Origin: Candidatus Spongiisociaceae bacterium | GTDB lineage: Bacteria; Actinomycetota; Acidimicrobiia; Spongiisociales; Spongiisociaceae | NCBI GenBank assembly: GCA_965202665.1 | Contig: OZ241841.1 | Location: forward strand, 992,001 to 1,056,000 | Direction of reading: 5' to 3' | Length of the DNA stretch: 64,000 nt | In this document: piece after piece, positions 1 to 64,000 of the stretch | How the letters are laid out: each line of letters opens with the position of its first letter | Position numbering within the stretch: position 1 is the stretch's first letter | Program-made: the position numbers and the translations under genes | Notes under the pieces: generated by a model | What the model was told of the DNA's origin: nothing | The model's input: only the letters and a program-made list of their open reading frames with translations | The model's database searches: none

Positions 1-1
1 C

Positions 2-112
2 ATCTGCCCGCTAGTGGTAACCGCCCATCCCGACGATTACGAAAAACTGGCCGACGGGCTGCCCACCGCCATTCACCCCGATGGCTCCGTAACCCAGCGA
101 CCTGTTGCATAA
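2..112 (+). CDS. 3' end of an upstream gene (partial, function unknown)
   Basis: Open frame ICPLVVTAHPDDYEKLADGLPTAIHPDGSVTQRPVA* with host-like codon usage, stopping 7 bp before the next ATG. Confidence 0.5.
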   Translation: MCPLVVTAHPDDYEKLADGLPTAIHPDGSVTQRPVA

Positions 113-119
113 TAAGCGA

Positions 120-1265
120 ATGCGCATCACCCATCTCCGACTGGCCAACTGGCGCAACTTCAAAAGCGCCGATGTGGACCTGCAGAACCGGGTGTTTATC
201 GTCGGCCCCAACGCCTCCGGCAAATCCAATCTGTTGGACGCCCTCCGCTTCCTAAAGGAAACGGCCTCCGCCGGTTTTCAGCAGGCGGTAGGCAATCGGG
301 GCGGGCTGGCGCGCGTCCGTTGCCTGGCCGCCAGCAACTTCAACCATAGCCATGTAACAATCAAAGCAACCATCGGCGATGATAATCAACCTGATATGTG
401 GGAATACGAAATAACCTTTAAATCCGAGGGCAGAGGCCACCGTCGTCCGATACTGCATAAGGAACGCGTATCCCAAAACGGCAAAATCATCTTAGAACGT
501 CCCAACAAGCGAGACTTGAAAGATTCGGAGTTGCTCACCCAAACCCACTTAGAACACGTAAACACCAACGCAAAATTCCGCTCCATGGCCAAATTTCTGA
601 ATTCCGTCTCATACTTGCACCTAGTACCCCAGTTCGTTCGACATCCGGAACGAGTGGCGATAATGGACAACGATCCTTTTGGCACTGATCTTTTACGCCA
701 AATGGCTAAAACAAAGCCAAGAACTCGTGAAAAACAGCTACGCAACATCAACCAAGCTCTGAAAATAGCCTTACCACAACTGGACAATATGGAGCTGAAA
801 CAGGATGATATAGGTAAATGGCGCCTTCAAGAACGCTACGAGCACTGGCGCTCTCGTCCGGCGTTTCAGGATGAAAGGGATTTTTCAGACGGTACTCTCC
901 GATTGATTGGACTGCTTTGGGCATTACAGGGACAAAAAGGTCCTGTGTTGTTCGAAGAGCCGGAGCTGTCCCTGCATTCAGAAGTGGTTCGCTGGCTTCC
1001 CTCCCTCTTTCACTTAGTTCAGAAGGCAAGCGAACCCCAAGTAATACTCACCACTCATTCCCCCAATATGTTGGAGGATGAAGGAGTAAATACAAGAGAA
1101 GTAGTTCTGCTCCGACCGGGGACTGAGGGAACAAACGCTGTCACCACTGATACATTAGATCAGGTCAAGGAGGTAATAAATATGGGGTTTCCAATAGGCG
1201 ACTCCGTTATACCGCTTTCCAAACCCGAAACCCCCCACCGAATAGCACTAGAGTTCGCGCCTTGA
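120..1265 (+). CDS. AAA/ABC-type ATPase (AAA_21/RecF-SMC-like, often defence-associated)
   Basis: MRITHLRLANWRNFK start, Walker A GPNASGKS, signature FSDGT, Walker B LFEEPE, H-loop TTHS. Lower GC after the first ~250 bp. Confidence 0.85.
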   Translation: MRITHLRLANWRNFKSADVDLQNRVFIVGPNASGKSNLLDALRFLKETASAGFQQAVGNRGGLARVRCLAASNFNHSHVTIKATIGDDNQPDMWEYEITFKSEGRGHRRPILHKERVSQNGKIILERPNKRDLKDSELLTQTHLEHVNTNAKFRSMAKFLNSVSYLHLVPQFVRHPERVAIMDNDPFGTDLLRQMAKTKPRTREKQLRNINQALKIALPQLDNMELKQDDIGKWRLQERYEHWRSRPAFQDERDFSDGTLRLIGLLWALQGQKGPVLFEEPELSLHSEVVRWLPSLFHLVQKASEPQVILTTHSPNMLEDEGVNTREVVLLRPGTEGTNAVTTDTLDQVKEVINMGFPIGDSVIPLSKPETPHRIALEFAP

Positions 1266-1505
1266 CATACATCAGATACATCGTAGGGGCAGACGGGAAA
1301 CCGGACGGCGGATGGTAACCGGTTGAAACGGAAACGCCGGCGGCGGTCGTTCTACACGGATACCGAAAACCTGTTTCGTACCCGTCGGAACGAACATCCC
1401 AAAAAATTTGACCGCGACCCGGACGGATGGTTGCCCGACCGGAAACGGTGCGACTACATATCCGGTGGCCGCTCGCTGGTTGCGGGGCGAACCTCCCGTT
1501 TCCCG

Positions 1506-2027
1506 CTAGGAGGCGGAGGGGGGATGGAGGATGCGGGGTCCGGGCCAGGCGGGGGTTTCCAAACGACGGAGTTCCTGGTCGGAGAGGGCGGGGAGCAGGT
1601 CGGCTATACGGGTCCCGTCCGGGTGGCGGGCCTCCGGCCAGGCTTCCGCTAGGGGCTCGATTACGAACCGGCGGAGCCGGTAGCGGGGGTGGGGCACGGT
1701 GAGCCATTCCAAATCCACCCTCTCCTCCCCGTACAGGATCAGATCCAGATCCAGGGTTCTCGGCCCCCACCGCCCGTCCCGCACCCGTCCGAAGCGATCC
1801 TCGATGCCGTGCAACGCCCCCAGCAGGAAAAACGGGTCATATTCGGTATCCAAAACCGCCGCCGCGTTATAGAAGTCGTCCTGCTCCACCCCGCCCCAGG
1901 GCGCCGTCTGGTAGAGGGACGACAACCCCGCCGTCTCCCCCATCCCCCCCAGCTCCCGCACCGCCCCGCTCAGGTTGGCCGTCCGGTCGCCCATATTCGA
2001 CCCCAAAGAAACAACGGCCAGCGGCAT
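1506..2027 (-). CDS. folK: 2-amino-4-hydroxy-6-hydroxymethyldihydropteridine diphosphokinase
   Basis: SLGSNMGDR, SSLYQTAPWG, RWGPRTLDLDLILY, PHPR motifs; ATG at 2027 overlaps the folB stop. Confidence 0.95.
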   Translation of the reverse strand: MPLAVVSLGSNMGDRTANLSGAVRELGGMGETAGLSSLYQTAPWGGVEQDDFYNAAAVLDTEYDPFFLLGALHGIEDRFGRVRDGRWGPRTLDLDLILYGEERVDLEWLTVPHPRYRLRRFVIEPLAEAWPEARHPDGTRIADLLPALSDQELRRLETPAWPGPRILHPPSAS

Positions 2028-2407
2028 CAGGAAACGCCCGGCCGGGAGCGGGTTATGGAAACCGAGGCCTCGTCGAACGGCACAGGAATGGGGGCCTCCG
2101 GTTTGCGAACGGTCACCTCCACCCGCTCCGCCACCGGGTTTTCCAGCACCAGCTCCGCCACCCGTTGCGCCACCCGTTCGATGAGGTTCCAACGCTCCTC
2201 GGAAACCCGCTGATGAACGGCCAAAGCCAACCCCCCGTAATCCAGGGTGCGACTCAGATCATCGGCGGCCGCCGCCTGCGCCGTATCCAAGTGGACGGTT
2301 ACGTCGATCAGAAAATTTTGGCCCTGGGTTCGCTCCGACTCCAAAACCCCGTGATGGGCGAACACCCGCAGGCCGCGGATGGCGATCCTGTCCAAACCGC
2401 CTCTCAA
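2027..2407 (-). CDS. folB: Dihydroneopterin aldolase
   Basis: DRIAIRGLRVFAHHGV, DDLSRTLDYG, LIERVA, KPEAPI motifs. Confidence 0.95.
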   Translation of the reverse strand: MRGGLDRIAIRGLRVFAHHGVLESERTQGQNFLIDVTVHLDTAQAAAADDLSRTLDYGGLALAVHQRVSEERWNLIERVAQRVAELVLENPVAERVEVTVRKPEAPIPVPFDEASVSITRSRPGVS

Positions 2408-2892
2408 TCGTCGGGGGGGATCAGTTCCCGGGATTCGGGACCGAGCGGCCGGCCCAAGATCCCTTCGATGGCCCGGGCGGCGGCCATCTCATCCGGCACC
2501 AGCCCGGCGTATCTGATGTATCCGGCCAGCATCCCGGCCATGGTGCCGTCCACCGCCTCCTTGTGCACCAGCACCCGGGCTTCCGGTTCGGACAGGGCCT
2601 CGTGCAGGATGGGGAACACCCGCGCCACCGCCTCCTGATCGTATTCCAATTCCACCGGAGCGTGGTAAGCCAGCAACCCCGCCTCCCGGTACACCTCGAT
2701 GTTATGCACGCTGGGCAGCAACGACACCACCGACGTGAACCCTTTTTCCCGCAACCAGGCGATCTCCTCCCCCCGGCGCACCGGCCGGTGCTCGAAGCCG
2801 TGTCCGCCGATGCGGCTGGATACGGCCAGCCGCCCGGTTATCACCCACTTGAAATCACGCGGTTGCAGTCCTGTCGCCATCTTCGTCCTCAC
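2404..2892 (-). CDS. Protein-tyrosine/dual-specificity-phosphatase-fold protein with degenerate active site
   Basis: FKWVITGRLAVSSR..WLREKGFTSVVSLL..RVLVH pattern of DSP-like proteins; HCX5R is replaced by HKEAVDG. Overlaps folP and folB. Confidence 0.6.
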   Translation of the reverse strand: MRTKMATGLQPRDFKWVITGRLAVSSRIGGHGFEHRPVRRGEEIAWLREKGFTSVVSLLPSVHNIEVYREAGLLAYHAPVELEYDQEAVARVFPILHEALSEPEARVLVHKEAVDGTMAGMLAGYIRYAGLVPDEMAAARAIEGILGRPLGPESRELIPPDD

Positions 2893-3745
2893 CGCCGCGG
2901 GCCGTTTCGGATGCCCCTACCATAGCGCAGGCTACCGCGGCCGCGTCCGCCGCGTAGGCCGGATGGTGGGTGCGCACCACCGCCGCCCCGTTCATGACCG
3001 CCAAACCGGCCATCACCGCCGAGGCCGCGTCCCGCTCCCCCACCGCCCGTCCGGTGATTACGCCCAGAAACGACTTGCGGGAAACCCCCACTACCACCGG
3101 CGGCCCCACCGCGGCCAACTCCCCCAACCCGGCCAGCAACCGCAAGTTGTGGTCGGCGGTTTTCCCGAAACCGATCCCCGGGTCGATGGCCACCGCCCGG
3201 CGGTCCACCCCCGCCTCCACCGCCGCCTCGGTGCGGGCCCGTAGAAAATCCCGCACTTCGGCCACCACGTTCTTATAGCGGGGATTGCGTTGCATGGTGC
3301 GGGGGTCGCCTTGCATATGCATCAGCACCACCCCCGCCTCCGCTTCAGCGCACACCCGGGCCATGCCGTCCGCCCGCAGCGCCGTCACATCGTTCACCGC
3401 CGCCGCCCCCGCCTCCAGGCAAGCCTCCGCCACCCGCGGCCGGTAAGTGTCTATGGACACCACCGCCCCCGCCTGCGCCAACTCCCGCACCGCGTCCACC
3501 ACCCGTCGCAACTCTTCAGATTCGGGTATTTCAGCCGCCCCCGGACGGGTGGAAGCTCCGCCCACGTCGATCACATGGGCTCCTTCTTCCCGCAAGCGCA
3601 ACCCGTGGGCCACCGCCTGTTCGGTCTGGAAAAAACGCCCGCCGTCCGAAAAGGAGTCGGGGGTGATGTTGACCACTCCCATTATCAGAACCGGCGGTGC
3701 GGGTTGCGGAAGCCCGCCCCGCACCCGCCACGCCGGCCGGGTCAA
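2855..3745 (-). CDS. folP: Dihydropteroate synthase
   Basis: [45 protein letters not shown]; TTG start overlapping the folE stop is assumed. Confidence 0.95.
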
Positions 3746-4326
3746 ACGCGCCCTCCGGCGATCAGGGAGAAAGCCTCGGCCCGGGTGGCCGGGTTGGACT
3801 GGAACAGCCCCCGCACCGCCGAAGTCTGGGTGACCGCACCGGGCTTGCCCACCCCCCGCATTTCCATGCACAAATGCCGGGCCTCCACTACCACCAGCGC
3901 CCCGCGCGGCTGCAAGGTTTCCATCAACGCCTCCGCGGTCTGGGTGGTGAGCCGCTCCTGCATCTGCGGGCGGCGGGCGTAACCTTCCACCAGCCGGGCC
4001 AACTTGGACAGGCCGGTGACCGTCCCATCCGGCAAATAGGCGATGTGGGCCCGGCCGTAGAAGGGCAGAAAATGATGTTCGCACATTGAATAAAAGTTGA
4101 TGTCCCGCACCATGACCATCTCCTGATGGTCGTCTTCTATGAACACCCGGCGCAGATCCCGTCGGGGATCCCGGTCCAGTCCCTGGAAAATTTCGGCGTA
4201 CATCCGGGCCACCCGCTGCGGGGTTTCCGACAGGCCCTCCCGGTCGGGGTTTTCGCCGATGGCCCGCAGTATCAGGCGCATCGCCTCTTCGATGGCCGGC
4301 TGGTCGATAACCCGGGACGCCTCCAT
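3742..4326 (-). CDS. folE: GTP cyclohydrolase I
   Basis: [43 protein letters not shown]. Confidence 0.97.
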
Positions 4327-4354
4327 CCCGCCCGCCGTCCCGGAAACCGCCGCC

Positions 4355-6340
4355 CTAACCCGGAGCAGGGGCGGGAGACGGGGAGGGGCCGGGGGGTGAC
4401 GGGGACGGGGACGGGGAAGCGGCGGGGGCGGCGGTTTGGGAGGCCGCGGCCTGTTCGGAGGCGGGGGCGCTCACCGGCGGGGCCTGTATGCGCTCCTCGC
4501 CTTCTTCGCTCATCTCCCATTTGTCCACGTCGTGGAAGACTTCCCCGATTTCCTCCGCCTGCAAGGTTTCCGCTTCCAGCAACCGTTCCGCCAGCCGGTG
4601 CAGGGCGTGGATGTGGGTGGTGAGAATGCGGTTGGCCTCGTCGTGGGCCTGGTTGAGCAGGGCCCGCACTTCGTCGTCGATGGCGGCCGCCACCTCGTCG
4701 GAATAGTCCTGCTGGCTGGAATAATCCCGGCCCAGGAAAACCTCGCCGTGCCCTTTCCCGTATTTCATCGGACCCAGGTTGTCGCTCATCCCGTATTCCA
4801 TCACCATCCGGCGGGCCATCTCGGTGGCTTTTTCGATGTCGTTGGAGGCTCCGGTGGTCGGATCGGCGAATATCAGCTCCTCGGCCGCCCTCCCCCCCAA
4901 AAGCATGGCCAACTGGTCGGTCAATTCGGAGCGGCGCATGTAGTTGCGGTCTTCGGTGGGCAGGGACAAGGTGTATCCGCCCGCCCGGCCGCGGGGAATG
5001 ATGGTCACCTTGTGGATGGGGTCGGCGTTGGGGAGGGCGTAGCCGACCAGGGCGTGCCCGCCTTCGTGGTAGGCGGTTACTTTCCGTTCCTGTTCGGTCA
5101 TCACCCGGCTTTTGCGCTCCGGGCCGGCGATCACCCGGTCGATGGCCTCTTCCAGTTCGGAACGCCCGATGCGGGCCTTGCTCCGCCGGGCCGCCAGCAA
5201 CGCCCCCTCGTTTATCAGGTTGGCTAAGTCGGCGCCGGTGAAACCGGGTGTGGAGCGGGCGATAACCTCCAAATCCACTTCTTCGTCCAACGGCTTGCCT
5301 TTGGCGTGCACGGCCAGAATCGCCGCCCGCCCTTTCAAGTCGGGACGGTCCACCACCACCTGCCGGTCGAACCGTCCGGGGCGGAGCAAAGCCGGGTCCA
5401 GAATGTCCGGCCGGTTGGTGCCGGCGATCACGATCACCCCGCTGGAAACATCGAACCCGTCCAGTTCCACCAGCAACTGGTTGAGCGTCTGCTCCCGTTC
5501 GTCGTGGCCGCCCCCCAGGCCCGCCCCCCGGTGGCGTCCCACCGCGTCGATCTCGTCGATGAACACGATGGCCGGAGCGGCCGATTTGGCCTGCTCGAAC
5601 AAGTCCCGCACCCGGCTGGCCCCCACGCCGACGAACATTTCCACGAAATCCGAACCGGAGATGGAAAAGAAGGGCACCCCGGCTTCCCCGGCCACCGCCC
5701 GGGCCAGCAGGGTTTTGCCGGTGCCCGGCGAGCCGTACAGCAACACCCCTTTGGGTATCTTGGCCCCCATCTGCCGGAACTTGTCCGGCGACTCCAGGAA
5801 CTCCTTTATCTCCCCCAGCTCTTCTATGGCCTCCTCCAAGCCGGCCACGTCCTCGAAGGTGACTTTGGGCTGGTCTTTCTGCACCTGCTTGGCTTTGGCT
5901 TTGCCGAACTGCATGATGCGGCTGCCTCCCCCCTGCATCTGCATGAAGATGAAAATCATGAATCCGATGATCACCAGCCAGGGGAGGAAACTGAGGAAGA
6001 AATCCCAGAAAGTGGGCGGCTCGGCGTCGGTGGTCACCTCCACCCCGTTGTCCAACAGCAACCTGGTCAGCTCATCCCCGTATTCCGCCGGGTAGAGCAC
6101 GCGGAAGTTGGGGGCTATCCCCACCGGGGCTATCTCCCCTTCACGCAGGGACCCCTCCACCGCATGGGAACGTTCCAGCAGGGTGACTTCGGCCACCACC
6201 CCGCTCCGCACCGCTGTTTCGAACACGGTCAGATCGGTTTCCTCGAATTGGTTGGAGGAACCGAAGAAACGTTGACCCATCAGCACCAGTATCAAAATGG
6301 CCAAGCCGTAGATGATGATGGTGCGTGCCGTTCTTTTCAT
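4355..6340 (-). CDS. ftsH: ATP-dependent zinc metalloprotease FtsH
   Basis: Two N-terminal TM segments, [19 protein letters not shown] zinc motif. Confidence 0.98.
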
Positions 6341-6475
6341 TTCTTCCTTTGCCTATTCTACCCGGATGCGCCGGCGCCCGTAGCCCATATGCTACGACCT
6401 GGTCGAATTTAACGCCCACCGCGCCGGGCCGCGTCGGGCCGCCGCCTCCCAGGTTACCACATCCCGCTACCTGCG

Positions 6476-6994
6476 CTACTCCTGCATCACCCCCACATAA
6501 GGGAGGTGGCGGTATTTCTGGGCGTAATCCAAGCCGTAGCCGATCACGAACTCGGGGGCGATGGTGAAGGCCAGGTAGCGCACGTCGATGGGCTGTTGCT
6601 GCATCCCCTCCTTAAGCAGGAAGGCCGCCAACTCCAACGAGGCCGGTTGGCGCACCCGTAGCATTTTCAGCAGATAACGCAGGGTAAGCCCGGTGTCCAC
6701 GATGTCCTCCACCAGCAGCACATGCCGTCCGGCGATTTCGGTATCCAAGTCTTTTAGGATGCGAACCACTCCCGAAGAGGTGGTTTCATCGCCGTATGAG
6801 GAGGTGGCTATGAAATCGAACTGCACCGGCAACCGGATGTTGCGGGCCAAATCGGCCATGGTGATGAACCCGCCTTTCAGAACCCCCACCATCAGCAACT
6901 CCTTGCCCTGGTAGTCGCGGGTTATCCGCCGGCCCATCTCCCGCAACCGGGAACGTATCTCCCGTTCGTTAATCAGTACGCGACCGACTTCCAC
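6476..6994 (-). CDS. hpt: Hypoxanthine phosphoribosyltransferase
   Basis: VGVLKGG, VLLVEDIVDTGLT, FVIGYGLDY; GTG at 6994 follows GGAGGA. Confidence 0.95.
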   Translation of the reverse strand: MEVGRVLINEREIRSRLREMGRRITRDYQGKELLMVGVLKGGFITMADLARNIRLPVQFDFIATSSYGDETTSSGVVRILKDLDTEIAGRHVLLVEDIVDTGLTLRYLLKMLRVRQPASLELAAFLLKEGMQQQPIDVRYLAFTIAPEFVIGYGLDYAQKYRHLPYVGVMQE

Positions 6995-8328
6995 TGTTCC
7001 TCCCGCACCGCCCGCACCTCCAAATACCCGTCGTCCCCTTCCCCCACCCAACCATAGTCGGCCCGCCGGGCGCCCGGAACCCACACCGCCCGCCCCCCCA
7101 CTTCCAGGACCGGCCACCGGCTCCGCAACGGGGCGGGGACGCCGGCCTCGGACAACGCCTGCCGGGCCGTCTTATGCCCGCCGCCGGCGGCGAGACGGTC
7201 GTCCGCCGCCGCCGCCCGAATGAGGGCCGGGCCGTCCGCCGGGCTGCGCAGGGAAAAAATCTGGCTCCAGGGGGACAGGGGGAAAACCCGCGCCGGCCCG
7301 CTCCACAGGCGCCCCCGCCAGGTCCACTCCCCCCACCGCGCCGTCCCTTCCCATTCCCAAACGGCGGGCGGCGGGACACGCTCCCCCGCCTCCCCCGGCG
7401 GGGAGATCGCCAAATAAACCCCCCGCCGCTCCGCCCGCCGCCCGCCGGTCAACTCCGCCGCCGGGCCGCCCCGGGCGGCGGCCAGGGCGGCCGCCGCGTC
7501 CCGCCGCGTCCCCGGGTAACCGCCGCCCGTTTCCCTCAACCCCCGGCGCACCGCGCGAACCGCCAGGGCCTCCGGGAGGGTGCGCAGAACCCCCAGCGGC
7601 ATCCGCACCGCCCGCCCGTCGCTTTCCACCGGCGCCGCCCCGGCCGCCTCCTCCAAAAAATCAATGTCGGGCCCGGCCGCTTCCGCCAGGTCGGCCAAGC
7701 GGTCGGTCAGGTTGGGCGACAGGGAACCCTCCCAGGCGGCCATGGCGGAGCGGATTCTCACCCGCCGGTAACGTTGTTCTTCGTTGGCCGGGTCATCGAC
7801 GAAAGGCAGCGACAGCAACTGGGCCAACTCCCGTATGCGGGAGCGGCTCATGTCCAACAGGGGCCGTACCAGCCACCCCCGCCGGCGCCGGATGCCGCGC
7901 AACCCGTCCAGTCCGGTTCCCCACATCAGATTGCCCAGCACGGTTTCGGCCTGGTCGGTGCGGGTGTGCCCGGTGGCCACCGCCTCCGCCGGGCGGCGCA
8001 TCTCCCCCAAGGCCCGATAGCGGTCGACGCGGGCCGACTCTTCCGGGGAACCGGGCCCCTCCGCCTCCACCCGGCGGATCTCCATCTCCAAACCCAGCCG
8101 GTCGGCCACCGCGGCCGCGGCCCGCTCCATTCGATCCGAGGCGGGCCACCCGTGATGAACGTGGGCCGCCCGGCAGTCCATCCCGGCCCGCAGCGCCGCC
8201 CAAGCCAAAACGGCGCTGTCCGCCCCCCCGCTCAACGCGGCCAGCACCGGTTGCGGGGGGCGCACCGTCCGTTCCACGCCGGCTACGGCCTCCCCGGCCA
8301 GGCTTCTCAGGCGACGCGAGCCAGCCAT
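6973..8328 (-). CDS. tilS: tRNA(Ile)-lysidine synthetase
   Basis: PP-loop SGGADS, GHTRTDQAET, RPLL; conserved tilS-hpt-ftsH order. Confidence 0.93.
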   Translation of the reverse strand: MAGSRRLRSLAGEAVAGVERTVRPPQPVLAALSGGADSAVLAWAALRAGMDCRAAHVHHGWPASDRMERAAAAVADRLGLEMEIRRVEAEGPGSPEESARVDRYRALGEMRRPAEAVATGHTRTDQAETVLGNLMWGTGLDGLRGIRRRRGWLVRPLLDMSRSRIRELAQLLSLPFVDDPANEEQRYRRVRIRSAMAAWEGSLSPNLTDRLADLAEAAGPDIDFLEEAAGAAPVESDGRAVRMPLGVLRTLPEALAVRAVRRGLRETGGGYPGTRRDAAAALAAARGGPAAELTGGRRAERRGVYLAISPPGEAGERVPPPAVWEWEGTARWGEWTWRGRLWSGPARVFPLSPWSQIFSLRSPADGPALIRAAAADDRLAAGGGHKTARQALSEAGVPAPLRSRWPVLEVGGRAVWVPGARRADYGWVGEGDDGYLEVRAVREEQWKSVAY

Positions 8329-9386
8329 CGGTCGGGGTCCTCTATTTCCTCCAAGGTGGGCAGGGTCTGCGCCGACTCCCACGCCCGGCCCACCGCATCC
8401 CACCCGGCCCGCCGCTCGATGTGGGAGATGAAAGCGGCCCCGGTCTCATACTGTTTGAGTTTCATCTCCAAGCCGGCCAAACGCAACAGCAGGCCCAGCC
8501 GTTGCTCCCGCCGCCGGTTGGACAAAAGGCGGGACATCCGTTCGCTGCTCACCAGGCAACGGGCCCCGATCCGGTCCATAACGGCGTGGCCGTGCCCCTC
8601 CAACAGGGACATCAGGGCTTGTATCCGGTTCAGTACTTCCCGTTGCCGGGGGCCGGCCAGCAGGCCGGGCAGCCCCGCTTCGTCCAGAACGGGACGTCCC
8701 TCGGCCAAGGCCCTCCGTATTCCGGAAACCAAATTGAGCAACTGCGACTCGTCCGCCAGAAACAGGGAGGAGGCCTCTTGCACCATCCCTATGAAGTAGG
8801 ACCGCAGCCAGGGGACGCCGGTGAACTGCAGCCGGTGGGCGGACTCGTGCAGGCAGACCCAAAATCGGAACTCGTCGGGGCGGAACTGACGGCGCCGTTC
8901 CATTTCCAAAATGTTGGGGGCCACCAGGCAGATGGAGTCGCCGTCGCCGGAGGGGAGCACCAGTTCGTACTGTCCCAACACCCGCCGGGACAGCAAACCC
9001 AGCACCGCCCCCGTCTCCAACATCATCAGCCGTTTGGCTATCGAACCCGACGCCCCGTACCCGTCCAGACGGCTTTCCGCTTCTTTATACAGGGGGGAAA
9101 GCAAACGGGAGTAATGGGCCAGGCTGCGCTCCACCCATCCCGCGCGATCCACCACCGCCGCCCGCAAACCGTCGGCGGCGGGCAACCCGGTTTCCTCCGC
9201 CGCCATCCGGTGGGCCCGCTCCATCATCTGCGACGCATCCCGCTCCAAAACCGCCCGATGATAGGAGTCCCCCCAACGGCCGGCGGCGGCCGCCCCGCTG
9301 GTGCGCGCCGCGGTCCGGGCGGCCAGCTCCCAGTCCCAACTCTCGAACGTCGTCCCGGCGTCCGGCCCGTCCGGCGGCGGGGTCAC
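8307..9386 (-). CDS. Zinc-dependent metalloprotease (DUF2342/F420-biosynthesis-associated family)
   Basis: RVLGQYE, LVAPNI, FRFWVCLHESAHRLQF, LMSLLEGHG; this family usually lies upstream of tilS in Actinobacteria. Confidence 0.85.
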   Translation of the reverse strand: MTPPPDGPDAGTTFESWDWELAARTAARTSGAAAAGRWGDSYHRAVLERDASQMMERAHRMAAEETGLPAADGLRAAVVDRAGWVERSLAHYSRLLSPLYKEAESRLDGYGASGSIAKRLMMLETGAVLGLLSRRVLGQYELVLPSGDGDSICLVAPNILEMERRRQFRPDEFRFWVCLHESAHRLQFTGVPWLRSYFIGMVQEASSLFLADESQLLNLVSGIRRALAEGRPVLDEAGLPGLLAGPRQREVLNRIQALMSLLEGHGHAVMDRIGARCLVSSERMSRLLSNRRREQRLGLLLRLAGLEMKLKQYETGAAFISHIERRAGWDAVGRAWESAQTLPTLEEIEDPDRWLARVA

Positions 9387-9691
9387 TTGATGACCCGGTA
9401 ACGGTTCCTCGTCACCCGGACAAAGTACATGATGATGGCCCCCACCACCGCCGCCGTGCCCAATACGACCGTGGCCGGCACCAGGAACCGGTAGGACCAT
9501 TCCGGATCAGGCTGGCTGGGGGCGTCGTCCGGGACGGGGATGGCCGGTTCGGGGACCGACGGCACGGTCGTTTCAGCGGCCGCCCCTCCCCCCTCCTCGG
9601 CCTCCTGTCCCAAGGCCGCCCCGGCGACCAGGGCCGTCGCCAAAAGCAACATCAACCCGGCGAGCAAAGAGCGGGCGGTAATAACATGCAT
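9383..9691 (-). CDS. Small exported protein with signal peptide and C-terminal membrane anchor
   Basis: Hydrophobic N-terminus, acidic/Pro-rich middle, TM helix followed by a basic tail; stop overlaps the next start. Confidence 0.65.
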   Translation of the reverse strand: MHVITARSLLAGLMLLLATALVAGAALGQEAEEGGGAAAETTVPSVPEPAIPVPDDAPSQPDPEWSYRFLVPATVVLGTAAVVGAIIMYFVRVTRNRYRVIK

Positions 9692-9779
9692 GTCCCGAAT
9701 TATAACAACTCTCTCCCCGGGGCGGCGACCCGGAGAACGAAGGGGGCGGTCGCCCGCACCGTAAATTCGGCTTTTGGTC

Positions 9780-9808
9780 TTGACAGGGGGGCGGGGCGTC
9801 TCTAAAGT
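9780..9808 (+). promoter_or_regulatory. Sigma70-type promoter of the inositol ABC operon
   Basis: TTGACA (9780-9785), 17-bp spacer, TAAAGT (9803-9808). Confidence 0.7.
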
Positions 9809-9895
9809 GGTGGTTTCATCCCAAGGCGAGGCGGAGTTCTTGGAGGTTTCCGGCGCGCGTCTCAGCTTGGGAAAAGAGGCGAGCAAAGGAGAACC

Positions 9896-10939
9896 ATGAA
9901 ACAACTACGCCTGCTGTCCCTAGTGGCGGTAATGGCCCTGGTATTCGCGGCGTGCGGAGGCGACTCCGCCGACGACACTACTACCACGGCGGCCGCCGCC
10001 GCACCCGAAACGACGGCCCAGGCCACCACCGAGGCTACCGAGGCCCCCACCACCGTCGACCCCGTGCAAGGGGACATGGACCTGACCTTCCATATGGTCA
10101 CCCATGCCGACGACGGCGTGTTCTGGTCGGTGGTGAAGCGGGGCGCCGAAGCGGCGGCCCAAGCGTTGGGCGTGGAGATGATTTGGAACCCGTCCAACAA
10201 CGATCCGGAGCGCCAGGTGCAGGATGTGGCGGCGGCGGTGTCCGCCCAGTCGGACGGCATCGGCGTTTCGCTGGCCAACCCGACGGCCCTGGGTCCGGCG
10301 GTGAAAGCCGCCACCGACGCCGGCATTCCGGCCATCACCCTCAACTCGGGCGCCAACGATTACCAAGAGCTGGGAGCCATCACCCACGTCGGCCAGACCG
10401 AAGTGGTTGCCGGCAATGGCGCGGGCCTGCGCTTTAACGAGCTCGGAGCCACCAAGGTCATGTGCGCCCAGCAGGAGCAGGGCAATGTGGGCTTGGAAGA
10501 GCGTTGCCAGGGCCTAGAAGCCACCTTCAACGGCGAAGTGGTGAGCCAGTTCGTGGGCTTGGACTCCAGCCCGGAGGAGCAGATCAACAACATCTCCGCC
10601 GTTTTGCAAGCCGACTCCGAAATCGACGGCGTGCTCGGCGTCGGCCCCAACGTCGCGGTGCGGGCGGTGGAAGCCGGAACGCAGGCGGGACGCGAACTCT
10701 ACATCGGCGGGTTCGACATCTCCTCGGACCTGATCGCCGAGATCGAGCAAGGGAACATTCACTTCACGGTGGACCAGCAGCAGTACCTGCAGGGTTACCT
10801 GACCATCGTGTTCCTCTACCTGAACGCCACCAACCTGAACACCGTGGGCGGCGGCTTGCCGGTCCTTACCGGACCCGGTTTTGTCACCACCGACAACGTG
10901 GCCGATGTGAAGCGGCTGGTGGATGAGGGAACCCGCTAA
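9896..10939 (+). CDS. Sugar (probably inositol) ABC transporter substrate-binding lipoprotein
   Basis: Lipobox FAAC, FWSVVKRGAEAA, VDQQQYLQGY; adjacent iol genes. Confidence 0.9.
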   Translation: MKQLRLLSLVAVMALVFAACGGDSADDTTTTAAAAAPETTAQATTEATEAPTTVDPVQGDMDLTFHMVTHADDGVFWSVVKRGAEAAAQALGVEMIWNPSNNDPERQVQDVAAAVSAQSDGIGVSLANPTALGPAVKAATDAGIPAITLNSGANDYQELGAITHVGQTEVVAGNGAGLRFNELGATKVMCAQQEQGNVGLEERCQGLEATFNGEVVSQFVGLDSSPEEQINNISAVLQADSEIDGVLGVGPNVAVRAVEAGTQAGRELYIGGFDISSDLIAEIEQGNIHFTVDQQQYLQGYLTIVFLYLNATNLNTVGGGLPVLTGPGFVTTDNVADVKRLVDEGTR

Positions 10940-10961
10940 ACCCATCCGCTCCAGACGAACC

Positions 10962-10997
10962 AAAGACGGGGCCGCTCCGGCGGCCCCGTCTTTTTTT
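10962..10997 (+). terminator. Intrinsic terminator
   Basis: AAAGACGGGGCCG-CTCCGG-CGGCCCCGTC followed by a T7 tract. Confidence 0.85.
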
Positions 10998-11130
10998 AAG
11001 GCGGGGGCAAATATTTTCCCAAATTTCCCCCATCGCCGTTTAGATGGTTATTATGCTTTCCGATATTCGTAAGCGGTAAGGAGGCAGAAGTGAACCGGAC
11101 GGCTGTTCTTCTGTTCACAGGAGCGGGGCT

Positions 11131-13080
11131 ATGGCGGATGTAACCAACGGAGAAGAGTTGACCGAGACGGCCAAGGAGGAAGAAGCGGCCGCCCCGGCCG
11201 CCCCCGCCGACTCGGGCGGCGACGAACGCCTCGCCTACCGCGGCCCCATCCAACGGTTGCTAACCCGCCCCGAAATAGGGGCCCTGATCGGCACCGGCGC
11301 CATCTGGATGGTTTTCTGGGCGGTGAGCGACGTGTTCGGCACCACCCCCGGCACCAACTCTTTCCTGGACGTTTCCACTTCTCTGGGAATAATGGCGGTG
11401 GCGGTGGCCCTGCTGATGATCGGCGGCGAGTTCGACCTTTCCTCGGGGGCCATGACCGGGGCCACCGGAATGTTGGTGGTGCTGCTGGTCAAAGACACCG
11501 GGGAACTGGGGGGGTTGGGCCTGCCCCTGTTCGTGGCCATTCCCGTCACGTTCCTGTTCGCCATGGGCATCGGATGGGTGAACGGCACCTTGGTGGAAAA
11601 AACCGGACTGCCCAGCTTCATCGTCACCTTGGGCACGTTCTTCACCCTGCGGGGGGCCAAACTGGGGTTCTCCAAACTGTTCACCGACAAGGTGATCGTG
11701 GAAGGTTTGGACGACGCCCCCGATTACGAATTCTGGTCCAACATCTTCGGAGGGGTGTGGGTGCGCAACGACCATCTGTGGGAAAACTTCCTGGGAGGCC
11801 GGGACATGGTTTTCGCCATCTTGGCGGTGCTGGGGGCGGCCGCCCTCATCCTGGCGGTCCTGGAGCAAAGCCTCACCCGCAACGCGGAACTCAAAAAGGC
11901 CAGTTTCGCCACCGCCGGTGTGGGAACGGTCGCCGCGTTGCTGGGCCTGATCATGCTCACCCAGACCGACGGAACCGGGGCCAACTGGACATGGTCCCTG
12001 GTGATGGGCGCGGGCCTGTTGCTGGGAATAATGGGGTACGCCCGGTTGCGGTTTGAAATCTCCCTGCCCGACAGGGGTTCCCTGACGTTGGGCGGCCCGG
12101 TTGGCATCCGGGTGCTGATCGGCTTGGGCTTGGTGGCGGCGGGCGTCATTTTCGGCACATGGTTAAGTTCGGATTCCGAATACGTAATCGGAATCCTGCT
12201 CACCACGCAAGGCCTGCGGGCCATTCTGTTCAGCGGCCTGGTGATCCTGGGGGTGATCATGATGCTGATCGCGGCCCGCAAAGCCGACGAGTCGCCGTTC
12301 ACCCGCTTTTTGATAACCGTCCTCACCGCGGGGGTGATCGCGGTGGTCGGTTTCATCATCCAGTCAGAAGCGGACTCCCGCAAGTTCCGGGCCGAGTTTT
12401 TCGCCTGGATCATGCTGGCCTCCCTGGTGTTGCTGATCGCAGCCGTCATCCGCTTGTTGTTCGAACAGCGCCGCCGCACCGACCCGGCCGCTGACAAGCT
12501 GGGCCGCATTTTGGCCGCGGTTTCCATGGTGCTGTTCGCGGCGGCCATCGCCCTCAAGCTTTTGTGGTCCACCGCGGCGGAAAACGAAGGGGCCGGAATC
12601 ACCACCTACCGGGTTTCCATCCTCTACTTCTTCCTGTTCGCCATCTTCGCCACCTGGCTGCTGATGCGCACCAAGTTCGGCAGCTGGACCTTTGCGGTGG
12701 GCGGCAACAAAAGCGCCGCCCGGCAGGTGGGCGTCCCGGCCGCCCGCACCAAAACCCAGTTGTTCATGATGGTGTCGGGAGCGGCCTGGCTGGTCGGAAT
12801 GCTGATCGCCTTCCGGCTCAATTCGGTGCAGGCCAACGTCGGCGACGGCAACGAGTTCCTTTACATCATCGCGGCGGTGGTGGGCGGCAACCTGCTCACC
12901 GGCGGTTACGGTTCGGCGGCCGGGGCGGCCATCGGCGCCCTGATCATGGCCATGTCCTTCCAGGGCATCCCCTTCGCGGGCTGGAACTCCGACTGGCGGT
13001 GGCTGTTCGTAGGCGTGATCCTGCTGTTGGCGGTGATGGTCAACAACTACGTCCGTGGAAAGGCGGAGGCATCAAAATGA
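11131..13080 (+). CDS. Sugar ABC transporter permease with large internal membrane insertion
   Basis: [45 protein letters not shown]; 649 aa, about twice the usual length. Confidence 0.9.
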
Positions 13081-13877
13081 GCAACGAAACACTTCTGGAG
13101 ATCCGCGACATCTCCAAGTTCTACGGCAACATCATCGCCCTGCGCGACATCACCACCTCGGTGCAGGCCGGGGCGGTGACCTGCGTGCTGGGCGACAACG
13201 GGGCCGGCAAGTCCACCTTTATCAAGATCCTGGCCGGCGCCCACCAGCAGAGCGAAGGCAGGTTGTTCGTGGAAGGCGAGGAGGTGATGTTCAATTCGCC
13301 CCGCGAAGCCTTGGCCCGCGGCATCGCCACCGTCTACCAGGATTTGGCGGTGGTGCCGCTGATGTCGGTGTGGCGAAACTTTTTCCTGGGTTCGGAGCCC
13401 ACCAAGCTGGGTTTCCTGAACGTGGTGGACCGGGAGAAAGCCTCCGGCATCGCCAAAGGGGAGCTGGCCAAAATGGGGATCGACATCCGGGACACCGAAC
13501 AGCCGGTGGGCACCCTGTCCGGGGGGGAGCGCCAGTCGGTGGCCATCGCCCGGGCCGCCTACTTCGGAGCCAAGGTGCTGATCTTGGACGAGCCCACTTC
13601 CGCGTTGGGCGTGAAACAGTCGGGGGTGGTGCTCCGCTACATCGTGGAAGCCCGCAACCGGGGTTTGGGGGTGATTTTCATCACCCACAACCCGCATCAC
13701 GCTTGGCCGGTCGGGGACCGCTTCATGATCCTCAACCGGGGGCAATCCTTGGGCGACTTCGCCAAAGAGGAACTGACCAAGGAAGAGTTGACGCAGCTGA
13801 TGGCGGGCGGCACCGAATTGGCCGACCTGCAACACGAACTGGCGCAGGCCACGGCGGGCGGAGGCGGGGCCTCCTAA
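13077..13877 (+). CDS. Sugar ABC transporter ATP-binding protein
   Basis: [22 protein letters not shown]; ATGA overlap with the permease stop. Confidence 0.95.
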
Positions 13878-13887
13878 CCCGGGGCCT

Positions 13888-14901
13888 TTGCCAACGACGC
13901 AACCGGCTGAGACGGGCGGCGTGGGCCGGTCTCCGGAGCTGATCACCATCGGGCGGGTCAGCGTGGACCTGTACGCCGAGCAGTTGCATGCGCCGGTGCG
14001 GGCGGTCCAAACTTTCCGCAAGTCCATCGGCGGCACCTCCACCAACGTGGCGGTGGCGGCCGCCCGGCTGGGAAGGCGGGCGGCGACCGTCACCAAAGTG
14101 GGCGATGACCCGTTCGGCGACTACGTACGGCACGCCCTGGCGGAAACTTTCGGGGTGGACGCCCGGTGGGTAGGAACCGACCCCGTTTTGCCCACCCCGC
14201 TGGCCTTCGCGGTGCTGAATCCGCCGGAGGATCCGCTGATCGTCTTCTACCGGCAACCGCGGGCCCCCGACATGAACCTGCGTTTGGAGGACGTGGATCT
14301 GGAGGCGACCAGCCGGGTTCCCATCCTGTGGATTCCCGCCTCCCGGATGTCGGACGAGCCGAGCCGCTCCACGGTGCGGGCGGTTTTGGAAGCCCGGGGG
14401 CGCCGTCCGGAAACGATTCTGGATTTGGACTGGCGCCCCTCCTTCTGGGAGTCGGAGGAACGGGCGGGCCGGGAAATAAGTTCCGTTTTGGAACATGCGA
14501 CGATGGCGGTCGGCAACCGGGAGGAATGCCGGATCGCGGTGGGAACCGCCCATCCCGAACAGGCGGCCGACCGCTTGCTGGAGGCGGGGTTGCGGGCGGC
14601 TTTCATCAAACTGGGCGGAGACGGCGTTCTGGTGGCGGAGGCGGGCGGGGAACGGAAGCTCATCCCCCCCTACCCGGTGCGGGCGGTTTGCGGACTGGGG
14701 GCGGGCGACGCTTTCGGAGGGGCGTTGTGCCACGGGTTGCTGTCCGGATGGAGCCCGCCCGAATGCGCCCGCTACGGCAACGCGGCCGGGGCGCTGGTCG
14801 CCTCCCGGCTGATGTGCGCCGACGACATGCCTACCCTGGGGGAAATTGAGGATTTCCTCGCCCGCCGAACAGAAAGCCCGACCGAAAGGGACGAACCATG
14901 A
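13888..14901 (+). CDS. iolC: 5-dehydro-2-deoxygluconokinase
   Basis: IGRVSVDLY, AAARLG, LDLDWRP, GLGAGDAFG (PfkB family, IolC type). Confidence 0.9.
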   Translation: MPTTQPAETGGVGRSPELITIGRVSVDLYAEQLHAPVRAVQTFRKSIGGTSTNVAVAAARLGRRAATVTKVGDDPFGDYVRHALAETFGVDARWVGTDPVLPTPLAFAVLNPPEDPLIVFYRQPRAPDMNLRLEDVDLEATSRVPILWIPASRMSDEPSRSTVRAVLEARGRRPETILDLDWRPSFWESEERAGREISSVLEHATMAVGNREECRIAVGTAHPEQAADRLLEAGLRAAFIKLGGDGVLVAEAGGERKLIPPYPVRAVCGLGAGDAFGGALCHGLLSGWSPPECARYGNAAGALVASRLMCADDMPTLGEIEDFLARRTESPTERDEP

Positions 14902-15914
14902 AACCCATCAGCCTGGCCATTCTCGGAGCGGGCCGCATCGGCCGGTTGCACGCCGAACTGATCACCCACCAGATAGACGAAATGCGGGTGGCCGGAATCT
15001 ACGACATCGTCCCTGAACTGGCCGAAAAAGCGGGGACCCGGCTGGGAATTCCGGTCGCCTCCTCCATGGAAGAATTGATAACCGGCAAAGGCGTAGACGC
15101 GGTGGCCGTCTGTTCCAGCACCGACTCCCATATGGAGCACATGACGGCCGCCGCCGCCGCGGGCAAAGCCGTCTTCTGCGAGAAGCCGCTTTCCCTCAAC
15201 TTGGAGGAGGTGGACCGGGGCTTGGCGGCGGTGGAAGCGGCCGGCGTTCCGTTGCAGGTGGGGTTCAACCGGCGCTTCGACCCTTCCCACCGGGCGGTGG
15301 CCGAGGCGGTGCGCAACGGGGAGGTGGGCGAGGTGCATCTGGTACGCATCACTTCCCGCGACCCGGAACCCCCGCCCATCCCCTACATCGAGGTTTCGGG
15401 CGGCATTTTTCTGGACATGACCATCCACGACTTCGACATGGCCCGGTTCGTAACCGGATCCGAAGTGACCGAAGTGTTCGCCAAAGGGGACGTGCTGTCC
15501 GACCGGGCCATCGGGGCGGCGGGCGACTTGGACACCGCGGCCATCATGCTCTCCCACGAAAACGGGGCTTTGACCATGATCGACAACAGCCGGCGGGCGG
15601 CCTACGGGTACGACCAGCGGTTGGAGGCTTTCGGTTCGGCGGGGATGGCCTCCTCCGACAACCCCACGGTCACCACTTCCGTCACCCGCACCGCCCAAGG
15701 GGGCCGGACCTCCGTCCTCCCCTATTTTTTCGAGGACCGTTACATCCCCAGTTACCTGGCGGAATGGCGGGCCTTCGCCGAGATGCTGCGTAGCGGCGGG
15801 CCGTCGCCGGTCACCGGACGCGACGGACGGGAGCCGCTGATCATGGGATTGGCCGCTTGGCGGTCGGTGCGGGAATGGCGCCCGGTGACCACCGCCGAGA
15901 TCCGGGGCGAATGA
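14898..15914 (+). CDS. iolG: Inositol 2-dehydrogenase
   Basis: GAGRIG, FCEKP, GFNRRFD, DMTIHDFD, YGYDQR. Confidence 0.92.
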   Translation: MKPISLAILGAGRIGRLHAELITHQIDEMRVAGIYDIVPELAEKAGTRLGIPVASSMEELITGKGVDAVAVCSSTDSHMEHMTAAAAAGKAVFCEKPLSLNLEEVDRGLAAVEAAGVPLQVGFNRRFDPSHRAVAEAVRNGEVGEVHLVRITSRDPEPPPIPYIEVSGGIFLDMTIHDFDMARFVTGSEVTEVFAKGDVLSDRAIGAAGDLDTAAIMLSHENGALTMIDNSRRAAYGYDQRLEAFGSAGMASSDNPTVTTSVTRTAQGGRTSVLPYFFEDRYIPSYLAEWRAFAEMLRSGGPSPVTGRDGREPLIMGLAAWRSVREWRPVTTAEIRGE

Positions 15915-16849
15915 TGCGGGTGTGGGTTACCGGGGGAACCGGGTTCGTGGGCAGCAACATCGTCCACCAAGCCCTGCGGGCCGGACATCAAGCGGCCAGC
16001 ACCTACGGCTCCTACCAACCCGCCGGAGACGAGCCCTACCAGTTGCACGCCATCGACATGCTGGACCGGGCGGGTATGGCGGCGGGCGTTAAGGAGTTCG
16101 GGGCCGACCTGGTGGTGCATTGCGCCATTTTGAACAACCACCGGGCGATGTACGAGAACCGCCGGGCCGGATGGGACGCCTACGTGGAGGCCACCCGCGC
16201 CGCCTGGGAGGCGGCCGATGCGGCCGGGGCCGGTTTCGTGCTGGTCTCCACCGACTGGGTGTTCGACGGAACCCAGGCCGGAGCGGACGAAGAAACCCCG
16301 CCCAACCCGATCAACATCTACGGGGTGCTGAAAATGGCCAGCGAGTTGGTGGTTTTGGAAAGGGGCGGGGCGGTGGCCCGCGTGTCGGGGGTGAACGGGA
16401 CGCACCGGGCCCGCCCCTCCGCCCCCCGCGCCCAGGACCCCGGTTTCGGCTATTTCGTCTCCTCCATCGTGGATGCGTTGCGCCGGGGGGAACGTTTCAC
16501 GGTGTGGGAGTCGGACGACATCAACATGGCGGCCACCCCTTCTTTGGCCAGCGAATGCGGCGACCTGATCCTGGAAATCGGAGCCCGCCGCTTGGAAGGC
16601 GTTTTCCACTGTTGCGGAGCGGAGCGGGCGGAGCGGATGGAGCTGGCCCGCCTGGCCTGCGACGTGTTCGACTTGGACCCGGGCCTGCTGGATTCCGGCC
16701 CGCCCGACCCCCGGTTCATGCCGCCCGGCCCGGTTCCCTACGACACCGCCATCGCCTGTCCCCGCACTTCGGAACTGCTGGAGCGGCGGCCCACCCCCCT
16801 CCGTTCCTTGTTGGAGCAGTTTCGCGGGGAATACGAAGCCTCCTCGTGA
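15911..16849 (+). CDS. NAD-dependent epimerase/RmlD-like sugar-nucleotide reductase
   Basis: TGGTGFVG, STDWVFDG, PINIYGVLK (YxxxK). Confidence 0.8.
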   Translation: MMRVWVTGGTGFVGSNIVHQALRAGHQAASTYGSYQPAGDEPYQLHAIDMLDRAGMAAGVKEFGADLVVHCAILNNHRAMYENRRAGWDAYVEATRAAWEAADAAGAGFVLVSTDWVFDGTQAGADEETPPNPINIYGVLKMASELVVLERGGAVARVSGVNGTHRARPSAPRAQDPGFGYFVSSIVDALRRGERFTVWESDDINMAATPSLASECGDLILEIGARRLEGVFHCCGAERAERMELARLACDVFDLDPGLLDSGPPDPRFMPPGPVPYDTAIACPRTSELLERRPTPLRSLLEQFRGEYEASS

Positions 16850-17538
16850 CCGCCCGCCCGTTGCGGGTGGCGTTGCTCCCCTGGGCGCTGGCGATTCTCC
16901 TGCCGGCGACGGTGATGTGGAGCGGGGAACGGGCCGACCCCTACCGTTCGGTGGCCCAAGTGATCGGTTGGAAATGCGGCCGCAACCTGCTGGCTTCGGC
17001 GGCGGCGGCGGCCCCCGGGTTGCTGGTCACCGCCGCCCACAACGTGGCCGGCTCGCAAGGGGGCCTTTCCATCCGGTTCGAAGACGGGGTGGAACGGCCC
17101 GCGGAGGTGGCGGCCGTGGACTTCGACCGGGATCTGGCTTTGCTGTCCTCCTCCGGCTGGAACCGCCCCGCCTTGGGGTTCGCGCCGCCGCAACCGGGCG
17201 AAGCGGGGCGCATCATCCGGTTGCGGGCGCAGGCGGAACGGGCGGAAATCCCTTTCACCGACGCCGAGGTGGTGCGGGCGGTGGGACGGGACATCTACAA
17301 CCGCCGCAACGACGTCCCCTGGTTCAACGTCCGGGTGCGGGTGGACTCGGGCGGGGCCGGTTATTCAGGGGCCCCGGCTTTGAACGAGCGGGGCGCGATC
17401 ATCGGCTTGGTGTACGCCAAAGCCCGGTTCCAGGATCATATGTACGCGGCGGCCGCCTCCGAAGTGGAGGCCTTCGTCGCCCGGGCCGCGGCCCGTCCCC
17501 CCGGCGCCCCGGTGGACACCGGGGAATGCCCCCCCTGA
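16846..17538 (+). CDS. Exported trypsin-like serine protease
   Basis: N-terminal hydrophobic segment; triad motifs TAAH, DRDLALL, GYSGAP. Confidence 0.8.
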   Translation: MTARPLRVALLPWALAILLPATVMWSGERADPYRSVAQVIGWKCGRNLLASAAAAAPGLLVTAAHNVAGSQGGLSIRFEDGVERPAEVAAVDFDRDLALLSSSGWNRPALGFAPPQPGEAGRIIRLRAQAERAEIPFTDAEVVRAVGRDIYNRRNDVPWFNVRVRVDSGGAGYSGAPALNERGAIIGLVYAKARFQDHMYAAAASEVEAFVARAAARPPGAPVDTGECPP

Positions 17539-17545
17539 CGGACTG

Positions 17546-18436
17546 CTATATTCGCAGGCCGGACAGGTAGTCCATGCTGGCCCGGGCGGCGTCGATGGGA
17601 CCCTCCCCCGGCGGGGGGGGTCCGTCCAAGGCGATATCCTGCTCCAACACGTACCAACCTTGGTAGCCGCCGGATTCCAGATATTCCACCAGCCCGGCGA
17701 TGTCCGCAAAGCCTTCCCCCAAAGGCCGGAACAACCCCCGTTTCACCCCTTCCCGGAAGGTGAGTTCCCCGGCCCGCACCCGTTCGGCCAGCCTTTCGTC
17801 CACATCTTTAAGATGGACGTGCGCCACCCGGTCGCCCGACATGCGGGCCACTTGCAGGGGGTCGCCGCCCGCCAGGGAAATGTGGCCGGTGTCGATGCAC
17901 ATGTCCACCGTGCTCTCCTCCAGCACCCGCTCCACCTGATGGGGGGCGTCCACCGCGTACCCCCAATGGGAGTGCAGGGCGGCGACCAGCCCCCGGTCTT
18001 CGCATATTTCCCGCACGCGGCGCAGGCCGTCGTCGAACACCTCCCAGTCGGCCGGGGACAGTTCCACCCGCTGGTCGTATCCGTCGTACACCGAAGCCGG
18101 GCCCAGCACGAAAGTTTCAGCCCCCCGGTCGGCCAGGGTGGCGGCGGCCCGTTTGGCGTAGGACAATTCGGCTTCCAGAAGCGACCGCCGGTAGAGGCGC
18201 ACCGGAACAAACCCCCCTACCAGCCGCAGGCCCCGGCCGCCCAGCATCCGCTCCAAGCCCTCCGGGTCATCGGCCAAATATCCGTCCGGGCCCAGTTCGG
18301 TGGCGTTGAGGCCCACCTCCCGCATCTCGTCCAACACCCGGTCCGGTTCTATCTGGTACCCCCAACCGGGGGACTCGTCCACCCCCCAGGTTATGGGAGC
18401 CCCGGCGATCCGTTCAAGAAAAGGCACGGCGGTCAT
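17546..18436 (-). CDS. iolE: Myo-inosose-2 dehydratase
   Basis: RIAGAPITWGV, ATELGP, DTGH, HVHLKDV, GWYVLEQD. Confidence 0.85.
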   Translation of the reverse strand: MTAVPFLERIAGAPITWGVDESPGWGYQIEPDRVLDEMREVGLNATELGPDGYLADDPEGLERMLGGRGLRLVGGFVPVRLYRRSLLEAELSYAKRAAATLADRGAETFVLGPASVYDGYDQRVELSPADWEVFDDGLRRVREICEDRGLVAALHSHWGYAVDAPHQVERVLEESTVDMCIDTGHISLAGGDPLQVARMSGDRVAHVHLKDVDERLAERVRAGELTFREGVKRGLFRPLGEGFADIAGLVEYLESGGYQGWYVLEQDIALDGPPPPGEGPIDAARASMDYLSGLRI

Positions 18437-18610
18437 AGCCGGTAAGAATACCCGACTGCGCGGACGGGGAGCCGCCGGGGGCATTCGCCGCCCCGGGTAA
18501 TGCCCGGCCCCCGGCCCCGGCCCCTCTACCATCAGAAGCAACGGCCCCGTTCGCCGCGCCCGACGGGAAGGACCCGCCCCGATGACCAGTCACATCCGAC
18601 GCGAGGACCG

Positions 18611-19732
18611 ATGAGCAGGCCCACTTTCGCCGAAGTGGATTTGGACCGGCTGACCGGCAACTACCGGGCGATTGAGCGGGCGGTGGGCGGGGCGGGGATG
18701 CTGCCCATCCTGAAAGCCAACGCCTACGGGCACGGCCTAGTGGAAGCGGCCCGCCATCTGGAACAGCTGGACCCGGCCGGTTTGGGGGTTGCTTTCCTGG
18801 AGGAGGGGGCGCAGTTGCGGGCGGCGGGGGTGACATGCCCCATCCTGGTGATGGGGGGCATCGACGCCGGCCAAATCCCCGACTTCCTGGAAAACGACCT
18901 GACCCTGACCGCCTCCTCCGACTCCAAACTGCGGGAAATCAACCGGGTGGCCGGACAGCGGGGGGTGCGGGCCAAAGTGCATTTGAAAGTGGACACCGGG
19001 ATGGGCCGCATCGGGATGCGCCCGGAGACGGCGGTGAAAATGTTTGAAACCGGGTTGCGGTCGGAGAACGTGCAAGTGGAGGCGGTGTACAGCCATCTGG
19101 CCTGCGCCGACGAAGCCGACCGGGTTTTCACCCGGCGCCAAATCCAGCGATTCCGGCAAGCGGTTTCCTTTTACGCCCAACGGGGCCTGCCCTCCCCCCT
19201 TTTCCATCTGGCCAACTCGGCCGGGGCGCTGATGTATCCGGAGTCGCACTTGGATTTGGTGCGGCCGGGGATTCTGCTCTACGGCGTGTATCCGTCCCGG
19301 CAGGCGGAGCGCACCATCCCGGTGCGTCCCGTCCTGTCTTGGAAGTCGCGGGTGGTGTTTTTCAAAGTGCAGCCGGCGGGGAATCCGGTCAGCTACGGGG
19401 CGGCCTGGCGGCCGGAGGCGGACACCCGGGTCATCACGGTGCCGGTCGGCTACGGAGACGGCTATTTCCGTTCCCTGTCCGGCCGGGCGCAGGTGATCGT
19501 AGGCGGGGAACTGAAGCCGGTGGTGGGGCGGGTGTGCATGGACCAGCTGATGGTGGACATCGGCCCGGGCGGCTCCGCCTTCAACGGGGACGAGGTGGTC
19601 CTGCTCGGCGAACAGGGCCCCAGCTCCATCGGGGCCATGGAACTGGCGGAACAGGCGGGCACCATCCCCCACGAGTTGCTGTCCAACATCAACGTCCGGG
19701 TGTCCCGCCGCTACACCGGGTCCGCAACCTAA
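18611..19732 (+). CDS. alr: Alanine racemase
   Basis: KANAYGHG, HLKVDTGMGRIG, GYGDG, GRVCMDQ. Confidence 0.96.
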   Translation: MSRPTFAEVDLDRLTGNYRAIERAVGGAGMLPILKANAYGHGLVEAARHLEQLDPAGLGVAFLEEGAQLRAAGVTCPILVMGGIDAGQIPDFLENDLTLTASSDSKLREINRVAGQRGVRAKVHLKVDTGMGRIGMRPETAVKMFETGLRSENVQVEAVYSHLACADEADRVFTRRQIQRFRQAVSFYAQRGLPSPLFHLANSAGALMYPESHLDLVRPGILLYGVYPSRQAERTIPVRPVLSWKSRVVFFKVQPAGNPVSYGAAWRPEADTRVITVPVGYGDGYFRSLSGRAQVIVGGELKPVVGRVCMDQLMVDIGPGGSAFNGDEVVLLGEQGPSSIGAMELAEQAGTIPHELLSNINVRVSRRYTGSAT

Positions 19733-19763
19733 ACCCCCGGAGGGAGACGGCCGCCGGGGCGCA

Positions 19764-20639
19764 TTAGGAGCCGGGGAGCCAACGGCGGGGGCGGCGGGCC
19801 AAGTTGGGGAAACCGAGCCGGCGGCAGAGGTCGGTGAACTCCCGGCGGCGGGCCCCCCGCCATTCCAGTTCCGGCAAAGTTTCGGCCAGGGGGACGTCGC
19901 GGCGCAGGCGGGTGAGGCTCCGGTAAAGCAGGGCCCGCTCCCGGCCTTCCTCCAGGTTGGCCGACAAGCGGGCCGCCCCCCGCACCGTCGCCTCCCAATC
20001 CTCGGCTGACCGCGGGATGCGTTCCAGTTTGCCGTAGCGGGCCAGCACCGCCGCGGTCGATTTGGCCCCCCACCCGGCGATGCCCGGCACCCCGTCCGCG
20101 CTGTCCCCCACCAAAGCCAGATAGTCGGGAATGGACACCGGCGGCACCCCGAACTTTTCCATCACCCCCTCCTCATCGTAGGTTTTCTTCTCCCGCCGGT
20201 TGTGGGACACCACCCGATCGCCCACCACGCACTGCATCAGATCCTTGTCCGGACTGAGAATAACCACCTGCTCCGCCTCCCCCGACCAGCGCAGGGCGGC
20301 GGTGGCGATGGCGTCGTCCGCTTCAAACTCCCGCATCGCCCACACCGTCACCCCCAGGGCGGCCAGCGCCTCTTCGGCCAAAGGGAACTGGGCCAGCAAC
20401 TCCGGCTCCACGCCCTCCCCGGTCTTGTAGCCGTCGAACATCCGGTTGCGGAACGATTCGATCACTTGGTCGGTGGCGGCCGCCAAATGGGTTACGTCCT
20501 TCTGTCCGAGTAGTCTCATGGTGGTATCTAAAATGCCGTATACGGCGCCCACTTCGCCGCCGTCGGGAGCGCGGCGGCCCGGGAAACCGAAGTAGGCTCG
20601 GAACAACTCGTAGGTAGCGTCTAGCAGATGGAGTTTCAC
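19764..20639 (-). CDS. 5'-3' exonuclease/flap endonuclease
   Basis: HLLDATYELFRAYF, EADD, SPDKD, LVGDSADGVPG. Confidence 0.92.
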   Translation of the reverse strand: MKLHLLDATYELFRAYFGFPGRRAPDGGEVGAVYGILDTTMRLLGQKDVTHLAAATDQVIESFRNRMFDGYKTGEGVEPELLAQFPLAEEALAALGVTVWAMREFEADDAIATAALRWSGEAEQVVILSPDKDLMQCVVGDRVVSHNRREKKTYDEEGVMEKFGVPPVSIPDYLALVGDSADGVPGIAGWGAKSTAAVLARYGKLERIPRSAEDWEATVRGAARLSANLEEGRERALLYRSLTRLRRDVPLAETLPELEWRGARRREFTDLCRRLGFPNLARRPRRWLPGS

Positions 20640-20640
20640 A

Positions 20641-21837
20641 ATGGAAGATGTTAGAGGGGAAGACGGGGCCGAACCCACTTGGCGGGAGGTCAACGACAAA
20701 TTTTCCGACTTGGGGGCCCGGCTGGGATCTCATTTCACCGGCGGCGAGGACGAAGAAACCGGCGAGGTCAAAGACGCCTGGGACGAGTTCAAATCCGCCT
20801 CCCGGCACTTGGGCAAAGCCCTGAGCATGACGGTGCGCGACCCGCAAGTGCGGGCCGGAGCGGGGGAAGCCTTCGGTTCGCTGGCCGGGGCCGCCGGGTC
20901 GGCGGTGAAAACGGCCGCCAAAACCACCGCCGACGCCACCCGCCGATTGGCGCAACGGGTGGGGGGCGGCCCGGCGGAGCAACCGATCGTCTCCTGCGAA
21001 TGGCTGGCCTCCCGGCTGACCGACTCCGCGGTGCGAATCGTTGACACCCGCTGGTACCTGGCCGACGTGGAACAGGGCAAACGGGAATACGAAGAGTCCC
21101 ACCTGCCGGGGGCGGTCTTCTTGGACGTGGAGGAGCATCTGTCGGCTTCGGAAGGGGCCGGCCGCCATCCGCTCCCCGACCGGGCTGAGTTCGCCGCCCT
21201 GCTCGGCTCCCGCGGCATCGGACCCGGTCACCACGTGGTGGTCTACGACCAGGGGCCGGGGGCGATCGCCGCCCGGCTGTGGTGGATGTTGCGCCACCTG
21301 GGACACCAACAGGTGAGCGTGCTGGACGGAGGGTTCGCCCGCTGGCGGGAAGGCGGCTACATAACCACCGCAACGGTCCCCGTCCCGGAACCGGCGGTCT
21401 ACCAACCGGAGAGCGGACCCACCGCCGTCATGGACCGCGACGAACTGCTCTCCCGACTGGGCGCGGTGCAAGTAATCGACGCCCGCGAGGCGGAACGTTA
21501 CCGGGGGGAGGAGGAAACGGTGGACGCCGCAGCCGGGCACATCCCCACCGCTCTCTCCGCCCCCTTCCACGGCAACCTGACCGAAGAGGGAACTTTTCTA
21601 AGCCCCGACGATTTGGCCGCCCGGTTCGCCGCCCTGGGTCTGGATCCGGAGCAACCCATCATCAGTTCCTGCGGCAGCGGGGTTACCGCCTGTCACAACA
21701 TCCTGGCCCTGCGGATGGCCGGCTTCCCGGAACCGATCCTTTACCCCGGGTCGTGGTCGGACTGGTCGGCTTCGTCCCTGCCGGCGGCCACCGGCCCCGA
21801 ACCCGGCTCCCCGCCCGCGGACGACCCCGGCGACTGA
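20641..21837 (+). CDS. 3-mercaptopyruvate-type sulfurtransferase with ~110-aa N-terminal extension
   Basis: HLPGA, GRHPLP, LDGG, GHIP, active-site CGSGVT, YPGSWSDW. Confidence 0.88.
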   Translation: MEDVRGEDGAEPTWREVNDKFSDLGARLGSHFTGGEDEETGEVKDAWDEFKSASRHLGKALSMTVRDPQVRAGAGEAFGSLAGAAGSAVKTAAKTTADATRRLAQRVGGGPAEQPIVSCEWLASRLTDSAVRIVDTRWYLADVEQGKREYEESHLPGAVFLDVEEHLSASEGAGRHPLPDRAEFAALLGSRGIGPGHHVVVYDQGPGAIAARLWWMLRHLGHQQVSVLDGGFARWREGGYITTATVPVPEPAVYQPESGPTAVMDRDELLSRLGAVQVIDAREAERYRGEEETVDAAAGHIPTALSAPFHGNLTEEGTFLSPDDLAARFAALGLDPEQPIISSCGSGVTACHNILALRMAGFPEPILYPGSWSDWSASSLPAATGPEPGSPPADDPGD

Positions 21838-21916
21838 CCCGCAACAGGTTTTGGGGGCAACCGATCACCCAACCCGCTACCCCGCCGCCGGAGACCCCCG
21901 ACGCGGAGTTTTTGAC

Positions 21917-21943
21917 TTGACAAATTGGGGGGGGGGGTAGCGT
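21917..21943 (+). promoter_or_regulatory. Putative phase-variable promoter 1
   Basis: TTGACA-AATT-G11-TAGCGT; spacer 15 bp. Confidence 0.8.
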
Positions 21944-22011
21944 TTTGCATATGCCGCCGGTTCGCGGCTCCGGTTGGCGAAACTGATATGCGGAGGAAGG
22001 GAGGTTGGGTG

Positions 22012-25000
22012 ATGCGGCGGTTGGCGGTGTTGGCGTTGGCGGCGGGGTTGGTCTGGTCGGTGTTGCCGGTTGCGCCGGCGGCGGTGGGGGCGCAGACGGT
22101 GATTACGCTCAGCGTGGTCGATGAGTCGAATACCAATACCGTGGTGACTTCGTTGGGGGAGGACGATGCTGTCGGGGGTAAGTTTTTTCATTTGAAGGCA
22201 ACGGCGGCTTCGGCGTCTAGTTCTCCTGTGACGGTGACGGTTACTCGGGGAGGCAACGCTACTGTGAGTGATCTGACATTGATCCCACTGGGTTTTGGTT
22301 TTAGGGCTGAGTGCCGCAGTGGTGATGCGTGTATGAGCTCTACCGTCTTTCTTAATGTTACCATTCCAGCGAACCAGACAAGCGGTACAACTATTTTTAG
22401 TTGGCCTGTTTATACTCGGTCAGATACGATTACGGAGGATCATGAGACCATCACCTTTTCCGGTACCGCTTCTGGGTATACGGTGAATGGGACTACTTTG
22501 ACTATCACCGATCAGGACCGGGCGATTAAGGTGGATATTCCATCGGATTTTTTAGTAATGCCGGAGAGAGGAGAAGGTGAATCTGTGAATCGAAACGGTC
22601 GTCATGTCTATTGGCCTAATTCAAGGAAGGCTGTTTTGGGTGGGGTTACGAATGGTGTGTTCACTGCTTCTACTTCTTCTACGTACAGCCAAAATTTGTC
22701 GGGTATGCGATTGAAGGTGGTAAGTGGGACGGCTACGCAATCTGAAATTTTGAGTACTAATATCGATGTCTTTCACGAGCATAATTCTGATAGTAATACT
22801 CCTTTGCAAGCTACGATAACCGCCGGATCTCTTTCCGGAGATTTTATTGGTATATATAATACCAATTCTACTTTGTCTTTGGGAATTGTAAGTGATAGGA
22901 GGGTGGAGCCGGATGAGACTTTTTATCTTAGGGTGGACCGTCCGGCGGGTTGGACCTGGTTTCAGACCCCGATAACTGTTAAGGATGCGAATCGTCGGGT
23001 GAGATTGACGGTGGATACCGATAGTGAGGCTATGGGGAATCAGGATGTGTTAACGGAAGGGGATTCCGGTTCGGGGGTGTCGGTGTCGGCTAATTTTTGG
23101 AACGCGACGTCTTCGGTGTTGCCTTCGGCGACGGCGGTGACGTTGTCGGCGGCGGCGGAGACTCCGGCGGGGGCGGGTAAGGCGACGGCGGCTGATTTCA
23201 CGTATGCTCCGTCCACGGCGAATACGATTTCTTTCCCGGCTCAGAGTGTCACTGCTTCGGGTTCGGCGACGTTGGCTGGTTTGACGATTACTGATGATTC
23301 GGTTGTGGAAGGCCCGGAAACTTTTCTGGTGAACGGGTCGTCGGTGCTGGGAACCGCTACTAAGGCGGACACGTTGACTATATATGACAATGACGCTGAT
23401 ATTGAGTTGGAGGTGTCCCCGTCATCGGTGGAGGAGCAGGCGGGGGCGCAACAGGTTACGGTGACCGCCCGGTTTAAGGGTTCATCGTCGATTTTGACAT
23501 CGGCTACTGATGTGGCGGTGACGGTAGCGGGGGCGGGCGGGGCGACTTTGTCGTCGTGTCCGGTGTCTGGCGGGAATGATGCTTGTACCAGTTTGACGGG
23601 TAATGCGACCACGATTTCCATTCCGGCGGGCGGGACGTCGGAGAGCGCAACTTTTACGGTGACGGTTCCTGATGATAGTACGAGCGAGTCGGGGGAGAAG
23701 TTGACGCTGTCGGGGACGGCGTCGGTGGGCGGGACAGCGGTGTCGGTGGACTCGGCGGATCTACCAATTATCGACGCGGGAACGCGGGTGGATTTGTCTT
23801 TGCATGAGGCGGTTAGCGGGGAAGCGGCGCTGTCCGGGATAGCGGAGGATGGAGGGGCGCGGACGGTGCGGGTGAAAGCCACCGCTGCGACGGCGGTGCC
23901 TTCGCAGACCACCATCAGCGTAAACGTGGGTGCTATGGGGGGGACGGCGACGGTGGGGATGTGCACGGGGAGCGGCCAGTCCCGGTCTTGTTCGAGCGGC
24001 GACTACGACCGGGGGTCGGCGACGGTGGACGTGACGATCCCATCGGGCGGTACGTCGGCAACCTCGGACGTGACCATTACTCCCCTTTCGGACACAACCG
24101 CGGAGGGGGAGGAAACCATCCGGTTCGCCGGTTCCGCTACCGGGTTTACGGTGTTTCCCGCGGATTTGAAGATCACGGAAACGATAGAGTTGACAGTTAG
24201 CCAAACTTCGGTGAGTGAGGGAGCGGCCAACGCCGGTGCGGCGTCGGTGACGGCTTCTTATGCGGGGGCGTCTACTTCGACGCTGACTACGGCGACGGTT
24301 GTTACGTTGTCGTTCGGGGCGGGCGAGGGAGCGGAGGCGGCGGATTTCACCGCTCCCGGAGCGGGTAGTGAGATCACGGTGAGCATCCCGGGTTCTACCA
24401 CTTCTAGTTCGGCGGTTGCTTTGACTGGTTTGCTAGTTGTAGGGGATAGGATCGCGGAGGGGGAGGAGAAGATTGATGTCGGGGGGACGGCGGATGGGTT
24501 TGTGGTGAGCGGTACGGAGCTGACGATAGCCGATGATGATCTGGGGGTGACTTTAACGGCGGACACCGATAGCGGCACGAACGGGGAGCAGCAGACTTTA
24601 CCGGAGGGTGAGGCGGCGGCGGTGCGGGTGCGGGCCCGGTTCACTTCCGCTACCACCAACGATTTGGCCGCTGTTTATGAGATTCAGGTTACCGCCGGGG
24701 AGGGTTCTCCGGTGTCGGCGACCGGCGGAGGTGTTGATTTCACCGCCCCGGGCGCGGCGGCGACGGTTACCATACCCGCCGGAACCGCCCTGCAAAGCGG
24801 TTGGGTGAATCTAACCGGCCTGTCGGTGGCGGATGACACGATAGCGGAAGGATCGGAAACTTTTCTCATCACCGGTACCGCTACAGGCGGGACGGTGGTT
24901 GCGGAGACGGTAACCATCGTCGATGACGATGTGGATGTGTCTTTGTCGGCGTCTCCGGCGGAGGTGGTGGAACAGGCGACGGCGCATCAGATAACGGTAA

Positions 25001-28000
25001 CCGCCCGTTTTCAGGGGGCCACGTCGGTGTTGTCGGCGGCTACTCCGGTGACGGTAACGGTCGGGTCGGCGGACACCAGCGGCGCGACGGTGCATACCGC
25101 GGTATGTCCTATGATGATGACAATTACAGCGGATGTGTGCACCAACCAGACGAACAATCAGTTCACGGTCAGTATCCCCGCCGGGGGTGTCAGTGGTTCG
25201 GGTTCTTTTCAGCTGCGGGCCCGCGTCGATGGGGACGACGCCGAGGGTATCGAGTATTTGAAACTGACCGGTTCTACTTCTATAGGTCAGGTGGCGTCCG
25301 CTCAGATGGGCGTTTTCGATCCGGGCCGGGCGTTTACCTTGTCTTTCCATGAGCCGACCAGCGGCGACCCGGCCCTGTCGGGGATAACCGAGGACGGGGG
25401 GGCGCAGACGGTGCGGGTGAAAGCCACCCTCGGCGCACCCGCTTCATCGTCCGCCACAGTGACCGTAAACGTAGGAACCGCAGGCGGAACCGCCACTTTG
25501 GGACCAATCGGGGATTACACCCGCGGGAGCGCTACGGCGACTATCACCATCAACAGCGGCGAAACCAGCGGAACGGCCGATGTTGTGCTCACTCCCCGCA
25601 ATGAGGGAACGGTGGAGGGGGCGGAAACCATCCGTTTCACCGCTTCCGCCACCGGCGGGTATCTGCCCGCGGTGGCTGATTTGTCGATTCTGGAAACGAT
25701 CACTTTGGCTCTCAGCCAGTCCACGGTGGATGAAAGAGACGCCAACGCGGGAGCGGTAACCGTTACCGCCTCTTTCGCGGGGGCGTCCAGTTCCTCCCTC
25801 ACCCAAGCTACGGATGTAACTTTGTCGTTTGGGGCGGGTGAGAACGCGGAGGCGGCGGATTTCACCGCCCCCGGCGCGGCGGTGACGGTGACCATTCCCG
25901 CTGGTTCTACTAGTAGTTCGGCGGTTGCGTTGAGCGGTTTGCTGATTACCGGGGATACTATCGCGGAGGACGCGGAGAGTATCAACATCGACGGTACCGC
26001 CGGGGGGTTCGCGGTTAGCGGAACGACGCTGGTCATCACCGACGACGACCTAGACGTAACCCTGACGGCGGACACTGACAGCGGAGAAAACGGGAATCAG
26101 AAAACCCTGTCGGAGGGCGGGACGGTTGCGGTGCGGGTACAAGCCGCGTTCGCCACCGCCACCAGCAACGACATTGGGTCTGCTTTGCAAGTACGCGTAA
26201 CCGCGGAGGCTTTATCACCGGCGTCGGCCGAGGCGGGGGGAATCGATTTCACCCCTCCCGCCACCCCGGTTACGGTATCCATCCCCGCCGGGCAAACCCA
26301 GAGTGCCTGGACGAACCTGACCGGACTGGCGGTAACGGACGATGCGGTAACCGAGCTGGCGGAAACGTTCAGAATCGCGGGGACGTCGGTGAACAGCGGC
26401 GTGGGGATTACCCCGGATACGTTGACTATCGGAGCCAGCGACACCGCTTTGGAGGTAACCGCCTCGCCGGGGTCGGTGACGGAAAGCACCAGCGCCCACA
26501 ACATAACGGTCACCGCCGGGTTCGCCGGAGCCACCTCCTCCGTACTAGCAACCAACACCGACGTAACGGTAACGGTAGCGGCCGGGGACACCAACGGGGC
26601 CACGGTGGCGACAGCATGCTCTCAGTCGATGACCGAAGATGTGTGCACCGACCAGACGGGCAACTCGTTCACTATCCGCATCCCGGCTGGTCAGCACTAT
26701 CACACGGGCTCGTTTCAGCTGACAGCCCGAGTAGACACAGACCCGGAAACTACTGCGGAAACGGTGAAAATCAGCGGCTCGGCCACTGTCGCCGGAACAG
26801 CCGCCTCCGACACCGCCACCATCAACATAGCCGACAGCGGCATCACCCTCGCCCTAACCAACGCCTCCGATAGCAGCGCCCTGTCCGCGTTGGATGAAAA
26901 CAGCGGAACAACCACCATACGGGTTACCGCCACCCTGCCGGTGGCAGCCCCCGCCGGGGGTGCGGTAGTGGGCCTGGAGATAGACGAGGACAGCACCGCC
27001 ACCGTAGATTCCAACCGCGTCTGGACCAACCGGGAAGACTACCGGGTGGTTTGGCCCGCCAAACCGAGCGGAACCCCCTCCGGATACGCCACCGGCATCG
27101 CCGTCCCCGCCGGCTCCACCACCGGCCACGCCGACATCCAAATCACCATCAACGACGACAACGTCGACGAGCCGGCGAGGAGGATAGAAATCAACGGCAG
27201 CCATGTAAACATCAACAGCGTGGATTATCACACGGTAGCCGCCGCTTTGACTCTGAACGACAACGACGACCCCCCCACCGCTATCACCCTCACCCTGCAC
27301 AGCACCCGCGCCGACAGCAGCGGGGAACACCTCACCCAAGCCCACGAAAACCAAGAAACCCGGGTACGGGTAATAGCCGCCTTCCAAGGAACCGCCACCC
27401 GCTCCGCCGCCACCTTCGTACCCATCGTAGTCGGCAAAACCGCTACCGGGGAAGCCACGCCGGGAACCGACTATCAAACAGTAAACACCTTCAACGTGCG
27501 AATCTCCGGCTACCAAACCCTAGGAGCCGACACCTTCCTCCTCAAAACCGACGGAACATACAACGACAACGCCTTCGAAGGACCGGAAACGCTAACCGTC
27601 GCCGGCGGAACCCTCGCCAATTTCACCATCGCGCAAGACACCCTCACCATCATCGACGACGACCTAACCGTCGCCCTCACCCTCACCCCCAACCAAGCAA
27701 CCGAAGGAACCACCAACACGTCCGTAACCTTGCGGGCCGCCTATCCGACCGGGGAGACCCTCCCCAACCCCCACACCATAACCCTGGGCCGCGGGGGAAC
27801 CGCCGCCGCCGCCGACTACACCGCCCCCGCCCTCACCCCCCTAACCATTCCCGCTAACCAAAACAGCGCCACCCGAACCCTCAGCCTGCCTATCACCGAC
27901 GACAGCATCGATGAACCAGACGAAACCATACAAATAACCGGAACCTCCGCCGGAATCGCCATCGAACCCGCCGTCTTCACCATCGAAGACAACGACGACC

Positions 28001-29118
28001 CACCCACCGGCATCACCCTCACCGTCAACCCCGCCAGCCTGCCCGAAGGACAAACCAACCGTCAGATCACCATCACCGCCCGGCTAGACGGCTCCACCAC
28101 CCGATCTGAAGCCACCCAAGTGGCTATAACCATCCCCGGCCCCGACAGCACCGCCACCCCCGCCGACTACCGAATCACCAACCAGCCCACCACCATAACC
28201 ATCCGCCCCGAAACACAATCCGGCTCCGGAACCTTTAACATAACCATCCCCAACACCGACGGCCCCGAACCAAACGAAACCCTCCAAATAACCGGCGCCG
28301 CCGTCGGGTTCACCACCATCACCCCCGCCGTCCTCACCATCCGCAACAGCGCACCTCCGTCGCCCCCAACCACCACACCAAACCCACCCACCGGAGGAGG
28401 TGGAGGAGGAGGGGGGGGCGGCGGTGGAGGCGCGCCTCCTCCGGCCGCGCCGCCCCCCGCGGGCGGAGGAGGTGGTGGCGGAGGAGGGGCCCCACCCCCC
28501 GCCGCGCCCGCACCGCCGACCGCGCCGGTGGTCTGCCAGGGTCGGTTCTGCGACGACGACGGCAGCGTCCACGAAGACAACATCGAGTTGATGGCCATAT
28601 GGGGAATAACCATCGGATGCGACGCCAACGACTCCACCAAATACTGCCCCAGCGCCCAAATCACCCGCAGGCAAATGGCCACCTTCATCTACCGCGCCGT
28701 CAACCCCCGCTGGCCCATCCAGTTCCCCACCGGCATAGAAATAGCCGACGTCCCCGCCGACGCCAGCTACCGCCCCTACGCCAACTGGCTAGTCAGCATC
28801 GGGGCGTTCCAACTAGACGACGGGAACTTCAACCCCCGGGGCATAGTAACCCGAGCCGACATGGCGGTCATGATGGTAGCCGCTTTCCCCCACATCCAAG
28901 CCGTATCCGAATCCCAAAACCTGTTCGCCGACACCGCCAACCTGGACGCGGCCGTGGTGCGGGCCATCGAAGGCATCGCCGAAAGCGAAGTGACCAGAGG
29001 ATGCACCACCACGCCCCCCCTCAGATACTGTCCCAACAACCCGGTAACCCGCGCCCAGATGGCATCCTTCTTCGTAAGAGTAATCAACCAAGCCCCCACC
29101 ACCACCGACGAATCATAA
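22012..29118 (+). CDS. Giant secreted Calx-beta/Ig-like repeat surface protein with C-terminal SLH-like domains, copy 1
   Basis: GGAGG RBS, signal peptide, repeated 'ADFTAP...ITDD..EG.ET' units, Pro/Gly linker, 'RFCDDDGSVHE..CPSAQITRRQMA..VTRAQMASF' SLH-like end. Confidence 0.88.
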   Translation: MRRLAVLALAAGLVWSVLPVAPAAVGAQTVITLSVVDESNTNTVVTSLGEDDAVGGKFFHLKATAASASSSPVTVTVTRGGNATVSDLTLIPLGFGFRAECRSGDACMSSTVFLNVTIPANQTSGTTIFSWPVYTRSDTITEDHETITFSGTASGYTVNGTTLTITDQDRAIKVDIPSDFLVMPERGEGESVNRNGRHVYWPNSRKAVLGGVTNGVFTASTSSTYSQNLSGMRLKVVSGTATQSEILSTNIDVFHEHNSDSNTPLQATITAGSLSGDFIGIYNTNSTLSLGIVSDRRVEPDETFYLRVDRPAGWTWFQTPITVKDANRRVRLTVDTDSEAMGNQDVLTEGDSGSGVSVSANFWNATSSVLPSATAVTLSAAAETPAGAGKATAADFTYAPSTANTISFPAQSVTASGSATLAGLTITDDSVVEGPETFLVNGSSVLGTATKADTLTIYDNDADIELEVSPSSVEEQAGAQQVTVTARFKGSSSILTSATDVAVTVAGAGGATLSSCPVSGGNDACTSLTGNATTISIPAGGTSESATFTVTVPDDSTSESGEKLTLSGTASVGGTAVSVDSADLPIIDAGTRVDLSLHEAVSGEAALSGIAEDGGARTVRVKATAATAVPSQTTISVNVGAMGGTATVGMCTGSGQSRSCSSGDYDRGSATVDVTIPSGGTSATSDVTITPLSDTTAEGEETIRFAGSATGFTVFPADLKITETIELTVSQTSVSEGAANAGAASVTASYAGASTSTLTTATVVTLSFGAGEGAEAADFTAPGAGSEITVSIPGSTTSSSAVALTGLLVVGDRIAEGEEKIDVGGTADGFVVSGTELTIADDDLGVTLTADTDSGTNGEQQTLPEGEAAAVRVRARFTSATTNDLAAVYEIQVTAGEGSPVSATGGGVDFTAPGAAATVTIPAGTALQSGWVNLTGLSVADDTIAEGSETFLITGTATGGTVVAETVTIVDDDVDVSLSASPAEVVEQATAHQITVTARFQGATSVLSAATPVTVTVGSADTSGATVHTAVCPMMMTITADVCTNQTNNQFTVSIPAGGVSGSGSFQLRARVDGDDAEGIEYLKLTGSTSIGQVASAQMGVFDPGRAFTLSFHEPTSGDPALSGITEDGGAQTVRVKATLGAPASSSATVTVNVGTAGGTATLGPIGDYTRGSATATITINSGETSGTADVVLTPRNEGTVEGAETIRFTASATGGYLPAVADLSILETITLALSQSTVDERDANAGAVTVTASFAGASSSSLTQATDVTLSFGAGENAEAADFTAPGAAVTVTIPAGSTSSSAVALSGLLITGDTIAEDAESINIDGTAGGFAVSGTTLVITDDDLDVTLTADTDSGENGNQKTLSEGGTVAVRVQAAFATATSNDIGSALQVRVTAEALSPASAEAGGIDFTPPATPVTVSIPAGQTQSAWTNLTGLAVTDDAVTELAETFRIAGTSVNSGVGITPDTLTIGASDTALEVTASPGSVTESTSAHNITVTAGFAGATSSVLATNTDVTVTVAAGDTNGATVATACSQSMTEDVCTDQTGNSFTIRIPAGQHYHTGSFQLTARVDTDPETTAETVKISGSATVAGTAASDTATINIADSGITLALTNASDSSALSALDENSGTTTIRVTATLPVAAPAGGAVVGLEIDEDSTATVDSNRVWTNREDYRVVWPAKPSGTPSGYATGIAVPAGSTTGHADIQITINDDNVDEPARRIEINGSHVNINSVDYHTVAAALTLNDNDDPPTAITLTLHSTRADSSGEHLTQAHENQETRVRVIAAFQGTATRSAATFVPIVVGKTATGEATPGTDYQTVNTFNVRISGYQTLGADTFLLKTDGTYNDNAFEGPETLTVAGGTLANFTIAQDTLTIIDDDLTVALTLTPNQATEGTTNTSVTLRAAYPTGETLPNPHTITLGRGGTAAAADYTAPALTPLTIPANQNSATRTLSLPITDDSIDEPDETIQITGTSAGIAIEPAVFTIEDNDDPPTGITLTVNPASLPEGQTNRQITITARLDGSTTRSEATQVAITIPGPDSTATPADYRITNQPTTITIRPETQSGSGTFNITIPNTDGPEPNETLQITGAAVGFTTITPAVLTIRNSAPPSPPTTTPNPPTGGGGGGGGGGGGGAPPPAAPPPAGGGGGGGGGAPPPAAPAPPTAPVVCQGRFCDDDGSVHEDNIELMAIWGITIGCDANDSTKYCPSAQITRRQMATFIYRAVNPRWPIQFPTGIEIADVPADASYRPYANWLVSIGAFQLDDGNFNPRGIVTRADMAVMMVAAFPHIQAVSESQNLFADTANLDAAVVRAIEGIAESEVTRGCTTTPPLRYCPNNPVTRAQMASFFVRVINQAPTTTDES

Positions 29119-29199
29119 CCCATCCCCCGCCCTCAGGTTTCCCCACCCCCCCCCCCCGGTTAAGGAATCCCCTCCGCTGGGTTATCACCTTCCCTGCGT

Positions 29200-29235
29200 C
29201 AGAGGGTTGCCGAATCCCCGGTCGGTGACCCTTTG
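29200..29235 (+). terminator. Imperfect hairpin after copy 1, possible terminator
   Basis: CAGAGGGTTGCCGA ... TCGGTGACCCTTTG pair with G-U wobbles; no U-tract. Confidence 0.35.
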
Positions 29236-29324
29236 GCATAGCTGTTGAGTATTGCTTCATCGGCTCTCCGCGCAGCCGAATTGGGCAAACGGCGGTTCAA
29301 CACCTCCGCTGACGCGGGGGCAAT

Positions 29325-29351
29325 TTGACAAATTGGGGGGGGGGGTAGCGT
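29325..29351 (+). promoter_or_regulatory. Putative phase-variable promoter 2
   Basis: TTGACA-AATT-G11-TAGCGT, identical to promoter 1. Confidence 0.8.
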
Positions 29352-29408
29352 TTATCGCAATTGGCCCTGATAAGGGCTGGGCCGGAAGCGAAAGATGGAG
29401 GTTGGGCG

Positions 29409-32400
29409 ATGCGACGGCTTGGGCTGTTGGCGTTGGCGGCGGGTTTGGTCCTGTCGCTGTTGCCAGCCGTGCCTGCGGTGATGGGGGCGACGGCGATTAC
29501 GTTCAGTTTGGTTGATCCTTCGGGCAACGCGGTGACCTCGGTGGGGGAGGACAGCGGTTCGAAGGTTGTGCGGTTGAGGGCGTCGGTGGCTTCGGCGCCG
29601 TCCTCCAATTTGCAGATTAGCATCAGTCGGTTGTCCGGTACTGCCACTCAAGGAACGCGTATAGATTTGAATAGGTTTGATCCGGGTCGTCCTCCGAGGC
29701 TTGTTTGCAATTCTGGTGATTACTGTGCTAATGAGCCTTGGAATTTAACTATTCATAGGAATCAAACAAGTGTTACGTCTACTAATTTTACGATTGAACT
29801 GCGGTCGGATAGGATTACGGAGGAGCATGAGACCATCATTTTTTCCGGTTCCGCTTCTGGGCATACGGTGACTCCGGCTACTTTGACGATTACCGATCAG
29901 GACCGGGCGATTAAGGTGAACATATCGCAGGATACGTTACGGGAGAGGGGAGAAGGCGAATCTATGAGTGGACTCTATAGTCATTTGTTTGAACCCACGA
30001 TAACGGTTGTGGTGGGTGGGGTGACGAATGGCGTGTTCACTGCTTCTACTTCTTCAACATACAGCCAAGCTTTAGCGTACAGTGAATCAAATACGACAAA
30101 TATGAGAATACTGACACAGGCGGGAACCGCTGGGGTGATAGACACGGTCAATCAGAATGCCTATTATAATACGGATGTCATTGTAGACCATAATAGTGAT
30201 GGTAATGATCCTATAGGTGTGAAGATAGCCGCCAATTCGGTTTCCGGGACTACCCATTTTGTGTCTGGCGGCGGTAGCATAACCTACCAACTACGAATTA
30301 TAAGGGATGGGGTGGTGGAGCCGGATGAGGTTGTTTATGTTAGGTTGAACACCGTCCCGTCGGGTTGGACGGTGTTTAGGACCCCGATAACTATTCAGGA
30401 TGCGAATCGTCGGGTGAGCTTGACGGTGGATACCGATAGTGAGGCTATGGGGAATCAGGATGTGTTAACGGAAGGGGATTCCGGTTCGGGGGTGTCGGTG
30501 TCGGCTAATTTTTGGAACGCGACGTCTTCGGTGTTGCCTTCGGCGACGGCGGTGACGTTGTCGGCGGCGGCGGAGACTCCGGCGGGGGCGGGTAAGGCGA
30601 CGGCGGCTGATTTCACGTATGCTCCGTCCACGGCGAATACGATTACTTTCCCGGCTCGGAATATCACTGCTTCGGGTTCGGCTACGTTGGCTGGTTTGAC
30701 GATTACTGATGATTCGGTTGTGGAAGGCCCGGAAACTTTTCTGGTGAACGGGTCGTCGGTGCTGGGAACCGCTACTAACGCGGACACGTTGACGATATAT
30801 GACAATGACGCTGATATTGAGTTGGAGGTGTCTCCGTCGTCGGTGGATGAGCAGGCGGGGTCGCAACCGGTTACGGTGACCGCCCGGTTTAAGGGTTCGT
30901 CGTCGATTCTGACGACTGCTACAAATGTGACGGTGTCGGTGGCGGGGTCGGGTGGGGCTTCTTTGGGTTCGTCGTGTCCGACTACTAGCGGGCAGGATGC
31001 TTGCACTAATTTGACTAATAATCAGATGACGGTGTCTATTCCGGCGGGTGCGACGTCGGGGACCGGAACGTTTATGGTGACGGTTCCTGATGATAGTACG
31101 AGCGAGTCGGGGGAGAAGCTGACGCTGTCGGGTTCGGCGTCAGTGGGCGGGACGGCGGTGACGGTGGAGTCGGTGGATTTGCCGATTGTGGATGTGGGGA
31201 CGCGGGTGGATCTGTCGTTACATGAAGCGACGGCGGGCGAGGCGGCGCTGGCGGGGATAGCGGAGGGTGGGGGGGCGGAGACGGTGCGGGTGAAAGCTAC
31301 GGCGGGAGCGGCGGTGACCTCGGATACGACGATTAGCGTGAATGTGGGGGCGGCGGGGGGTACGGCGACGTTGGGGACATGCACGGGTAGCGGACAGTCC
31401 CGGTCTTGCACAAGCGGCGACTACGACCGGGAGGCGGCGACGGTGGATGTGACGATCGCGTCGGGTGAGACTTCCGGGACGGCGGATGTGACGATCACTC
31501 CCCTGTCGGATACGGTGGCGGAGGGGGAGGAAACGGTTCAGTTCACCGGTTCCGCCGCCGGGTTTGCCGTGTTCCCCGCGGATTTGAAAATCACCGAAGA
31601 GATTACGTTGACCCTCAGCCAGCCGTCAATAGGCGAGAGCGCGACGAACGCGGGGGCGGCCACGGTGACGGCCGCGTTCGCGGGGGCGTCTACTTCGGAG
31701 TTGACGGGGGCGACGGTTGTGACGTTGTCGTTCGGGGCGGGCGAGAACGCGGAGACGTTGGATTTCACCGCTCCCGGCACCGCGATCACGGTGAGCATTC
31801 CGGCTTCTTCCACCTCCAGTTCCGCTACCGCTCTGACCGGTTTGCTGATTACCGGGGATTCGATCGCGGAGGGGGAGGAGAAAATCGATGTTGGGGGGAC
31901 GGCGGATGGGTTTGTGGTGAGCGGAACGGAGCTGACCATAAACGACGATGATCTGGGGGTTACCTTAACGGCGGACACCGACAGCGCCACCGGGCAGCAG
32001 CAGACTTTGCCGGAGGGTGAGGCGGCGGCGGTGCGGGTACGGGCCCGGTTCACATCAGCTACTACCAACGACTTGACCGCCGCGCATACGGTTCAGGTGA
32101 CCGCGGAGGAGGGTTCTCCGGTGTCGGCGACCAGCGGGGGTGTTGATTTCACCGCCCCCGGCACGACTGCGACGGTGACTATGCCCGTCGGAACCGCCCT
32201 GCAAAGCGGCTGGGTGAATCTCACCGGCCTGTCGGTGGCGGATGACACGATAGCGGAAGGAGCGGAGACTTTTCTCATCACCGGCACCGCAACAGGCGGG
32301 ACGGTGGTTGCGGAGACGATAACTATCGTCGACGACGACGTTGACGTAACACTGTCCGCGTCTCCGGCGGAGGTGGTGGAGCAAGCGGCGGATCATCAGA

Positions 32401-35400
32401 TAATGGTAACCGCCCGTTTTCAGGGTGCTACTTCGGTGTTGTCGGCGGCGACTCCGGTGACGGTAACGGTCGGGTCGGCGGACACCAGCGGCGCGACGGT
32501 GCATACCGCGGTATGTTCTACGATGACGATGACAGCGGATGTGTGCACCAACCAGACGAACAATCAGTTCACGGTCAGCATCCCCGCCGGGGATGTCAGC
32601 GGTTCGGGTTCTTTTCAGCTGCGGGCCCGCGCCGATGGGGATGACACTGAGGGTATCGAGTATTTGAAACTGACCGGTTCTACTTCTATAGGTCAGGTGG
32701 CGTCCGCTCAGATGGGCGTTTTCGATCCGGGTCGGGCGGTTACTTTGTCTTTCCATGAGCCGACCAGCGCCGCTCCGGCCTTGTCGGGGATTACCGAGGA
32801 TGGGGGGGCGCAGACGGTGCGGGTGAAAGCCACCCTCGGCGCAGCCGCCTCATCGTCCGCCACGGTGACCGTAAACGTAGGGGCCGCGGGCGGAACCGCC
32901 ACTTTGGGAGCAACCGGGGACTACACCCGCGGGAGCGCCACGGCGACTATCACCATCGCTAGCGGCCAAACCAGTGGGACGGCCGATGTTGTGCTCACTC
33001 CCCGCAACGACGGAACGATTGAGGGGGCGGAAACCATTCGTTTCACCGCTTCCGCTACCGGCGGGTATCTGCCCGCGGTCGCTGATTTGTCCATTTTGGA
33101 GACGATCACTTTGGCCCTAAGCCAATCCACAGTAGATGAAAGAGACGCCAACGCCGGAGCCGTAACCGTTACCGCCTCATTCGCCGGGGCGTCCAGCTCC
33201 TCCCTCACCCAAGCCACCGACATAACCCTGTCGTTCGGGGCGGGAGAGAACGCGGAAGCGACGGATTTCACCGCCCCCGGTACCGCGGTAACGGTGACCA
33301 TCCCCGCTGGTTCTACTAGTAGTTCGGCGGTTGCTCTGTCTGGTTTGCTGATCACGGGGGACACGATCGCCGAGGACGCGGAAACTATCGACATCGACGG
33401 TACCGCCGGGGGGTTCGCGGTTAGCGGAACGACGCTGGTCATAACCGACGACGATCTAGAAGTGACCCTGACAGCGGATACTGACAGCATGGAAAGCGGG
33501 AATCAGAAAACCCTGTCGGAGGGCTCAACGGTTGCGGTGCGCGTGCGGGCCGCGTTCACCACCGCCACCAGCAACGATATAGGATCCGCTCTGCAAGTAC
33601 GCGTGACCGCGGAGGCTTTGTCGCCGGCGTCGGCTGAGGCGGGGGGAATCGATTTCACCCCTCCTGCTACCCCGGTTACGGTGTCCATCCCCGCCGGACA
33701 AACGCAAAGCGCTTGGACGAACTTGACGGGCCTGTTGGTTACGGATGATGCGGTAACCGAGTTGGCGGAAACGTTCAGAATCGCCGGAACGTCGGTGAAC
33801 AGCGGCGTAGGGATTACCCCGGACACGTTGACTATCGGAGCCAGCGACACCACTTTGGAAGTAACCGCCTCGCCGGGGAGGGTGACGGAAAGCACCGACG
33901 CCCACAACATAACGGTAACCGCCGGGTTCGCCGGAGCCACCTCCTCCGCGCTAACAACCAACACCGACGTAACGGTAACAATAACAGCCGGGGACACCAA
34001 CGGAGCCACCGTGGCGACAGCATGCTCTCAGACAATGACCGAAGATGTGTGCACCGACCAGACAGGCAACTCCTTCACCATCCGCATCCCCGCCGGGCAG
34101 CATCATCATACGGGGTCGTTTCAGCTGACCGCCCGGGTTGACACAGACGCGGAAACTACTGCGGAAACGGTGAAAATCAGCGGCTCGGCCACCGTCGCCG
34201 GAACATCCACCTCCGACGCCGCCACCATCAACATCGCGGACAGCGGCATACGGCTTGCCCTGACCAACCCCTCCAACAACAACGCCCTGTCCGCATTGGC
34301 GGAAAACAGCGGAACAACCACCATACGGGTTACCGCCACCCTGCCGGTGAACGCCCCTACCGGCGGCACGGTGGTGGGCCTGGAGATCGACGAGGACAGC
34401 ACCGCCACCGCGGACCCCAACAACGTTTGGACCAACCGGGAAGACTACCGAGTGGCCTGGCCCTCTAAACCGAGCGGAACCCCCAACGACTACAACACCG
34501 GCATCACCATCCCCGCCGGTACCAAAACCGGCTACGTGGATATAGATATTACGGTAAACGATGACAACGTCGACGAACCGACAAGAAGGATAATCATCGA
34601 CGGCAGTCATGTAACAATCAACAACGTGGATTATCACACGGTAGCCGCCGCCCTCACCATCAACGACAACGACGGCCCTCCCACCGCTATCACCCTCACC
34701 CTGCACAGCACCCGCGCCGACAGCAGCGGGGAACACCTCACCCAAGCCCACGAAAACGAAGAAACCCGGGTGCGGGTGGTAGCCACCTTCCAGGGAACAG
34801 CCACCCGCTCCGCCGCCACCTTCGTCCCCATCGTGGTCGGCAAAACCGGGGAAGCCACCGAAGGAACCGACTACCAAACGGTAGCCGACTTCAATGTGGA
34901 AATCCCCGGCTACCAAAACAGCGGCACCGACACTTTCCTGCTCAAAACCGACGGAACATACAACGACGCAACCTTTGAGGGCCCGGAAACGCTAACCGTC
35001 GCCGGCGGAACGCTCGCCGGATTCACGATCGCGCAAGACACCCTCACCCTCATCGACGACGACCTGACCGTAACCCTCACCCTCACCCCAAACCAAGGGA
35101 CCGAAGGAGACACCAACACGTCCGTAACCCTACAAGCCGCCTACCCGACCGGGGAAACCCTCCCCAACCCCCACACCATAACCCTCGCCCTCGGGGGAAC
35201 CGCCGCCGCCGTCGACTACACCGCCCCCGCCCTCACCCCCCTAACCATCCTCGCTAATCAAAACAGCGCCACCCGAACCCTCAGCTTGCCTATCACCGAT
35301 GACAGCATCGATGAACCGGATGAAACCGTACAGATAACTGGAACCTCCGCCGGAATCACTATCACCCCCGCCACGTTTACTATCAAAGACAACGACGATC

Positions 35401-36566
35401 CACCCAGCGGCGTCACCCTCACCGTCAACCCCAACAGCTTACCCGAAGGGCAAACCAACCGCCAGATCACCATCACCGCCCGGCTGGACGGCTCCACCAC
35501 CCGATCTGAAACCACCCAAGTGGCTATAACCATCCCCGGCCCCGACAGCACCACCACCCCCGCCGACTACCAAATCACCAACCAGCCCACCACCATAACC
35601 ATCCGCCCCGCAACACAAACCGGTAGCGCAACCTTTAACATAACCATCCCCAACACCGACGGCCCCGAACCAAACGAAACCCTGCAGATAACCGGAACCG
35701 CCGCCGGATTCACCGCCATCACCCCCGCCGTCCTCACCATCCGCAACAGCGCACCCCCGCCCCCGCCCCCGCCGCCCCCAACCAGCACACCAAGCGCACC
35801 CACCGGAGGAGGAGGCGGAGGAGGTGGAGGTGGTGGAGGGGGCGGAGGAGGAGGGGGTGCGCCGCCGCCGGCCGCGCCGCCACCCGCCGCCGGAGGAGGA
35901 GCGCCGCCCCCCGCCGCAGGAGGGGCCCCGCCGCCTGCTGGGCCCGCCCCGCCGGTTGCGCCGCCGCCTGCGCCGGTGGCCTGTCAGGGTCGGTTCTGCG
36001 ACGACGACGGCAGCGTCCACGAACCCAACATCGCGTTGATGGCCGAATGGGGAATAACCATCGGATGCGACGCCAACGACCCCACCAAATACTGCCCCAG
36101 CGCCCAAATCACCCGCAGGCAAATGGCCACCTTCATCTACCGAGCCGTCAACCCCCGCTGGCCCATCCAAATCCCCACCGGCGTAACAATCAACGACGTC
36201 CCCGCCGACGCCAGCTACCGCCCCTACGCCAACTGGCTGGTAAGCATCGGAGCCTTCCAGCTAAACGACGGGAACTTCAACCCCCGGGGCATAGTAACCC
36301 GAGCCGACATGGCCGTCATGATGGTCGCCGCTTTCCCCCACATCCAAGCCGTAACCGAATCGCAAAACCTGTTCGCCGACACCGGCAATCTGGACGCAGC
36401 GGTAGTGCGGGCTATTGAAGGCATAGCCGAAAGCGAAGTAACCAGGGGATGCACCACCACGCCCCCCCTCAGATACTGTCCCAACAATCCGGTGACCCGC
36501 GCCCAGATGGCGTCCTTCTTCGTAAGAGTAATCAACCAAGCCCCCACCACCGACGGAGGATCATAA
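29409..36566 (+). CDS. Giant secreted Calx-beta/Ig-like repeat surface protein with SLH-like domains, copy 2
   Basis: Same architecture; highly similar to copy 1 outside the N-terminal ~330 aa. Confidence 0.88.
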   Translation: MRRLGLLALAAGLVLSLLPAVPAVMGATAITFSLVDPSGNAVTSVGEDSGSKVVRLRASVASAPSSNLQISISRLSGTATQGTRIDLNRFDPGRPPRLVCNSGDYCANEPWNLTIHRNQTSVTSTNFTIELRSDRITEEHETIIFSGSASGHTVTPATLTITDQDRAIKVNISQDTLRERGEGESMSGLYSHLFEPTITVVVGGVTNGVFTASTSSTYSQALAYSESNTTNMRILTQAGTAGVIDTVNQNAYYNTDVIVDHNSDGNDPIGVKIAANSVSGTTHFVSGGGSITYQLRIIRDGVVEPDEVVYVRLNTVPSGWTVFRTPITIQDANRRVSLTVDTDSEAMGNQDVLTEGDSGSGVSVSANFWNATSSVLPSATAVTLSAAAETPAGAGKATAADFTYAPSTANTITFPARNITASGSATLAGLTITDDSVVEGPETFLVNGSSVLGTATNADTLTIYDNDADIELEVSPSSVDEQAGSQPVTVTARFKGSSSILTTATNVTVSVAGSGGASLGSSCPTTSGQDACTNLTNNQMTVSIPAGATSGTGTFMVTVPDDSTSESGEKLTLSGSASVGGTAVTVESVDLPIVDVGTRVDLSLHEATAGEAALAGIAEGGGAETVRVKATAGAAVTSDTTISVNVGAAGGTATLGTCTGSGQSRSCTSGDYDREAATVDVTIASGETSGTADVTITPLSDTVAEGEETVQFTGSAAGFAVFPADLKITEEITLTLSQPSIGESATNAGAATVTAAFAGASTSELTGATVVTLSFGAGENAETLDFTAPGTAITVSIPASSTSSSATALTGLLITGDSIAEGEEKIDVGGTADGFVVSGTELTINDDDLGVTLTADTDSATGQQQTLPEGEAAAVRVRARFTSATTNDLTAAHTVQVTAEEGSPVSATSGGVDFTAPGTTATVTMPVGTALQSGWVNLTGLSVADDTIAEGAETFLITGTATGGTVVAETITIVDDDVDVTLSASPAEVVEQAADHQIMVTARFQGATSVLSAATPVTVTVGSADTSGATVHTAVCSTMTMTADVCTNQTNNQFTVSIPAGDVSGSGSFQLRARADGDDTEGIEYLKLTGSTSIGQVASAQMGVFDPGRAVTLSFHEPTSAAPALSGITEDGGAQTVRVKATLGAAASSSATVTVNVGAAGGTATLGATGDYTRGSATATITIASGQTSGTADVVLTPRNDGTIEGAETIRFTASATGGYLPAVADLSILETITLALSQSTVDERDANAGAVTVTASFAGASSSSLTQATDITLSFGAGENAEATDFTAPGTAVTVTIPAGSTSSSAVALSGLLITGDTIAEDAETIDIDGTAGGFAVSGTTLVITDDDLEVTLTADTDSMESGNQKTLSEGSTVAVRVRAAFTTATSNDIGSALQVRVTAEALSPASAEAGGIDFTPPATPVTVSIPAGQTQSAWTNLTGLLVTDDAVTELAETFRIAGTSVNSGVGITPDTLTIGASDTTLEVTASPGRVTESTDAHNITVTAGFAGATSSALTTNTDVTVTITAGDTNGATVATACSQTMTEDVCTDQTGNSFTIRIPAGQHHHTGSFQLTARVDTDAETTAETVKISGSATVAGTSTSDAATINIADSGIRLALTNPSNNNALSALAENSGTTTIRVTATLPVNAPTGGTVVGLEIDEDSTATADPNNVWTNREDYRVAWPSKPSGTPNDYNTGITIPAGTKTGYVDIDITVNDDNVDEPTRRIIIDGSHVTINNVDYHTVAAALTINDNDGPPTAITLTLHSTRADSSGEHLTQAHENEETRVRVVATFQGTATRSAATFVPIVVGKTGEATEGTDYQTVADFNVEIPGYQNSGTDTFLLKTDGTYNDATFEGPETLTVAGGTLAGFTIAQDTLTLIDDDLTVTLTLTPNQGTEGDTNTSVTLQAAYPTGETLPNPHTITLALGGTAAAVDYTAPALTPLTILANQNSATRTLSLPITDDSIDEPDETVQITGTSAGITITPATFTIKDNDDPPSGVTLTVNPNSLPEGQTNRQITITARLDGSTTRSETTQVAITIPGPDSTTTPADYQITNQPTTITIRPATQTGSATFNITIPNTDGPEPNETLQITGTAAGFTAITPAVLTIRNSAPPPPPPPPPTSTPSAPTGGGGGGGGGGGGGGGGGGAPPPAAPPPAAGGGAPPPAAGGAPPPAGPAPPVAPPPAPVACQGRFCDDDGSVHEPNIALMAEWGITIGCDANDPTKYCPSAQITRRQMATFIYRAVNPRWPIQIPTGVTINDVPADASYRPYANWLVSIGAFQLNDGNFNPRGIVTRADMAVMMVAAFPHIQAVTESQNLFADTGNLDAAVVRAIEGIAESEVTRGCTTTPPLRYCPNNPVTRAQMASFFVRVINQAPTTDGGS

Positions 36567-36637
36567 CCCCCCTGGTTCAAAAGGTGGCCAAATTGGGGAA
36601 ACGGCGGTTCAACGCCTTGCTGGCGCGGGGGGTTGAT

Positions 36638-36664
36638 TTGACAAATTGGGGGGGGGGGTAGCGT
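36638..36664 (+). promoter_or_regulatory. Putative phase-variable promoter 3
   Basis: TTGACA-AATT-G11-TAGCGT, identical to promoters 1 and 2. Confidence 0.8.
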
Positions 36665-36723
36665 TTTTCGTAATCGGCCCCGTTTACGGGCTGGACCGGA
36701 AAGCGAAGGATGGAGGTTGGGTG

Positions 36724-39700
36724 ATGCGACGGCTGGGGCTGTTGGCGTTGGCGACGGGAATGGTCCTGTCGGTGTTGCCGGTTGCGCCTGCGGAGGTGGG
36801 GGCGCAGACGACGGTTACGCTCAGTTGGGTTGATCCTTCGGGCAACGCGGTGACCTCGGTGGGGGAGGACATCGGTTCGAGGATCTTGCGGTTGAAGGCG
36901 TCGGTGACCTCGGCGCCATCCTCCGATTTGCGGGTGTTGCTTGATAGTACGCCGGGCGGTACCGCCTCTGGAACAACGTGGCGTGATGCTAGAACCTTCG
37001 AGGATCGTAACTTAGGGCGTCCTCCGAGGATTGTTTGCAATGGTGCTGATTACTGTGTTAACGTACCTTATTCAGTAACAATTAGCGCGGGCACTACTAC
37101 CGGTACTAGTTCTAATACTACATTCTATCTGAAGTCGGACAGGATTACGGAGGATCATGAGACCATCCTGATCAGTGGCACCTTTGCCGGGTATACGGTG
37201 ACTGACGCTACTTTGAGGATTACCGATCAGGACCGGGCAATTAAAGTGGATGTAGCGTCAGATTATTTAGTACTGCGGGAGAGAGGAGAAGGTGAATCTA
37301 ATAATCGAAACTATGGTCATATCTATTGGGATAGTCCGAATGCTATTGTGGGTGGGGTGACGAATGGTGTGTTCACTGCTTCTACTTCTTCAACATACAA
37401 CGCAAGGTTGTCGGGAATGCGGCTAAGATTTGACAGCGGGACAGCTACGGTATCCAACTGGGATAACAGTGCTAGCTATGATGTCTATCATCAGCATGGT
37501 CCTGCTGACGATGTAATGAATGCAGCGATAAACGCTAGATCTATTTCCGGGGCTGTCGCTGGCGATACCCCGGGTATTCGACTTGCTTTGGGAATAATCG
37601 CTGATAGGAAGGTGGAGATGGATGAGATATTTTATCTTAAGGTGGACGTTCCGCAGGGTTGGACCCAGTTTAGAACTCCGATAACTGTTAAGGATGCGAA
37701 TCGTCGGATGGGTTTAACGGTGGATACTGATAGTGAGGCTATGGGGGATCAGGATGTGTTGACGGAGGGTGATCCTGGTTCGGGGGTGTCGGTGTCGGCT
37801 AGTTTTTGGAACGCAACGCAGTCGCAGGTTTCTTCGGCGACGACGGTGACGTTGTCGGCGACGGCGCAGACTCCGGCGGGGGCGGGGAAGGCCACATCGG
37901 CTGATTTCACGTATGCTCCGTCCACGGCGAATACGATTTCTTTCCCGGCTGGAAGCGCGACTGCTTCGGGTACGGCGACGTTGGCGGGGTTGACGGTTAC
38001 CGATGATATGGTTGTGGAGGGGCCGGAAACCTTCTATGTGGGTGGGTCGTCGGCGCTGGGAACGGCTAGGGGGTCTGTGTTGACGATTTATGACGATGAC
38101 GCTGATATTGAGTTGGAGGTGTCTCCGTCGTCGGTGGAGGAGCAGGCGACAGCGCAGCGGGTTACGGTGACGGCCCGGTTTAAGGGGTCGTCGTCGGTTT
38201 TGACGTCGGCGACTGATGTGGCGGTGACGGTGGCGGGGTCGGGTGGGGCTTCTTTGGGGTGTCCGGCGAATACGAACGATGCTTGTACTAGTTTGACTAA
38301 TAATCAGATGACGGTGTCTATTCCGGCGGGTGCGACGTCGGGGAGCGACACGTTTATGGTGACGGTTCCTGATGATAGTACGAGCGAGACGGGGGAGAAG
38401 TTGACGGTGTCGGGGGCGGCGTCGGTGGGTGGGACAGCGGTGTTGGTGGAGTCGGCGGATTTGCCGATTATCGACGCGGGGACGCGGGTGGATTTGTCTT
38501 TGCATGAGGCGACGGCGGGGGAGGCGGCGTTGGCGGGGATAGCGGAGGATGGGGGGGCGCGGACGGTGCGGGTGAAGGCTACTGCGAGGGCGGCGGTGAC
38601 CTCGGACACGACCATTAGCGTGAACGTGGGGGCAACGGGGGGTACGGCGACTTTGGGGACATGCTCGGGGAGCGGTCAGTCCCGGTCGTGCGCGAGCGGT
38701 GATTATGATCGGGGGTCGGAGACGGTGGATGTGACGATTGCGTCGGGTGAGACTTCCGGGACGGCGGATGTGACGATCACTCCTTTGTTGGATACGGTGG
38801 CGGAGGGGGAGGAAACTGTTCGATTTACCGGTTCCGCTTCTGGGTTCGCGGTGTTTCCCGTTGATTTGAAAATTACTGAAGAGATTACGTTGACGCTTAG
38901 CCAGTCATCGGTTGGCGAGGGCGCAACGAATGCGGGTGCGGCGTCGGTGACGGCGGCGTTTGCGGGAGCGACTACTTCAGAGTTGAGCGGGGCGACGGTT
39001 GTTACGTTGTCGTTTGGGGCGGGCGAGAACGCGGAGGCGCAGGATTTCACCGCTCCGGGCACGGCGTTGACGTTGAGCATCCCGGCTTCTTCCACTTCTA
39101 GTTCCGCTACCGCTCTAACCGGTTTGCTGATTACGGGGGATGCGATCGCGGAAGGGGAGGAGAAAATCGATGTTGGGGGGACGGCGGAGGGGTTTGGGGT
39201 GAGCGGAACGGAGTTGGCGATAACCGACGATGATATGGGGGTTACTTTGACGGTGGACACGGACAGCGCGTCCGGGGTGCAGAGAAACCTGTCGGAGGGT
39301 GAGGCGGCGGCGGTGCGGGTGCGTGCCGCTTTCACTAGCGCCACTTCCAATGGTTTAGGATCCGCTCTGCAAATAAGCGTCACCGCGGGGGCTTCGTCGC
39401 CGGCGTCGGCGACTGGAGGGGGTGTTGATTTCACAGCTCCCGGTACGGCGGTGGTGTTGTCTATACCAACCGGGTCGACCAGCTTGCAAAGCAGCTGGGC
39501 GGATCTCACCGGGTTGTCGGTAGCGGATGATACGGTAGCGGAAGGGTCGGAGACGTTTCTCGTCACCGGTACCGCAACAGGCGGCGCGACGGTGGCTTCA
39601 GACACGATAACTATCGTTGATGATGACGTTGACGTGACTTTGTCGGCGTCTCCGGCGGAGGTGGTGGAGCAAGCGGCGGCGCATCAGATAACGGTAACCG

Positions 39701-42700
39701 CCCGTTTCCAGGGGGCCACCTCGGTGCTGTCAGCGGCGACTCCGGTAACAGTGACAGTCGCCCCAGCGGACACCAACTGGGCAGGGGTACAGACGGCGGC
39801 GTGTCCTATTTCGTCATCGGCGGATGTGTGCACCGACCAAACGAACAATCAGTTCACGATCAGCATCCCCGCCGGGGACGTCAACGCCTCGGGTTCCTTC
39901 CAACTGCAAGCCCGCGTCGACGGGGATAACACCGAGGATATCGAATACTTGAAACTCACCGGTGCTACTTCCATAGGCTCGGTAGCCCCCGCTCAGATGG
40001 GCGTTTACGACCCAGACCGGCAGATTACTTTGTCCTTCCATCAGGCCTCCAGCGGCGACCCTGCCCTGTCGGGCATTACCGAGGACGGGGGCGCGCAGAC
40101 GGTACGGGTGAAAGCCACCCTCGGCGGAAACGCCGCGTCGGCTACCACAGTGACCGTAAACGTGGGGGCCGCAGGCGGAACCGCCACCCTGGGATCCACC
40201 GGGGATTACACCCGCGGGAGCGCCACCGCGACTATCACCATCAACAGCAACCAAGCCGATGGAACAGCCGACGTTGTGCTCACTCCCCGCAATGACGGAA
40301 CAGCCGAAGGAGCGGAGACCGTCCGTTTCACCGCCTCCGCTACTGGGTATCTGCCCGACTCCGCCGACCTGTCCATCACTGAAGCCATCCAGTTGACGGT
40401 CAGCCGGTCTTCGGTGGGTGAGGGAGCGGGAAACGCGGGAGCGGCGTCGGTGACGGCTTCCTTCGCGGGGGCGTCCAGCTCCTCACTCACCCAACCAACG
40501 GATGTCACCTTGACCTTCGGGGCGGGCGAGGACGCGGAAGCGGCGGATTTCACCGCCCCGGGCGCCGCGCTAACGGTGAGCATCCCCGCTGGTTCCACCA
40601 CCAGCTCGGCTACCGCCTTGACCGGTTTGCTGATCACGGGGGATGCCATCGCCGAGGGAGCGGAGAAGATCGATATCGGGGGCACGGCGGGGGGCTTCCG
40701 GGTGAGCGGAACGGAGCTGGGGATAGCGGACGACGACTTGGGGGTGACTGTAGAAGCGGATACGGACAGCGTAATGAACGGGGAGCAAAAAAACCTGTCG
40801 GAAGGAACCACCCCCGCGGTGCGGGTACGGGCCAAGTTCACCACCGCTACCTCCAATGATTTGGGATCCGCTCTGCAGGTGCGCGTCGCCGCCGGGGTTT
40901 CGTCGCCGCAGTCGGCCGTGGGCGGGGGAACAGATTTCACCGCTCCCGCTACGCCGGTTACGGTGTCCATTCCCACCGGTCCAAACAGTGTGGAAAGCGC
41001 ATGGGCGAACCTGACAGGACTTGCGGTTACGGACGATGCGGTGACCGAGCCGGCGGAAACCTTTGCCATCACCGGTACCGTTTCCGGGAGAAGCGACGTG
41101 ACGATAACTTCGGATACGTTGACTATCGGGGCCAGCGACACCGCTTTGGAGGTTGCCGCGTCGCCGGGGACGGTGCATGAAAGCGGTTCTGCTCATACGA
41201 TAAGGGTGACCGCCGGGTTCGCCGGAGCGACCTCATCGGCTTTGTCGGCGGGCACCGCGGTGACGGTAGCGGTAGCGGCCGGGGACACCGACGGAGCCAC
41301 GGTGGCGGCGTCATGTTCTCAGTCGATGACCGAAGATGTTTGCACCGATCAGACGGGCAACTCATTTACCGTCACCATCCCCGCCGGGCAAACCAGCCAT
41401 ACGGGAACGTTCCATCTGACCGCCCGGGACGACAACGCAGCGGAAGGTGTGGAAAAGGTGAAAATCAGCGGCTCGGCCACCGTCGCCGGAGAATCAGAAT
41501 CGGATTCCGACACTATTAACGTTGTGGACAGCGGGATCACCCTTTCCTTAACCAACGCCTCCAATAACAACGCGGTGTCCGCGTTATCTGAGAGCAGTGC
41601 GTCTACCACTATACGGGTGACCGCTACTCTGCCCGCTGGTACGACCGTCCCTTCCGGGGGGGTGGTGGTAGGTCTGAACATAGCCGGTACCGCTACTGCG
41701 GACTCCGACAACGTTTGGACGGAAGAAGAGGACTACCGAATCAGCCTGCCCCCCAAACCGGCTTCCACTCCTGATGGGTACGCCACCGGCGTCACCATCG
41801 CGCAGGGGGAAACCAGCGGCGCCGCCGATATTACCATCACGGTGAACGATGACAACGTAGACGAACCGGACAAAACCATAACCGTCAACGGCAGCACGGT
41901 AACCATCAGCAGCGTCGTCTACCACACGGTAGCCGCTGCGTTGACTATCAGCGACAACGACGACCCGCCCGCCAACATCGACCTCGCCCTCCACCGCGAC
42001 GACGAGGGCGACATCGGGGCGGCGCTCACCCAAGTACCTGAAGGAGGCGAAGACGTAGTGTGGGTGCGGGCTTCTTTTCAGGGAACCGTCACCCGCTCCG
42101 CCGCTACTTCCGTGCCGATTGTGGTCGGTAAAGCCGCCGGGGAATCCACACCAGGAACTGACTATCAAACGGTAAGCGCCTTCAACGTGGTGATCGACCC
42201 CTACCAAACCAGCGGAACCGGCACCTTCACCCTCAAAACCGACGGAACATATGACGACGAAAACCTTGAAGGGAACGAAACGTTGACCGTCGCCGGCGGA
42301 ACCCTCGCCGGTTTCACCATCGGGCAAGACACCCTCACCATCATCGACGACGAAACCATCACCCTCACCCTCACCCCAGACGAGGTGAATGAAGGAGACG
42401 CGGTCGCGGCCGCAACCCTGCGAGCCGCCTACCCGGGCGCGGCCCTCACCACCTCCCAAACCATAAACCTGGCCCTCGGAGGAGACGCCGTCGCCGGAAC
42501 CGACTACACCGCCCCCACCCTCACCACACTGGAAATCCCCGCCAACCAAAACAGCGCCACCCTCCCCACCTTCGCCCTGCAAACCACCGAGGACAACATC
42601 GCCGAAGGAGACGAAATTTTGCAAATAACCGGAACGGTCGCCGGATACGCCGTCACCCCCGCCGCTTTCACCATCAAAGACGACGACAACCCACCCACTA

Positions 42701-43803
42701 GCATCCAAATCAGCCTCTCCGCAAACAGCTTGGCCGAAACTACCAGCGCTACCGCTACCATCGTCACCCGCTTACCCGCCGGGTCCGACACGCTCCCCAC
42801 CGACACCGCCGTCGCTTTCACCCTCAGCGGAAACGCCATCCGCAACTCCGACTATCGAATAAACAGCCTGACCGCCGTCATCCCCGCCGGGCAAACCCAA
42901 GCCCCCAACCTCACCATAACCATCATCAACGACAACACCCCAGAACAAGCTGAACGAATCGTCCTCACCGCCACCACCCCAGCCGGATTAACCCCCAACC
43001 CCACCACCCTCACCCTCACCATCCCCGCCAACGACGCCCAGCCCCCCGCCCCACCCCCCGCTCCCAGCGGAGGAAACCCGCCCGCCGGAGGCGGCGGAGG
43101 AGGAGGAGGTGGCGGCGGAGGAGGAGGAGGCGGGGGAGGAGGAGGCGGCGCCCCAGCCCCACCGCCTCCAGCCGCCCCGCCCGCCGCGCCCCCACCCGCC
43201 CCCGCGCCTCCCCCCGAACCGGCATGCCAAGGACGATTCTGCGACGAGGACGGCAGCGTCCATGAAGCCAACATCGAACGGATAGCCGGATGGAGAATCA
43301 CCCTCGGCTGCGACGCCACCGACTCCACCAAATACTGCCCCGGAGCCCAAATCACCCGCAGGCAAATGGCCGCCTTCCTCCACCGCGCCGTCAGCCAACG
43401 CTGGACCATCCAAAACCCCCAAAACATAGAAATCAACGATGTTCCAGCCGATGCCTGGTATCGCACCTACGCCGAATGGGGCGTCTCCGTAAACGCCTTC
43501 GAACTCACCGACGGAAACTTCAACCCCGGCGGAGTGGTAACCCGGGCTGACATGGCCATCATGATGATCGCCGCCTTCCCCCACCTCCAATCCGTGGAAG
43601 AACCCCAAAACCTCTTCCAAGACGCAACAGGACTGGACCCGACGATAATACGGGCCATCGAAGGAATGTACGGCAGAAGCGTAACCAGAGGCTGCACCAC
43701 CACCCCCCTCAACTACTGCCCGAACAAACCGGTAACCAGAGCGCAGATGGCCTCCTTCTTCGTCCGCGCCGTCAACCTCGCCCCAGCCGCCACCGGCTCA
43801 TAA
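36724..43803 (+). CDS. Giant secreted Calx-beta/Ig-like repeat surface protein with SLH-like domains, copy 3
   Basis: Same architecture; more divergent C-terminal half. Confidence 0.88.
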   Translation: MRRLGLLALATGMVLSVLPVAPAEVGAQTTVTLSWVDPSGNAVTSVGEDIGSRILRLKASVTSAPSSDLRVLLDSTPGGTASGTTWRDARTFEDRNLGRPPRIVCNGADYCVNVPYSVTISAGTTTGTSSNTTFYLKSDRITEDHETILISGTFAGYTVTDATLRITDQDRAIKVDVASDYLVLRERGEGESNNRNYGHIYWDSPNAIVGGVTNGVFTASTSSTYNARLSGMRLRFDSGTATVSNWDNSASYDVYHQHGPADDVMNAAINARSISGAVAGDTPGIRLALGIIADRKVEMDEIFYLKVDVPQGWTQFRTPITVKDANRRMGLTVDTDSEAMGDQDVLTEGDPGSGVSVSASFWNATQSQVSSATTVTLSATAQTPAGAGKATSADFTYAPSTANTISFPAGSATASGTATLAGLTVTDDMVVEGPETFYVGGSSALGTARGSVLTIYDDDADIELEVSPSSVEEQATAQRVTVTARFKGSSSVLTSATDVAVTVAGSGGASLGCPANTNDACTSLTNNQMTVSIPAGATSGSDTFMVTVPDDSTSETGEKLTVSGAASVGGTAVLVESADLPIIDAGTRVDLSLHEATAGEAALAGIAEDGGARTVRVKATARAAVTSDTTISVNVGATGGTATLGTCSGSGQSRSCASGDYDRGSETVDVTIASGETSGTADVTITPLLDTVAEGEETVRFTGSASGFAVFPVDLKITEEITLTLSQSSVGEGATNAGAASVTAAFAGATTSELSGATVVTLSFGAGENAEAQDFTAPGTALTLSIPASSTSSSATALTGLLITGDAIAEGEEKIDVGGTAEGFGVSGTELAITDDDMGVTLTVDTDSASGVQRNLSEGEAAAVRVRAAFTSATSNGLGSALQISVTAGASSPASATGGGVDFTAPGTAVVLSIPTGSTSLQSSWADLTGLSVADDTVAEGSETFLVTGTATGGATVASDTITIVDDDVDVTLSASPAEVVEQAAAHQITVTARFQGATSVLSAATPVTVTVAPADTNWAGVQTAACPISSSADVCTDQTNNQFTISIPAGDVNASGSFQLQARVDGDNTEDIEYLKLTGATSIGSVAPAQMGVYDPDRQITLSFHQASSGDPALSGITEDGGAQTVRVKATLGGNAASATTVTVNVGAAGGTATLGSTGDYTRGSATATITINSNQADGTADVVLTPRNDGTAEGAETVRFTASATGYLPDSADLSITEAIQLTVSRSSVGEGAGNAGAASVTASFAGASSSSLTQPTDVTLTFGAGEDAEAADFTAPGAALTVSIPAGSTTSSATALTGLLITGDAIAEGAEKIDIGGTAGGFRVSGTELGIADDDLGVTVEADTDSVMNGEQKNLSEGTTPAVRVRAKFTTATSNDLGSALQVRVAAGVSSPQSAVGGGTDFTAPATPVTVSIPTGPNSVESAWANLTGLAVTDDAVTEPAETFAITGTVSGRSDVTITSDTLTIGASDTALEVAASPGTVHESGSAHTIRVTAGFAGATSSALSAGTAVTVAVAAGDTDGATVAASCSQSMTEDVCTDQTGNSFTVTIPAGQTSHTGTFHLTARDDNAAEGVEKVKISGSATVAGESESDSDTINVVDSGITLSLTNASNNNAVSALSESSASTTIRVTATLPAGTTVPSGGVVVGLNIAGTATADSDNVWTEEEDYRISLPPKPASTPDGYATGVTIAQGETSGAADITITVNDDNVDEPDKTITVNGSTVTISSVVYHTVAAALTISDNDDPPANIDLALHRDDEGDIGAALTQVPEGGEDVVWVRASFQGTVTRSAATSVPIVVGKAAGESTPGTDYQTVSAFNVVIDPYQTSGTGTFTLKTDGTYDDENLEGNETLTVAGGTLAGFTIGQDTLTIIDDETITLTLTPDEVNEGDAVAAATLRAAYPGAALTTSQTINLALGGDAVAGTDYTAPTLTTLEIPANQNSATLPTFALQTTEDNIAEGDEILQITGTVAGYAVTPAAFTIKDDDNPPTSIQISLSANSLAETTSATATIVTRLPAGSDTLPTDTAVAFTLSGNAIRNSDYRINSLTAVIPAGQTQAPNLTITIINDNTPEQAERIVLTATTPAGLTPNPTTLTLTIPANDAQPPAPPPAPSGGNPPAGGGGGGGGGGGGGGGGGGGGGAPAPPPPAAPPAAPPPAPAPPPEPACQGRFCDEDGSVHEANIERIAGWRITLGCDATDSTKYCPGAQITRRQMAAFLHRAVSQRWTIQNPQNIEINDVPADAWYRTYAEWGVSVNAFELTDGNFNPGGVVTRADMAIMMIAAFPHLQSVEEPQNLFQDATGLDPTIIRAIEGMYGRSVTRGCTTTPLNYCPNKPVTRAQMASFFVRAVNLAPAATGS

Positions 43804-43836
43804 CCCCCCCCAATCCGAAGAGCCACAAAAGCCTCC

Positions 43837-43996
43837 ACCGACCAAGTCACCGACCAAGTAAGTCCCCAAAACCGTACAAGTCACCGACCAAGTCAACCCC
43901 CAAACCGACCAAGTCACTGACCAAGTAAGTCCCCAAAACCGTACAAGTCACCGTACAAGTCACCGACCAAGTAAGTCCCCAAACCGACCAAGTCAC
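43837..43996 (+). repeat. Imperfect 12-bp tandem repeat (ACCGACCAAGTC; encodes TDQV/TVQV)
   Basis: About ten units interleaved with AGTCCCCAAA(A)-like spacers. Confidence 0.85.
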
Positions 43997-44213
43997 GGAG
44001 TTACTGGCCGCTATTGCCGAAGAAGCAACGAGCGAGCAGCTGCGAAAAACCCTGAACCTCAAGCATAAAGGCCATTTTCGGACTTTCTGCCTGTTGCCCG
44101 CCTTGAAATCCGGCCTGATCGAAATGACCATCCCGGAAAAACCGCAAAGCAGCAAGCAACGCTACCGCCTAACGCCAAAAGGCCAGGATTCCCTTCAACA
44201 GACACGGGAATAA
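43837..44213 (+). pseudogene. Remnant of a Fic-type C-terminal winged-helix domain with TDQV linker
   Basis: Frame ending ...LNLKHKGHFRTFCLLPALKSGLIEMTIPEKPQSSKQRYRLTPKG..*; no start codon; frameshifts within the repeat. Confidence 0.75.
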
Positions 44214-44361
44214 CTCTTATCTGAAGATCCCATCAGCCGAGGCTGGATGAACAGCAACGACCGCCGCCCACCCGAAAACAATCTATGACCTGGGGGTTTC
44301 GCCTCCCGCGCTCCTATGGGGATTCTTCCGCCGGCGTATCGTTGCCGGGAACACCCTCCGG

Positions 44362-45072
44362 TTAGGCGGCGGTTAGGCGGTCCAAGCGGGACACATCCAC
44401 TTTCACTCCCGGACCCATCGTGGAAGACAGGGACAGGTTGCGGACATAGGACCCTTTGGCGGAAGCCGGTTTGGCCCGCACGATCTCCGACGCCAAAGCG
44501 GACAGGTTGGCGAACAGGGCCGGCGTCTCAAAGGAGGCCTTGCCGATGGGGGCGGCCACGTTACCCAACCGGTCGTTGCGGTATTCGATCTTGCCCGCTT
44601 TGAACTCTTCCACCACCCGCCCCACATCCATGGTGACGGTTCCGGCCTTCGGGTTGGGCATCAGTCCGCGGGGCCCCAAAATCTTGCCCAACTTGCCCAC
44701 TTTGGGCATCATGTCGGGAGTGGCGATCGCCACATCGAAAGCCAACTCCCCTCCGGCGGCGATGGACTCCGCCAACTCTTCGCCTCCCACCACCTCCGCC
44801 CCGGCCTGTTCGGCTTCGGCCTGGCGGTCGCCGGAGGCGAACACCGCCACCCGCACCTCCTTGCCGGTGCCGTGCGGGAGGCTGACCGTGCCCCGCACCA
44901 ACTGGTCGGCTTTGCGGGGGTCGATCCCCAACCGGAAAGCGGCTTCCACCGTCTCGTCGAAACCGGCGGTGGCCATCTGTTTGACCATCTCCACCGCTTC
45001 CTCCGGCTGATAAACGGCGTGCTTGTCGTATCCGGCCGCCGCCGCGTCGTAACGTTTACCCGAACGGGCCAT
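44362..45072 (-). CDS. rplA: 50S ribosomal protein L1
   Basis: [38 protein letters not shown]. Confidence 0.98.
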
Positions 45073-45131
45073 TGGTTTCCTCCCTTGGTTCCGGCGAACC
45101 GCCGTCCGGCGGCTCTCCCAACTGGCTAACC

Positions 45132-45560
45132 CTAATTTTCCACTTCTATGCCCATGGAACGGGCGGTTCCGGCCACGATCTTCATAGCCGACTCCACATC
45201 GTTGGTGTTCAGATCGGGCAGTTTCGTTTCGGCGATGCGCCGCAACTGCTCCCGGGTGACCGAAGCCACTTTTTCCGTATGCGGCTCGGCGGAACCTTTT
45301 TCCACCCGGGCCGCCTGGCGCAACAGCACCGCCGCCGGGGGGGTTTTGGTGATGAAAGTAAAAGAGTTGTCGCCGTAGATGGTGATCTCGGCGGGAACGA
45401 TGGTGCCCGCCTGGCTCTGGGTGGCGTCGTTGTAGGCCTTGACGAACTCCATGATGTTCACCCCGTACTGGCCCAAAGCGGGACCCACCGGAGGGGCCGG
45501 GCTGGCCTCCCCGGCCGGAATCTGCAATTTTAGGATGGCGGTTACCGTTTTTCTGCCCAT
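45132..45560 (-). CDS. rplK: 50S ribosomal protein L11
   Basis: [22 protein letters not shown]. Confidence 0.98.
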
Positions 45561-45570
45561 AGGTCCGTCC

Positions 45571-46530
45571 TCACTGCTTCTGGATGTCCTCGAAACCCAA
45601 TTCGGTGGGTGTGTCCCGGCCGAAGATCTCCACCAAGACGGTCACTTTCTGCTGGTCCACGTTTATGTCCTCCACGATCCCGTTGAAGTCGGCGAACGGG
45701 CCGCCCACCACCCGCACCGTCTCCCCGATTTCCCAGGCGGGCTTGAACCGGGGGGCCTTTTTGGAAGACTCTTTTTTGAGTCCCAGAAACCGTTCCACTT
45801 CCCGCCGGGAAAGGGGTACCGGCTTGGTTCCGCTGCCCACGAAAGCGGTCACCCCCGGCGTGTTGCGCACCGTCAGCCAAGAATCATCGTCCAAATACAT
45901 ACGCACCAGGAGATACCCGGGGAACATTTTGCGTTCCACCTCTTCTTTGCGCCCCGCTTTGATTTCCACCACTTTCTCGGTGGGGATGACCACATCGAAA
46001 ATGCGCTCCTCCATATGCATGGATGAGGTGCGGGTGACCAGGTTGGATTTCACCTTCTTCTCTTGGCCCGAATAGGAGTTGATCACGTACCAGTCGCCGG
46101 GCAGATCGTAGGGGCTGGGCGGCTCCTCTTCTTCTACGATGGGTTCGAGGAGCGGTTCGGGCTCCGGTTCGGCGGCCGCCGCCGGCTGGGCCATGTCCGG
46201 TTCGTCCTCATCCGCCGGGGGTTCGGCTTCCATCTCGGCGAACGACTCTTCCGCTTCCATCTTTTCGGCTTCGGAGGCCAAACCCCACGGGTCGGGATCT
46301 TCGTCCGGCGGGGGGTCGCGCCGGACGGCCCACTCCGGCAGTTCGTCGGCGGGCGGCCCCTCCTCGGCGGGGGCTTCCTCCGCCGCTTCTTCCTCTTCCG
46401 GGGGTTCGGGGGGCGGCGGGACCATCGTGCCGTCCGCTCCGAACCCGGCCTGCAGGAAAGCGGCCCCCAGAGTGCCGACCCCGGCTTCCTCCGGCCCGGC
46501 TTCAGTTTCGGGGGGGGTCTGTTCCGACAT
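45571..46530 (-). CDS. nusG: Transcription termination/antitermination factor NusG with long acidic N-terminal extension
   Basis: [29 protein letters not shown] motif GPFADF; ATG at 46530. Confidence 0.95.
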
Positions 46531-46532
46531 CG

Positions 46533-46850
46533 TCACCCCGTCAACGACCGTATAAAGCTGATCACCAAGCGGCCGAAGGCGATGTCCAACACCAGCACGA
46601 ACCCGGTCAGGACGGCGGAGGTGATCAAAGTGACGGTGGTGAAAGCCACCATCTGTTTGCGGCTCGGCCAAGCCACCCGCATCAGTTCCACCCGCACCTC
46701 GCGCAGGAAACCGAGCAAACGGGCGAAAATGTTCCGCTTCTCGCCGGAGGTTCCCCCGGACGGGGCCATCGGCGACCGGCGGCCGCGCTCGTCCCGGCCG
46801 CCTTTGCGGCGTTCTTCTCGCTCAGCGAGTCTTCGCATCTCGCGGTTCAT
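46533..46850 (-). CDS. secE: Preprotein translocase subunit SecE
   Basis: ELMRVAWPSR plus a single TM helix; between tRNA-Trp and nusG. Confidence 0.93.
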   Translation of the reverse strand: MNREMRRLAEREERRKGGRDERGRRSPMAPSGGTSGEKRNIFARLLGFLREVRVELMRVAWPSRKQMVAFTTVTLITSAVLTGFVLVLDIAFGRLVISFIRSLTG

Positions 46851-46884
46851 TTGTTCTTGTTCTTCCTATCGAGTTTTTTCGGGG

Positions 46885-46960
46885 CAGGGGCGGAGGGACT
46901 CGAACCCCCAACCTCCGGTTTTGGAGACCGGCGCTCTAACCAACTTCGAGCTACGCCCCT
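46885..46960 (-). tRNA. tRNA-Trp (CCA)
   Basis: Cloverleaf AGGGGCGTAGCTC...CT-CCA-AA...GTTCGAGTCC; CCA end not encoded. Confidence 0.95.
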
Positions 46961-47063
46961 CGGCCAAATCCTGATTATAGCCTAAAGGCCGCCCCTATGT
47001 CTAAACCGGCCCGCGGGCCGGGGCCGAAACAGGGGGCCTCCGGGATGACGGCCGTAGCGTAAA

Positions 47064-47468
47064 TCAGCCGGCCGCCTGGGCCCGGGCCTTCAAACCGGCC
47101 AGGGCGGCGGCCACCGCGGCCGCGGCCACCATGGACACGGTGGAGGCCACCACCGCCGCCCGTCCCCGGCGGGACGGGGGTTCGGAGGCGGGGGACAGGC
47201 CGCTCACCGGCCGAAACCCGGCGGTCTCCAAGGCGGGCGGCAACGGCTCCATCGCTTTCCGCAACGACCGCAGGCCGCCCAGAATCCGCCGTTGCCGGCT
47301 GGCGGCCGCCTGGCAGGTCAAACAAGAACCGAAATGGCGGCGCAACGGGGCGGGCAGTACCCGCTCCCCCGCCTCCACCGGATAGAGGAGGGGGGACACC
47401 AGGGCGCATTTGCCGCGGCGCATCACGTTTCGGCCGGAACGGGCGCGGGGGGAGCGGGCGCCGGTCAT
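47064..47468 (-). CDS. Putative zinc-binding anti-sigma factor
   Basis: HFGSCLTC (HxxxCxxC) and C-terminal TM; ATGA overlap with the sigma gene. Confidence 0.7.
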   Translation of the reverse strand: MTGARSPRARSGRNVMRRGKCALVSPLLYPVEAGERVLPAPLRRHFGSCLTCQAAASRQRRILGGLRSLRKAMEPLPPALETAGFRPVSGLSPASEPPSRRGRAAVVASTVSMVAAAAVAAALAGLKARAQAAG

Positions 47469-48034
47469 CGTAACATTTCCCGCAGTTTGAGATGGGCGCG
47501 ATGCAATCGCACTTTGGCCGCCGTCACCGAAATGGACAGGGCTTCGGCTATCTCCTTGTGCGACCATCCGTAAACGTCTTTCAGAATCACGATGCTCCGC
47601 TGGGCTTTGGGCAACCGGTCCAAGGCCCGGTCCAAACGGGCCCGCAACTCGGCCCGTTCCCCGGCCGTCTCCGGGTCATGGCGGCGGTCGGAGCGCAACC
47701 GGTGGCCGACCGCTTCCAAATCCACCCCGGCGTGGCGGGCGGCCCGTCCTTTCCAAGTCCAGGCGGCGTTGGCGGTTATCCGGTACAGCCAAGTCCCGAA
47801 GGCCGCCTCCCCCCGGAAACGTCCGATGGAACGCCAGGCGCGCACCATCGCCTCCTGGGCGATGTCCGCCGCCAAAGTGGGGTCGCCCGTCAAACGAACC
47901 GCCAACGTGTAAACCTCCGGTTGATGAATTCGCACCAGCTCGCTGAAAGCCGCCTGGTCTCCCCGCCGGGCCCGTTCCACCAGCGGGCTGATATCGGGTT
48001 TGACCCGTTCTTCCGGCGCCTGGTTACCGGGCAC
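47465..48034 (-). CDS. ECF RNA polymerase sigma factor
   Basis: AADIAQEA, FGTWLYRI, region 4 EIAEALSISVTAAKVRLHRA. Confidence 0.93.
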   Translation of the reverse strand: MPGNQAPEERVKPDISPLVERARRGDQAAFSELVRIHQPEVYTLAVRLTGDPTLAADIAQEAMVRAWRSIGRFRGEAAFGTWLYRITANAAWTWKGRAARHAGVDLEAVGHRLRSDRRHDPETAGERAELRARLDRALDRLPKAQRSIVILKDVYGWSHKEIAEALSISVTAAKVRLHRAHLKLREMLR

Positions 48035-48046
48035 TCGCCGGCCGCC

Positions 48047-48916
48047 CTAGCCGTCCAGCCGCAGGCTGAGGGAGGCGGCCACGTTCTCCTCCGCGGAGGC
48101 CACTGTCGTTTTCACATCCGCCAGGCTATCGGATCGGCCGGTTACTTGGGCGGAAACCCGGGCTTGGACGTCGGGCGGGAGGGGATTCCGAAACCGGAAG
48201 CGGGCTTCGGCCAGCGGGTCGGGACGGCGGACGGAGGCGGTAGCCGGCTGCGCGGCCCACGCCGCCAACAGCAAGCCGTGGCAGATCACCCCTCCCACCC
48301 CCGACTCCACCGCCCGGCGATGATCCCAGTGCACCGGGTTGAAGTCGGCGGCGGCCGCCGCGTAGCGCACCAGGTCGGCCCGGCTGGCCGACTTGGGCAA
48401 CGGCGGGTAGGAGCCGCCGACAGCGGGAACCGGATGCGCGGCCGGCGGAGAGTTTTCCCGCCGGGCTTCGGGCGGCGGCGGCGGCCGTTCCGGGGCCTGG
48501 CCGCCGGGGGGGCGCTCCCCCGACATCAGAAACACCGAGGTGGAGGCGAGGAGCGGGCGGCCCCGGTCGTCTTCCGCCTCCATCGCGAAGGTAGCGAAAG
48601 CCACTCCCCCCCGTTCCCGGATGCGCTCCACCCGCCCCCGGGCGGCGACCCGGGAGTCGATGGGCCACGGAGCCGGCCAGCGGAAAATCTGCTCGCCGTG
48701 GATGAGCATTCTGGCCCCCTCCGCCGCTTGCGGATCGTTCAGGAAGGCGGGGGCGGCCGCGAACAGCACCGCGCCCGCATAGGAGGGCGGGGCGTATTCG
48801 TTCCAGCGGTCAGGTTGGTCGCCGACCGCTTGGACGTATTCGGCTACCTTTTCGGCCGCCAACCGGATGTGAAACGGGCCGTAGGAGCGGCCTTCCAGGG
48901 AGGAAAGGGAACTCAC
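48047..48916 (-). CDS. Double hot-dog MaoC-family dehydratase (HadA/HadB-like fusion)
   Basis: LIHGEQ in the N-terminal half; YAAAAADFNPVHWD..ICHG hydratase motif in the C-terminal half; same position as mycobacterial hadABC after rpmG. Confidence 0.85.
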   Translation of the reverse strand: MSSLSSLEGRSYGPFHIRLAAEKVAEYVQAVGDQPDRWNEYAPPSYAGAVLFAAAPAFLNDPQAAEGARMLIHGEQIFRWPAPWPIDSRVAARGRVERIRERGGVAFATFAMEAEDDRGRPLLASTSVFLMSGERPPGGQAPERPPPPPEARRENSPPAAHPVPAVGGSYPPLPKSASRADLVRYAAAAADFNPVHWDHRRAVESGVGGVICHGLLLAAWAAQPATASVRRPDPLAEARFRFRNPLPPDVQARVSAQVTGRSDSLADVKTTVASAEENVAASLSLRLDG

Positions 48917-48962
48917 CGCCCCTCCCCCCGCCCGTCGGGCCCATCCGGCACGGGCGGCCCGC

Positions 48963-49142
48963 CTAACGGGTCTCGCGGTGCAGGGTGTGCCGCCGCAGGA
49001 ACGGGTTGTATTTTTTCAACTCCAGCCGGGCCTGCGTGTTGTTGCGGTTTTTGGTGGTGATGTACCGGGACGGCGGCTTGCCCTCCGCCTTGGCCTCGGT
49101 GCATTCCAAGGTGATTTTGATCCGGTTGCCTTTTTTAGCCAT
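48963..49142 (-). CDS. rpmG: 50S ribosomal protein L33 (form lacking the zinc ribbon)
   Basis: Hand translation: [59 protein letters not shown]; too short for the ORF track. Confidence 0.95.
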
Positions 49143-49184
49143 TGCTGCGTCCCTTGTCTCGGTCTTGCCCGGTCGGCGGGGGCC

Positions 49185-50375
49185 TTACTTGTGGATTTGG
49201 GTGACGGTGCCCGCCCCCACCGTGCGGCCCCCCTCCCGGATGGCGAACCGCAAACCCTCGTCCATCGCAATAGGAGACCCCAACGTGACCGTCATCGTCG
49301 TGTTATCACCCGGCATCACCATCTCCACCCCCCCAGGCAACTCCACCTTCCCCGTCACATCCGTCGTCCTAAAATAAAACTGCGGCTGATAACCCGAGAA
49401 AAACGGATTATGCCTCCCCCCCTCCTCCTTCGTCAACACATACACCTGCGCCTCAAACACCGTATGCGGCGTAATCGACCCCGGAGCCGCCAACACCTGC
49501 CCCCGCTCCACCTCATCCTTCCCCACCCCCCGCAACAACACCCCCACATTATCCCCCGCCCTCCCCTCATCCAACAACTTACGAAACATCTCCACCCCCG
49601 TCGCCACCGACCTCCTCGTCTCCCTAATCCCCACCACCTCCACATCCCCCCCCACCCGCAACACCCCCGCCTCCACCTTCCCCGTCACCACCGTCCCCCG
49701 CCCCGTAATCGAAAACACATCCTCAATCGGCATCAAAAACGGCAAATCCACCGGCCGCTCCGGCACCGGCACAAACTCATCCACCGCCCCCAACAACTCC
49801 ATCACCCCATCCCCCGCCCCCACATCACCCTCCAACGCCCCCAACGCCGACACCCGCACCACCGGAGCCCCATCCCCATCAAACCCATACTCCCCCAACA
49901 ACTCCCGCACCTCCAACTCCACCAAATCCAACAACTCCCCATCATCCACCAAATCCACCTTATTCAACGCCACCACCACACACGGCACCCCCACCTGCCT
50001 CGCCAACAACACATGCTCCCTCGTCTGCGGCATCGGACCATCCGCCGCCGACACCACCAACACCGCCCCATCCACCTGCGCCGCCCCCGTAATCATATTC
50101 TTAATATAATCCGCATGCCCCGGCATATCCACATGCGCATAATGCCTACTCTCCGTCTCATACTCCACATGCGCAATCGAAATCGTAATCCCCCGCTCCC
50201 GCTCCTCCGGAGCCTTATCAATCTCATCAAACGCCGAAAAAACATTCACACCCCCCACCCGCTCCGCCAACACCCGCGTCACCGCCGCCGTCAACGTCGT
50301 CTTCCCATGATCAATATGACCCATCGTCCCCACATTCACATGCGGCTTCGAACGCTCAAACCTCGGCTTCCCCAT
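49185..50375 (-). CDS. tuf: Elongation factor Tu
   Basis: [37 protein letters not shown]. Confidence 0.99.
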
Positions 50376-50455
50376 GGCGTCTCTGTCTCCTTTGTCCGGT
50401 TTCGGATGTTTATCGGTCGGTTTCCCCGGCCGGGTTGTTCCCGCCGGGCTGATTG

Positions 50456-50529
50456 TAGCGGCGGGCAGACTTGAACTGCCGACCTCTCGATTATGAGTCG
50501 AGCGCTCTTACCGACTGAGCTACGCCGCC
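50456..50529 (-). tRNA. tRNA-Met (CAT)
   Basis: GGCGGCGTAGCTCAG...CT-CAT-AA...GTTCAAGTC; Ile2 identity cannot be excluded. Confidence 0.9.
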
Positions 50530-50556
50530 GCCGCCGACCGGTTTAGCCGGCCGTCG

Positions 50557-50630
50557 AGCCCCCTTCCGGATTCGAACCGGAGACCTCCTCCTTACCATGG
50601 AGGCGCTCTGGCCAACTGAGCTAAGGGGGC
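50557..50630 (-). tRNA. tRNA-Thr (GGT)
   Basis: GCCCCCTTAGCTCAG...AT-GGT-AA...GTTCGAATCC. Confidence 0.95.
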
Positions 50631-50706
50631 CCTGGTCTTGTCAGGATACCAGACCCTGGCCGGGTCCGGACCCGCCCCCCGGCCGGGGAGGCGGTTTCCC
50701 TTGTCG

Positions 50707-50788
50707 TGCCGGGAGAAGGATTCGAACCTCCGTAGGCGTAGCCGGCAGATTTACAGTCTGCTCCCTTTGGCCGCTCGGGCATCCCGGC
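50707..50788 (-). tRNA. tRNA-Tyr (GTA)
   Basis: GCCGGGATGCCCGAGCGG...CT-GTA-AA, long variable arm, GTTCGAATCC. Confidence 0.95.
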
Positions 50789-50863
50789 TCCGAGCCCGCC
50801 CATATGGGGCGGATTGTGAATGCTAGCCGTTGCCGGCCCGGTTGAAAATCGGCGGGCCGGACA

Positions 50864-50890
50864 GGGGGCCGTCAATGCCGATAATACATC
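50864..50890. repeat. 27-bp direct repeat, copy A (duplicate of the htpX 3' end)
   Basis: GGGGGCCGTCAATGCCGATAATACATC, identical to 51524-51550. Confidence 0.92.
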
Positions 50891-51013
50891 GGCCTGCGCA
50901 AAGCCCGCGGAACTGAAGCGGTGAGCGAGGGTTTAGGCGCAAAAGGGTTACGGATGGAACCGGTCCCGCCTTTCGGTTAGGGCCCTTGCCTTGCCCCCGC
51001 CGGACGCTTCATC

Positions 51014-51271
51014 TCAACAATTGGGAAGATTGTCCAGATTGTTGCGAAGGGACTGATCGTCCCTGGTGGTCAGGTATTTCCCATATCGGGGATGCCGCAC
51101 AACACGGACATCCGCCCGAGATGCGCCATCCCGGGTGTAGTACGTGTGCACCCTGTTCTCGATATGAGAAATAGCATCGGCTTTCGTTACCGAGCCGTAA
51201 CCCGGCCCGCACAGCCTGGTTATGTCCCCATCCGAATTTTTACCAGACCTCGTAACTTGCCTATAAGCCAT
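51014..51271 (-). CDS. DUF3892-family protein
   Basis: GDITRLCG..AISHIE..HTYY..GKYLTT..NNLDNLPNC pattern; GGAGGTGA upstream. Confidence 0.75.
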   Translation of the reverse strand: MAYRQVTRSGKNSDGDITRLCGPGYGSVTKADAISHIENRVHTYYTRDGASRADVRVVRHPRYGKYLTTRDDQSLRNNLDNLPNC

Positions 51272-51523
51272 ATCTTTCACCTCCCTTCTCTCACCCATTA
51301 CCGCTGGCACTACCCGTTTCGGCTACCCACTCGCACCCCTAGGTCTAGGCGATGCGGCCACCGCGACCACCCACGATTACAGCACCCTACCCACTGGTTT
51401 GGGGCCAGCCTTCGGCCTGACCAACCACTTGCCGCAAGCCAGGCTCCGGAAGCGGAGCGCATCGAGCCCAGCCGCCGCCGGGAACGCCATGGTAATCATA
51501 GTGGTCGGCACCGGCGGCTGGAC

Positions 51524-51550
51524 GGGGGCCGTCAATGCCGATAATACATC
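51524..51550. repeat. 27-bp direct repeat, copy B (htpX last codons and stop)
   Basis: Identical to 50864-50890; encodes MYYRH* on the minus strand. Confidence 0.92.
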
Positions 51551-52395
51551 TCCTCCAAGCGGCGGATGCGGTCTTCGATGGGCGGATGGGTGGCGAACAT
51601 GCGTCCGAAGACCCCCTGCCGTCCCCCCGCCCGCCGCCCGAAGGCTTTCAGCGGATCGTCTATGAACAGGGGGCTGACGGTGGGGTTGACCTCCATGGGG
51701 GTGCGCTTGGTGGCCGAACCAATTTTGTCCAAAGCCCGGGCCAGGCTGAGAGGCTGGCCGGTCATCTCCGCCCCGGTGGCGTCCGCCTGGTATTCCCGGG
51801 AGCGGGAGATGGCCATGCGGATGATTATGCCCGCAACGGGGGCCAGAATCATGGCAGCGATGGTCAGAATCAGGTTGGCGACGTTGCGGTCCCGGCCCCC
51901 GCCGAACCAGAAGGCCATCCGGGCGAAGATGGTGAGGGCGGCGGCCAGCATGGCGGCGATGGAGGAAATGAGGATGTCCCGGTTGCGGATGTGGGACAGT
52001 TCGTGGGCCAGCACCCCTTCCAGTTCGTCCTGGGTCATTATTTCCAGGATGCCGGTGGTGACCGCCACCGCCGCATGCTTGGGACTGCGCCCGGTGGCGA
52101 AAGCGTTGGGCTGGGGGGAGTCGATGAGGTGGATGGACGGCATCGGCATGTCGGACAAGGCGGACAGGTGGCGGATGGTGGAGTAGAGGCCGGGCTGTTC
52201 GTTCTCCGCCACCGGCCGGGCTTTGCTGGCCCGCAGAGCCAACCGGTCGGAGAAGAAGTAAACCAACAGGTTGATGCCCACCGCCAAAGCCAACCCGATG
52301 ATGATCCCCCGCACCCCCCGAAACAGGAGCACCCCCAGCATCCAAACCAGGGCGCTCATAAAGCTCAACAGAGCCACCGTCTTAAGATTGTTCAT
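51532..52395 (-). CDS. htpX: Zinc metalloprotease HtpX
   Basis: PNAFATGR, AHELSH, SRSREYQAD, THPP. Confidence 0.95.
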   Translation of the reverse strand: MNNLKTVALLSFMSALVWMLGVLLFRGVRGIIIGLALAVGINLLVYFFSDRLALRASKARPVAENEQPGLYSTIRHLSALSDMPMPSIHLIDSPQPNAFATGRSPKHAAVAVTTGILEIMTQDELEGVLAHELSHIRNRDILISSIAAMLAAALTIFARMAFWFGGGRDRNVANLILTIAAMILAPVAGIIIRMAISRSREYQADATGAEMTGQPLSLARALDKIGSATKRTPMEVNPTVSPLFIDDPLKAFGRRAGGRQGVFGRMFATHPPIEDRIRRLEEMYYRH

Positions 52396-52442
52396 AACCC
52401 CATTCTACAACCCCCGCCCCCCAACCGAAACCGGCCCCTCCG

Positions 52443-52967
52443 CTAACCGGCCTCCCGCTTTTTCGACTCCGGCTTAATCGGAATGCCGAAATGCTCCAAA
52501 AACTCCCGGGTCCGCATCCAGCCAAGCCCCAACCGGCCGCAAGCGGAAGCAACGGAGATATGAGAGTCCTTGTCCCCTGTGTCCTCGGTCACGATGCAAA
52601 CCGCGAGCCCCTCAGATTGAAGTTGCAAGGCGAGCGCCAAAACCCACGGGTCAGCATCATCTCTCTTTTTGCTCGGATCCACCACCTCACCGGCCACGGC
52701 CATCACGCGTTTCATATATCGATCATCAGGTCTGAGAGTATGTCGTAATTTTGCCCGCATCCCCGGGGCCCAAGCACCGGGCAGATCGGGATGGTCAGTG
52801 GTGGTTATTTCGTCGATCACCTGACGCGGCATGGCGATACGACCCTCCTCCACCCTTTTCTCAAGTAATTTGAACGCCTCCCACTGACGGTTGATCGAAA
52901 TTAGGTCCTTGGATTCGATGAGGGAAGAGGTATCCAACACCAAGACCTTCACTCCTTCAAGTGCCAA
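52443..52967 (-). CDS. PIN-like DUF4411-type protein (putative toxin)
   Basis: VLDTSSLI, ADPWVLALA, IVTED, ACGRLG. Confidence 0.75.
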   Translation of the reverse strand: MALEGVKVLVLDTSSLIESKDLISINRQWEAFKLLEKRVEEGRIAMPRQVIDEITTTDHPDLPGAWAPGMRAKLRHTLRPDDRYMKRVMAVAGEVVDPSKKRDDADPWVLALALQLQSEGLAVCIVTEDTGDKDSHISVASACGRLGLGWMRTREFLEHFGIPIKPESKKREAG

Positions 52968-54114
52968 CCAACTCTCCCCTCAGATCCTTCACCTGGCCGG
53001 TAGTCAGCTCCAGGTAATCGGTCAGGTCGCGCTCGTGGAGCCGGCCCCGGTCGGCCGCCGAGAAGAGTATCGCCGGCAACAGCCGTCCGTACTCCGTGAT
53101 CCTCTTGCGGGTGGCTGTCTGCCCCCGGCCGCCGCCCGCGCTGTCCGACCAGTCTTGATTGGGGAACTTGGAGGCCACCGCCCCGTACAGTCCGGCATCG
53201 GCCAATCCGATGGCATGCAACCGGATGGCCATGGCCCGGGCGCTGACCGAAAACCGGTTGGCCAGCCGCCGGGCTGTCTGCGGATCGTCCACTTTGGAAC
53301 CCTCCGCCGCCCCTTGTCGCATCGCTTCCAGACGCAGGCCTTCGGCGGGCAACAGGAAGGAGGCGGCGAACTGCTCACACCATCGTTCGGCGTCCACCTC
53401 TGAATCGCCGGGGCCGACGAACTCCAAGCAAGCGGCGCCCGTCCGCGTCAGCAGATGCCCCGCTTCGTGGAAAAGAGTGAAAATACGGGCGGTCGGGTGA
53501 TAAGCGGTGTTGACCACCGCCGCCGGCGCGTAGTCGTCCCAAATGCTGAAACCCCTGATGCCGTCCTTGCCCATCCTCATCTGGAACACCAGGATTCCGT
53601 TCCTCTCCAACAACCAGCGCCAGTTGCGAAACGACTCATAAGCATCGCGCCAGCCAATCTGCTCATCCGCCGAAACGCCGGACGCCCTGCGCTCCTCCTC
53701 CCCTACCCGGGCCGGGTCTCTTTTTCGTTCAACCGGTTCCAAAGCCACCGGACCGGCGCCGCTGTCCCTTACCACCCAGGAAGTTATCTGCTGCATCCTC
53801 TGGGCTTGCCGAATCTGCCTTAACTCGTCGCGCCCCAGCCGACGGCCATCCGGCCCGGGAGCCCGGCGGAATTTAATGGGGATGCCGGCCTTCACCGGGG
53901 GCTCAGGCAGGTAAAAGATGGCCGACGGACGGCCCAAAACTTGGGCCAGCCTCGCGAACTGCGTGCGACCGGGATAATCTTCCCCGGCCTCCCAGGAACG
54001 AATCTCGGCGACCGGCACCTTCATCCGGTCGGCCAGTTCCTCCTGCGTCAGCCCGTCTTCCTCGCGGGCCCAAGTCAGCACCGACCCGTTGATGGAAACC
54101 AACTGTTTAGCCAT
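52957..54114 (-). CDS. Xre-HTH plus ImmA/IrrE-family metallopeptidase
   Basis: N-terminal HTH (LTWAREEDGLTQEELA..WEAG), FTLFHEAGH, ERWCEQFAASFLLP. Confidence 0.88.
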   Translation of the reverse strand: MAKQLVSINGSVLTWAREEDGLTQEELADRMKVPVAEIRSWEAGEDYPGRTQFARLAQVLGRPSAIFYLPEPPVKAGIPIKFRRAPGPDGRRLGRDELRQIRQAQRMQQITSWVVRDSGAGPVALEPVERKRDPARVGEEERRASGVSADEQIGWRDAYESFRNWRWLLERNGILVFQMRMGKDGIRGFSIWDDYAPAAVVNTAYHPTARIFTLFHEAGHLLTRTGAACLEFVGPGDSEVDAERWCEQFAASFLLPAEGLRLEAMRQGAAEGSKVDDPQTARRLANRFSVSARAMAIRLHAIGLADAGLYGAVASKFPNQDWSDSAGGGRGQTATRKRITEYGRLLPAILFSAADRGRLHERDLTDYLELTTGQVKDLRGELVGT

Positions 54115-54301
54115 ATCGCCCTATTTTGGTAGCGAATCCGCCCTCCGGAGCGGGTTTTCCATAATAAACCCCACCCCGTTTTACCGGTGGCGGCGGGCGC
54201 CCAGCGGAGCGCGTCCCGCACACCCCGCCGTCCCGTTTGGTGACCGGCCAGGAGATGGACGGCCTGTGACCCGTATATACTCAGACCGGGAAAGGAGCCC
54301 T

Positions 54302-54676
54302 TTGGACGCACACATGCTGACCACGCTGGGCAGCTCCCTGGTCGTGCTGATTGCAATGCTGGGATCCGCCGCCTACCTGAAGTCCGCCGTCAAACAGGAC
54401 ATCCAACAACTGGGAACCGACACCCAACAGATGCAAACCGACCTCAAAGAAGACGTGCGGCGCATGGGAACCGGCCTCAAAGGGGACATACAACAGATGC
54501 GAACCGACCTCAAAGAAGAAAACCAACAGGTGGGCGCGAGCGTCCGGAGATTGGACGACCGGGTGTGCTTTTTGACCACCGTCATCCAACATCACATGAG
54601 CGACCCGCCCGATGACCTACCGGAAACTTCCGCCCCGCGCTCGCCCGCCCCCGACCGCAACCCTTCCCGAACCTAA
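54302..54676 (+). CDS. Membrane-anchored coiled-coil protein with 11-aa repeats (Bdr/CCDC90-like)
   Basis: GAAAGGAG RBS, TTG start, TM helix, repeats such as LKEDVRRMGTG/LKGDIQQMRTD. Confidence 0.6.
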   Translation: MDAHMLTTLGSSLVVLIAMLGSAAYLKSAVKQDIQQLGTDTQQMQTDLKEDVRRMGTGLKGDIQQMRTDLKEENQQVGASVRRLDDRVCFLTTVIQHHMSDPPDDLPETSAPRSPAPDRNPSRT

Positions 54677-54957
54677 CCCTCAGAACCACTCCGGCGGCCC
54701 GTCCAGGGCCCGAATCGCCGCCCCGCCTGAACATCCGGCGGCCCCCTGCCGACCGGCCGATGCCCAACCCCGGCGACGGTGAATCGGCTCATGCCCCGTT
54801 GGGCTGAAACCGCCTCTACCGTTGGCAGGAGATCCTTGCCTGCCCTCCCGAATTCGTTTCTCAAAATAAGAGGGAATATTTTTGTCATAGTTAGCGTTAT
54901 AATAAGAATGGACAAACGGCCGCGGGCCGTGTATAATCAAACTAGAAAGGAACCGCC

Positions 54958-55068
54958 ATAGACGCAAACATCCTGACCACCATAGGCAGCATGCTGGCCG
55001 GAATGCTGGGCGTCACCGCCTACCTGAAATCCGACCTGGAAGAAGCCGAGGGCGGCCTCAACTTATGA
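54958..55068 (+). pseudogene. Truncated paralog of the 54302 gene
   Basis: GAAAGGA then ATA-DANILTTIGSMLAGMLGVTAYLKSDLEE..*, matching DAHMLTTLGSSL..MLGSAAYLKS. Confidence 0.6.
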
Positions 55069-55316
55069 CCAGTCGGGAAACCCCGCCGGTTGGGAAACCC
55101 ATAACCCCGCCCGCCGATAGGTGGGAGGCGCTTATTCAGGAGGCGGTTCAAGAGGGAATCGCCGTCGCGCTGTCCAAGTCGGTTTGGGAGGATATCGCCG
55201 CCCAAGTCCGGAGGGAATACAGCAAAACCGGGATGACCGACCTGCGGGCCGCCATCCGGGCAGCGGTTCGGACCGAACTGCGGAAAGCGGCAGGCGGCCC
55301 CCGAACGGACGAATAA
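55065..55316 (+). CDS. Hypothetical protein
   Basis: ATGA overlap with the upstream remnant; non-shadow-like helical composition. Confidence 0.5.
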   Translation: MTSRETPPVGKPITPPADRWEALIQEAVQEGIAVALSKSVWEDIAAQVRREYSKTGMTDLRAAIRAAVRTELRKAAGGPRTDE

Positions 55317-55376
55317 CCGCCGCGCCGCCCGGCCTCGCGGCGGCTTGGGATTCGGCCCGCTCGTTGGCGGCCCCTC

Positions 55377-56456
55377 TTACCGGGCGGGGCGGCGGGCGGC
55401 CAGGACTTGGAAGGCGCCCAGGCCGGAAGGGTCCAACAGGGCCGCCGCCCCGGTGATCCGATCGCGCATTTGCAACCTTTTCAGGGTTTCCCCGGTGCGG
55501 GCCAGTTCCAGTTCCTCCCGCCTCCAAGCGGCGATGCAGGCGGGCAGGCCGTGGCGGGTCAAAAACCGGCGCTGGGTCAGCAACTCGCTTTCCAGGCCGC
55601 GGGCCCGGGCGGCGTCGGCCAGGGCGGTGAAATTCACATCGGCGGTGATGTCGGCTTGGCCGGGGGTTTCCAAAGGATGGGGGCCGGGGCGGTGGGCGCG
55701 GTGGGTGCGCAAAGTTCCCGCCCGGTCGCCGCCCGTCAAATCTTCAGTCGTCCCTCCGTAGTCGATTATCAGAAGGGAACCGGCCGCCAAGCGGTCCGCC
55801 CATTCGGCCAGCCAGTCCCGGGCGGCCAGTTGCGCCACCGCCGTTCCGCCCGGGGGGACATCCCCTGCGTAGGCTTCCAGCCACTCCCCCACCTCCCTCC
55901 GCGCCGGGGCGGCGGTCAGGATTAATTCCCCGTCCTCCTCCCCCACCAGCATTTCCGACCATCCGTCCCGCTCCCGGGCCGCCGCCGCCATCGGCAGGTT
56001 GTCGGCCACTTCGTTGGCGATCACCACCCCCGTCAGCCGGGCGGGGACCTCCGACGGGCTCCAAACTTTTACATGGGGGAGCCGTTCGGCCAGGGCGGCG
56101 CGGGCGGCCGCCGAAACTTCCACCGCCGCCGCCCGGATGGAAACCGACAGGGAAGCCGCCAACGGCTCCAGCAGGGAACCCGAACCGGCCCCGGTTTCCA
56201 CCACCGCGAAGTGGCCCGGCTCCCCCAACCGCCGATGTTCTTCCAGCACATAGCCGGCCAGGGTTTCCCCGAAAGCGGGGCTGACTTCGGGGGAGGTCAC
56301 AAAATCCCCTTCGGGACGGGAACGCACCGGCCCGGCCGTGAAAAACCCGCCCTGCGGGTCGTACAAGGCCGACTCCATGAACCGCTCAAACGGGAGGGGC
56401 CCTTCCCGCCGGATGAGGGAGACGATGCGTTCTTTCACCAGCGGCGCCGTTTCCAA
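55377..56456 (-). CDS. SAM-dependent methyltransferase (MidA/NDUFAF7 family)
   Basis: FMESALYDP, DFVTSPEVS, ETGAGSG, IDYG, DITADVNF. Confidence 0.9.
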   Translation of the reverse strand: METAPLVKERIVSLIRREGPLPFERFMESALYDPQGGFFTAGPVRSRPEGDFVTSPEVSPAFGETLAGYVLEEHRRLGEPGHFAVVETGAGSGSLLEPLAASLSVSIRAAAVEVSAAARAALAERLPHVKVWSPSEVPARLTGVVIANEVADNLPMAAAARERDGWSEMLVGEEDGELILTAAPARREVGEWLEAYAGDVPPGGTAVAQLAARDWLAEWADRLAAGSLLIIDYGGTTEDLTGGDRAGTLRTHRAHRPGPHPLETPGQADITADVNFTALADAARARGLESELLTQRRFLTRHGLPACIAAWRREELELARTGETLKRLQMRDRITGAAALLDPSGLGAFQVLAARRPAR

Positions 56457-56469
56457 CCGGGGGCGGGGA

Positions 56470-58425
56470 TCAGGGGACGGGGGCCAGCGCCAGGCCGCCC
56501 AGCGGGGGCAGGGTGAGGGTCAGGGAAGCCGGGTAGCCGTCCCGGCCTTCGGCTACCGCCTCCGCCCGGCCCAGGTTGCCCGTCCCGCTCCCCCCGTATT
56601 GGGCGGCGTCGCTGTTGATTTCCTCCCGCCACGGCCCCGGCGACGGGCACCCCACCCGGTAGCCAGCGCGGGGAACGGGGGTGAAGTTGAGAACCGTCAA
56701 AACCGGGGTTCCGCCCGCCGGGTCGCGCCGCAGGTAGGAGAGGACGGCGTTGTCCCGGTCGGCTGGGTTCACCCAGGCGAATCCCCCGGAGAGGTGGTCG
56801 CCCCCGTGCAGGGCGGGCAGGCGGCGGTAGGCGGCGGCCAAGTCGGAAACCAGCCGCCGCATTCCGGCGTGGGCGGGGTCGTCCAGCAGGCCCCAGTCCA
56901 GGGAACGGTCGTGCCCCCATTCCTCCCGGGCGGCGAATTCTCCTCCCATAAACAGCAGTTTTTTGCCGGGGAGGGTGAACATGTAGGTGAAAAGCAGGCG
57001 CAGGTTGGCGAACGCCCGCCAGTCATCGCCGGGCATTTTGGAAAGGAGCGAACCTTTGCCGTGCGCCGTCTCGTCGTGGCTGAGCGGCAACACGAAGTTT
57101 TCGTTAGCGGCGTAGAGCGCCCGGAACGTCAGCTCTTCGTGGTGGTGGGGGCGGTGGACGGGATCGCGGGCCAGGTAGCGGAGCGTGTCGTGCATCCACC
57201 CCATGTCCCACTTGTAACCGAAGCCCAGGCCGCCGTGATGGACGGGGCGGGACACCCCCGGCCAGGCGGTGGACTCTTCGGCGAAAGTCTCCGTCCCCGG
57301 AAACTCCCGGTAGGCGGCGGCGTTCAGTTCCCGCAGGAAAAGTTGGGCCGCCCGGTTTTCCCGCCCCCCTTCCTCGTTGGGCGTCCACTCCCCTTCCGCC
57401 CGGGAATAGTCCAGGTAGAGCATGGAAGCCACCGCATCCACCCGCAGGCCGTCGATGTGGTAGCGGTCCAGCCAGCACATGGCGGAGGACAGGAGGAAAC
57501 TGCGCACCTCGTGGCGGCCGTAGTTGAAAATGGCCGAACCCCAGTCGGGGTGAATCCCCTGGCGGGGGTCGGCGTGTTCGTAAAGGTGGGTGCCGTCGAA
57601 GCAGAACGGCCCGTGCGGGTCGGTGGCGAAATGGGAGGGAACCCAGTCCAAAATCACCCCCAGCCCCCGCCGGTGGAGGACGTCGATCAGGAACATCAGG
57701 TCTTCGGGGGTTCCGTGGCGGGCGGCGGGGGCGTAAAAACCGGTGGTTTGATACCCCCAGGAGGGCGGGTAGGGATGCTCGGTGACCGGCATCAGTTCCA
57801 CATGGGTGAAACCGAGGTCGGAAACGTAGTCGGCCAGCGGTTCGGCCATCTCCCGGTAGGAGGGGGGGCGGTTCGGATCGCCCGGGGGGCGGCGCCACGA
57901 CCCCAGATGGACTTCGTAGACGGCCACCGGCCGGTCGCGGGCCGCCTGTTCCGCCCGGTTTTCCATCCACTCCCGGTCGCCCCACCGGTAGGAGGAGCGC
58001 CAGATCCGGCTGGCCCGGCCGGGGCCGTCTTCGACGGCGGCCGCGTAAGGGTCGGCTTTCTGGAGGGCTCCGGCGGGATGGCCGGTGACGATGTGGTATT
58101 TGTAGAGATGGCCGGGGCGGGCGGCGGGGACGAACCCTTCCCAGACGCCGCTCATCCCCCGGAGGGTGAGCGGATGGAGGCCGGGGTTCCAGTCGTTCCA
58201 ATCCCCGATCGCCGAAACTCGCCGGGCGTTGGGGGCCCACACCGCAAAATGGGTTCCCGGCCGGGCCGGATCCTGGGAAGGCTGGGCCCCCATTTTTTGG
58301 TAGAGGCGGAGGTGGCGGCCCTCCCCGAACAGCCACAGGTCTTCATCGGACAGCGGAGAGCGGGGCGGGGCGGCCGGCGGGCGGGTAGTCAGGACGGAGG
58401 CCGGTTCCGGGGCGGCGTCGGCCAT
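56470..58425 (-). CDS. glgB: 1,4-alpha-glucan branching enzyme
   Basis: FAVWAPNA, YEVHLGSW, SWGYQ, GLRVDAVASM, AEEST, LSHDE. Confidence 0.96.
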   Translation of the reverse strand: MADAAPEPASVLTTRPPAAPPRSPLSDEDLWLFGEGRHLRLYQKMGAQPSQDPARPGTHFAVWAPNARRVSAIGDWNDWNPGLHPLTLRGMSGVWEGFVPAARPGHLYKYHIVTGHPAGALQKADPYAAAVEDGPGRASRIWRSSYRWGDREWMENRAEQAARDRPVAVYEVHLGSWRRPPGDPNRPPSYREMAEPLADYVSDLGFTHVELMPVTEHPYPPSWGYQTTGFYAPAARHGTPEDLMFLIDVLHRRGLGVILDWVPSHFATDPHGPFCFDGTHLYEHADPRQGIHPDWGSAIFNYGRHEVRSFLLSSAMCWLDRYHIDGLRVDAVASMLYLDYSRAEGEWTPNEEGGRENRAAQLFLRELNAAAYREFPGTETFAEESTAWPGVSRPVHHGGLGFGYKWDMGWMHDTLRYLARDPVHRPHHHEELTFRALYAANENFVLPLSHDETAHGKGSLLSKMPGDDWRAFANLRLLFTYMFTLPGKKLLFMGGEFAAREEWGHDRSLDWGLLDDPAHAGMRRLVSDLAAAYRRLPALHGGDHLSGGFAWVNPADRDNAVLSYLRRDPAGGTPVLTVLNFTPVPRAGYRVGCPSPGPWREEINSDAAQYGGSGTGNLGRAEAVAEGRDGYPASLTLTLPPLGGLALAPVP

Positions 58426-59261
58426 CACAGCCTCGGCAACAGGCAGTCGAACAGGGCTCCGAAGCGACCGGCGGCTTCTGCGGCCGCTTCCATCACTTCT
58501 TCGGCGGACAGCCGCCCGCCGGACAGCCCGGCCGCCCGGTTGGTGCACAGGGAGATGCCCAGCACTTCCGCTCCCATATGGCGGGCGGCGGTGGCTTCGG
58601 GGACGGTGGACATCCCCACCAGCGACGCCCCCAAAGTGACGGCCATCCGGATTTCGGCGGGGGTTTCGAACATCGGCCCGTGCCACCACAGATAAACGCC
58701 TTCTTTAATGGGGACGCCCGTTTCCTCCCCCGCCCGCCGGGCGAGCCGCCGCAGGCGGGGGGCGTAGACGTCGGTCATGTCGGGGAAGCGGGGTCCGAGC
58801 CGTTCGTCGTTGGCCCCGGCCAGCGGGCTGACCCCTGCCAGGTTGATGTGGTCGGTGATGGCCACCAAATCGCCCGGTTCGATTCCTTCCCCGCATCCCC
58901 CGGCGGCGTTGGTGAGAACCACCGTGCGGCACCCGGCCATGACGGCGGCGCGCACCGGAAAAGTTACGGCCTCCGCCGAATGGCCTTCGTAAGCGTGCGC
59001 CCGGCCGGAGAGGAGCAGTATCCGGTTGGGGCCCATTTGTACGGAGTGGGCGGTCCCGGAATGCCCCATAGCCTTGGGGATGGGAAAACCGGGCAGGTCC
59101 CGGTAGGGGACGGAAACGGTTTCCCCAGGGGCGAAGCGGTCCGGGTAGCCGCCCAACCCGGAGCCGAGCACCGCTACCGCATCGTGTTTTTCCACCCCGG
59201 TGCGCTCCGCCAAGACGCGGGCGGCGGCGGTCAGGCGGTCGTACAGGGGGAGCGGTTCCAT
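58425..59261 (-). CDS. Purine-nucleoside phosphorylase (trimeric type)
   Basis: LGSGLG, GRAHAYEG, TNAAGG, FETPAE, VGMSTVPE. Confidence 0.93.
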   Translation of the reverse strand: MEPLPLYDRLTAAARVLAERTGVEKHDAVAVLGSGLGGYPDRFAPGETVSVPYRDLPGFPIPKAMGHSGTAHSVQMGPNRILLLSGRAHAYEGHSAEAVTFPVRAAVMAGCRTVVLTNAAGGCGEGIEPGDLVAITDHINLAGVSPLAGANDERLGPRFPDMTDVYAPRLRRLARRAGEETGVPIKEGVYLWWHGPMFETPAEIRMAVTLGASLVGMSTVPEATAARHMGAEVLGISLCTNRAAGLSGGRLSAEEVMEAAAEAAGRFGALFDCLLPRL

Positions 59262-59265
59262 CGGG

Positions 59266-59988
59266 TTATTCCGCTGTCAGGGCGCCGAGGGCGATGTCAA
59301 CCATTGTTTCCACCGCCTGGCGCACCACCGGGCGGTGCGGGTTGTATTCCCCTTCGCCGGGCCGGAGCGGGTTGCCGTCCACCGCCAGAACGGCCCCGGT
59401 TTCGATGGAGTGGAGGGCGCCCAGCACGAAAAGGGCGGCGCATTCCATTTCCACCGCCAGGGCTCCGGCCCGTTGCCACATCTCCAAGTCGCCGCCCAGC
59501 ACCTCCCCCGGGTAGAAGAGGGCGTGGGTGAGAACCAGACCGGAGTGGACGGCGCTTTCGGCGTCGGCGGCCTCCCGCAACAGGCGGTCGACCACCGACG
59601 GTGAGGCAACTGCCGGAAAAGAGGGGGGAACCATCTGCTGGGTAACCCCGTCTTCCCGAACGGCGGCGGCGGCGACCACCAGATGGCCGTCGTCGACTGA
59701 GGGCTGCAGACCCCCGCAAGTGCCCGCCCGGATGATGCGCCGCGCCCCCGCCCGGCACAGTTCCTCAAAGCAAACGGCCGCCCCCGGAGCCCCCACCCCG
59801 TGCGAAGAAACCGCCACCGGCATCCCCCGATACTCCCCGGCGAAAGTGGCGTATTCCCGAAACCGCCCCAGCATCCGGGCGCCATCCAACCGCCCAGCCG
59901 CCATCTCCGCCCGCGCCGGATCCCCCACCACCAGCACCCGCTCCGGCACCAACCCAACCTCCACCCGCAAAACCGGCGTAAGAGCCAT
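59266..59988 (-). CDS. Nucleoside phosphorylase (uridine phosphorylase/DeoD-like)
   Basis: VGDPAR, FREY, HGVG, RAGTCG, VEME. Confidence 0.9.
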   Translation of the reverse strand: MALTPVLRVEVGLVPERVLVVGDPARAEMAAGRLDGARMLGRFREYATFAGEYRGMPVAVSSHGVGAPGAAVCFEELCRAGARRIIRAGTCGGLQPSVDDGHLVVAAAAVREDGVTQQMVPPSFPAVASPSVVDRLLREAADAESAVHSGLVLTHALFYPGEVLGGDLEMWQRAGALAVEMECAALFVLGALHSIETGAVLAVDGNPLRPGEGEYNPHRPVVRQAVETMVDIALGALTAE

Positions 59989-60244
59989 TTACATCACCTC
60001 CCAAACTCAAGCTTACCACTACACGAGAAATCTACCAACTCCCCACCAATGCAATCTCATCTTTGTCTATCCATCAAATCCCTAACTTTATCCAACTGTT
60101 TTGGCGGAACCCGCTCACTCCGGTAACCTAAGATACTCCCATAAATATTTCACACTCTGCCAAAATCGTCCCAAATATCCAGTCAAGGGCTTCCTAATGT
60201 CGTAGTTTTAAGTGGCATTTGAATACCATAATAAATTGCCTTTC

Positions 60245-61258
60245 TCAGGGTTTGAGTCCAATTTTATCAATAATTTTATTTGCTAATTTCTTGAAATCTT
60301 TACCTGCATCAATAGCAGCACTATTATGTCCACCAAAAGCACCGTCTGCCGCTTTGAGGTGGAAAATAGGTTTACGCGCCTCCTGTGCCATAGGTACAAG
60401 GCTCCTAAAATGCCTTAGCGTCGCCAAAGCATTTTCCCTATCATTGGCTGGAGAGCTAGGATATGGGCCTTGCGCTTTATTGAGTAGATTGATGGCATAC
60501 TCAGATGGCATCCTATTAACCCATTTGTCATAAGCTTGAACTGGCCTATCCAAACGTACGCTATGTTGTTGAACTACATACCCTATTGGTTGCATGCTAC
60601 CTCCTGGAAGGGGAAAGGCCGGATTCTTCCAATGGCCCTGACGGTTCGACCACTCCTCTCGCCATTGGTTTAGAGTAGGCCCAAGATTTCGTAGACCTTG
60701 CAATGAAAATAAATCAGCACCCAAAGGAACCACAATATAATCCGTTGCTATCAAAGCGGAACGATTGATAGCACCCAGATTTGGTCCAACATCAACCAAG
60801 ACAATATGAGCATCAACCTGTTGCGCACCATTTTGTATGATAGAATAAAAGGCTGTCAAAACGCGAAAAGGTTGCAAAAGATTGTCGGAACGTAGAGCTT
60901 TAGGCCACTCCTCTGACAAAAAATCCTCGGCGCTTGCTAGTGCTAAATCACCAGGTATTAGACTTAAATTGTTGTTTATCACTATTACCTCTGGTGGCAA
61001 TAAATCACCAACCCCCATCAAAGGCCGGAGACACTGCATAATGGTACTCCCATGATTTTCCCCAGCATTATTATCATCCCACAGACTCTCCAAATCCTCA
61101 TCGTTGAGAAAGTAAGCCGTTAGGTTAACCTGCGGATCTAAGTCACATACTAATACCTTATAGTCCATGTCGGACAACATCCAGGCTAGATGGTAAACCA
61201 GCGAGGTTTTACCAACTCCTCCCTTATTGTTAAAAAAGGTTAGTAAGGGGATTTTCAT
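60245..61258 (-). CDS. ParA/Soj-like ATPase (AT-rich, accessory)
   Basis: NNKGGVGKT, DLDPQ, DVGPNLGAINR. Confidence 0.88.
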   Translation of the reverse strand: MKIPLLTFFNNKGGVGKTSLVYHLAWMLSDMDYKVLVCDLDPQVNLTAYFLNDEDLESLWDDNNAGENHGSTIMQCLRPLMGVGDLLPPEVIVINNNLSLIPGDLALASAEDFLSEEWPKALRSDNLLQPFRVLTAFYSIIQNGAQQVDAHIVLVDVGPNLGAINRSALIATDYIVVPLGADLFSLQGLRNLGPTLNQWREEWSNRQGHWKNPAFPLPGGSMQPIGYVVQQHSVRLDRPVQAYDKWVNRMPSEYAINLLNKAQGPYPSSPANDRENALATLRHFRSLVPMAQEARKPIFHLKAADGAFGGHNSAAIDAGKDFKKLANKIIDKIGLKP

Positions 61259-61268
61259 ATCAAGTACT

Positions 61269-62480
61269 CTATTCTAATAAACTAGGTTTGATAACAGTCA
61301 TTACATGATGTTGATCTACCATAAATTCAAGGTCGGGATTACCAGACTTTTTTAATAACTCACGTGATAGAGGTATGCCAAATCCGAAGCGTTCCACAAA
61401 TCCCATTATTTTCATCGCCTCAGCTAAATTAGGATTACGATAATCTATTCTCCTTAATTTTCCAAAATTCTCAGCTGTGACTTGGCCAAAGGGGCCACCG
61501 GGGCTGACTATTTCAATGCGATTATTAAACCAATATACTTCTACTGGTGCATTTGTATTATCATATCGTCTGTGTAAGACGGCATTACGAACAATTTGTT
61601 GTAAAGCCCCTAACGGATATGTTTCTCTTCGCTTTTCTATTGGTGTTGATAAAATATCAACAGATATACGATTATGTGCTATAAGTTTTTCATCAATGCG
61701 ATTAAGCATATCCATGATAGTTCCTTGTATTTTAGCTTCATCAATAATTTCATCCACCTCACTACAGCCATTTATCCTGAGAAATTGTATATATGCACTA
61801 GGTATAATATCTTGTGGATGTTTGCCAACCACTAGAATACCTAAAACAGTGGCAAAAGATTCATCAGTAGCAGAAATCATTTTAGTCGTAATCAACTTAT
61901 CTTCTATACTACGATTATTTACCTGTAGTACATCTTCACTAAAGGCTTGAGACAAATATTGGTTGAATAAATTTAGATCTAGATCATCTATACTAGATGT
62001 AGGAATTGGTTGTAAATCAAAAGGTATATTTCCATAACCCTTTTTTTCATTAAGTATGATTTCGTCTTGCTCGGTAGCGGTATTACGACGAGGACCTGTT
62101 CTAATACAGATAGATCCTTTATAACGAACTGGCGGTGAATTAGAAGGTTGTACCGTAATAATTGCTACTTCTTTACCTTGTAACATGCGCTTTTCCACTG
62201 TCAAGGAGGGCGGTGGTAATATATTACCATCAGTCTTCATATCGGCCAATCGGCGAAGAGACTCGTCTGTGATAGATTCACCTACAATAGTTCCCTTGTC
62301 GTTTACTCCTACAAAAACTAGGCCCGGCTTTTCGTGGTTGGGAAGATCGTTAGCGAACGCGCATATGGCCTCCCTGATCTTATTAGGGGAGTTGCCCAAC
62401 AAGGATTCCTTGAACTCAACCCGGTCGGACTCGCCAGCGGCGATTATTTCCAGGAGTTGCTCGTCTGTGAAGTCGGCCAT
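61269..62480 (-). CDS. AlbA_2 (Schlafen-like) domain plus RecG-C/HATPase-like domain protein
   Basis: GESDRVEFKES, ICAFAN, GVNDKG, NAVLHRRY, SPGG, RNPNLA, VERFGFG. Confidence 0.85.
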   Translation of the reverse strand: MADFTDEQLLEIIAAGESDRVEFKESLLGNSPNKIREAICAFANDLPNHEKPGLVFVGVNDKGTIVGESITDESLRRLADMKTDGNILPPPSLTVEKRMLQGKEVAIITVQPSNSPPVRYKGSICIRTGPRRNTATEQDEIILNEKKGYGNIPFDLQPIPTSSIDDLDLNLFNQYLSQAFSEDVLQVNNRSIEDKLITTKMISATDESFATVLGILVVGKHPQDIIPSAYIQFLRINGCSEVDEIIDEAKIQGTIMDMLNRIDEKLIAHNRISVDILSTPIEKRRETYPLGALQQIVRNAVLHRRYDNTNAPVEVYWFNNRIEIVSPGGPFGQVTAENFGKLRRIDYRNPNLAEAMKIMGFVERFGFGIPLSRELLKKSGNPDLEFMVDQHHVMTVIKPSLLE

Positions 62481-62753
62481 CGGCGGTTCCTCCTTTCGGT
62501 TTATTGGGCGTTTGCGGTTTTATTACCAGCCAGGTTACCAGGTCGAATCTGACGACGGAGCGAGGGATTCGGTTTCCTGGGCAGGAAGAAATCCCTGCTT
62601 CCGCCTAGTCCCAGGCTAGCAACCTGTTTCCGGTCGTGGGCTTGCCGGAGGCTGGTGATGCTGTCGCGCAACAGATTGTCGTACTCCTCCACCTTCCATC
62701 CTTGGTCGGTTTCCCGATTCGGATAGATCGCATAGACGGGAGAACACCTACGT

Positions 62754-63533
62754 TCAGGCATTGCTCGCTGGGCGGTATCTGGGCGGGATTTGGTCTTCCG
62801 GCAACGGGTGGTCGACCGACGGGTTGAGCCACAACGGTCCCATAATCAGCGATTCGGCGAAGAAAATGTTGTGGTCGGCGCAGGCCGCGGGGGCCGACCG
62901 CAGAAGCAGGCGCCCGAAGCCGGAGTTCCAATCGACCGGCCGCAAACCCCATATCCGCCTCGGCTGGGGAACCCGGTGGGCGAACACCCATTGCGGAGGG
63001 GTTGTTTCATCCAAGTCGCAGAGGGCGTGCACCACCGCCGCGATGCTGGCCGCCATGTCCGGCTCGGTTTCCGGCGGGGGCGGGTCGGCCATCATCCTCC
63101 CCCGGCAAGCCGGCCGCACCGCCCAGTCTTTGGCGAACTGCACCAGCGGACGGAACCGGCCTCCCGCATCCGGTTCCCTCATCATGGGGGGCAGCTCCGG
63201 CACCAGCCAAAACGGGCGGGGGCGCAACGGCGGACGGCCCAGCCTCCGGCGCGACTCGGCGAAGGACGGCCTCCGCTCCTCGAAGGACCGGCGCGCAACG
63301 TACTTGTCCGCCGACCAGTCGGCCAAAGCCTCCAACTTGTAGCCGGGGGCCTCCCGTTCCGCCAGATAGGCCCGCACCGCCCGGCGCAGAACGTCCAACT
63401 CCCCGGCGCGGTGCGGAAAAGGCCGTTGCAGGCCCCACTCCCAGCAAAAATTCCAGGCGGTCCGCAACCATCCGGCGGGCGGGGCGCGCTCCCCCGGCCT
63501 TTCCCCCCACCACTGAACCGAAACCTCCTCCAT
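62754..63533 (-). CDS. Hypothetical protein
   Basis: Co-oriented ORF with protein-like composition (AASIAAVVHALCD..PPQWV..APAACADHNIFF); start uncertain. Confidence 0.55.
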   Translation of the reverse strand: MEEVSVQWWGERPGERAPPAGWLRTAWNFCWEWGLQRPFPHRAGELDVLRRAVRAYLAEREAPGYKLEALADWSADKYVARRSFEERRPSFAESRRRLGRPPLRPRPFWLVPELPPMMREPDAGGRFRPLVQFAKDWAVRPACRGRMMADPPPPETEPDMAASIAAVVHALCDLDETTPPQWVFAHRVPQPRRIWGLRPVDWNSGFGRLLLRSAPAACADHNIFFAESLIMGPLWLNPSVDHPLPEDQIPPRYRPASNA

Positions 63534-63599
63534 GCGCCGGATCCTAACCGGCCGCCCGGCCAAACCGGTGGCGGGCGCAAGCGGGGAACTTAGGTTGGG

Positions 63600-64000
63600 T
63601 CAGGCGGAGGCGGGGCGGACTTCCCGGCCGGGTTGTTCGGGTTCATCGTCCAGGATTTGGGGCGGGAAGCCGGGGGCGCGCAGGTCGGAGCCGCACGCCT
63701 CCTCCAGCAGGCGCACGATCCCCGGCGACCAAGCCCGGGGGCCGTAGCGTTCCATCCCCCGGCGGAAAATGTCCAACACCAGCGGCGACACTTCGGCGGG
63801 AACTCCGTGTTCCTCCGCCAACGCCTGGAAAAGGCTCATGTCTTTCACCACCAGATCCATCGTGAAATTGATGTCGTAGCTGCCGTTCAGGATCACCTGC
63901 GACTCGGTTTCATGCACGAACGAGTTGCCGGAGCTGATGCGGATCGCCTCGTAGGCGGTGTTCAAATCCATCCCCGCCTGCTTGGCGGTCATCAACGCCT
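63600..64000 (-). CDS. NAD(P)-dependent oxidoreductase, 3-hydroxyisobutyrate dehydrogenase family (3' part)
   Basis: AIRISSGNSFVHETE..GSYDINFTMDLVVKD; runs off the window edge. Confidence 0.8.
   Translation of the reverse strand, partial: ALMTAKQAGMDLNTAYEAIRISSGNSFVHETESQVILNGSYDINFTMDLVVKDMSLFQALAEEHGVPAEVSPLVLDIFRRGMERYGPRAWSPGIVRLLEEACGSDLRAPGFPPQILDDEPEQPGREVRPASA

Follow-up and report, generated by a model that had tools for sequence, protein, structure and literature searches.

Homopolymer switches are textbook devices of a few host-adapted pathogens. In Neisseria meningitidis, the promoters of porA and opc carry a poly-G and a poly-C tract, respectively, between the -35 and -10 elements, each base of which shifts the spacing and leads to graded expression; both are single genes of a Gram-negative pathogen. 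The poly-G set of Campylobacter includes genes for surface structures, and most of its tracts lie in coding regions. The C. jejuni poly-G contingency genes described in PMC4889913 include a phase-variable Type IIG enzyme, cj0031c. In Mycoplasma hyorhinis, a poly-A tract has been located in the promoter of every gene of the vlp family (Citti and Wise 1995, summarised in PMC10502178). Calx-beta-rich 'eukaryote-like' proteins and restriction-modification (R-M) systems have been reported as enriched in sponge-symbiotic Acidimicrobiia (PMC11706023); the words 'phase', 'SLH' and 'S-layer' do not occur in the main text of that paper. A literature search found no paper tying sponge symbionts to phase variation or homopolymer switches.

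The window analysed here is a stretch of 64,000 nt from contig OZ241841.1 of a Candidatus Spongiisociaceae bacterium. It contains three giant paralogous genes, which a preliminary description had presented as a candidate antigenic-variation system of three separately switchable surface proteins with variable tips. The relevant features are the following:

21917..21943, + strand: promoter-like motif 1, composed of TTGACA, AATT, G11 (21927-21937) and TAGCGT; spacer of 15 nt
22012..29118, + strand: gene 1, 2368 aa, with signal peptide, variable tip, repeat stalk, Pro/Gly linker and SLH
about 22084-23060, + strand: tip of gene 1, two Calx-beta-like domains
28393-28518, + strand: Pro/Gly linker of gene 1
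28534-29115, + strand: Cys-rich stretch and SLH region of gene 1
29146..29157, + strand: C12 run, 28 nt past the gene 1 stop codon and without promoter context
29325..29351, + strand: promoter-like motif 2, the identical 27-mer, with G11 at 29335-29345
29409..36566, + strand: gene 2, 2385 aa, with the architecture of gene 1 and 82% overall identity to it
35805-35975 and 35982-36563, + strand: Pro/Gly linker and SLH region of gene 2
36615..36630, + strand: terminator-like hairpin separating gene 2 from promoter 3, from the consensus scan only
36638..36664, + strand: promoter-like motif 3, the identical 27-mer, with G11 at 36648-36658
36724..43803, + strand: gene 3, 2359 aa, with 67-68% identity to genes 1 and 2
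43078-43215 and 43225-43800, + strand: Pro/Gly linker and SLH region of gene 3

Each of the three paralogs has an open frame and, as the preliminary description had stated, its own copy of one identical poly-G promoter-like motif. The motif TTGACAAATT-G11-TAGCGT stands, without a mismatch, ahead of all three intact genes, and the 27-mer TTGACAAATTGGGGGGGGGGGTAGCGT is present in exactly three copies, at 21917, 29325 and 36638, but in none of 100 shuffles. Bare G9 words are at chance level (13 observed against 11.8 expected, with 13 or more in 44 of 100 shuffles). The arrangement of TTGACA, 4 nt, G11 and TAGCGT lies 54-65 nt upstream of the start codon. TTGACA is a perfect -35 hexamer and TAGCGT resembles a -10 hexamer, and the G11 takes up most of the distance between the two. 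A consensus promoter scan made no call at the poly-G sites of the window, because the 15-nt spacer falls outside its 16-18 nt range and TAGCGT matches TATAAT at only three of six positions. As in porA and opc, the homopolymer would occupy the spacer between -35 and -10, each base changing the spacing; unlike in these genes, one module is repeated ahead of numerous paralogs, in a sponge actinobacterium that is not in culture. The vlp system, as described in the source cited above, shares with the window the paralogous surface-protein genes, each with its own homopolymer, in a putative promoter here (the vlp genes forming separate transcripts), and the size variation of the proteins through internal repeats. 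It differs in its poly-A tracts and in the small lipoproteins of a wall-less pathogen, compared with poly-G and SLH-anchored fibres of 2400 aa here. In addition, ON/OFF switching has been demonstrated for vlp and would be expected here by inference, while the promoters here number 24 and extend across several gene families.

The architecture attributed to the proteins, namely signal peptide, variable two-domain tips, conserved repeat stalk, Pro/Gly linker and C-terminal SLH, was recovered in all three genes. In pairwise protein comparisons with 50-aa windows, identity is 30-74% over the first ~350 aa and mostly 70-98% over the remainder, with additional divergence of gene 3 at residues ~2050-2150. 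The paralog-specific tips of genes 2 and 3 correspond to window positions 29481-30500 and 36796-37800, respectively. The linkers of genes 1, 2 and 3 contain 13, 18 and 21 consecutive Gly residues, respectively. The three proteins have the profile of SLH-anchored surface proteins: SLH domains that pass the threshold of Pfam (28.8-32.8 bits against 20.8), a signal-peptide-like N-terminus (MRRLxxLALAAG...AxGA) and, in the genome, a pyruvyl transferase of the CsaB type (PF04230, 111.8 bits, genome position 539354). Searches of NCBIfam and of PDB sequences with the whole protein returned only weak matches in the SLH region, including one over 150 residues to the SLH region of Sap; with S-layer proteins, the window proteins share only the SLH anchor.

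The assignment of Calx-beta domains held at the level of fold and not at that of Pfam scores. PF03160 gave no match in genes 1 and 2 and 22.5 bits in gene 3, under the cut-off of 27; a larger SLH protein with the same promoter type passes the cut-off with 36.7 bits, and the family is present in many homologs. The structure model of the tip is all-beta (pLDDT 73.7), and its best PDB matches in a fold search are the tandem CBD12 domains of NCX1 and CALX, with E-values of 6e-8 to 1e-6 and TM-scores that are low (0.24-0.33), the usual outcome where two domains can orient freely. The modelled tip has a Calx-beta-type beta-sandwich fold. Some 20 beta-sandwich domains in a row suggest a fibre, and the proteins are predicted to form long wall-anchored fibres, held by the C-terminal SLH region and exposing the two most variable domains at the distal end.

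The three-gene array turned out to be only one part of a larger system. A genome search for poly-G-TAGCGT promoters (pattern TTGACA, 4-5 nt, G11-13, optional T, TANNNT) found 24 sites of the same class, with spacers of 15 nt (eight sites), 16 nt (11) or 17 nt (five) and tracts of G11 (13 sites), G12 (10) or G13 (one). Their downstream genes are mostly those of SLH surface proteins: 23 belong to this type, as judged from SLH domains in one representative per family, and comprise 11 genes of the window family, three of about 4460 aa and nine of about 1250 aa. The remaining promoter is followed by a small ORF and then by a methylase-HNH gene. The spacers of ordinary TTGACN..TANNNT sites upstream of genes are most often 17 nt long (10 of 27 cases); they measure 16-18 nt in 18 cases and 15 nt in none. 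Among JGI metagenome contigs, eight matches to TTGACAAATT-G11 were retrieved and discarded as unrelated, with no TAGCGT past the tract and AT-rich or unrelated flanks.

The flanks of the tract (GGATTGAY TTGACA AAWY before it and TAGCGTTT after it) are conserved ahead of unrelated gene families, as would be expected of a common regulator. Such conservation is in agreement with an explanation considered unlikely here, that the G tract belongs as a fixed element to a strong promoter or regulator site common to genes of wall-anchored surface proteins, protein-binding or structure-forming (e.g., a G-quadruplex), with length differences as tolerated noise and expression either constitutive or condition-regulated. 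The related genomes provide further arguments on the same side. In the congener G001, a sister species, promoters of this kind number 33, with G11-15; the most frequent tract in either species is G11, and none of their 57 promoters has fewer than 11 G's. In G009, from a sister genus, TTTGATTAATC-G11-TAGCAT-like sites were found in 4 of 16 stretches, so that a hexamer, 4 nt, G11 and a -10 element follow one another there as well. The absence of shorter tracts, together with the mode at G11, is hard to reconcile with unconstrained slippage about an optimum of 13, and G11 may itself be functional. The same genus also speaks against a fixed promoter site: homologous genes of G009 carry a further G11 in the region coding for the signal peptide, where it can have no promoter role. 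For comparison of tract length between species, G001 offers no orthologous arrays, since its ortholog of the rhodanese gene upstream of the array (84% identity) has no array adjoining.

Between samples, tract length differs at the same locus. The data are per-sample contigs rather than reads, and bridging contigs of 3.3-10.6 kb begin in the unique gene upstream, cross the tract and reach into gene 1. The gene 1 tract is G11 in the window and in X1, G12 in X3 and X10, which come from one study, and G13 in X7. In the flanks of X7 and X10, 8 of 1230 letters are not those of the window (about 99.3% identity), and three length alleles at one orthologous site within such similar flanks also count against a fixed site. 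The contigs of X5 and X12 stop at the tract; that of X4 shows no additional G and has one unlisted gap. Mixed signals of an additional G at 21926 and 36647 within single sequencing runs were considered as within-sample heterogeneity and rejected: the motif is covered 5-13 times as deeply as the flanks, a sign that short contigs of paralogous promoters accumulate on it, and mixed lengths within one sequencing run are therefore not assignable to one locus.

It is improbable that these differences are sequencing or assembly errors at homopolymers whose true lengths are uniform. Long G runs pose difficulties on every platform, the genomes come as single contigs of unstated technology, and the lengths come from assembled sequences; all this would favour errors. 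However, the tracts occupy specific functional sites instead of random ones, the contigs giving distinct gene 1 lengths have a depth of 15-81, and the signal-peptide tracts of G009 are in frame at their stated length in all four cases. Furthermore, the spacer is likewise altered by non-G insertions (AATTA, an extra T).

Contigs of four sequencing runs show at least 99% conservation of the gene 1 tip, which places the tip diversity between paralogs rather than between strains and counts against this detail of the preliminary interpretation. This conservation, the three intact frames and the identical promoters are what would be expected if the three genes were structural paralogs that are expressed together in an S-layer or a coat of fibres, their tips having diverged to suit different ligands, without any switching. 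This is the least probable of the explanations considered. The evidence against a fixed site also applies to it, and about 157 kb of the 2.77-Mb genome sits behind the poly-G promoter class, a costly load if all genes were on.

The capacity of the genome to repair slipped tracts appears limited. Neither MutS_V nor MutL domains were detected in the closed genome, for which marker genes indicate a completeness of 94%. The genome does contain NucS, and in M. smegmatis this enzyme has been described as leaving indels of 1-2 bp unrepaired (PMC11551767). That no indel-correcting mismatch repair was found in the genome argues for changing tracts and against a fixed site with stable length.

The best reading of the locus, probable on the sequence evidence although well short of certain, is promoter-spacer phase variation of the vlp and porA/opc kind, with slippage in the G tract tuning each gene independently. 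Since tract length differs in other samples, the tract is likely a slippage-driven expression switch. The poly-G motif would be an active promoter; replication slippage would likely shift the -35/-10 spacing by single bases, and the altered spacing would raise or lower the transcription of each gene on its own. A 17-nt spacer (G13) would be strong and a 15-nt spacer (G11) weak, tract lengths would differ among the cells of one population, and the benefit would be a surface that changes, probably as a protection from phages or from uptake by the host. The proposal of switchable promoters is supported in part, by the lengths between samples, the ranges of the paralogous promoters (G11-13 here and G11-15 in the congener), the distinct class of long tracts and the lack of MutS and MutL; against it stands the same G11 at all three promoters of the window, an assembly without difference among them. 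The label 'antigenic' fits poorly with a sponge host.

Long G/C tracts form a length class apart from the background and are concentrated on surface and R-M genes, the pattern by which a contingency-locus repertoire ('phasome') is recognised. In the genome, runs of 8 occur 96 times, of 9 once, of 10 never, of 11, 12 and 13 in 24, 28 and 14 cases, and longer runs nine times; 75 reach at least 11, and the longest class extends to 16. Among the 76 runs of at least 9, 24 lie in promoters of SLH or R-M genes, 23 in or beside R-M genes and five before other surface-protein genes. The R-M-domain genes thus account for 23 of the 52 non-promoter runs; they are four Type ISP enzymes, five N6_N4 methylases, HsdM, HsdS, two Eco57I-like enzymes and one PLD/SNF2 nuclease. 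The occurrence of the same class of tract inside R-M coding regions, where a promoter element would serve no function, is a further argument against a fixed promoter site. For the Type ISP array, a simple frameshift interpretation was not established: small ORFs lie between the main ORFs and separate ORFs with the C-terminal half of the specificity domain, and none of the 11 small ORFs has a Pfam match. Genome-wide long G runs that include R-M genes, with runs in the coding sequence of single-polypeptide R-M enzymes, are shared with Campylobacter as far as described in the source cited above. In contrast to Campylobacter, 24 of the 76 runs here lie in the spacers of promoters, and run lengths are greater (11-16).

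The gene classes highlighted in PMC11706023, Calx-beta proteins and R-M systems, are those that carry the runs here, in the same kind of organism, and the link of homopolymer runs to both classes is new relative to that paper. These sponge-symbiosis classes would then be the stochastically varied ones. A broader proposal, for which belief and doubt are evenly balanced, is a lineage-wide contingency repertoire in sponge-associated Acidimicrobiia, in which one portable poly-G promoter module would serve two dozen giant SLH fibres, poly-G runs would gate most R-M enzymes and a second run would act in the signal peptide of the sister genus, probably against phages and host uptake. If the switching reading holds, an uncultured, non-pathogenic sponge actinobacterium uses a pathogen device at larger scale, its 2.77-Mb genome holding 24 promoters of this class and 76 long runs. 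It would also provide a concrete hypothesis, testable with reads, on how symbionts deal with phages and a phagocytic host.

The poly-G motif has practical consequences for annotation and assembly. The real starts of the three genes are the ATG codons at 22012, 29409 and 36724, each preceded by a GGAGG-type ribosome-binding site; the starts in the ORF list lie upstream, at TTG codons that read through the G tract. ORF callers thus place the starts of poly-G genes inside the run, and assemblies made from short reads are interrupted at the motif.

The array lies in a closed genome of 2.77 Mb (64% G+C; marker-gene completeness 94%), and those public runs that contain the window come from sponge or marine metagenomes or from coded host organisms. 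Three long ORFs are arranged head to tail on the + strand, with a rhodanese gene on one side and rplA on the other, and each start codon follows a GGAGG-type site at 6-9 nt.

Features of the array and its surroundings (window positions)
ATG 22012, + strand: gene 1, 2368 residues
28393-28518: Pro/Gly linker, 13 consecutive Gly
29146-29157: C12 run, 28 nt 3' of the gene 1 stop codon
ATG 29409, + strand: gene 2, 2385 residues
35805-35975: Pro/Gly linker, 18 consecutive Gly
ATG 36724, + strand: gene 3, 2359 residues
43078-43215: Pro/Gly linker, 21 consecutive Gly
43836-43996: imperfect tandem array directly 3' of gene 3, units of 12, 34 and 67 nt based on CAAGTCACCGACCAAGT...; next come a short region and then rplA (- strand)
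60245-62480: low-GC island (40% G+C, surroundings ~65%) with genes for a ParA/AAA_31 ATPase and a Schlafen AlbA_2 / HATPase_c_4 protein, - strand

Each start codon is also preceded, at 54-65 nt, by the promoter-like 27-mer TTGACAAATT-G11-TAGCGT, of which the window holds three exact copies and 100 shuffles gave none. The identical poly-G motif attributed to each gene in the preliminary description is therefore present. Bare G9 words show no excess over chance in the window. A terminator-like hairpin lies immediately 5' of promoter 3. By length, the C12 run falls into one class with the promoter runs; on both strands it lacks a -35/-10 context and a downstream gene.

All three proteins begin with a signal-peptide-like N-terminus (MRRLxxLALAAG...AxGA), as had been proposed. 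Genes 1 and 2 are 82% identical overall, and gene 3 shares 67-68% with either; pairwise identity is 30-74% in the first ~350 residues and mostly 70-98% in the remainder. The N-terminal tips, described as variable, are so between paralogs; between samples, the gene 1 tip is at least 99% conserved in contigs from the public runs X1, X3, X4, and X5. When ten paralog tips of this genome and of the congener G001 are aligned with them, the tips resolve into two modules with variable loops and conserved cores (ITDQDR, GGVTNGVFTASTSSTY, VEPDEVFY). The predicted tip fold is all-beta (pLDDT 73.7), and in the PDB it comes closest to tandem Calx-beta domains, those of NCX1 and CALX (E 6e-8 to 1e-6, with low TM-scores). 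In Pfam only SLH exceeds the cut-off; Calx-beta gave no match in genes 1 and 2 and one below the cut-off in gene 3, so that the SLH-like domains first claimed stand. Tip homologs were found in metagenomic proteins only (n=38 at E up to 1e-3). Towards the C-terminus, the Pro/Gly linker (13-21 consecutive Gly) leads into a stretch rich in Cys, after which comes the SLH region; the last ~150 residues align weakly to the SLH region of Sap, and a CsaB-type pyruvyl transferase gene is present elsewhere in the genome. We infer that the proteins are wall-anchored fibres whose variable ends are distal. The Gly runs are encoded by GGN repeats, at which slippage could alter linker length and hence fibre reach.

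When the search for the motif and its downstream genes was extended to the whole genome with a looser pattern, 24 sites were recovered (13 with G11, ten with G12, one with G13). Eleven precede members of the window's family, including a five-gene array at 486-514 kb; three precede genes for ~4460 aa proteins with C-terminal SLH, nine genes for ~1250 aa proteins with N-terminal SLH, Ig-like and FG-GAP parts, and one a small ORF with a methylase-HNH gene behind it. The spacers of the 24 sites measure 15 nt (n=8), 16 nt (n=11), or 17 nt (n=5). At TTGACN..TANNNT sites without poly-G 5' of genes, 17 nt is favoured (10/27) and 15 nt absent (0/27); hence the three window promoters, all with 15 nt, are predicted to be weak, and only 5 of the 24 poly-G promoters optimal. 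The congener carries 33 sites of the exact motif type (G11 19, G12 12, G14 1, G15 1), and a search of 39 other genomes from the family and order found none. Isolated runs of G11 are present in 19 of 24 further family genomes and in 1 of 16 genomes of other families in the order, most commonly in genus g4 (G009, 49; G013, 27). In G009, which represents another genus of the family, 4 of 16 stretches examined hold TTTGATTAATC-G11-TAGCAT-like promoter-like sites, and four hold G11 within the signal-peptide coding region of homologous giant surface-protein genes, in frame in 4/4 and read as (R)GGG, these four genes being homologous and hence not independent. At its loci L051, L053, L055, and L060 (contig C1), the signal-peptide G11 is accompanied by a TTTGATTAATC..TAGCAT promoter-like G11 ~200 nt upstream.

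Run lengths were compared between samples on contigs alone.

Gene 1 tract in public sample runs (study in brackets)
X1 (P1): contig ends 4 nt beyond the tract, no gap; G11
X3 (P2): 3313-nt contig, 21000-22029; +G (G12)
X10 (P2): 10,622-nt contig, 20800-22029; +G (G12), also A>T at 21923
X7 (P4): 10,619-nt contig, 20800-22029; +GG (G13)
X4 (P3): contig spans the tract; no +G and one unlisted gap
X5 (P4), X12 (P5): contigs stop at the tract; length not readable
X16 (P6): tract not bridged; length not readable

Bridging contigs run from the unique upstream gene into gene 1, and those of X7 and X10 match the window at all but 8 of 1230 letters. The orthologous site thus has three length alleles across three studies, with flanks ~99.3% identical; on contig evidence the tract is variable between samples, not invariant. 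Mixed signals in one and the same run cannot be interpreted, since paralogous promoters accumulate at the motif. No MutS_V or MutL domain was found in the closed genome (94% complete), and NucS is present. In M. smegmatis, 1-2 bp indels are not removed by NucS, a blindness that the authors tie to mycobacterial homopolymer phase variation (PMC11551767). Slippage is plausible on both grounds. Judged from sequence, the G run would probably serve as a slippage-driven expression switch of the surface-protein genes, a view of no more than moderate firmness, because the variation behind it comes from contigs, the three window promoters have equal run lengths, G11 is the mode, and none of the 57 promoters in the two species falls below it. 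The latter two points accord with a fixed promoter or regulator element, which we consider unlikely.

Genome-wide, G/C runs of 8 number 96, of 9 one, of 10 none, of 11 24, of 12 28, of 13 14, and longer nine. Among 76 long runs, the lower limit of 11 (none of 10, one of 9) may reflect mutational equilibrium or a functional limit. By crude gene calls and Pfam scans, 23 of the 52 non-promoter runs lie within or adjoin genes with restriction-modification (R-M) domains: four Type ISP enzymes (12 runs in total), five N6_N4 methylases, HsdM, HsdS, two Eco57I-like genes, and one PLD/SNF2 nuclease. Three lie within or adjoin DUF1156, DUF4007, and SNF2 genes, five precede further surface-protein genes, and 21 fall outside these groups. 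Surface and R-M genes together form the classical contingency-locus signature.

Nearest in geometry we take to be porA and opc of N. meningitidis. Nearest in logic is the vlp family of M. hyorhinis, each gene having its own transcript and promoter homopolymer (PMC10502178), and in genome-wide pattern the Campylobacter poly-G genes, including cj0031c (PMC4889913). Our literature search found no paper tying sponge symbionts to phase variation or homopolymer switches. PMC11706023 reports an enrichment of both Calx-beta proteins and R-M systems in sponge-symbiotic Acidimicrobiia; 'phase', 'SLH', and 'S-layer' are absent from its main text.

Elsewhere on the contig, beyond the window, a tandem of three Type ISP restriction-modification genes at 1215758-1232851 contains 11 runs of G11-13. 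Two of these genes have the C-terminal half of their specificity domain (Pfam Type_ISP_C 165-339) in a separate ORF 0.9-1.4 kb past the main ORF; the gap holds 1-2 runs and small ORFs without Pfam match, and another run lies within ~30 nt of the main ORF end. Run-gated or switched modules of specificity are a possible reading. A G33 run ends a 604-aa ORF without Pfam match at 640404, and at 2473121 a T13 run joins directly to a G12 run.

Follow-up and report, generated by a model that had tools for sequence, protein, structure and literature searches.

Exchange and likely diversification of an N-terminal tip domain among SLH-anchored surface proteins of a probable sponge symbiont

Overview

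The genome of a bacterium that is likely a sponge-dwelling actinobacterial symbiont encodes 11 SLH-anchored paralogs whose N-terminal tips (domains D1 and D2) vary strongly. The reading we favour, and consider probable, is that D2 has been exchanged among these genes and is likely under diversifying selection, and that poly-G promoter tracts likely set which tips are displayed. How a bacteria-eating sponge recognizes and tolerates its symbionts is an open question, and the Calx-beta proteins of sponge symbionts have so far been counted, not dissected. Here, one 150-residue domain (D2) is named as the swapped, likely selected part, candidate residues are given and the domain is tied to a likely on/off switch; if true, coat variation of the kind seen in pathogens would also occur in the symbiont of a marine invertebrate, there on a wall-anchored scaffold.

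The gene family and its promoters

The window (the whole 64,000-nt stretch analysed) carries three tandem genes encoding SLH-anchored proteins of ~2,370 aa each with Calx-beta-like repeats:

wA (P0001), 22012..29118, + strand, 2368 aa, start codon ATG at 22012
wB (P0002), 29409..36566, + strand, 2385 aa
wC (P0003), 36724..43803, + strand, 2359 aa
C-terminal SLH-bearing region of wA, 28534..29115, + strand, Pfam PF00395 above cut-off
Predicted promoter of wA, 21917..21943, + strand, TTGACA (21917-21922), AATT and G11 (21927-21937), TAGCGT (21938-21943), spacer 15 nt
Predicted promoter of wB, 29325..29351, + strand, TTGACA-AATT-G11-TAGCGT
Predicted promoter of wC, 36638..36664, + strand, TTGACA-AATT-G11-TAGCGT

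The wA product begins with a signal-peptide-like sequence, continues through Calx-beta-like repeats and a Gly/Pro linker and ends in the SLH region, a likely cell-wall anchor. PF00395 (SLH) passes the cut-off in all three window proteins, while the only Calx-beta Pfam match among them is in P0003 and lies below the cut-off. The locus is neighboured by a rhodanese gene and rplA, and an Rfam search of the window returned four tRNAs only. Genome-wide, the source genome (G000; single contig, 94.2% complete) holds 11 complete paralogs of 1,850-2,400 aa, the window genes included, and all 11 are intact. RecA was found in the genome, and MutS gave no match.

A TTGACA-N4-G(11-13)-TAGCGT motif lies upstream of all 11 paralogs. 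A G13 tract, as in p01, corresponds to a 17-nt spacer. Across the genome, G/C runs of length 8 number 96 and those of length 9 a single case; length 10 is absent, yet 75 runs reach 11 or more. Logan contigs of public runs contained, among the matches listed, one locus-assigned G10 contig (depth 3.9), these contigs being too fragmented for locus assignment of G12/G13 or, in most runs, for D1-D2 linkage. Poly-G spacer length sets transcription of tp0126 and porA, with an optimum of 17 nt, according to the accessible text of PMC7864442. On the strength of the predicted motif, the poly-G spacer is likely a phase switch that turns each gene on or off.

Two variable domains and three shared blocks

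The variable tip consists of two whole domains, D1 and D2, not of short loops:

wA D1, 22093..22506, + strand, variable beta-sandwich at the N-terminus, hairpin insertion spanning residues 58-73
wA D2, 22525..22983, + strand, most variable and most AT-rich domain
wA D3, 22996..23385, + strand, conserved Calx-beta-like domain, 98% nucleotide identity to wB D3
wB D1, 29490..29891, + strand
wB D2, 29910..30398, + strand, blocks at 29892, 30036 and 30398
wC D1, 36805..37221, + strand
wC D2, 37240..37692, + strand, blocks at 37222, 37372 and 37692
Block 1 (TDQDRA), 22507..22523, + strand, D1/D2 junction, breakpoint cluster
Block 2 (FTASTSS), 22660..22679, + strand, inside D2, conserved in all paralogs, without breakpoint cluster
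Block 3 (DANRR), 22983..22998, + strand, D2/D3 junction, breakpoint cluster

A preliminary description of this DNA had reported strongly diverged, AT-richer tips sharing three short exact blocks, and our analysis bears this out. Amino acid identity among paralogs is 53% in D1 and 45% in D2 against 75-81% elsewhere, tip GC is 0.45-0.50 against 0.64 for the genome, and all three blocks occur at 22507/29892/37222, 22660/30036/37372 and 22983/30398/37692. The contrasting peptides that it quoted, VNRNGRHVYW and NNRNYGHIYW, are present in P0001 and P0003, respectively. Blocks 1 and 2 recur across other paralogs genome-wide, exactly or with at most two mismatches; exact copies of block 3 are confined to the three window genes. 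At the local three-way identity of 45%, one of 5,000 codon shuffles gave three shared runs of at least 16 nt; the alignment itself showed runs of 23 and 17 nt, the third being interrupted by another paralog's insertion column.

The structure of D1-D3, predicted by AlphaFold from a 47-row alignment, is modelled as three beta-sandwich domains (pLDDT 90). D3 resembles NCX CBD1 (3gin; Z 9.0, rmsd 3.4, 109 aligned), and D2, taken from the D1-D3 model, had no strong separate structural match, with Atlas leads all below 0.9. Read from the predicted secondary-structure string, 9/17 candidate sites in D2 and 9/10 in D1 fall on strands. The antibody-like framework/loop design proposed earlier thus survives in part: an Ig-like beta-sandwich is predicted and a conserved framework with variable parts is seen, but the variation is not confined to CDR-like loops.

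Exchange of D2 between paralogs

Judged from the sequences, D2 has been exchanged between paralogs as a whole unit. The closest paralog switches at the D2 borders: nucleotide identity changes from 67% in D1 to 97% in D2 for p02/p04, from 52% to 86% for wA/p11 and from 95% to 62% for p03/p10, and from 64% in D2 to 98% in D3 for wA/wB. A shared tree is rejected for D1/D2 and for D2/D3 (AU tests, p<=5e-9). Among 271 breakpoint calls, drawn from 495 non-independent triplets, 113 map to codon columns 150-199, which include block 1 (column 178), and 51 to columns 340-389, which include block 3 (column 360). Two fall in columns 220-249 around block 2 (column 231), even though no other part of the tip is as conserved. 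The proposal that the blocks act as recombination anchors is therefore supported for blocks 1 and 3 but not for block 2, and a role of the exact blocks as specific recombination sites is not supported, since breakpoints scatter over ~40 codon columns (about 120 nt) at each junction, as expected for homologous recombination.

D2 swapping is also seen in two other genomes, G009 and G001. G009, which belongs to another genus, has gene pairs alike in D1 (98-100%) and unlike in D2, and a gene in which a wA-like D1 (86% nt) is fused to a p03-like D2 (82%).

Because the relatives are MAGs, this genome is by kinship a metagenome bin, and its genes share long repeats; the mosaics could in principle be assembly chimeras of near-identical repeats. 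We consider this very improbable: a contig from run X4 covers wA 22083-22580 across block 1 with no differences, contigs from X1 (possibly the source sample) and X2 run from D2 into D3 (22650-23034) unchanged, the exchanged stretches are 3-20% divergent and not identical, and G009 and G001 repeat the pattern.

Selection on the tip domains

The M0 omega is 0.63 for D1 and 0.79 for D2, against 0.06-0.24 for the remaining 13 segments, and M2a is preferred over M1a in D1 and D2 only (2dL 27.7 and 48.8). The D2 signal replicates in G009 (2dL 37.7) and in two G001 subfamilies (29.3 and 17.2), with the site models placing 10-28% of D2 codons at an omega of about 3-6 in all four paralog sets from three genomes. 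The D1 signal fails to replicate in G009 and G001a, and D3 gave weak signals (M8 p=0.005 in G000; M2a p=0.03 in G001a). Rows left out were p11 (D1) and p05 (D2, D3) in one set of G000 tests, 4/12 tips in G009 and 1/19 (L037) in G001. The strict three-aligner filter retained forced columns in indel-rich loops, and we therefore added indel simulations and close-pair tests. Null simulations (n=16) with indels and realignment, run without multi-nucleotide changes or shifting base composition, reached a maximum 2dL of 11.6.

In the p01/p06 pair, D2 shows 72.5 non-synonymous differences against 7.5 synonymous ones (omega 3.6, p=4e-4). When the variable columns are chosen with the help of other genomes, the pooled pairwise ML omega at these columns is 1.09 in D2 (p=0.5 vs 1) and 0.80 in D1; for D2 of G000 alone it is 1.42 (p=0.08), and the NG86 omega falls from 1.50 to 1.09 without p01/p06. 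D2 framework columns have an omega of 0.40. Diversifying selection, also proposed in the preliminary description, is accordingly graded for D2 as likely but not proven: tip dN/dS lies far above that of the gene body and, for some of the D2 sites, likely exceeds 1, but the pooled close pairs give values near 1.

That pooled omega is also what would be expected if D1-D2 were a tolerant spacer or decoy near neutral drift, its swaps being unselected by-products of conversion tracts started in the flanks. This alternative, which would also accommodate the AT-ward drift as lost constraint and the spread of variability over strands and loops alike, seems to us unlikely, and we give no more credence to its corollary that D1-D2 escape homogenisation only through prior excess divergence. 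Against it stand the D2 class with omega of 3-6, found in every paralog set and far above the indel null, the p01/p06 pair, the constrained framework columns and the intactness of all 11 genes, each with its poly-G promoter.

Across three public runs, D2 of wC shows 0, 1 and 2 differences, so that neither hypermutation nor rapid present-day turnover is apparent; the D2 alleles of wA in two public runs differ mostly non-synonymously. Such near-invariance of wC would suit D2 types that are old, selected specificities (for glycans or host proteins), rarely mixed and outside any ongoing arms race, as would the G009 fusion of wA-like D1 and p03-like D2, which implies that the types either are older than the split or have been passed from one lineage to another. 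We regard this as quite improbable in view of the very recent swaps (D2 of p02/p04; the G009 pairs) and the non-synonymous wA alleles, although it is compatible with diversifying selection on an exchanged D2 and both can hold.

Base composition

D2 is AT-shifted at silent sites too (GC4 0.45 vs 0.75), to a similar degree in conserved (0.47) and variable (0.45) columns. Polarised four-fold AT-to-GC changes number 3/147 in the tip against 103/547 in the body (p=1e-8); GC-to-AT changes are alike in both. The shift is likely mutational drift, the tip having apparently lost the GC-restoring force that acts on the stalk. A foreign origin of D2 was set aside, as the motifs of the repeat family are kept and the AT shift appears in 4/4 genomes examined.

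Separately, a self-complementary G/T-to-C/A mutational gradient runs along every family gene and along multicopy IS elements. No long inverted self-similarity that could cause the skew gradient was found in wA.

Known variation systems

From sequence searches, the tips belong neither to a DGR nor to a silent-cassette system of the vls/pil type nor to a shufflon. The preliminary description had raised a DGR acting in trans, recognizable by adenine-restricted change. An excess of A-G over C-T differences (93 vs 47) in four close D2 pairs and the involvement of A in 61% of differences (A being 26% of bases) would fit; however, A takes no part in 39% of the 257 differences, indels occur frequently and no template repeat was found outside the family genes. 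The genome, a single contig at 94% completeness, has no match to a reverse transcriptase (PF00078, RVT_1; positive in 3/14 control genomes) or to Avd (PF22296, bAvd; no control genome passes the cut-off either). We attach almost no probability to this already largely refuted mechanism.

Silent donor cassettes, likewise suggested earlier, were searched for genome-wide with the 11 tips (blastn, word size 7, E<=0.01); one of 348 matches, a weak one of 52 nt (E 0.001), lay outside the 15 large repeat-gene intervals. Nor does the family appear to have a single expression site, all 11 paralogs being intact with the same predicted promoter motif, or a fixed short crossover site, given the spread of breakpoints. 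No dedicated recombinase lies near the locus (two PF00589 genes are at 223754 and 2680185), and PF00239 had no match in the genome.

Proposed mechanism

In the mechanism that we favour, the repeat stalk would hold D1-D2, the likely binding head, away from the cell wall. Ordinary point mutations together with small indels would supply new head types. D2 would likely be swapped through homologous recombination of the RecA type within the conserved flanking stretches, joining head types to different D1 domains and stalks, and the poly-G run in each promoter spacer would likely decide which variants a cell displays. Candidate selective agents are sponge receptors or glycans, phage and predators.

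More tentatively, and as a reading judged less probable than not, we suggest that sponge-symbiotic Acidimicrobiia may run a combinatorial antibody-like repertoire in an arms race with sponge innate receptors or phage, its recombination being frequent enough to leave the gradient. Selected D2 heads would then be reshuffled onto stalks by ectopic recombination, promoter slippage would sample them cell by cell and the G/T-to-C/A gradient would be the footprint of that recombination.

Comparison with known systems

A literature search in which subscription journals lay mostly outside and many matches were unrelated returned no paper on the 11-gene family, on sponge-symbiont phase variation or on the gradient. 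Calx-beta-domain 'eukaryotic-like proteins' are known from sponge-symbiotic Acidimicrobiia, and an enrichment of Calx-beta genes among symbiotic Actinobacteriota is described in PMC11706023; the accessible main text of that paper counts domains, does not describe tip variation and makes no mention of SLH, S-layer, phase variation or adhesins.

By analogy, the tip system operates in the manner of Neisseria opa or Treponema tpr but uses a different, new scaffold; it shares with these repertoires many complete paralogs with a framework and hypervariable region, and mosaic exchange. The hypervariable regions of opa are shuffled, and opa switching uses coding pentamer repeats. The modelled beta-sandwiches of D1-D3 and the C-terminal SLH region place the family outside Opa, Tpr and WSP.

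Neisseria has about 11 dispersed, individually phase-variable opa genes (accessible text of PMC3745409), and the porA promoter carries a poly-G tract (accessible text of PMC3639595 and PMC7864442); our family resembles the former in gene number and the latter in promoter, but differs from opa in fold, envelope and a probable sponge setting without vertebrate adaptive immunity. Wolbachia WSP, as far as the available text of PMC2843615 describes it, is likewise an invertebrate-symbiont surface protein with hypervariable regions, diversified via point mutation, recombination and selection. It is, however, a beta-barrel with variable loops that has been studied through the alleles of different isolates, whereas here within-genome paralogs with promoter poly-G exchange a domain. 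The tpr genes of Treponema pallidum are, like ours, paralogous surface-protein genes with variable regions and chimeric members, subfamilies I and II having conserved ends, unique central or discrete variable regions and mostly non-synonymous change (accessible text of PMC3656149), and in Treponema tp0126 poly-G length sets the -35/-10 distance (accessible text of PMC7864442). For the tpr products, which come from a pathogen, an outer-membrane beta-barrel fold is predicted, whereas the 11-gene family encodes an SLH-anchored Calx-beta-like fibre, swaps a whole domain and has one spacer-type promoter common to all 11 members.

Architecture and distribution of the surface-protein family

Three large ORFs stand in tandem at positions 21925–43803 of the window. 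Each encodes a protein that opens with a signal-peptide-like segment, continues through acidic-motif repeats of ~130 aa (roughly 16, judging by length) and a Gly/Pro linker, and closes with a C-terminal SLH domain (Pfam PF00395, above cut-off in all three).

wA: ATG at 22012, 2368 aa
wB: ATG at 29409, 2385 aa
wC: ATG at 36724, 2359 aa

The genome (2.77 Mb, one contig, C1; 64% GC, 94% complete) encodes 11 intact paralogs, namely these three, five in tandem at 479–514 kb and three single copies. Matches were returned in 11 of the 41 genomes searched, all from the same family; the relatives G001, G004, G009 and G013 carry large expansions. Among GTDB contigs, 65/73 loci came from records of Ca. 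Spongiisociaceae, Acidimicrobiia or Acidimicrobiales (the remaining eight being weak or partial), and four runs labelled sponge metagenome and four labelled marine metagenome are among the public runs that contain at least half of the words of the locus; therefore, the host is likely a sponge-associated acidimicrobial bacterium. The genome contains 46 SLH-like ORFs in total, three ~4,500-aa paralogs among them; SLH-bearing ORFs of 10,406, 8,083 and 12,734 aa lie at C1:1141278–1172495, 1652233–1676481 and 2390196–2428397, respectively.

For the first 435 residues of the mature protein, a structure model built on a 47-row alignment (pLDDT 90) predicts three beta-rich domains, D1–D3, the first two forming the tip. 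In structure comparisons D1 resembles an Ig-like domain from Bacteroides (3poh, Z 8.5) and D3 resembles Calx-beta CBD1 (3gin, Z 9.0, rmsd 3.4, 109 aligned), while D2 was seen only within tandem CBD12 alignments. Compared over all 11 paralogs, D1 averages 53% amino acid identity and D2 45%, the other segments 75–81%.

Exchange of tip domains between paralogs

The tip domain D2 has been exchanged as a whole between paralogs. Nucleotide identity between p02 and p04 is 67% in D1 and 97% in D2, between wA and p11 52% and 86%, and between p03 and p10 95% and 62%, respectively; wA and wB share 64% in D2 and 98% in D3. The borders of D2 are where the nearest paralog changes, and AU tests rejected shared trees for D1/D2 and for D2/D3.

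The preliminary description had reported three short exact DNA blocks shared by the window genes and proposed them as recombination anchors. All three were recovered exactly, at 22507/29892/37222 (block 1, D1/D2 junction), 22660/30036/37372 (block 2, inside D2) and 22983/30398/37692 (block 3, D2/D3 junction), and exceed chance (1/5,000 codon shuffles). Of 271 breakpoint calls (from 495 non-independent triplets), 113 cluster around block 1 and 51 around block 3; only two fall near block 2, although it is the tip's most invariant stretch, and block 2 is not supported as an anchor. The spread of the breakpoints over ~120 nt fits homologous recombination within conserved sequence better than crossing-over at a specific site. 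No resolvase match was returned in a genome-wide search, the two tyrosine recombinases are both distant from the cluster, and the genes on either side of the cluster are a rhodanese gene and rplA. We infer that D2 was exchanged via RecA-type homologous recombination; two recA genes are present (C1:132747 and C1:1276312, DNA 95% identical). Only wA, wB and wC carry block 3 exactly, a pattern suggestive of local conversion between these neighbouring genes.

Swaps of the same kind occur in G009 and G001, one G009 gene combining a wA-like D1 with a p03-like D2. A contig of public run X4 bridges the wA D1–D2 junction unchanged, which argues against chimeric assembly.

A DGR and silent donor cassettes, both raised earlier as possible sources of tip variation, were rejected. 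Searches of the genome returned a match neither to RT nor to Avd. Adenine takes no part in 39% of D2 differences, although A–G changes are in excess, and no donor or template was detected beyond the large repeat genes: of 348 matches one, a weak one, lay outside them.

Selection and base composition of the tip

Codon models were fitted with our own GY94 code, whose likelihoods match those of IQ-TREE. M0 omega was 0.63 in D1, 0.79 in D2 and 0.06–0.24 in 13 other segments, and among the segments tested M2a was better than M1a in D1 and D2 only. For D2 without outliers, 2dL was 49.5 (omega 3.6 at 23% of sites), the maximum over 16 M1a simulations with indels and realignment being 11.6. The D2 signal was replicated in G009 (8/12 tips) and in two G001 subfamilies (18/19 tips); of these three sets, a single one replicated the D1 signal. 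In p01/p06, a cleanly aligned pair chosen among eight D2 pairs, D2 differs by 72.5 non-synonymous vs 7.5 synonymous differences (p=4e-4). Two results weigh against positive selection: pooled close-pair omega at variable columns, chosen on the basis of other genomes, was 1.09 in D2 and 0.80 in D1 (neither significantly above 1) vs 0.28 in D3, and D3 too gives weak site signals in some sets. Among the allele differences listed, most of those in wA D2 are non-synonymous (5/6 codons in X4 and 7/10 in run X12, partly shared), against 1/4 and 1/6, respectively, in the upstream gene; wC D2, however, hardly varies across three runs. On the evidence of site models, close pairs and run alleles, the variable columns are without purifying selection, a subset of sites is likely under positive selection, and hypermutation of the tip is not indicated.

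The antibody-like picture of variable loops is too narrow, since the D2 candidate sites are predicted on strands (nine) and loops (eight) alike; the variable surface of D2 may comprise an exposed sheet face plus loops. D2 may be a binding domain, and we infer this role along with a selective agent.

Four-fold-site GC is 0.58 in D1, 0.45 in D2 and about 0.75 in other segments; a rough set of 708 further genes has a median of 0.89. Conserved codons of D2 are AT-shifted too, and the shift recurs in G009, G001 and G004 (0.50–0.52 vs 0.74–0.82 in D3). Among polarised four-fold changes, those from GC to AT are about as frequent in the tip (14/172) as in the body (149/1597), whereas AT-to-GC changes are far rarer in the tip (3/147 vs 103/547, p=1e-8). 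A GC-restoring force seems absent from the tips, which we treat as a lead, the outgroups for the tips being distant; biased conversion and weak selection are candidate forces.

Skew gradient and neighbouring features

Four-fold sites of all 11 paralogs run from a G/T-rich 5′ third (0.8–0.87) to a C/A-rich 3′ third (0.2–0.35), as in their relatives in G009, G001 and G004; in non-SLH genes the gradient is flat. This gradient, which is self-complementary, recurs in copies of rve_3-type and ISL3-type IS whichever way they are oriented. It is possibly, though unproven, a footprint of resected single strands flanking breaks repaired between repeats.

22012–43803, and multicopy repeats of the genome (e.g. 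C1:788651–789741, 1687439–1688867): four-fold skew gradient
105–1265 (+), window start: lower-GC AAA_21 (AbiEii-like) ATPase gene
46885–46960 and 50456–50788 (-): four tRNA genes around tuf/nusG/rplA, just downstream of the cluster
49185–50375 (-): tuf copy, four-fold codons ending almost exclusively in G or T; another copy, at C1:2035689, encodes an identical protein
60245–62480 (-): low-GC island (33–46%), ParA-like AAA_31 gene and Schlafen/AlbA_2 plus HATPase_c_4 gene, a possible defence or mobile module

Predicted poly-G promoters

Upstream of all 11 paralogs lies a predicted promoter, TTGACA-AATT/TATT-G(n)-TAGCGT. The run is G11 in six genes (wA, wB and wC included), G12 in four and G13 in one, which makes the spacer 15, 16 or 17 nt long, respectively. 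The motif also occurs in G001, G004 and G009 (G11–G19), and a ~1,250-aa SLH family of this genome shares it. A C12 run at 29146–29157, between wA and wB, lies ~180 nt upstream of the wB promoter; no such run was seen ahead of wA or wC.

Genome-wide, G/C runs comprise 96 8-mers, one 9-mer, no 10-mer and 75 of 11 or more. Of the 76 runs that reach at least nine bases, 24 are preceded by a -35-like hexamer, and 21 of these 24 stand before SLH genes. The other 52 lack the motif, the length gap falls at 9–10, and some runs fall inside long ORFs or close to them, or precede giant SLH genes on the C strand; judged by sequence, the runs are likely a large set of contingency loci.

MutS was not found in the genome and NucS is present; this combination would favour slippage. 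Expression may be controlled by poly-G slippage, and by analogy with tp0126 and porA (PMC7864442), wA, wB and wC in their consensus form would be weakly expressed or silent. Among public runs, one locus-assigned contig carries G10 (depth 3.9), so population support for such a switch is thin.

Comparison with known systems

No description of this surface-protein family was found in the literature searched, the main text of PMC11706023 included. Its overall logic is known, being that of opa, tpr and wsp; unlike those systems, it has another scaffold, swaps a whole domain and belongs to another host group.
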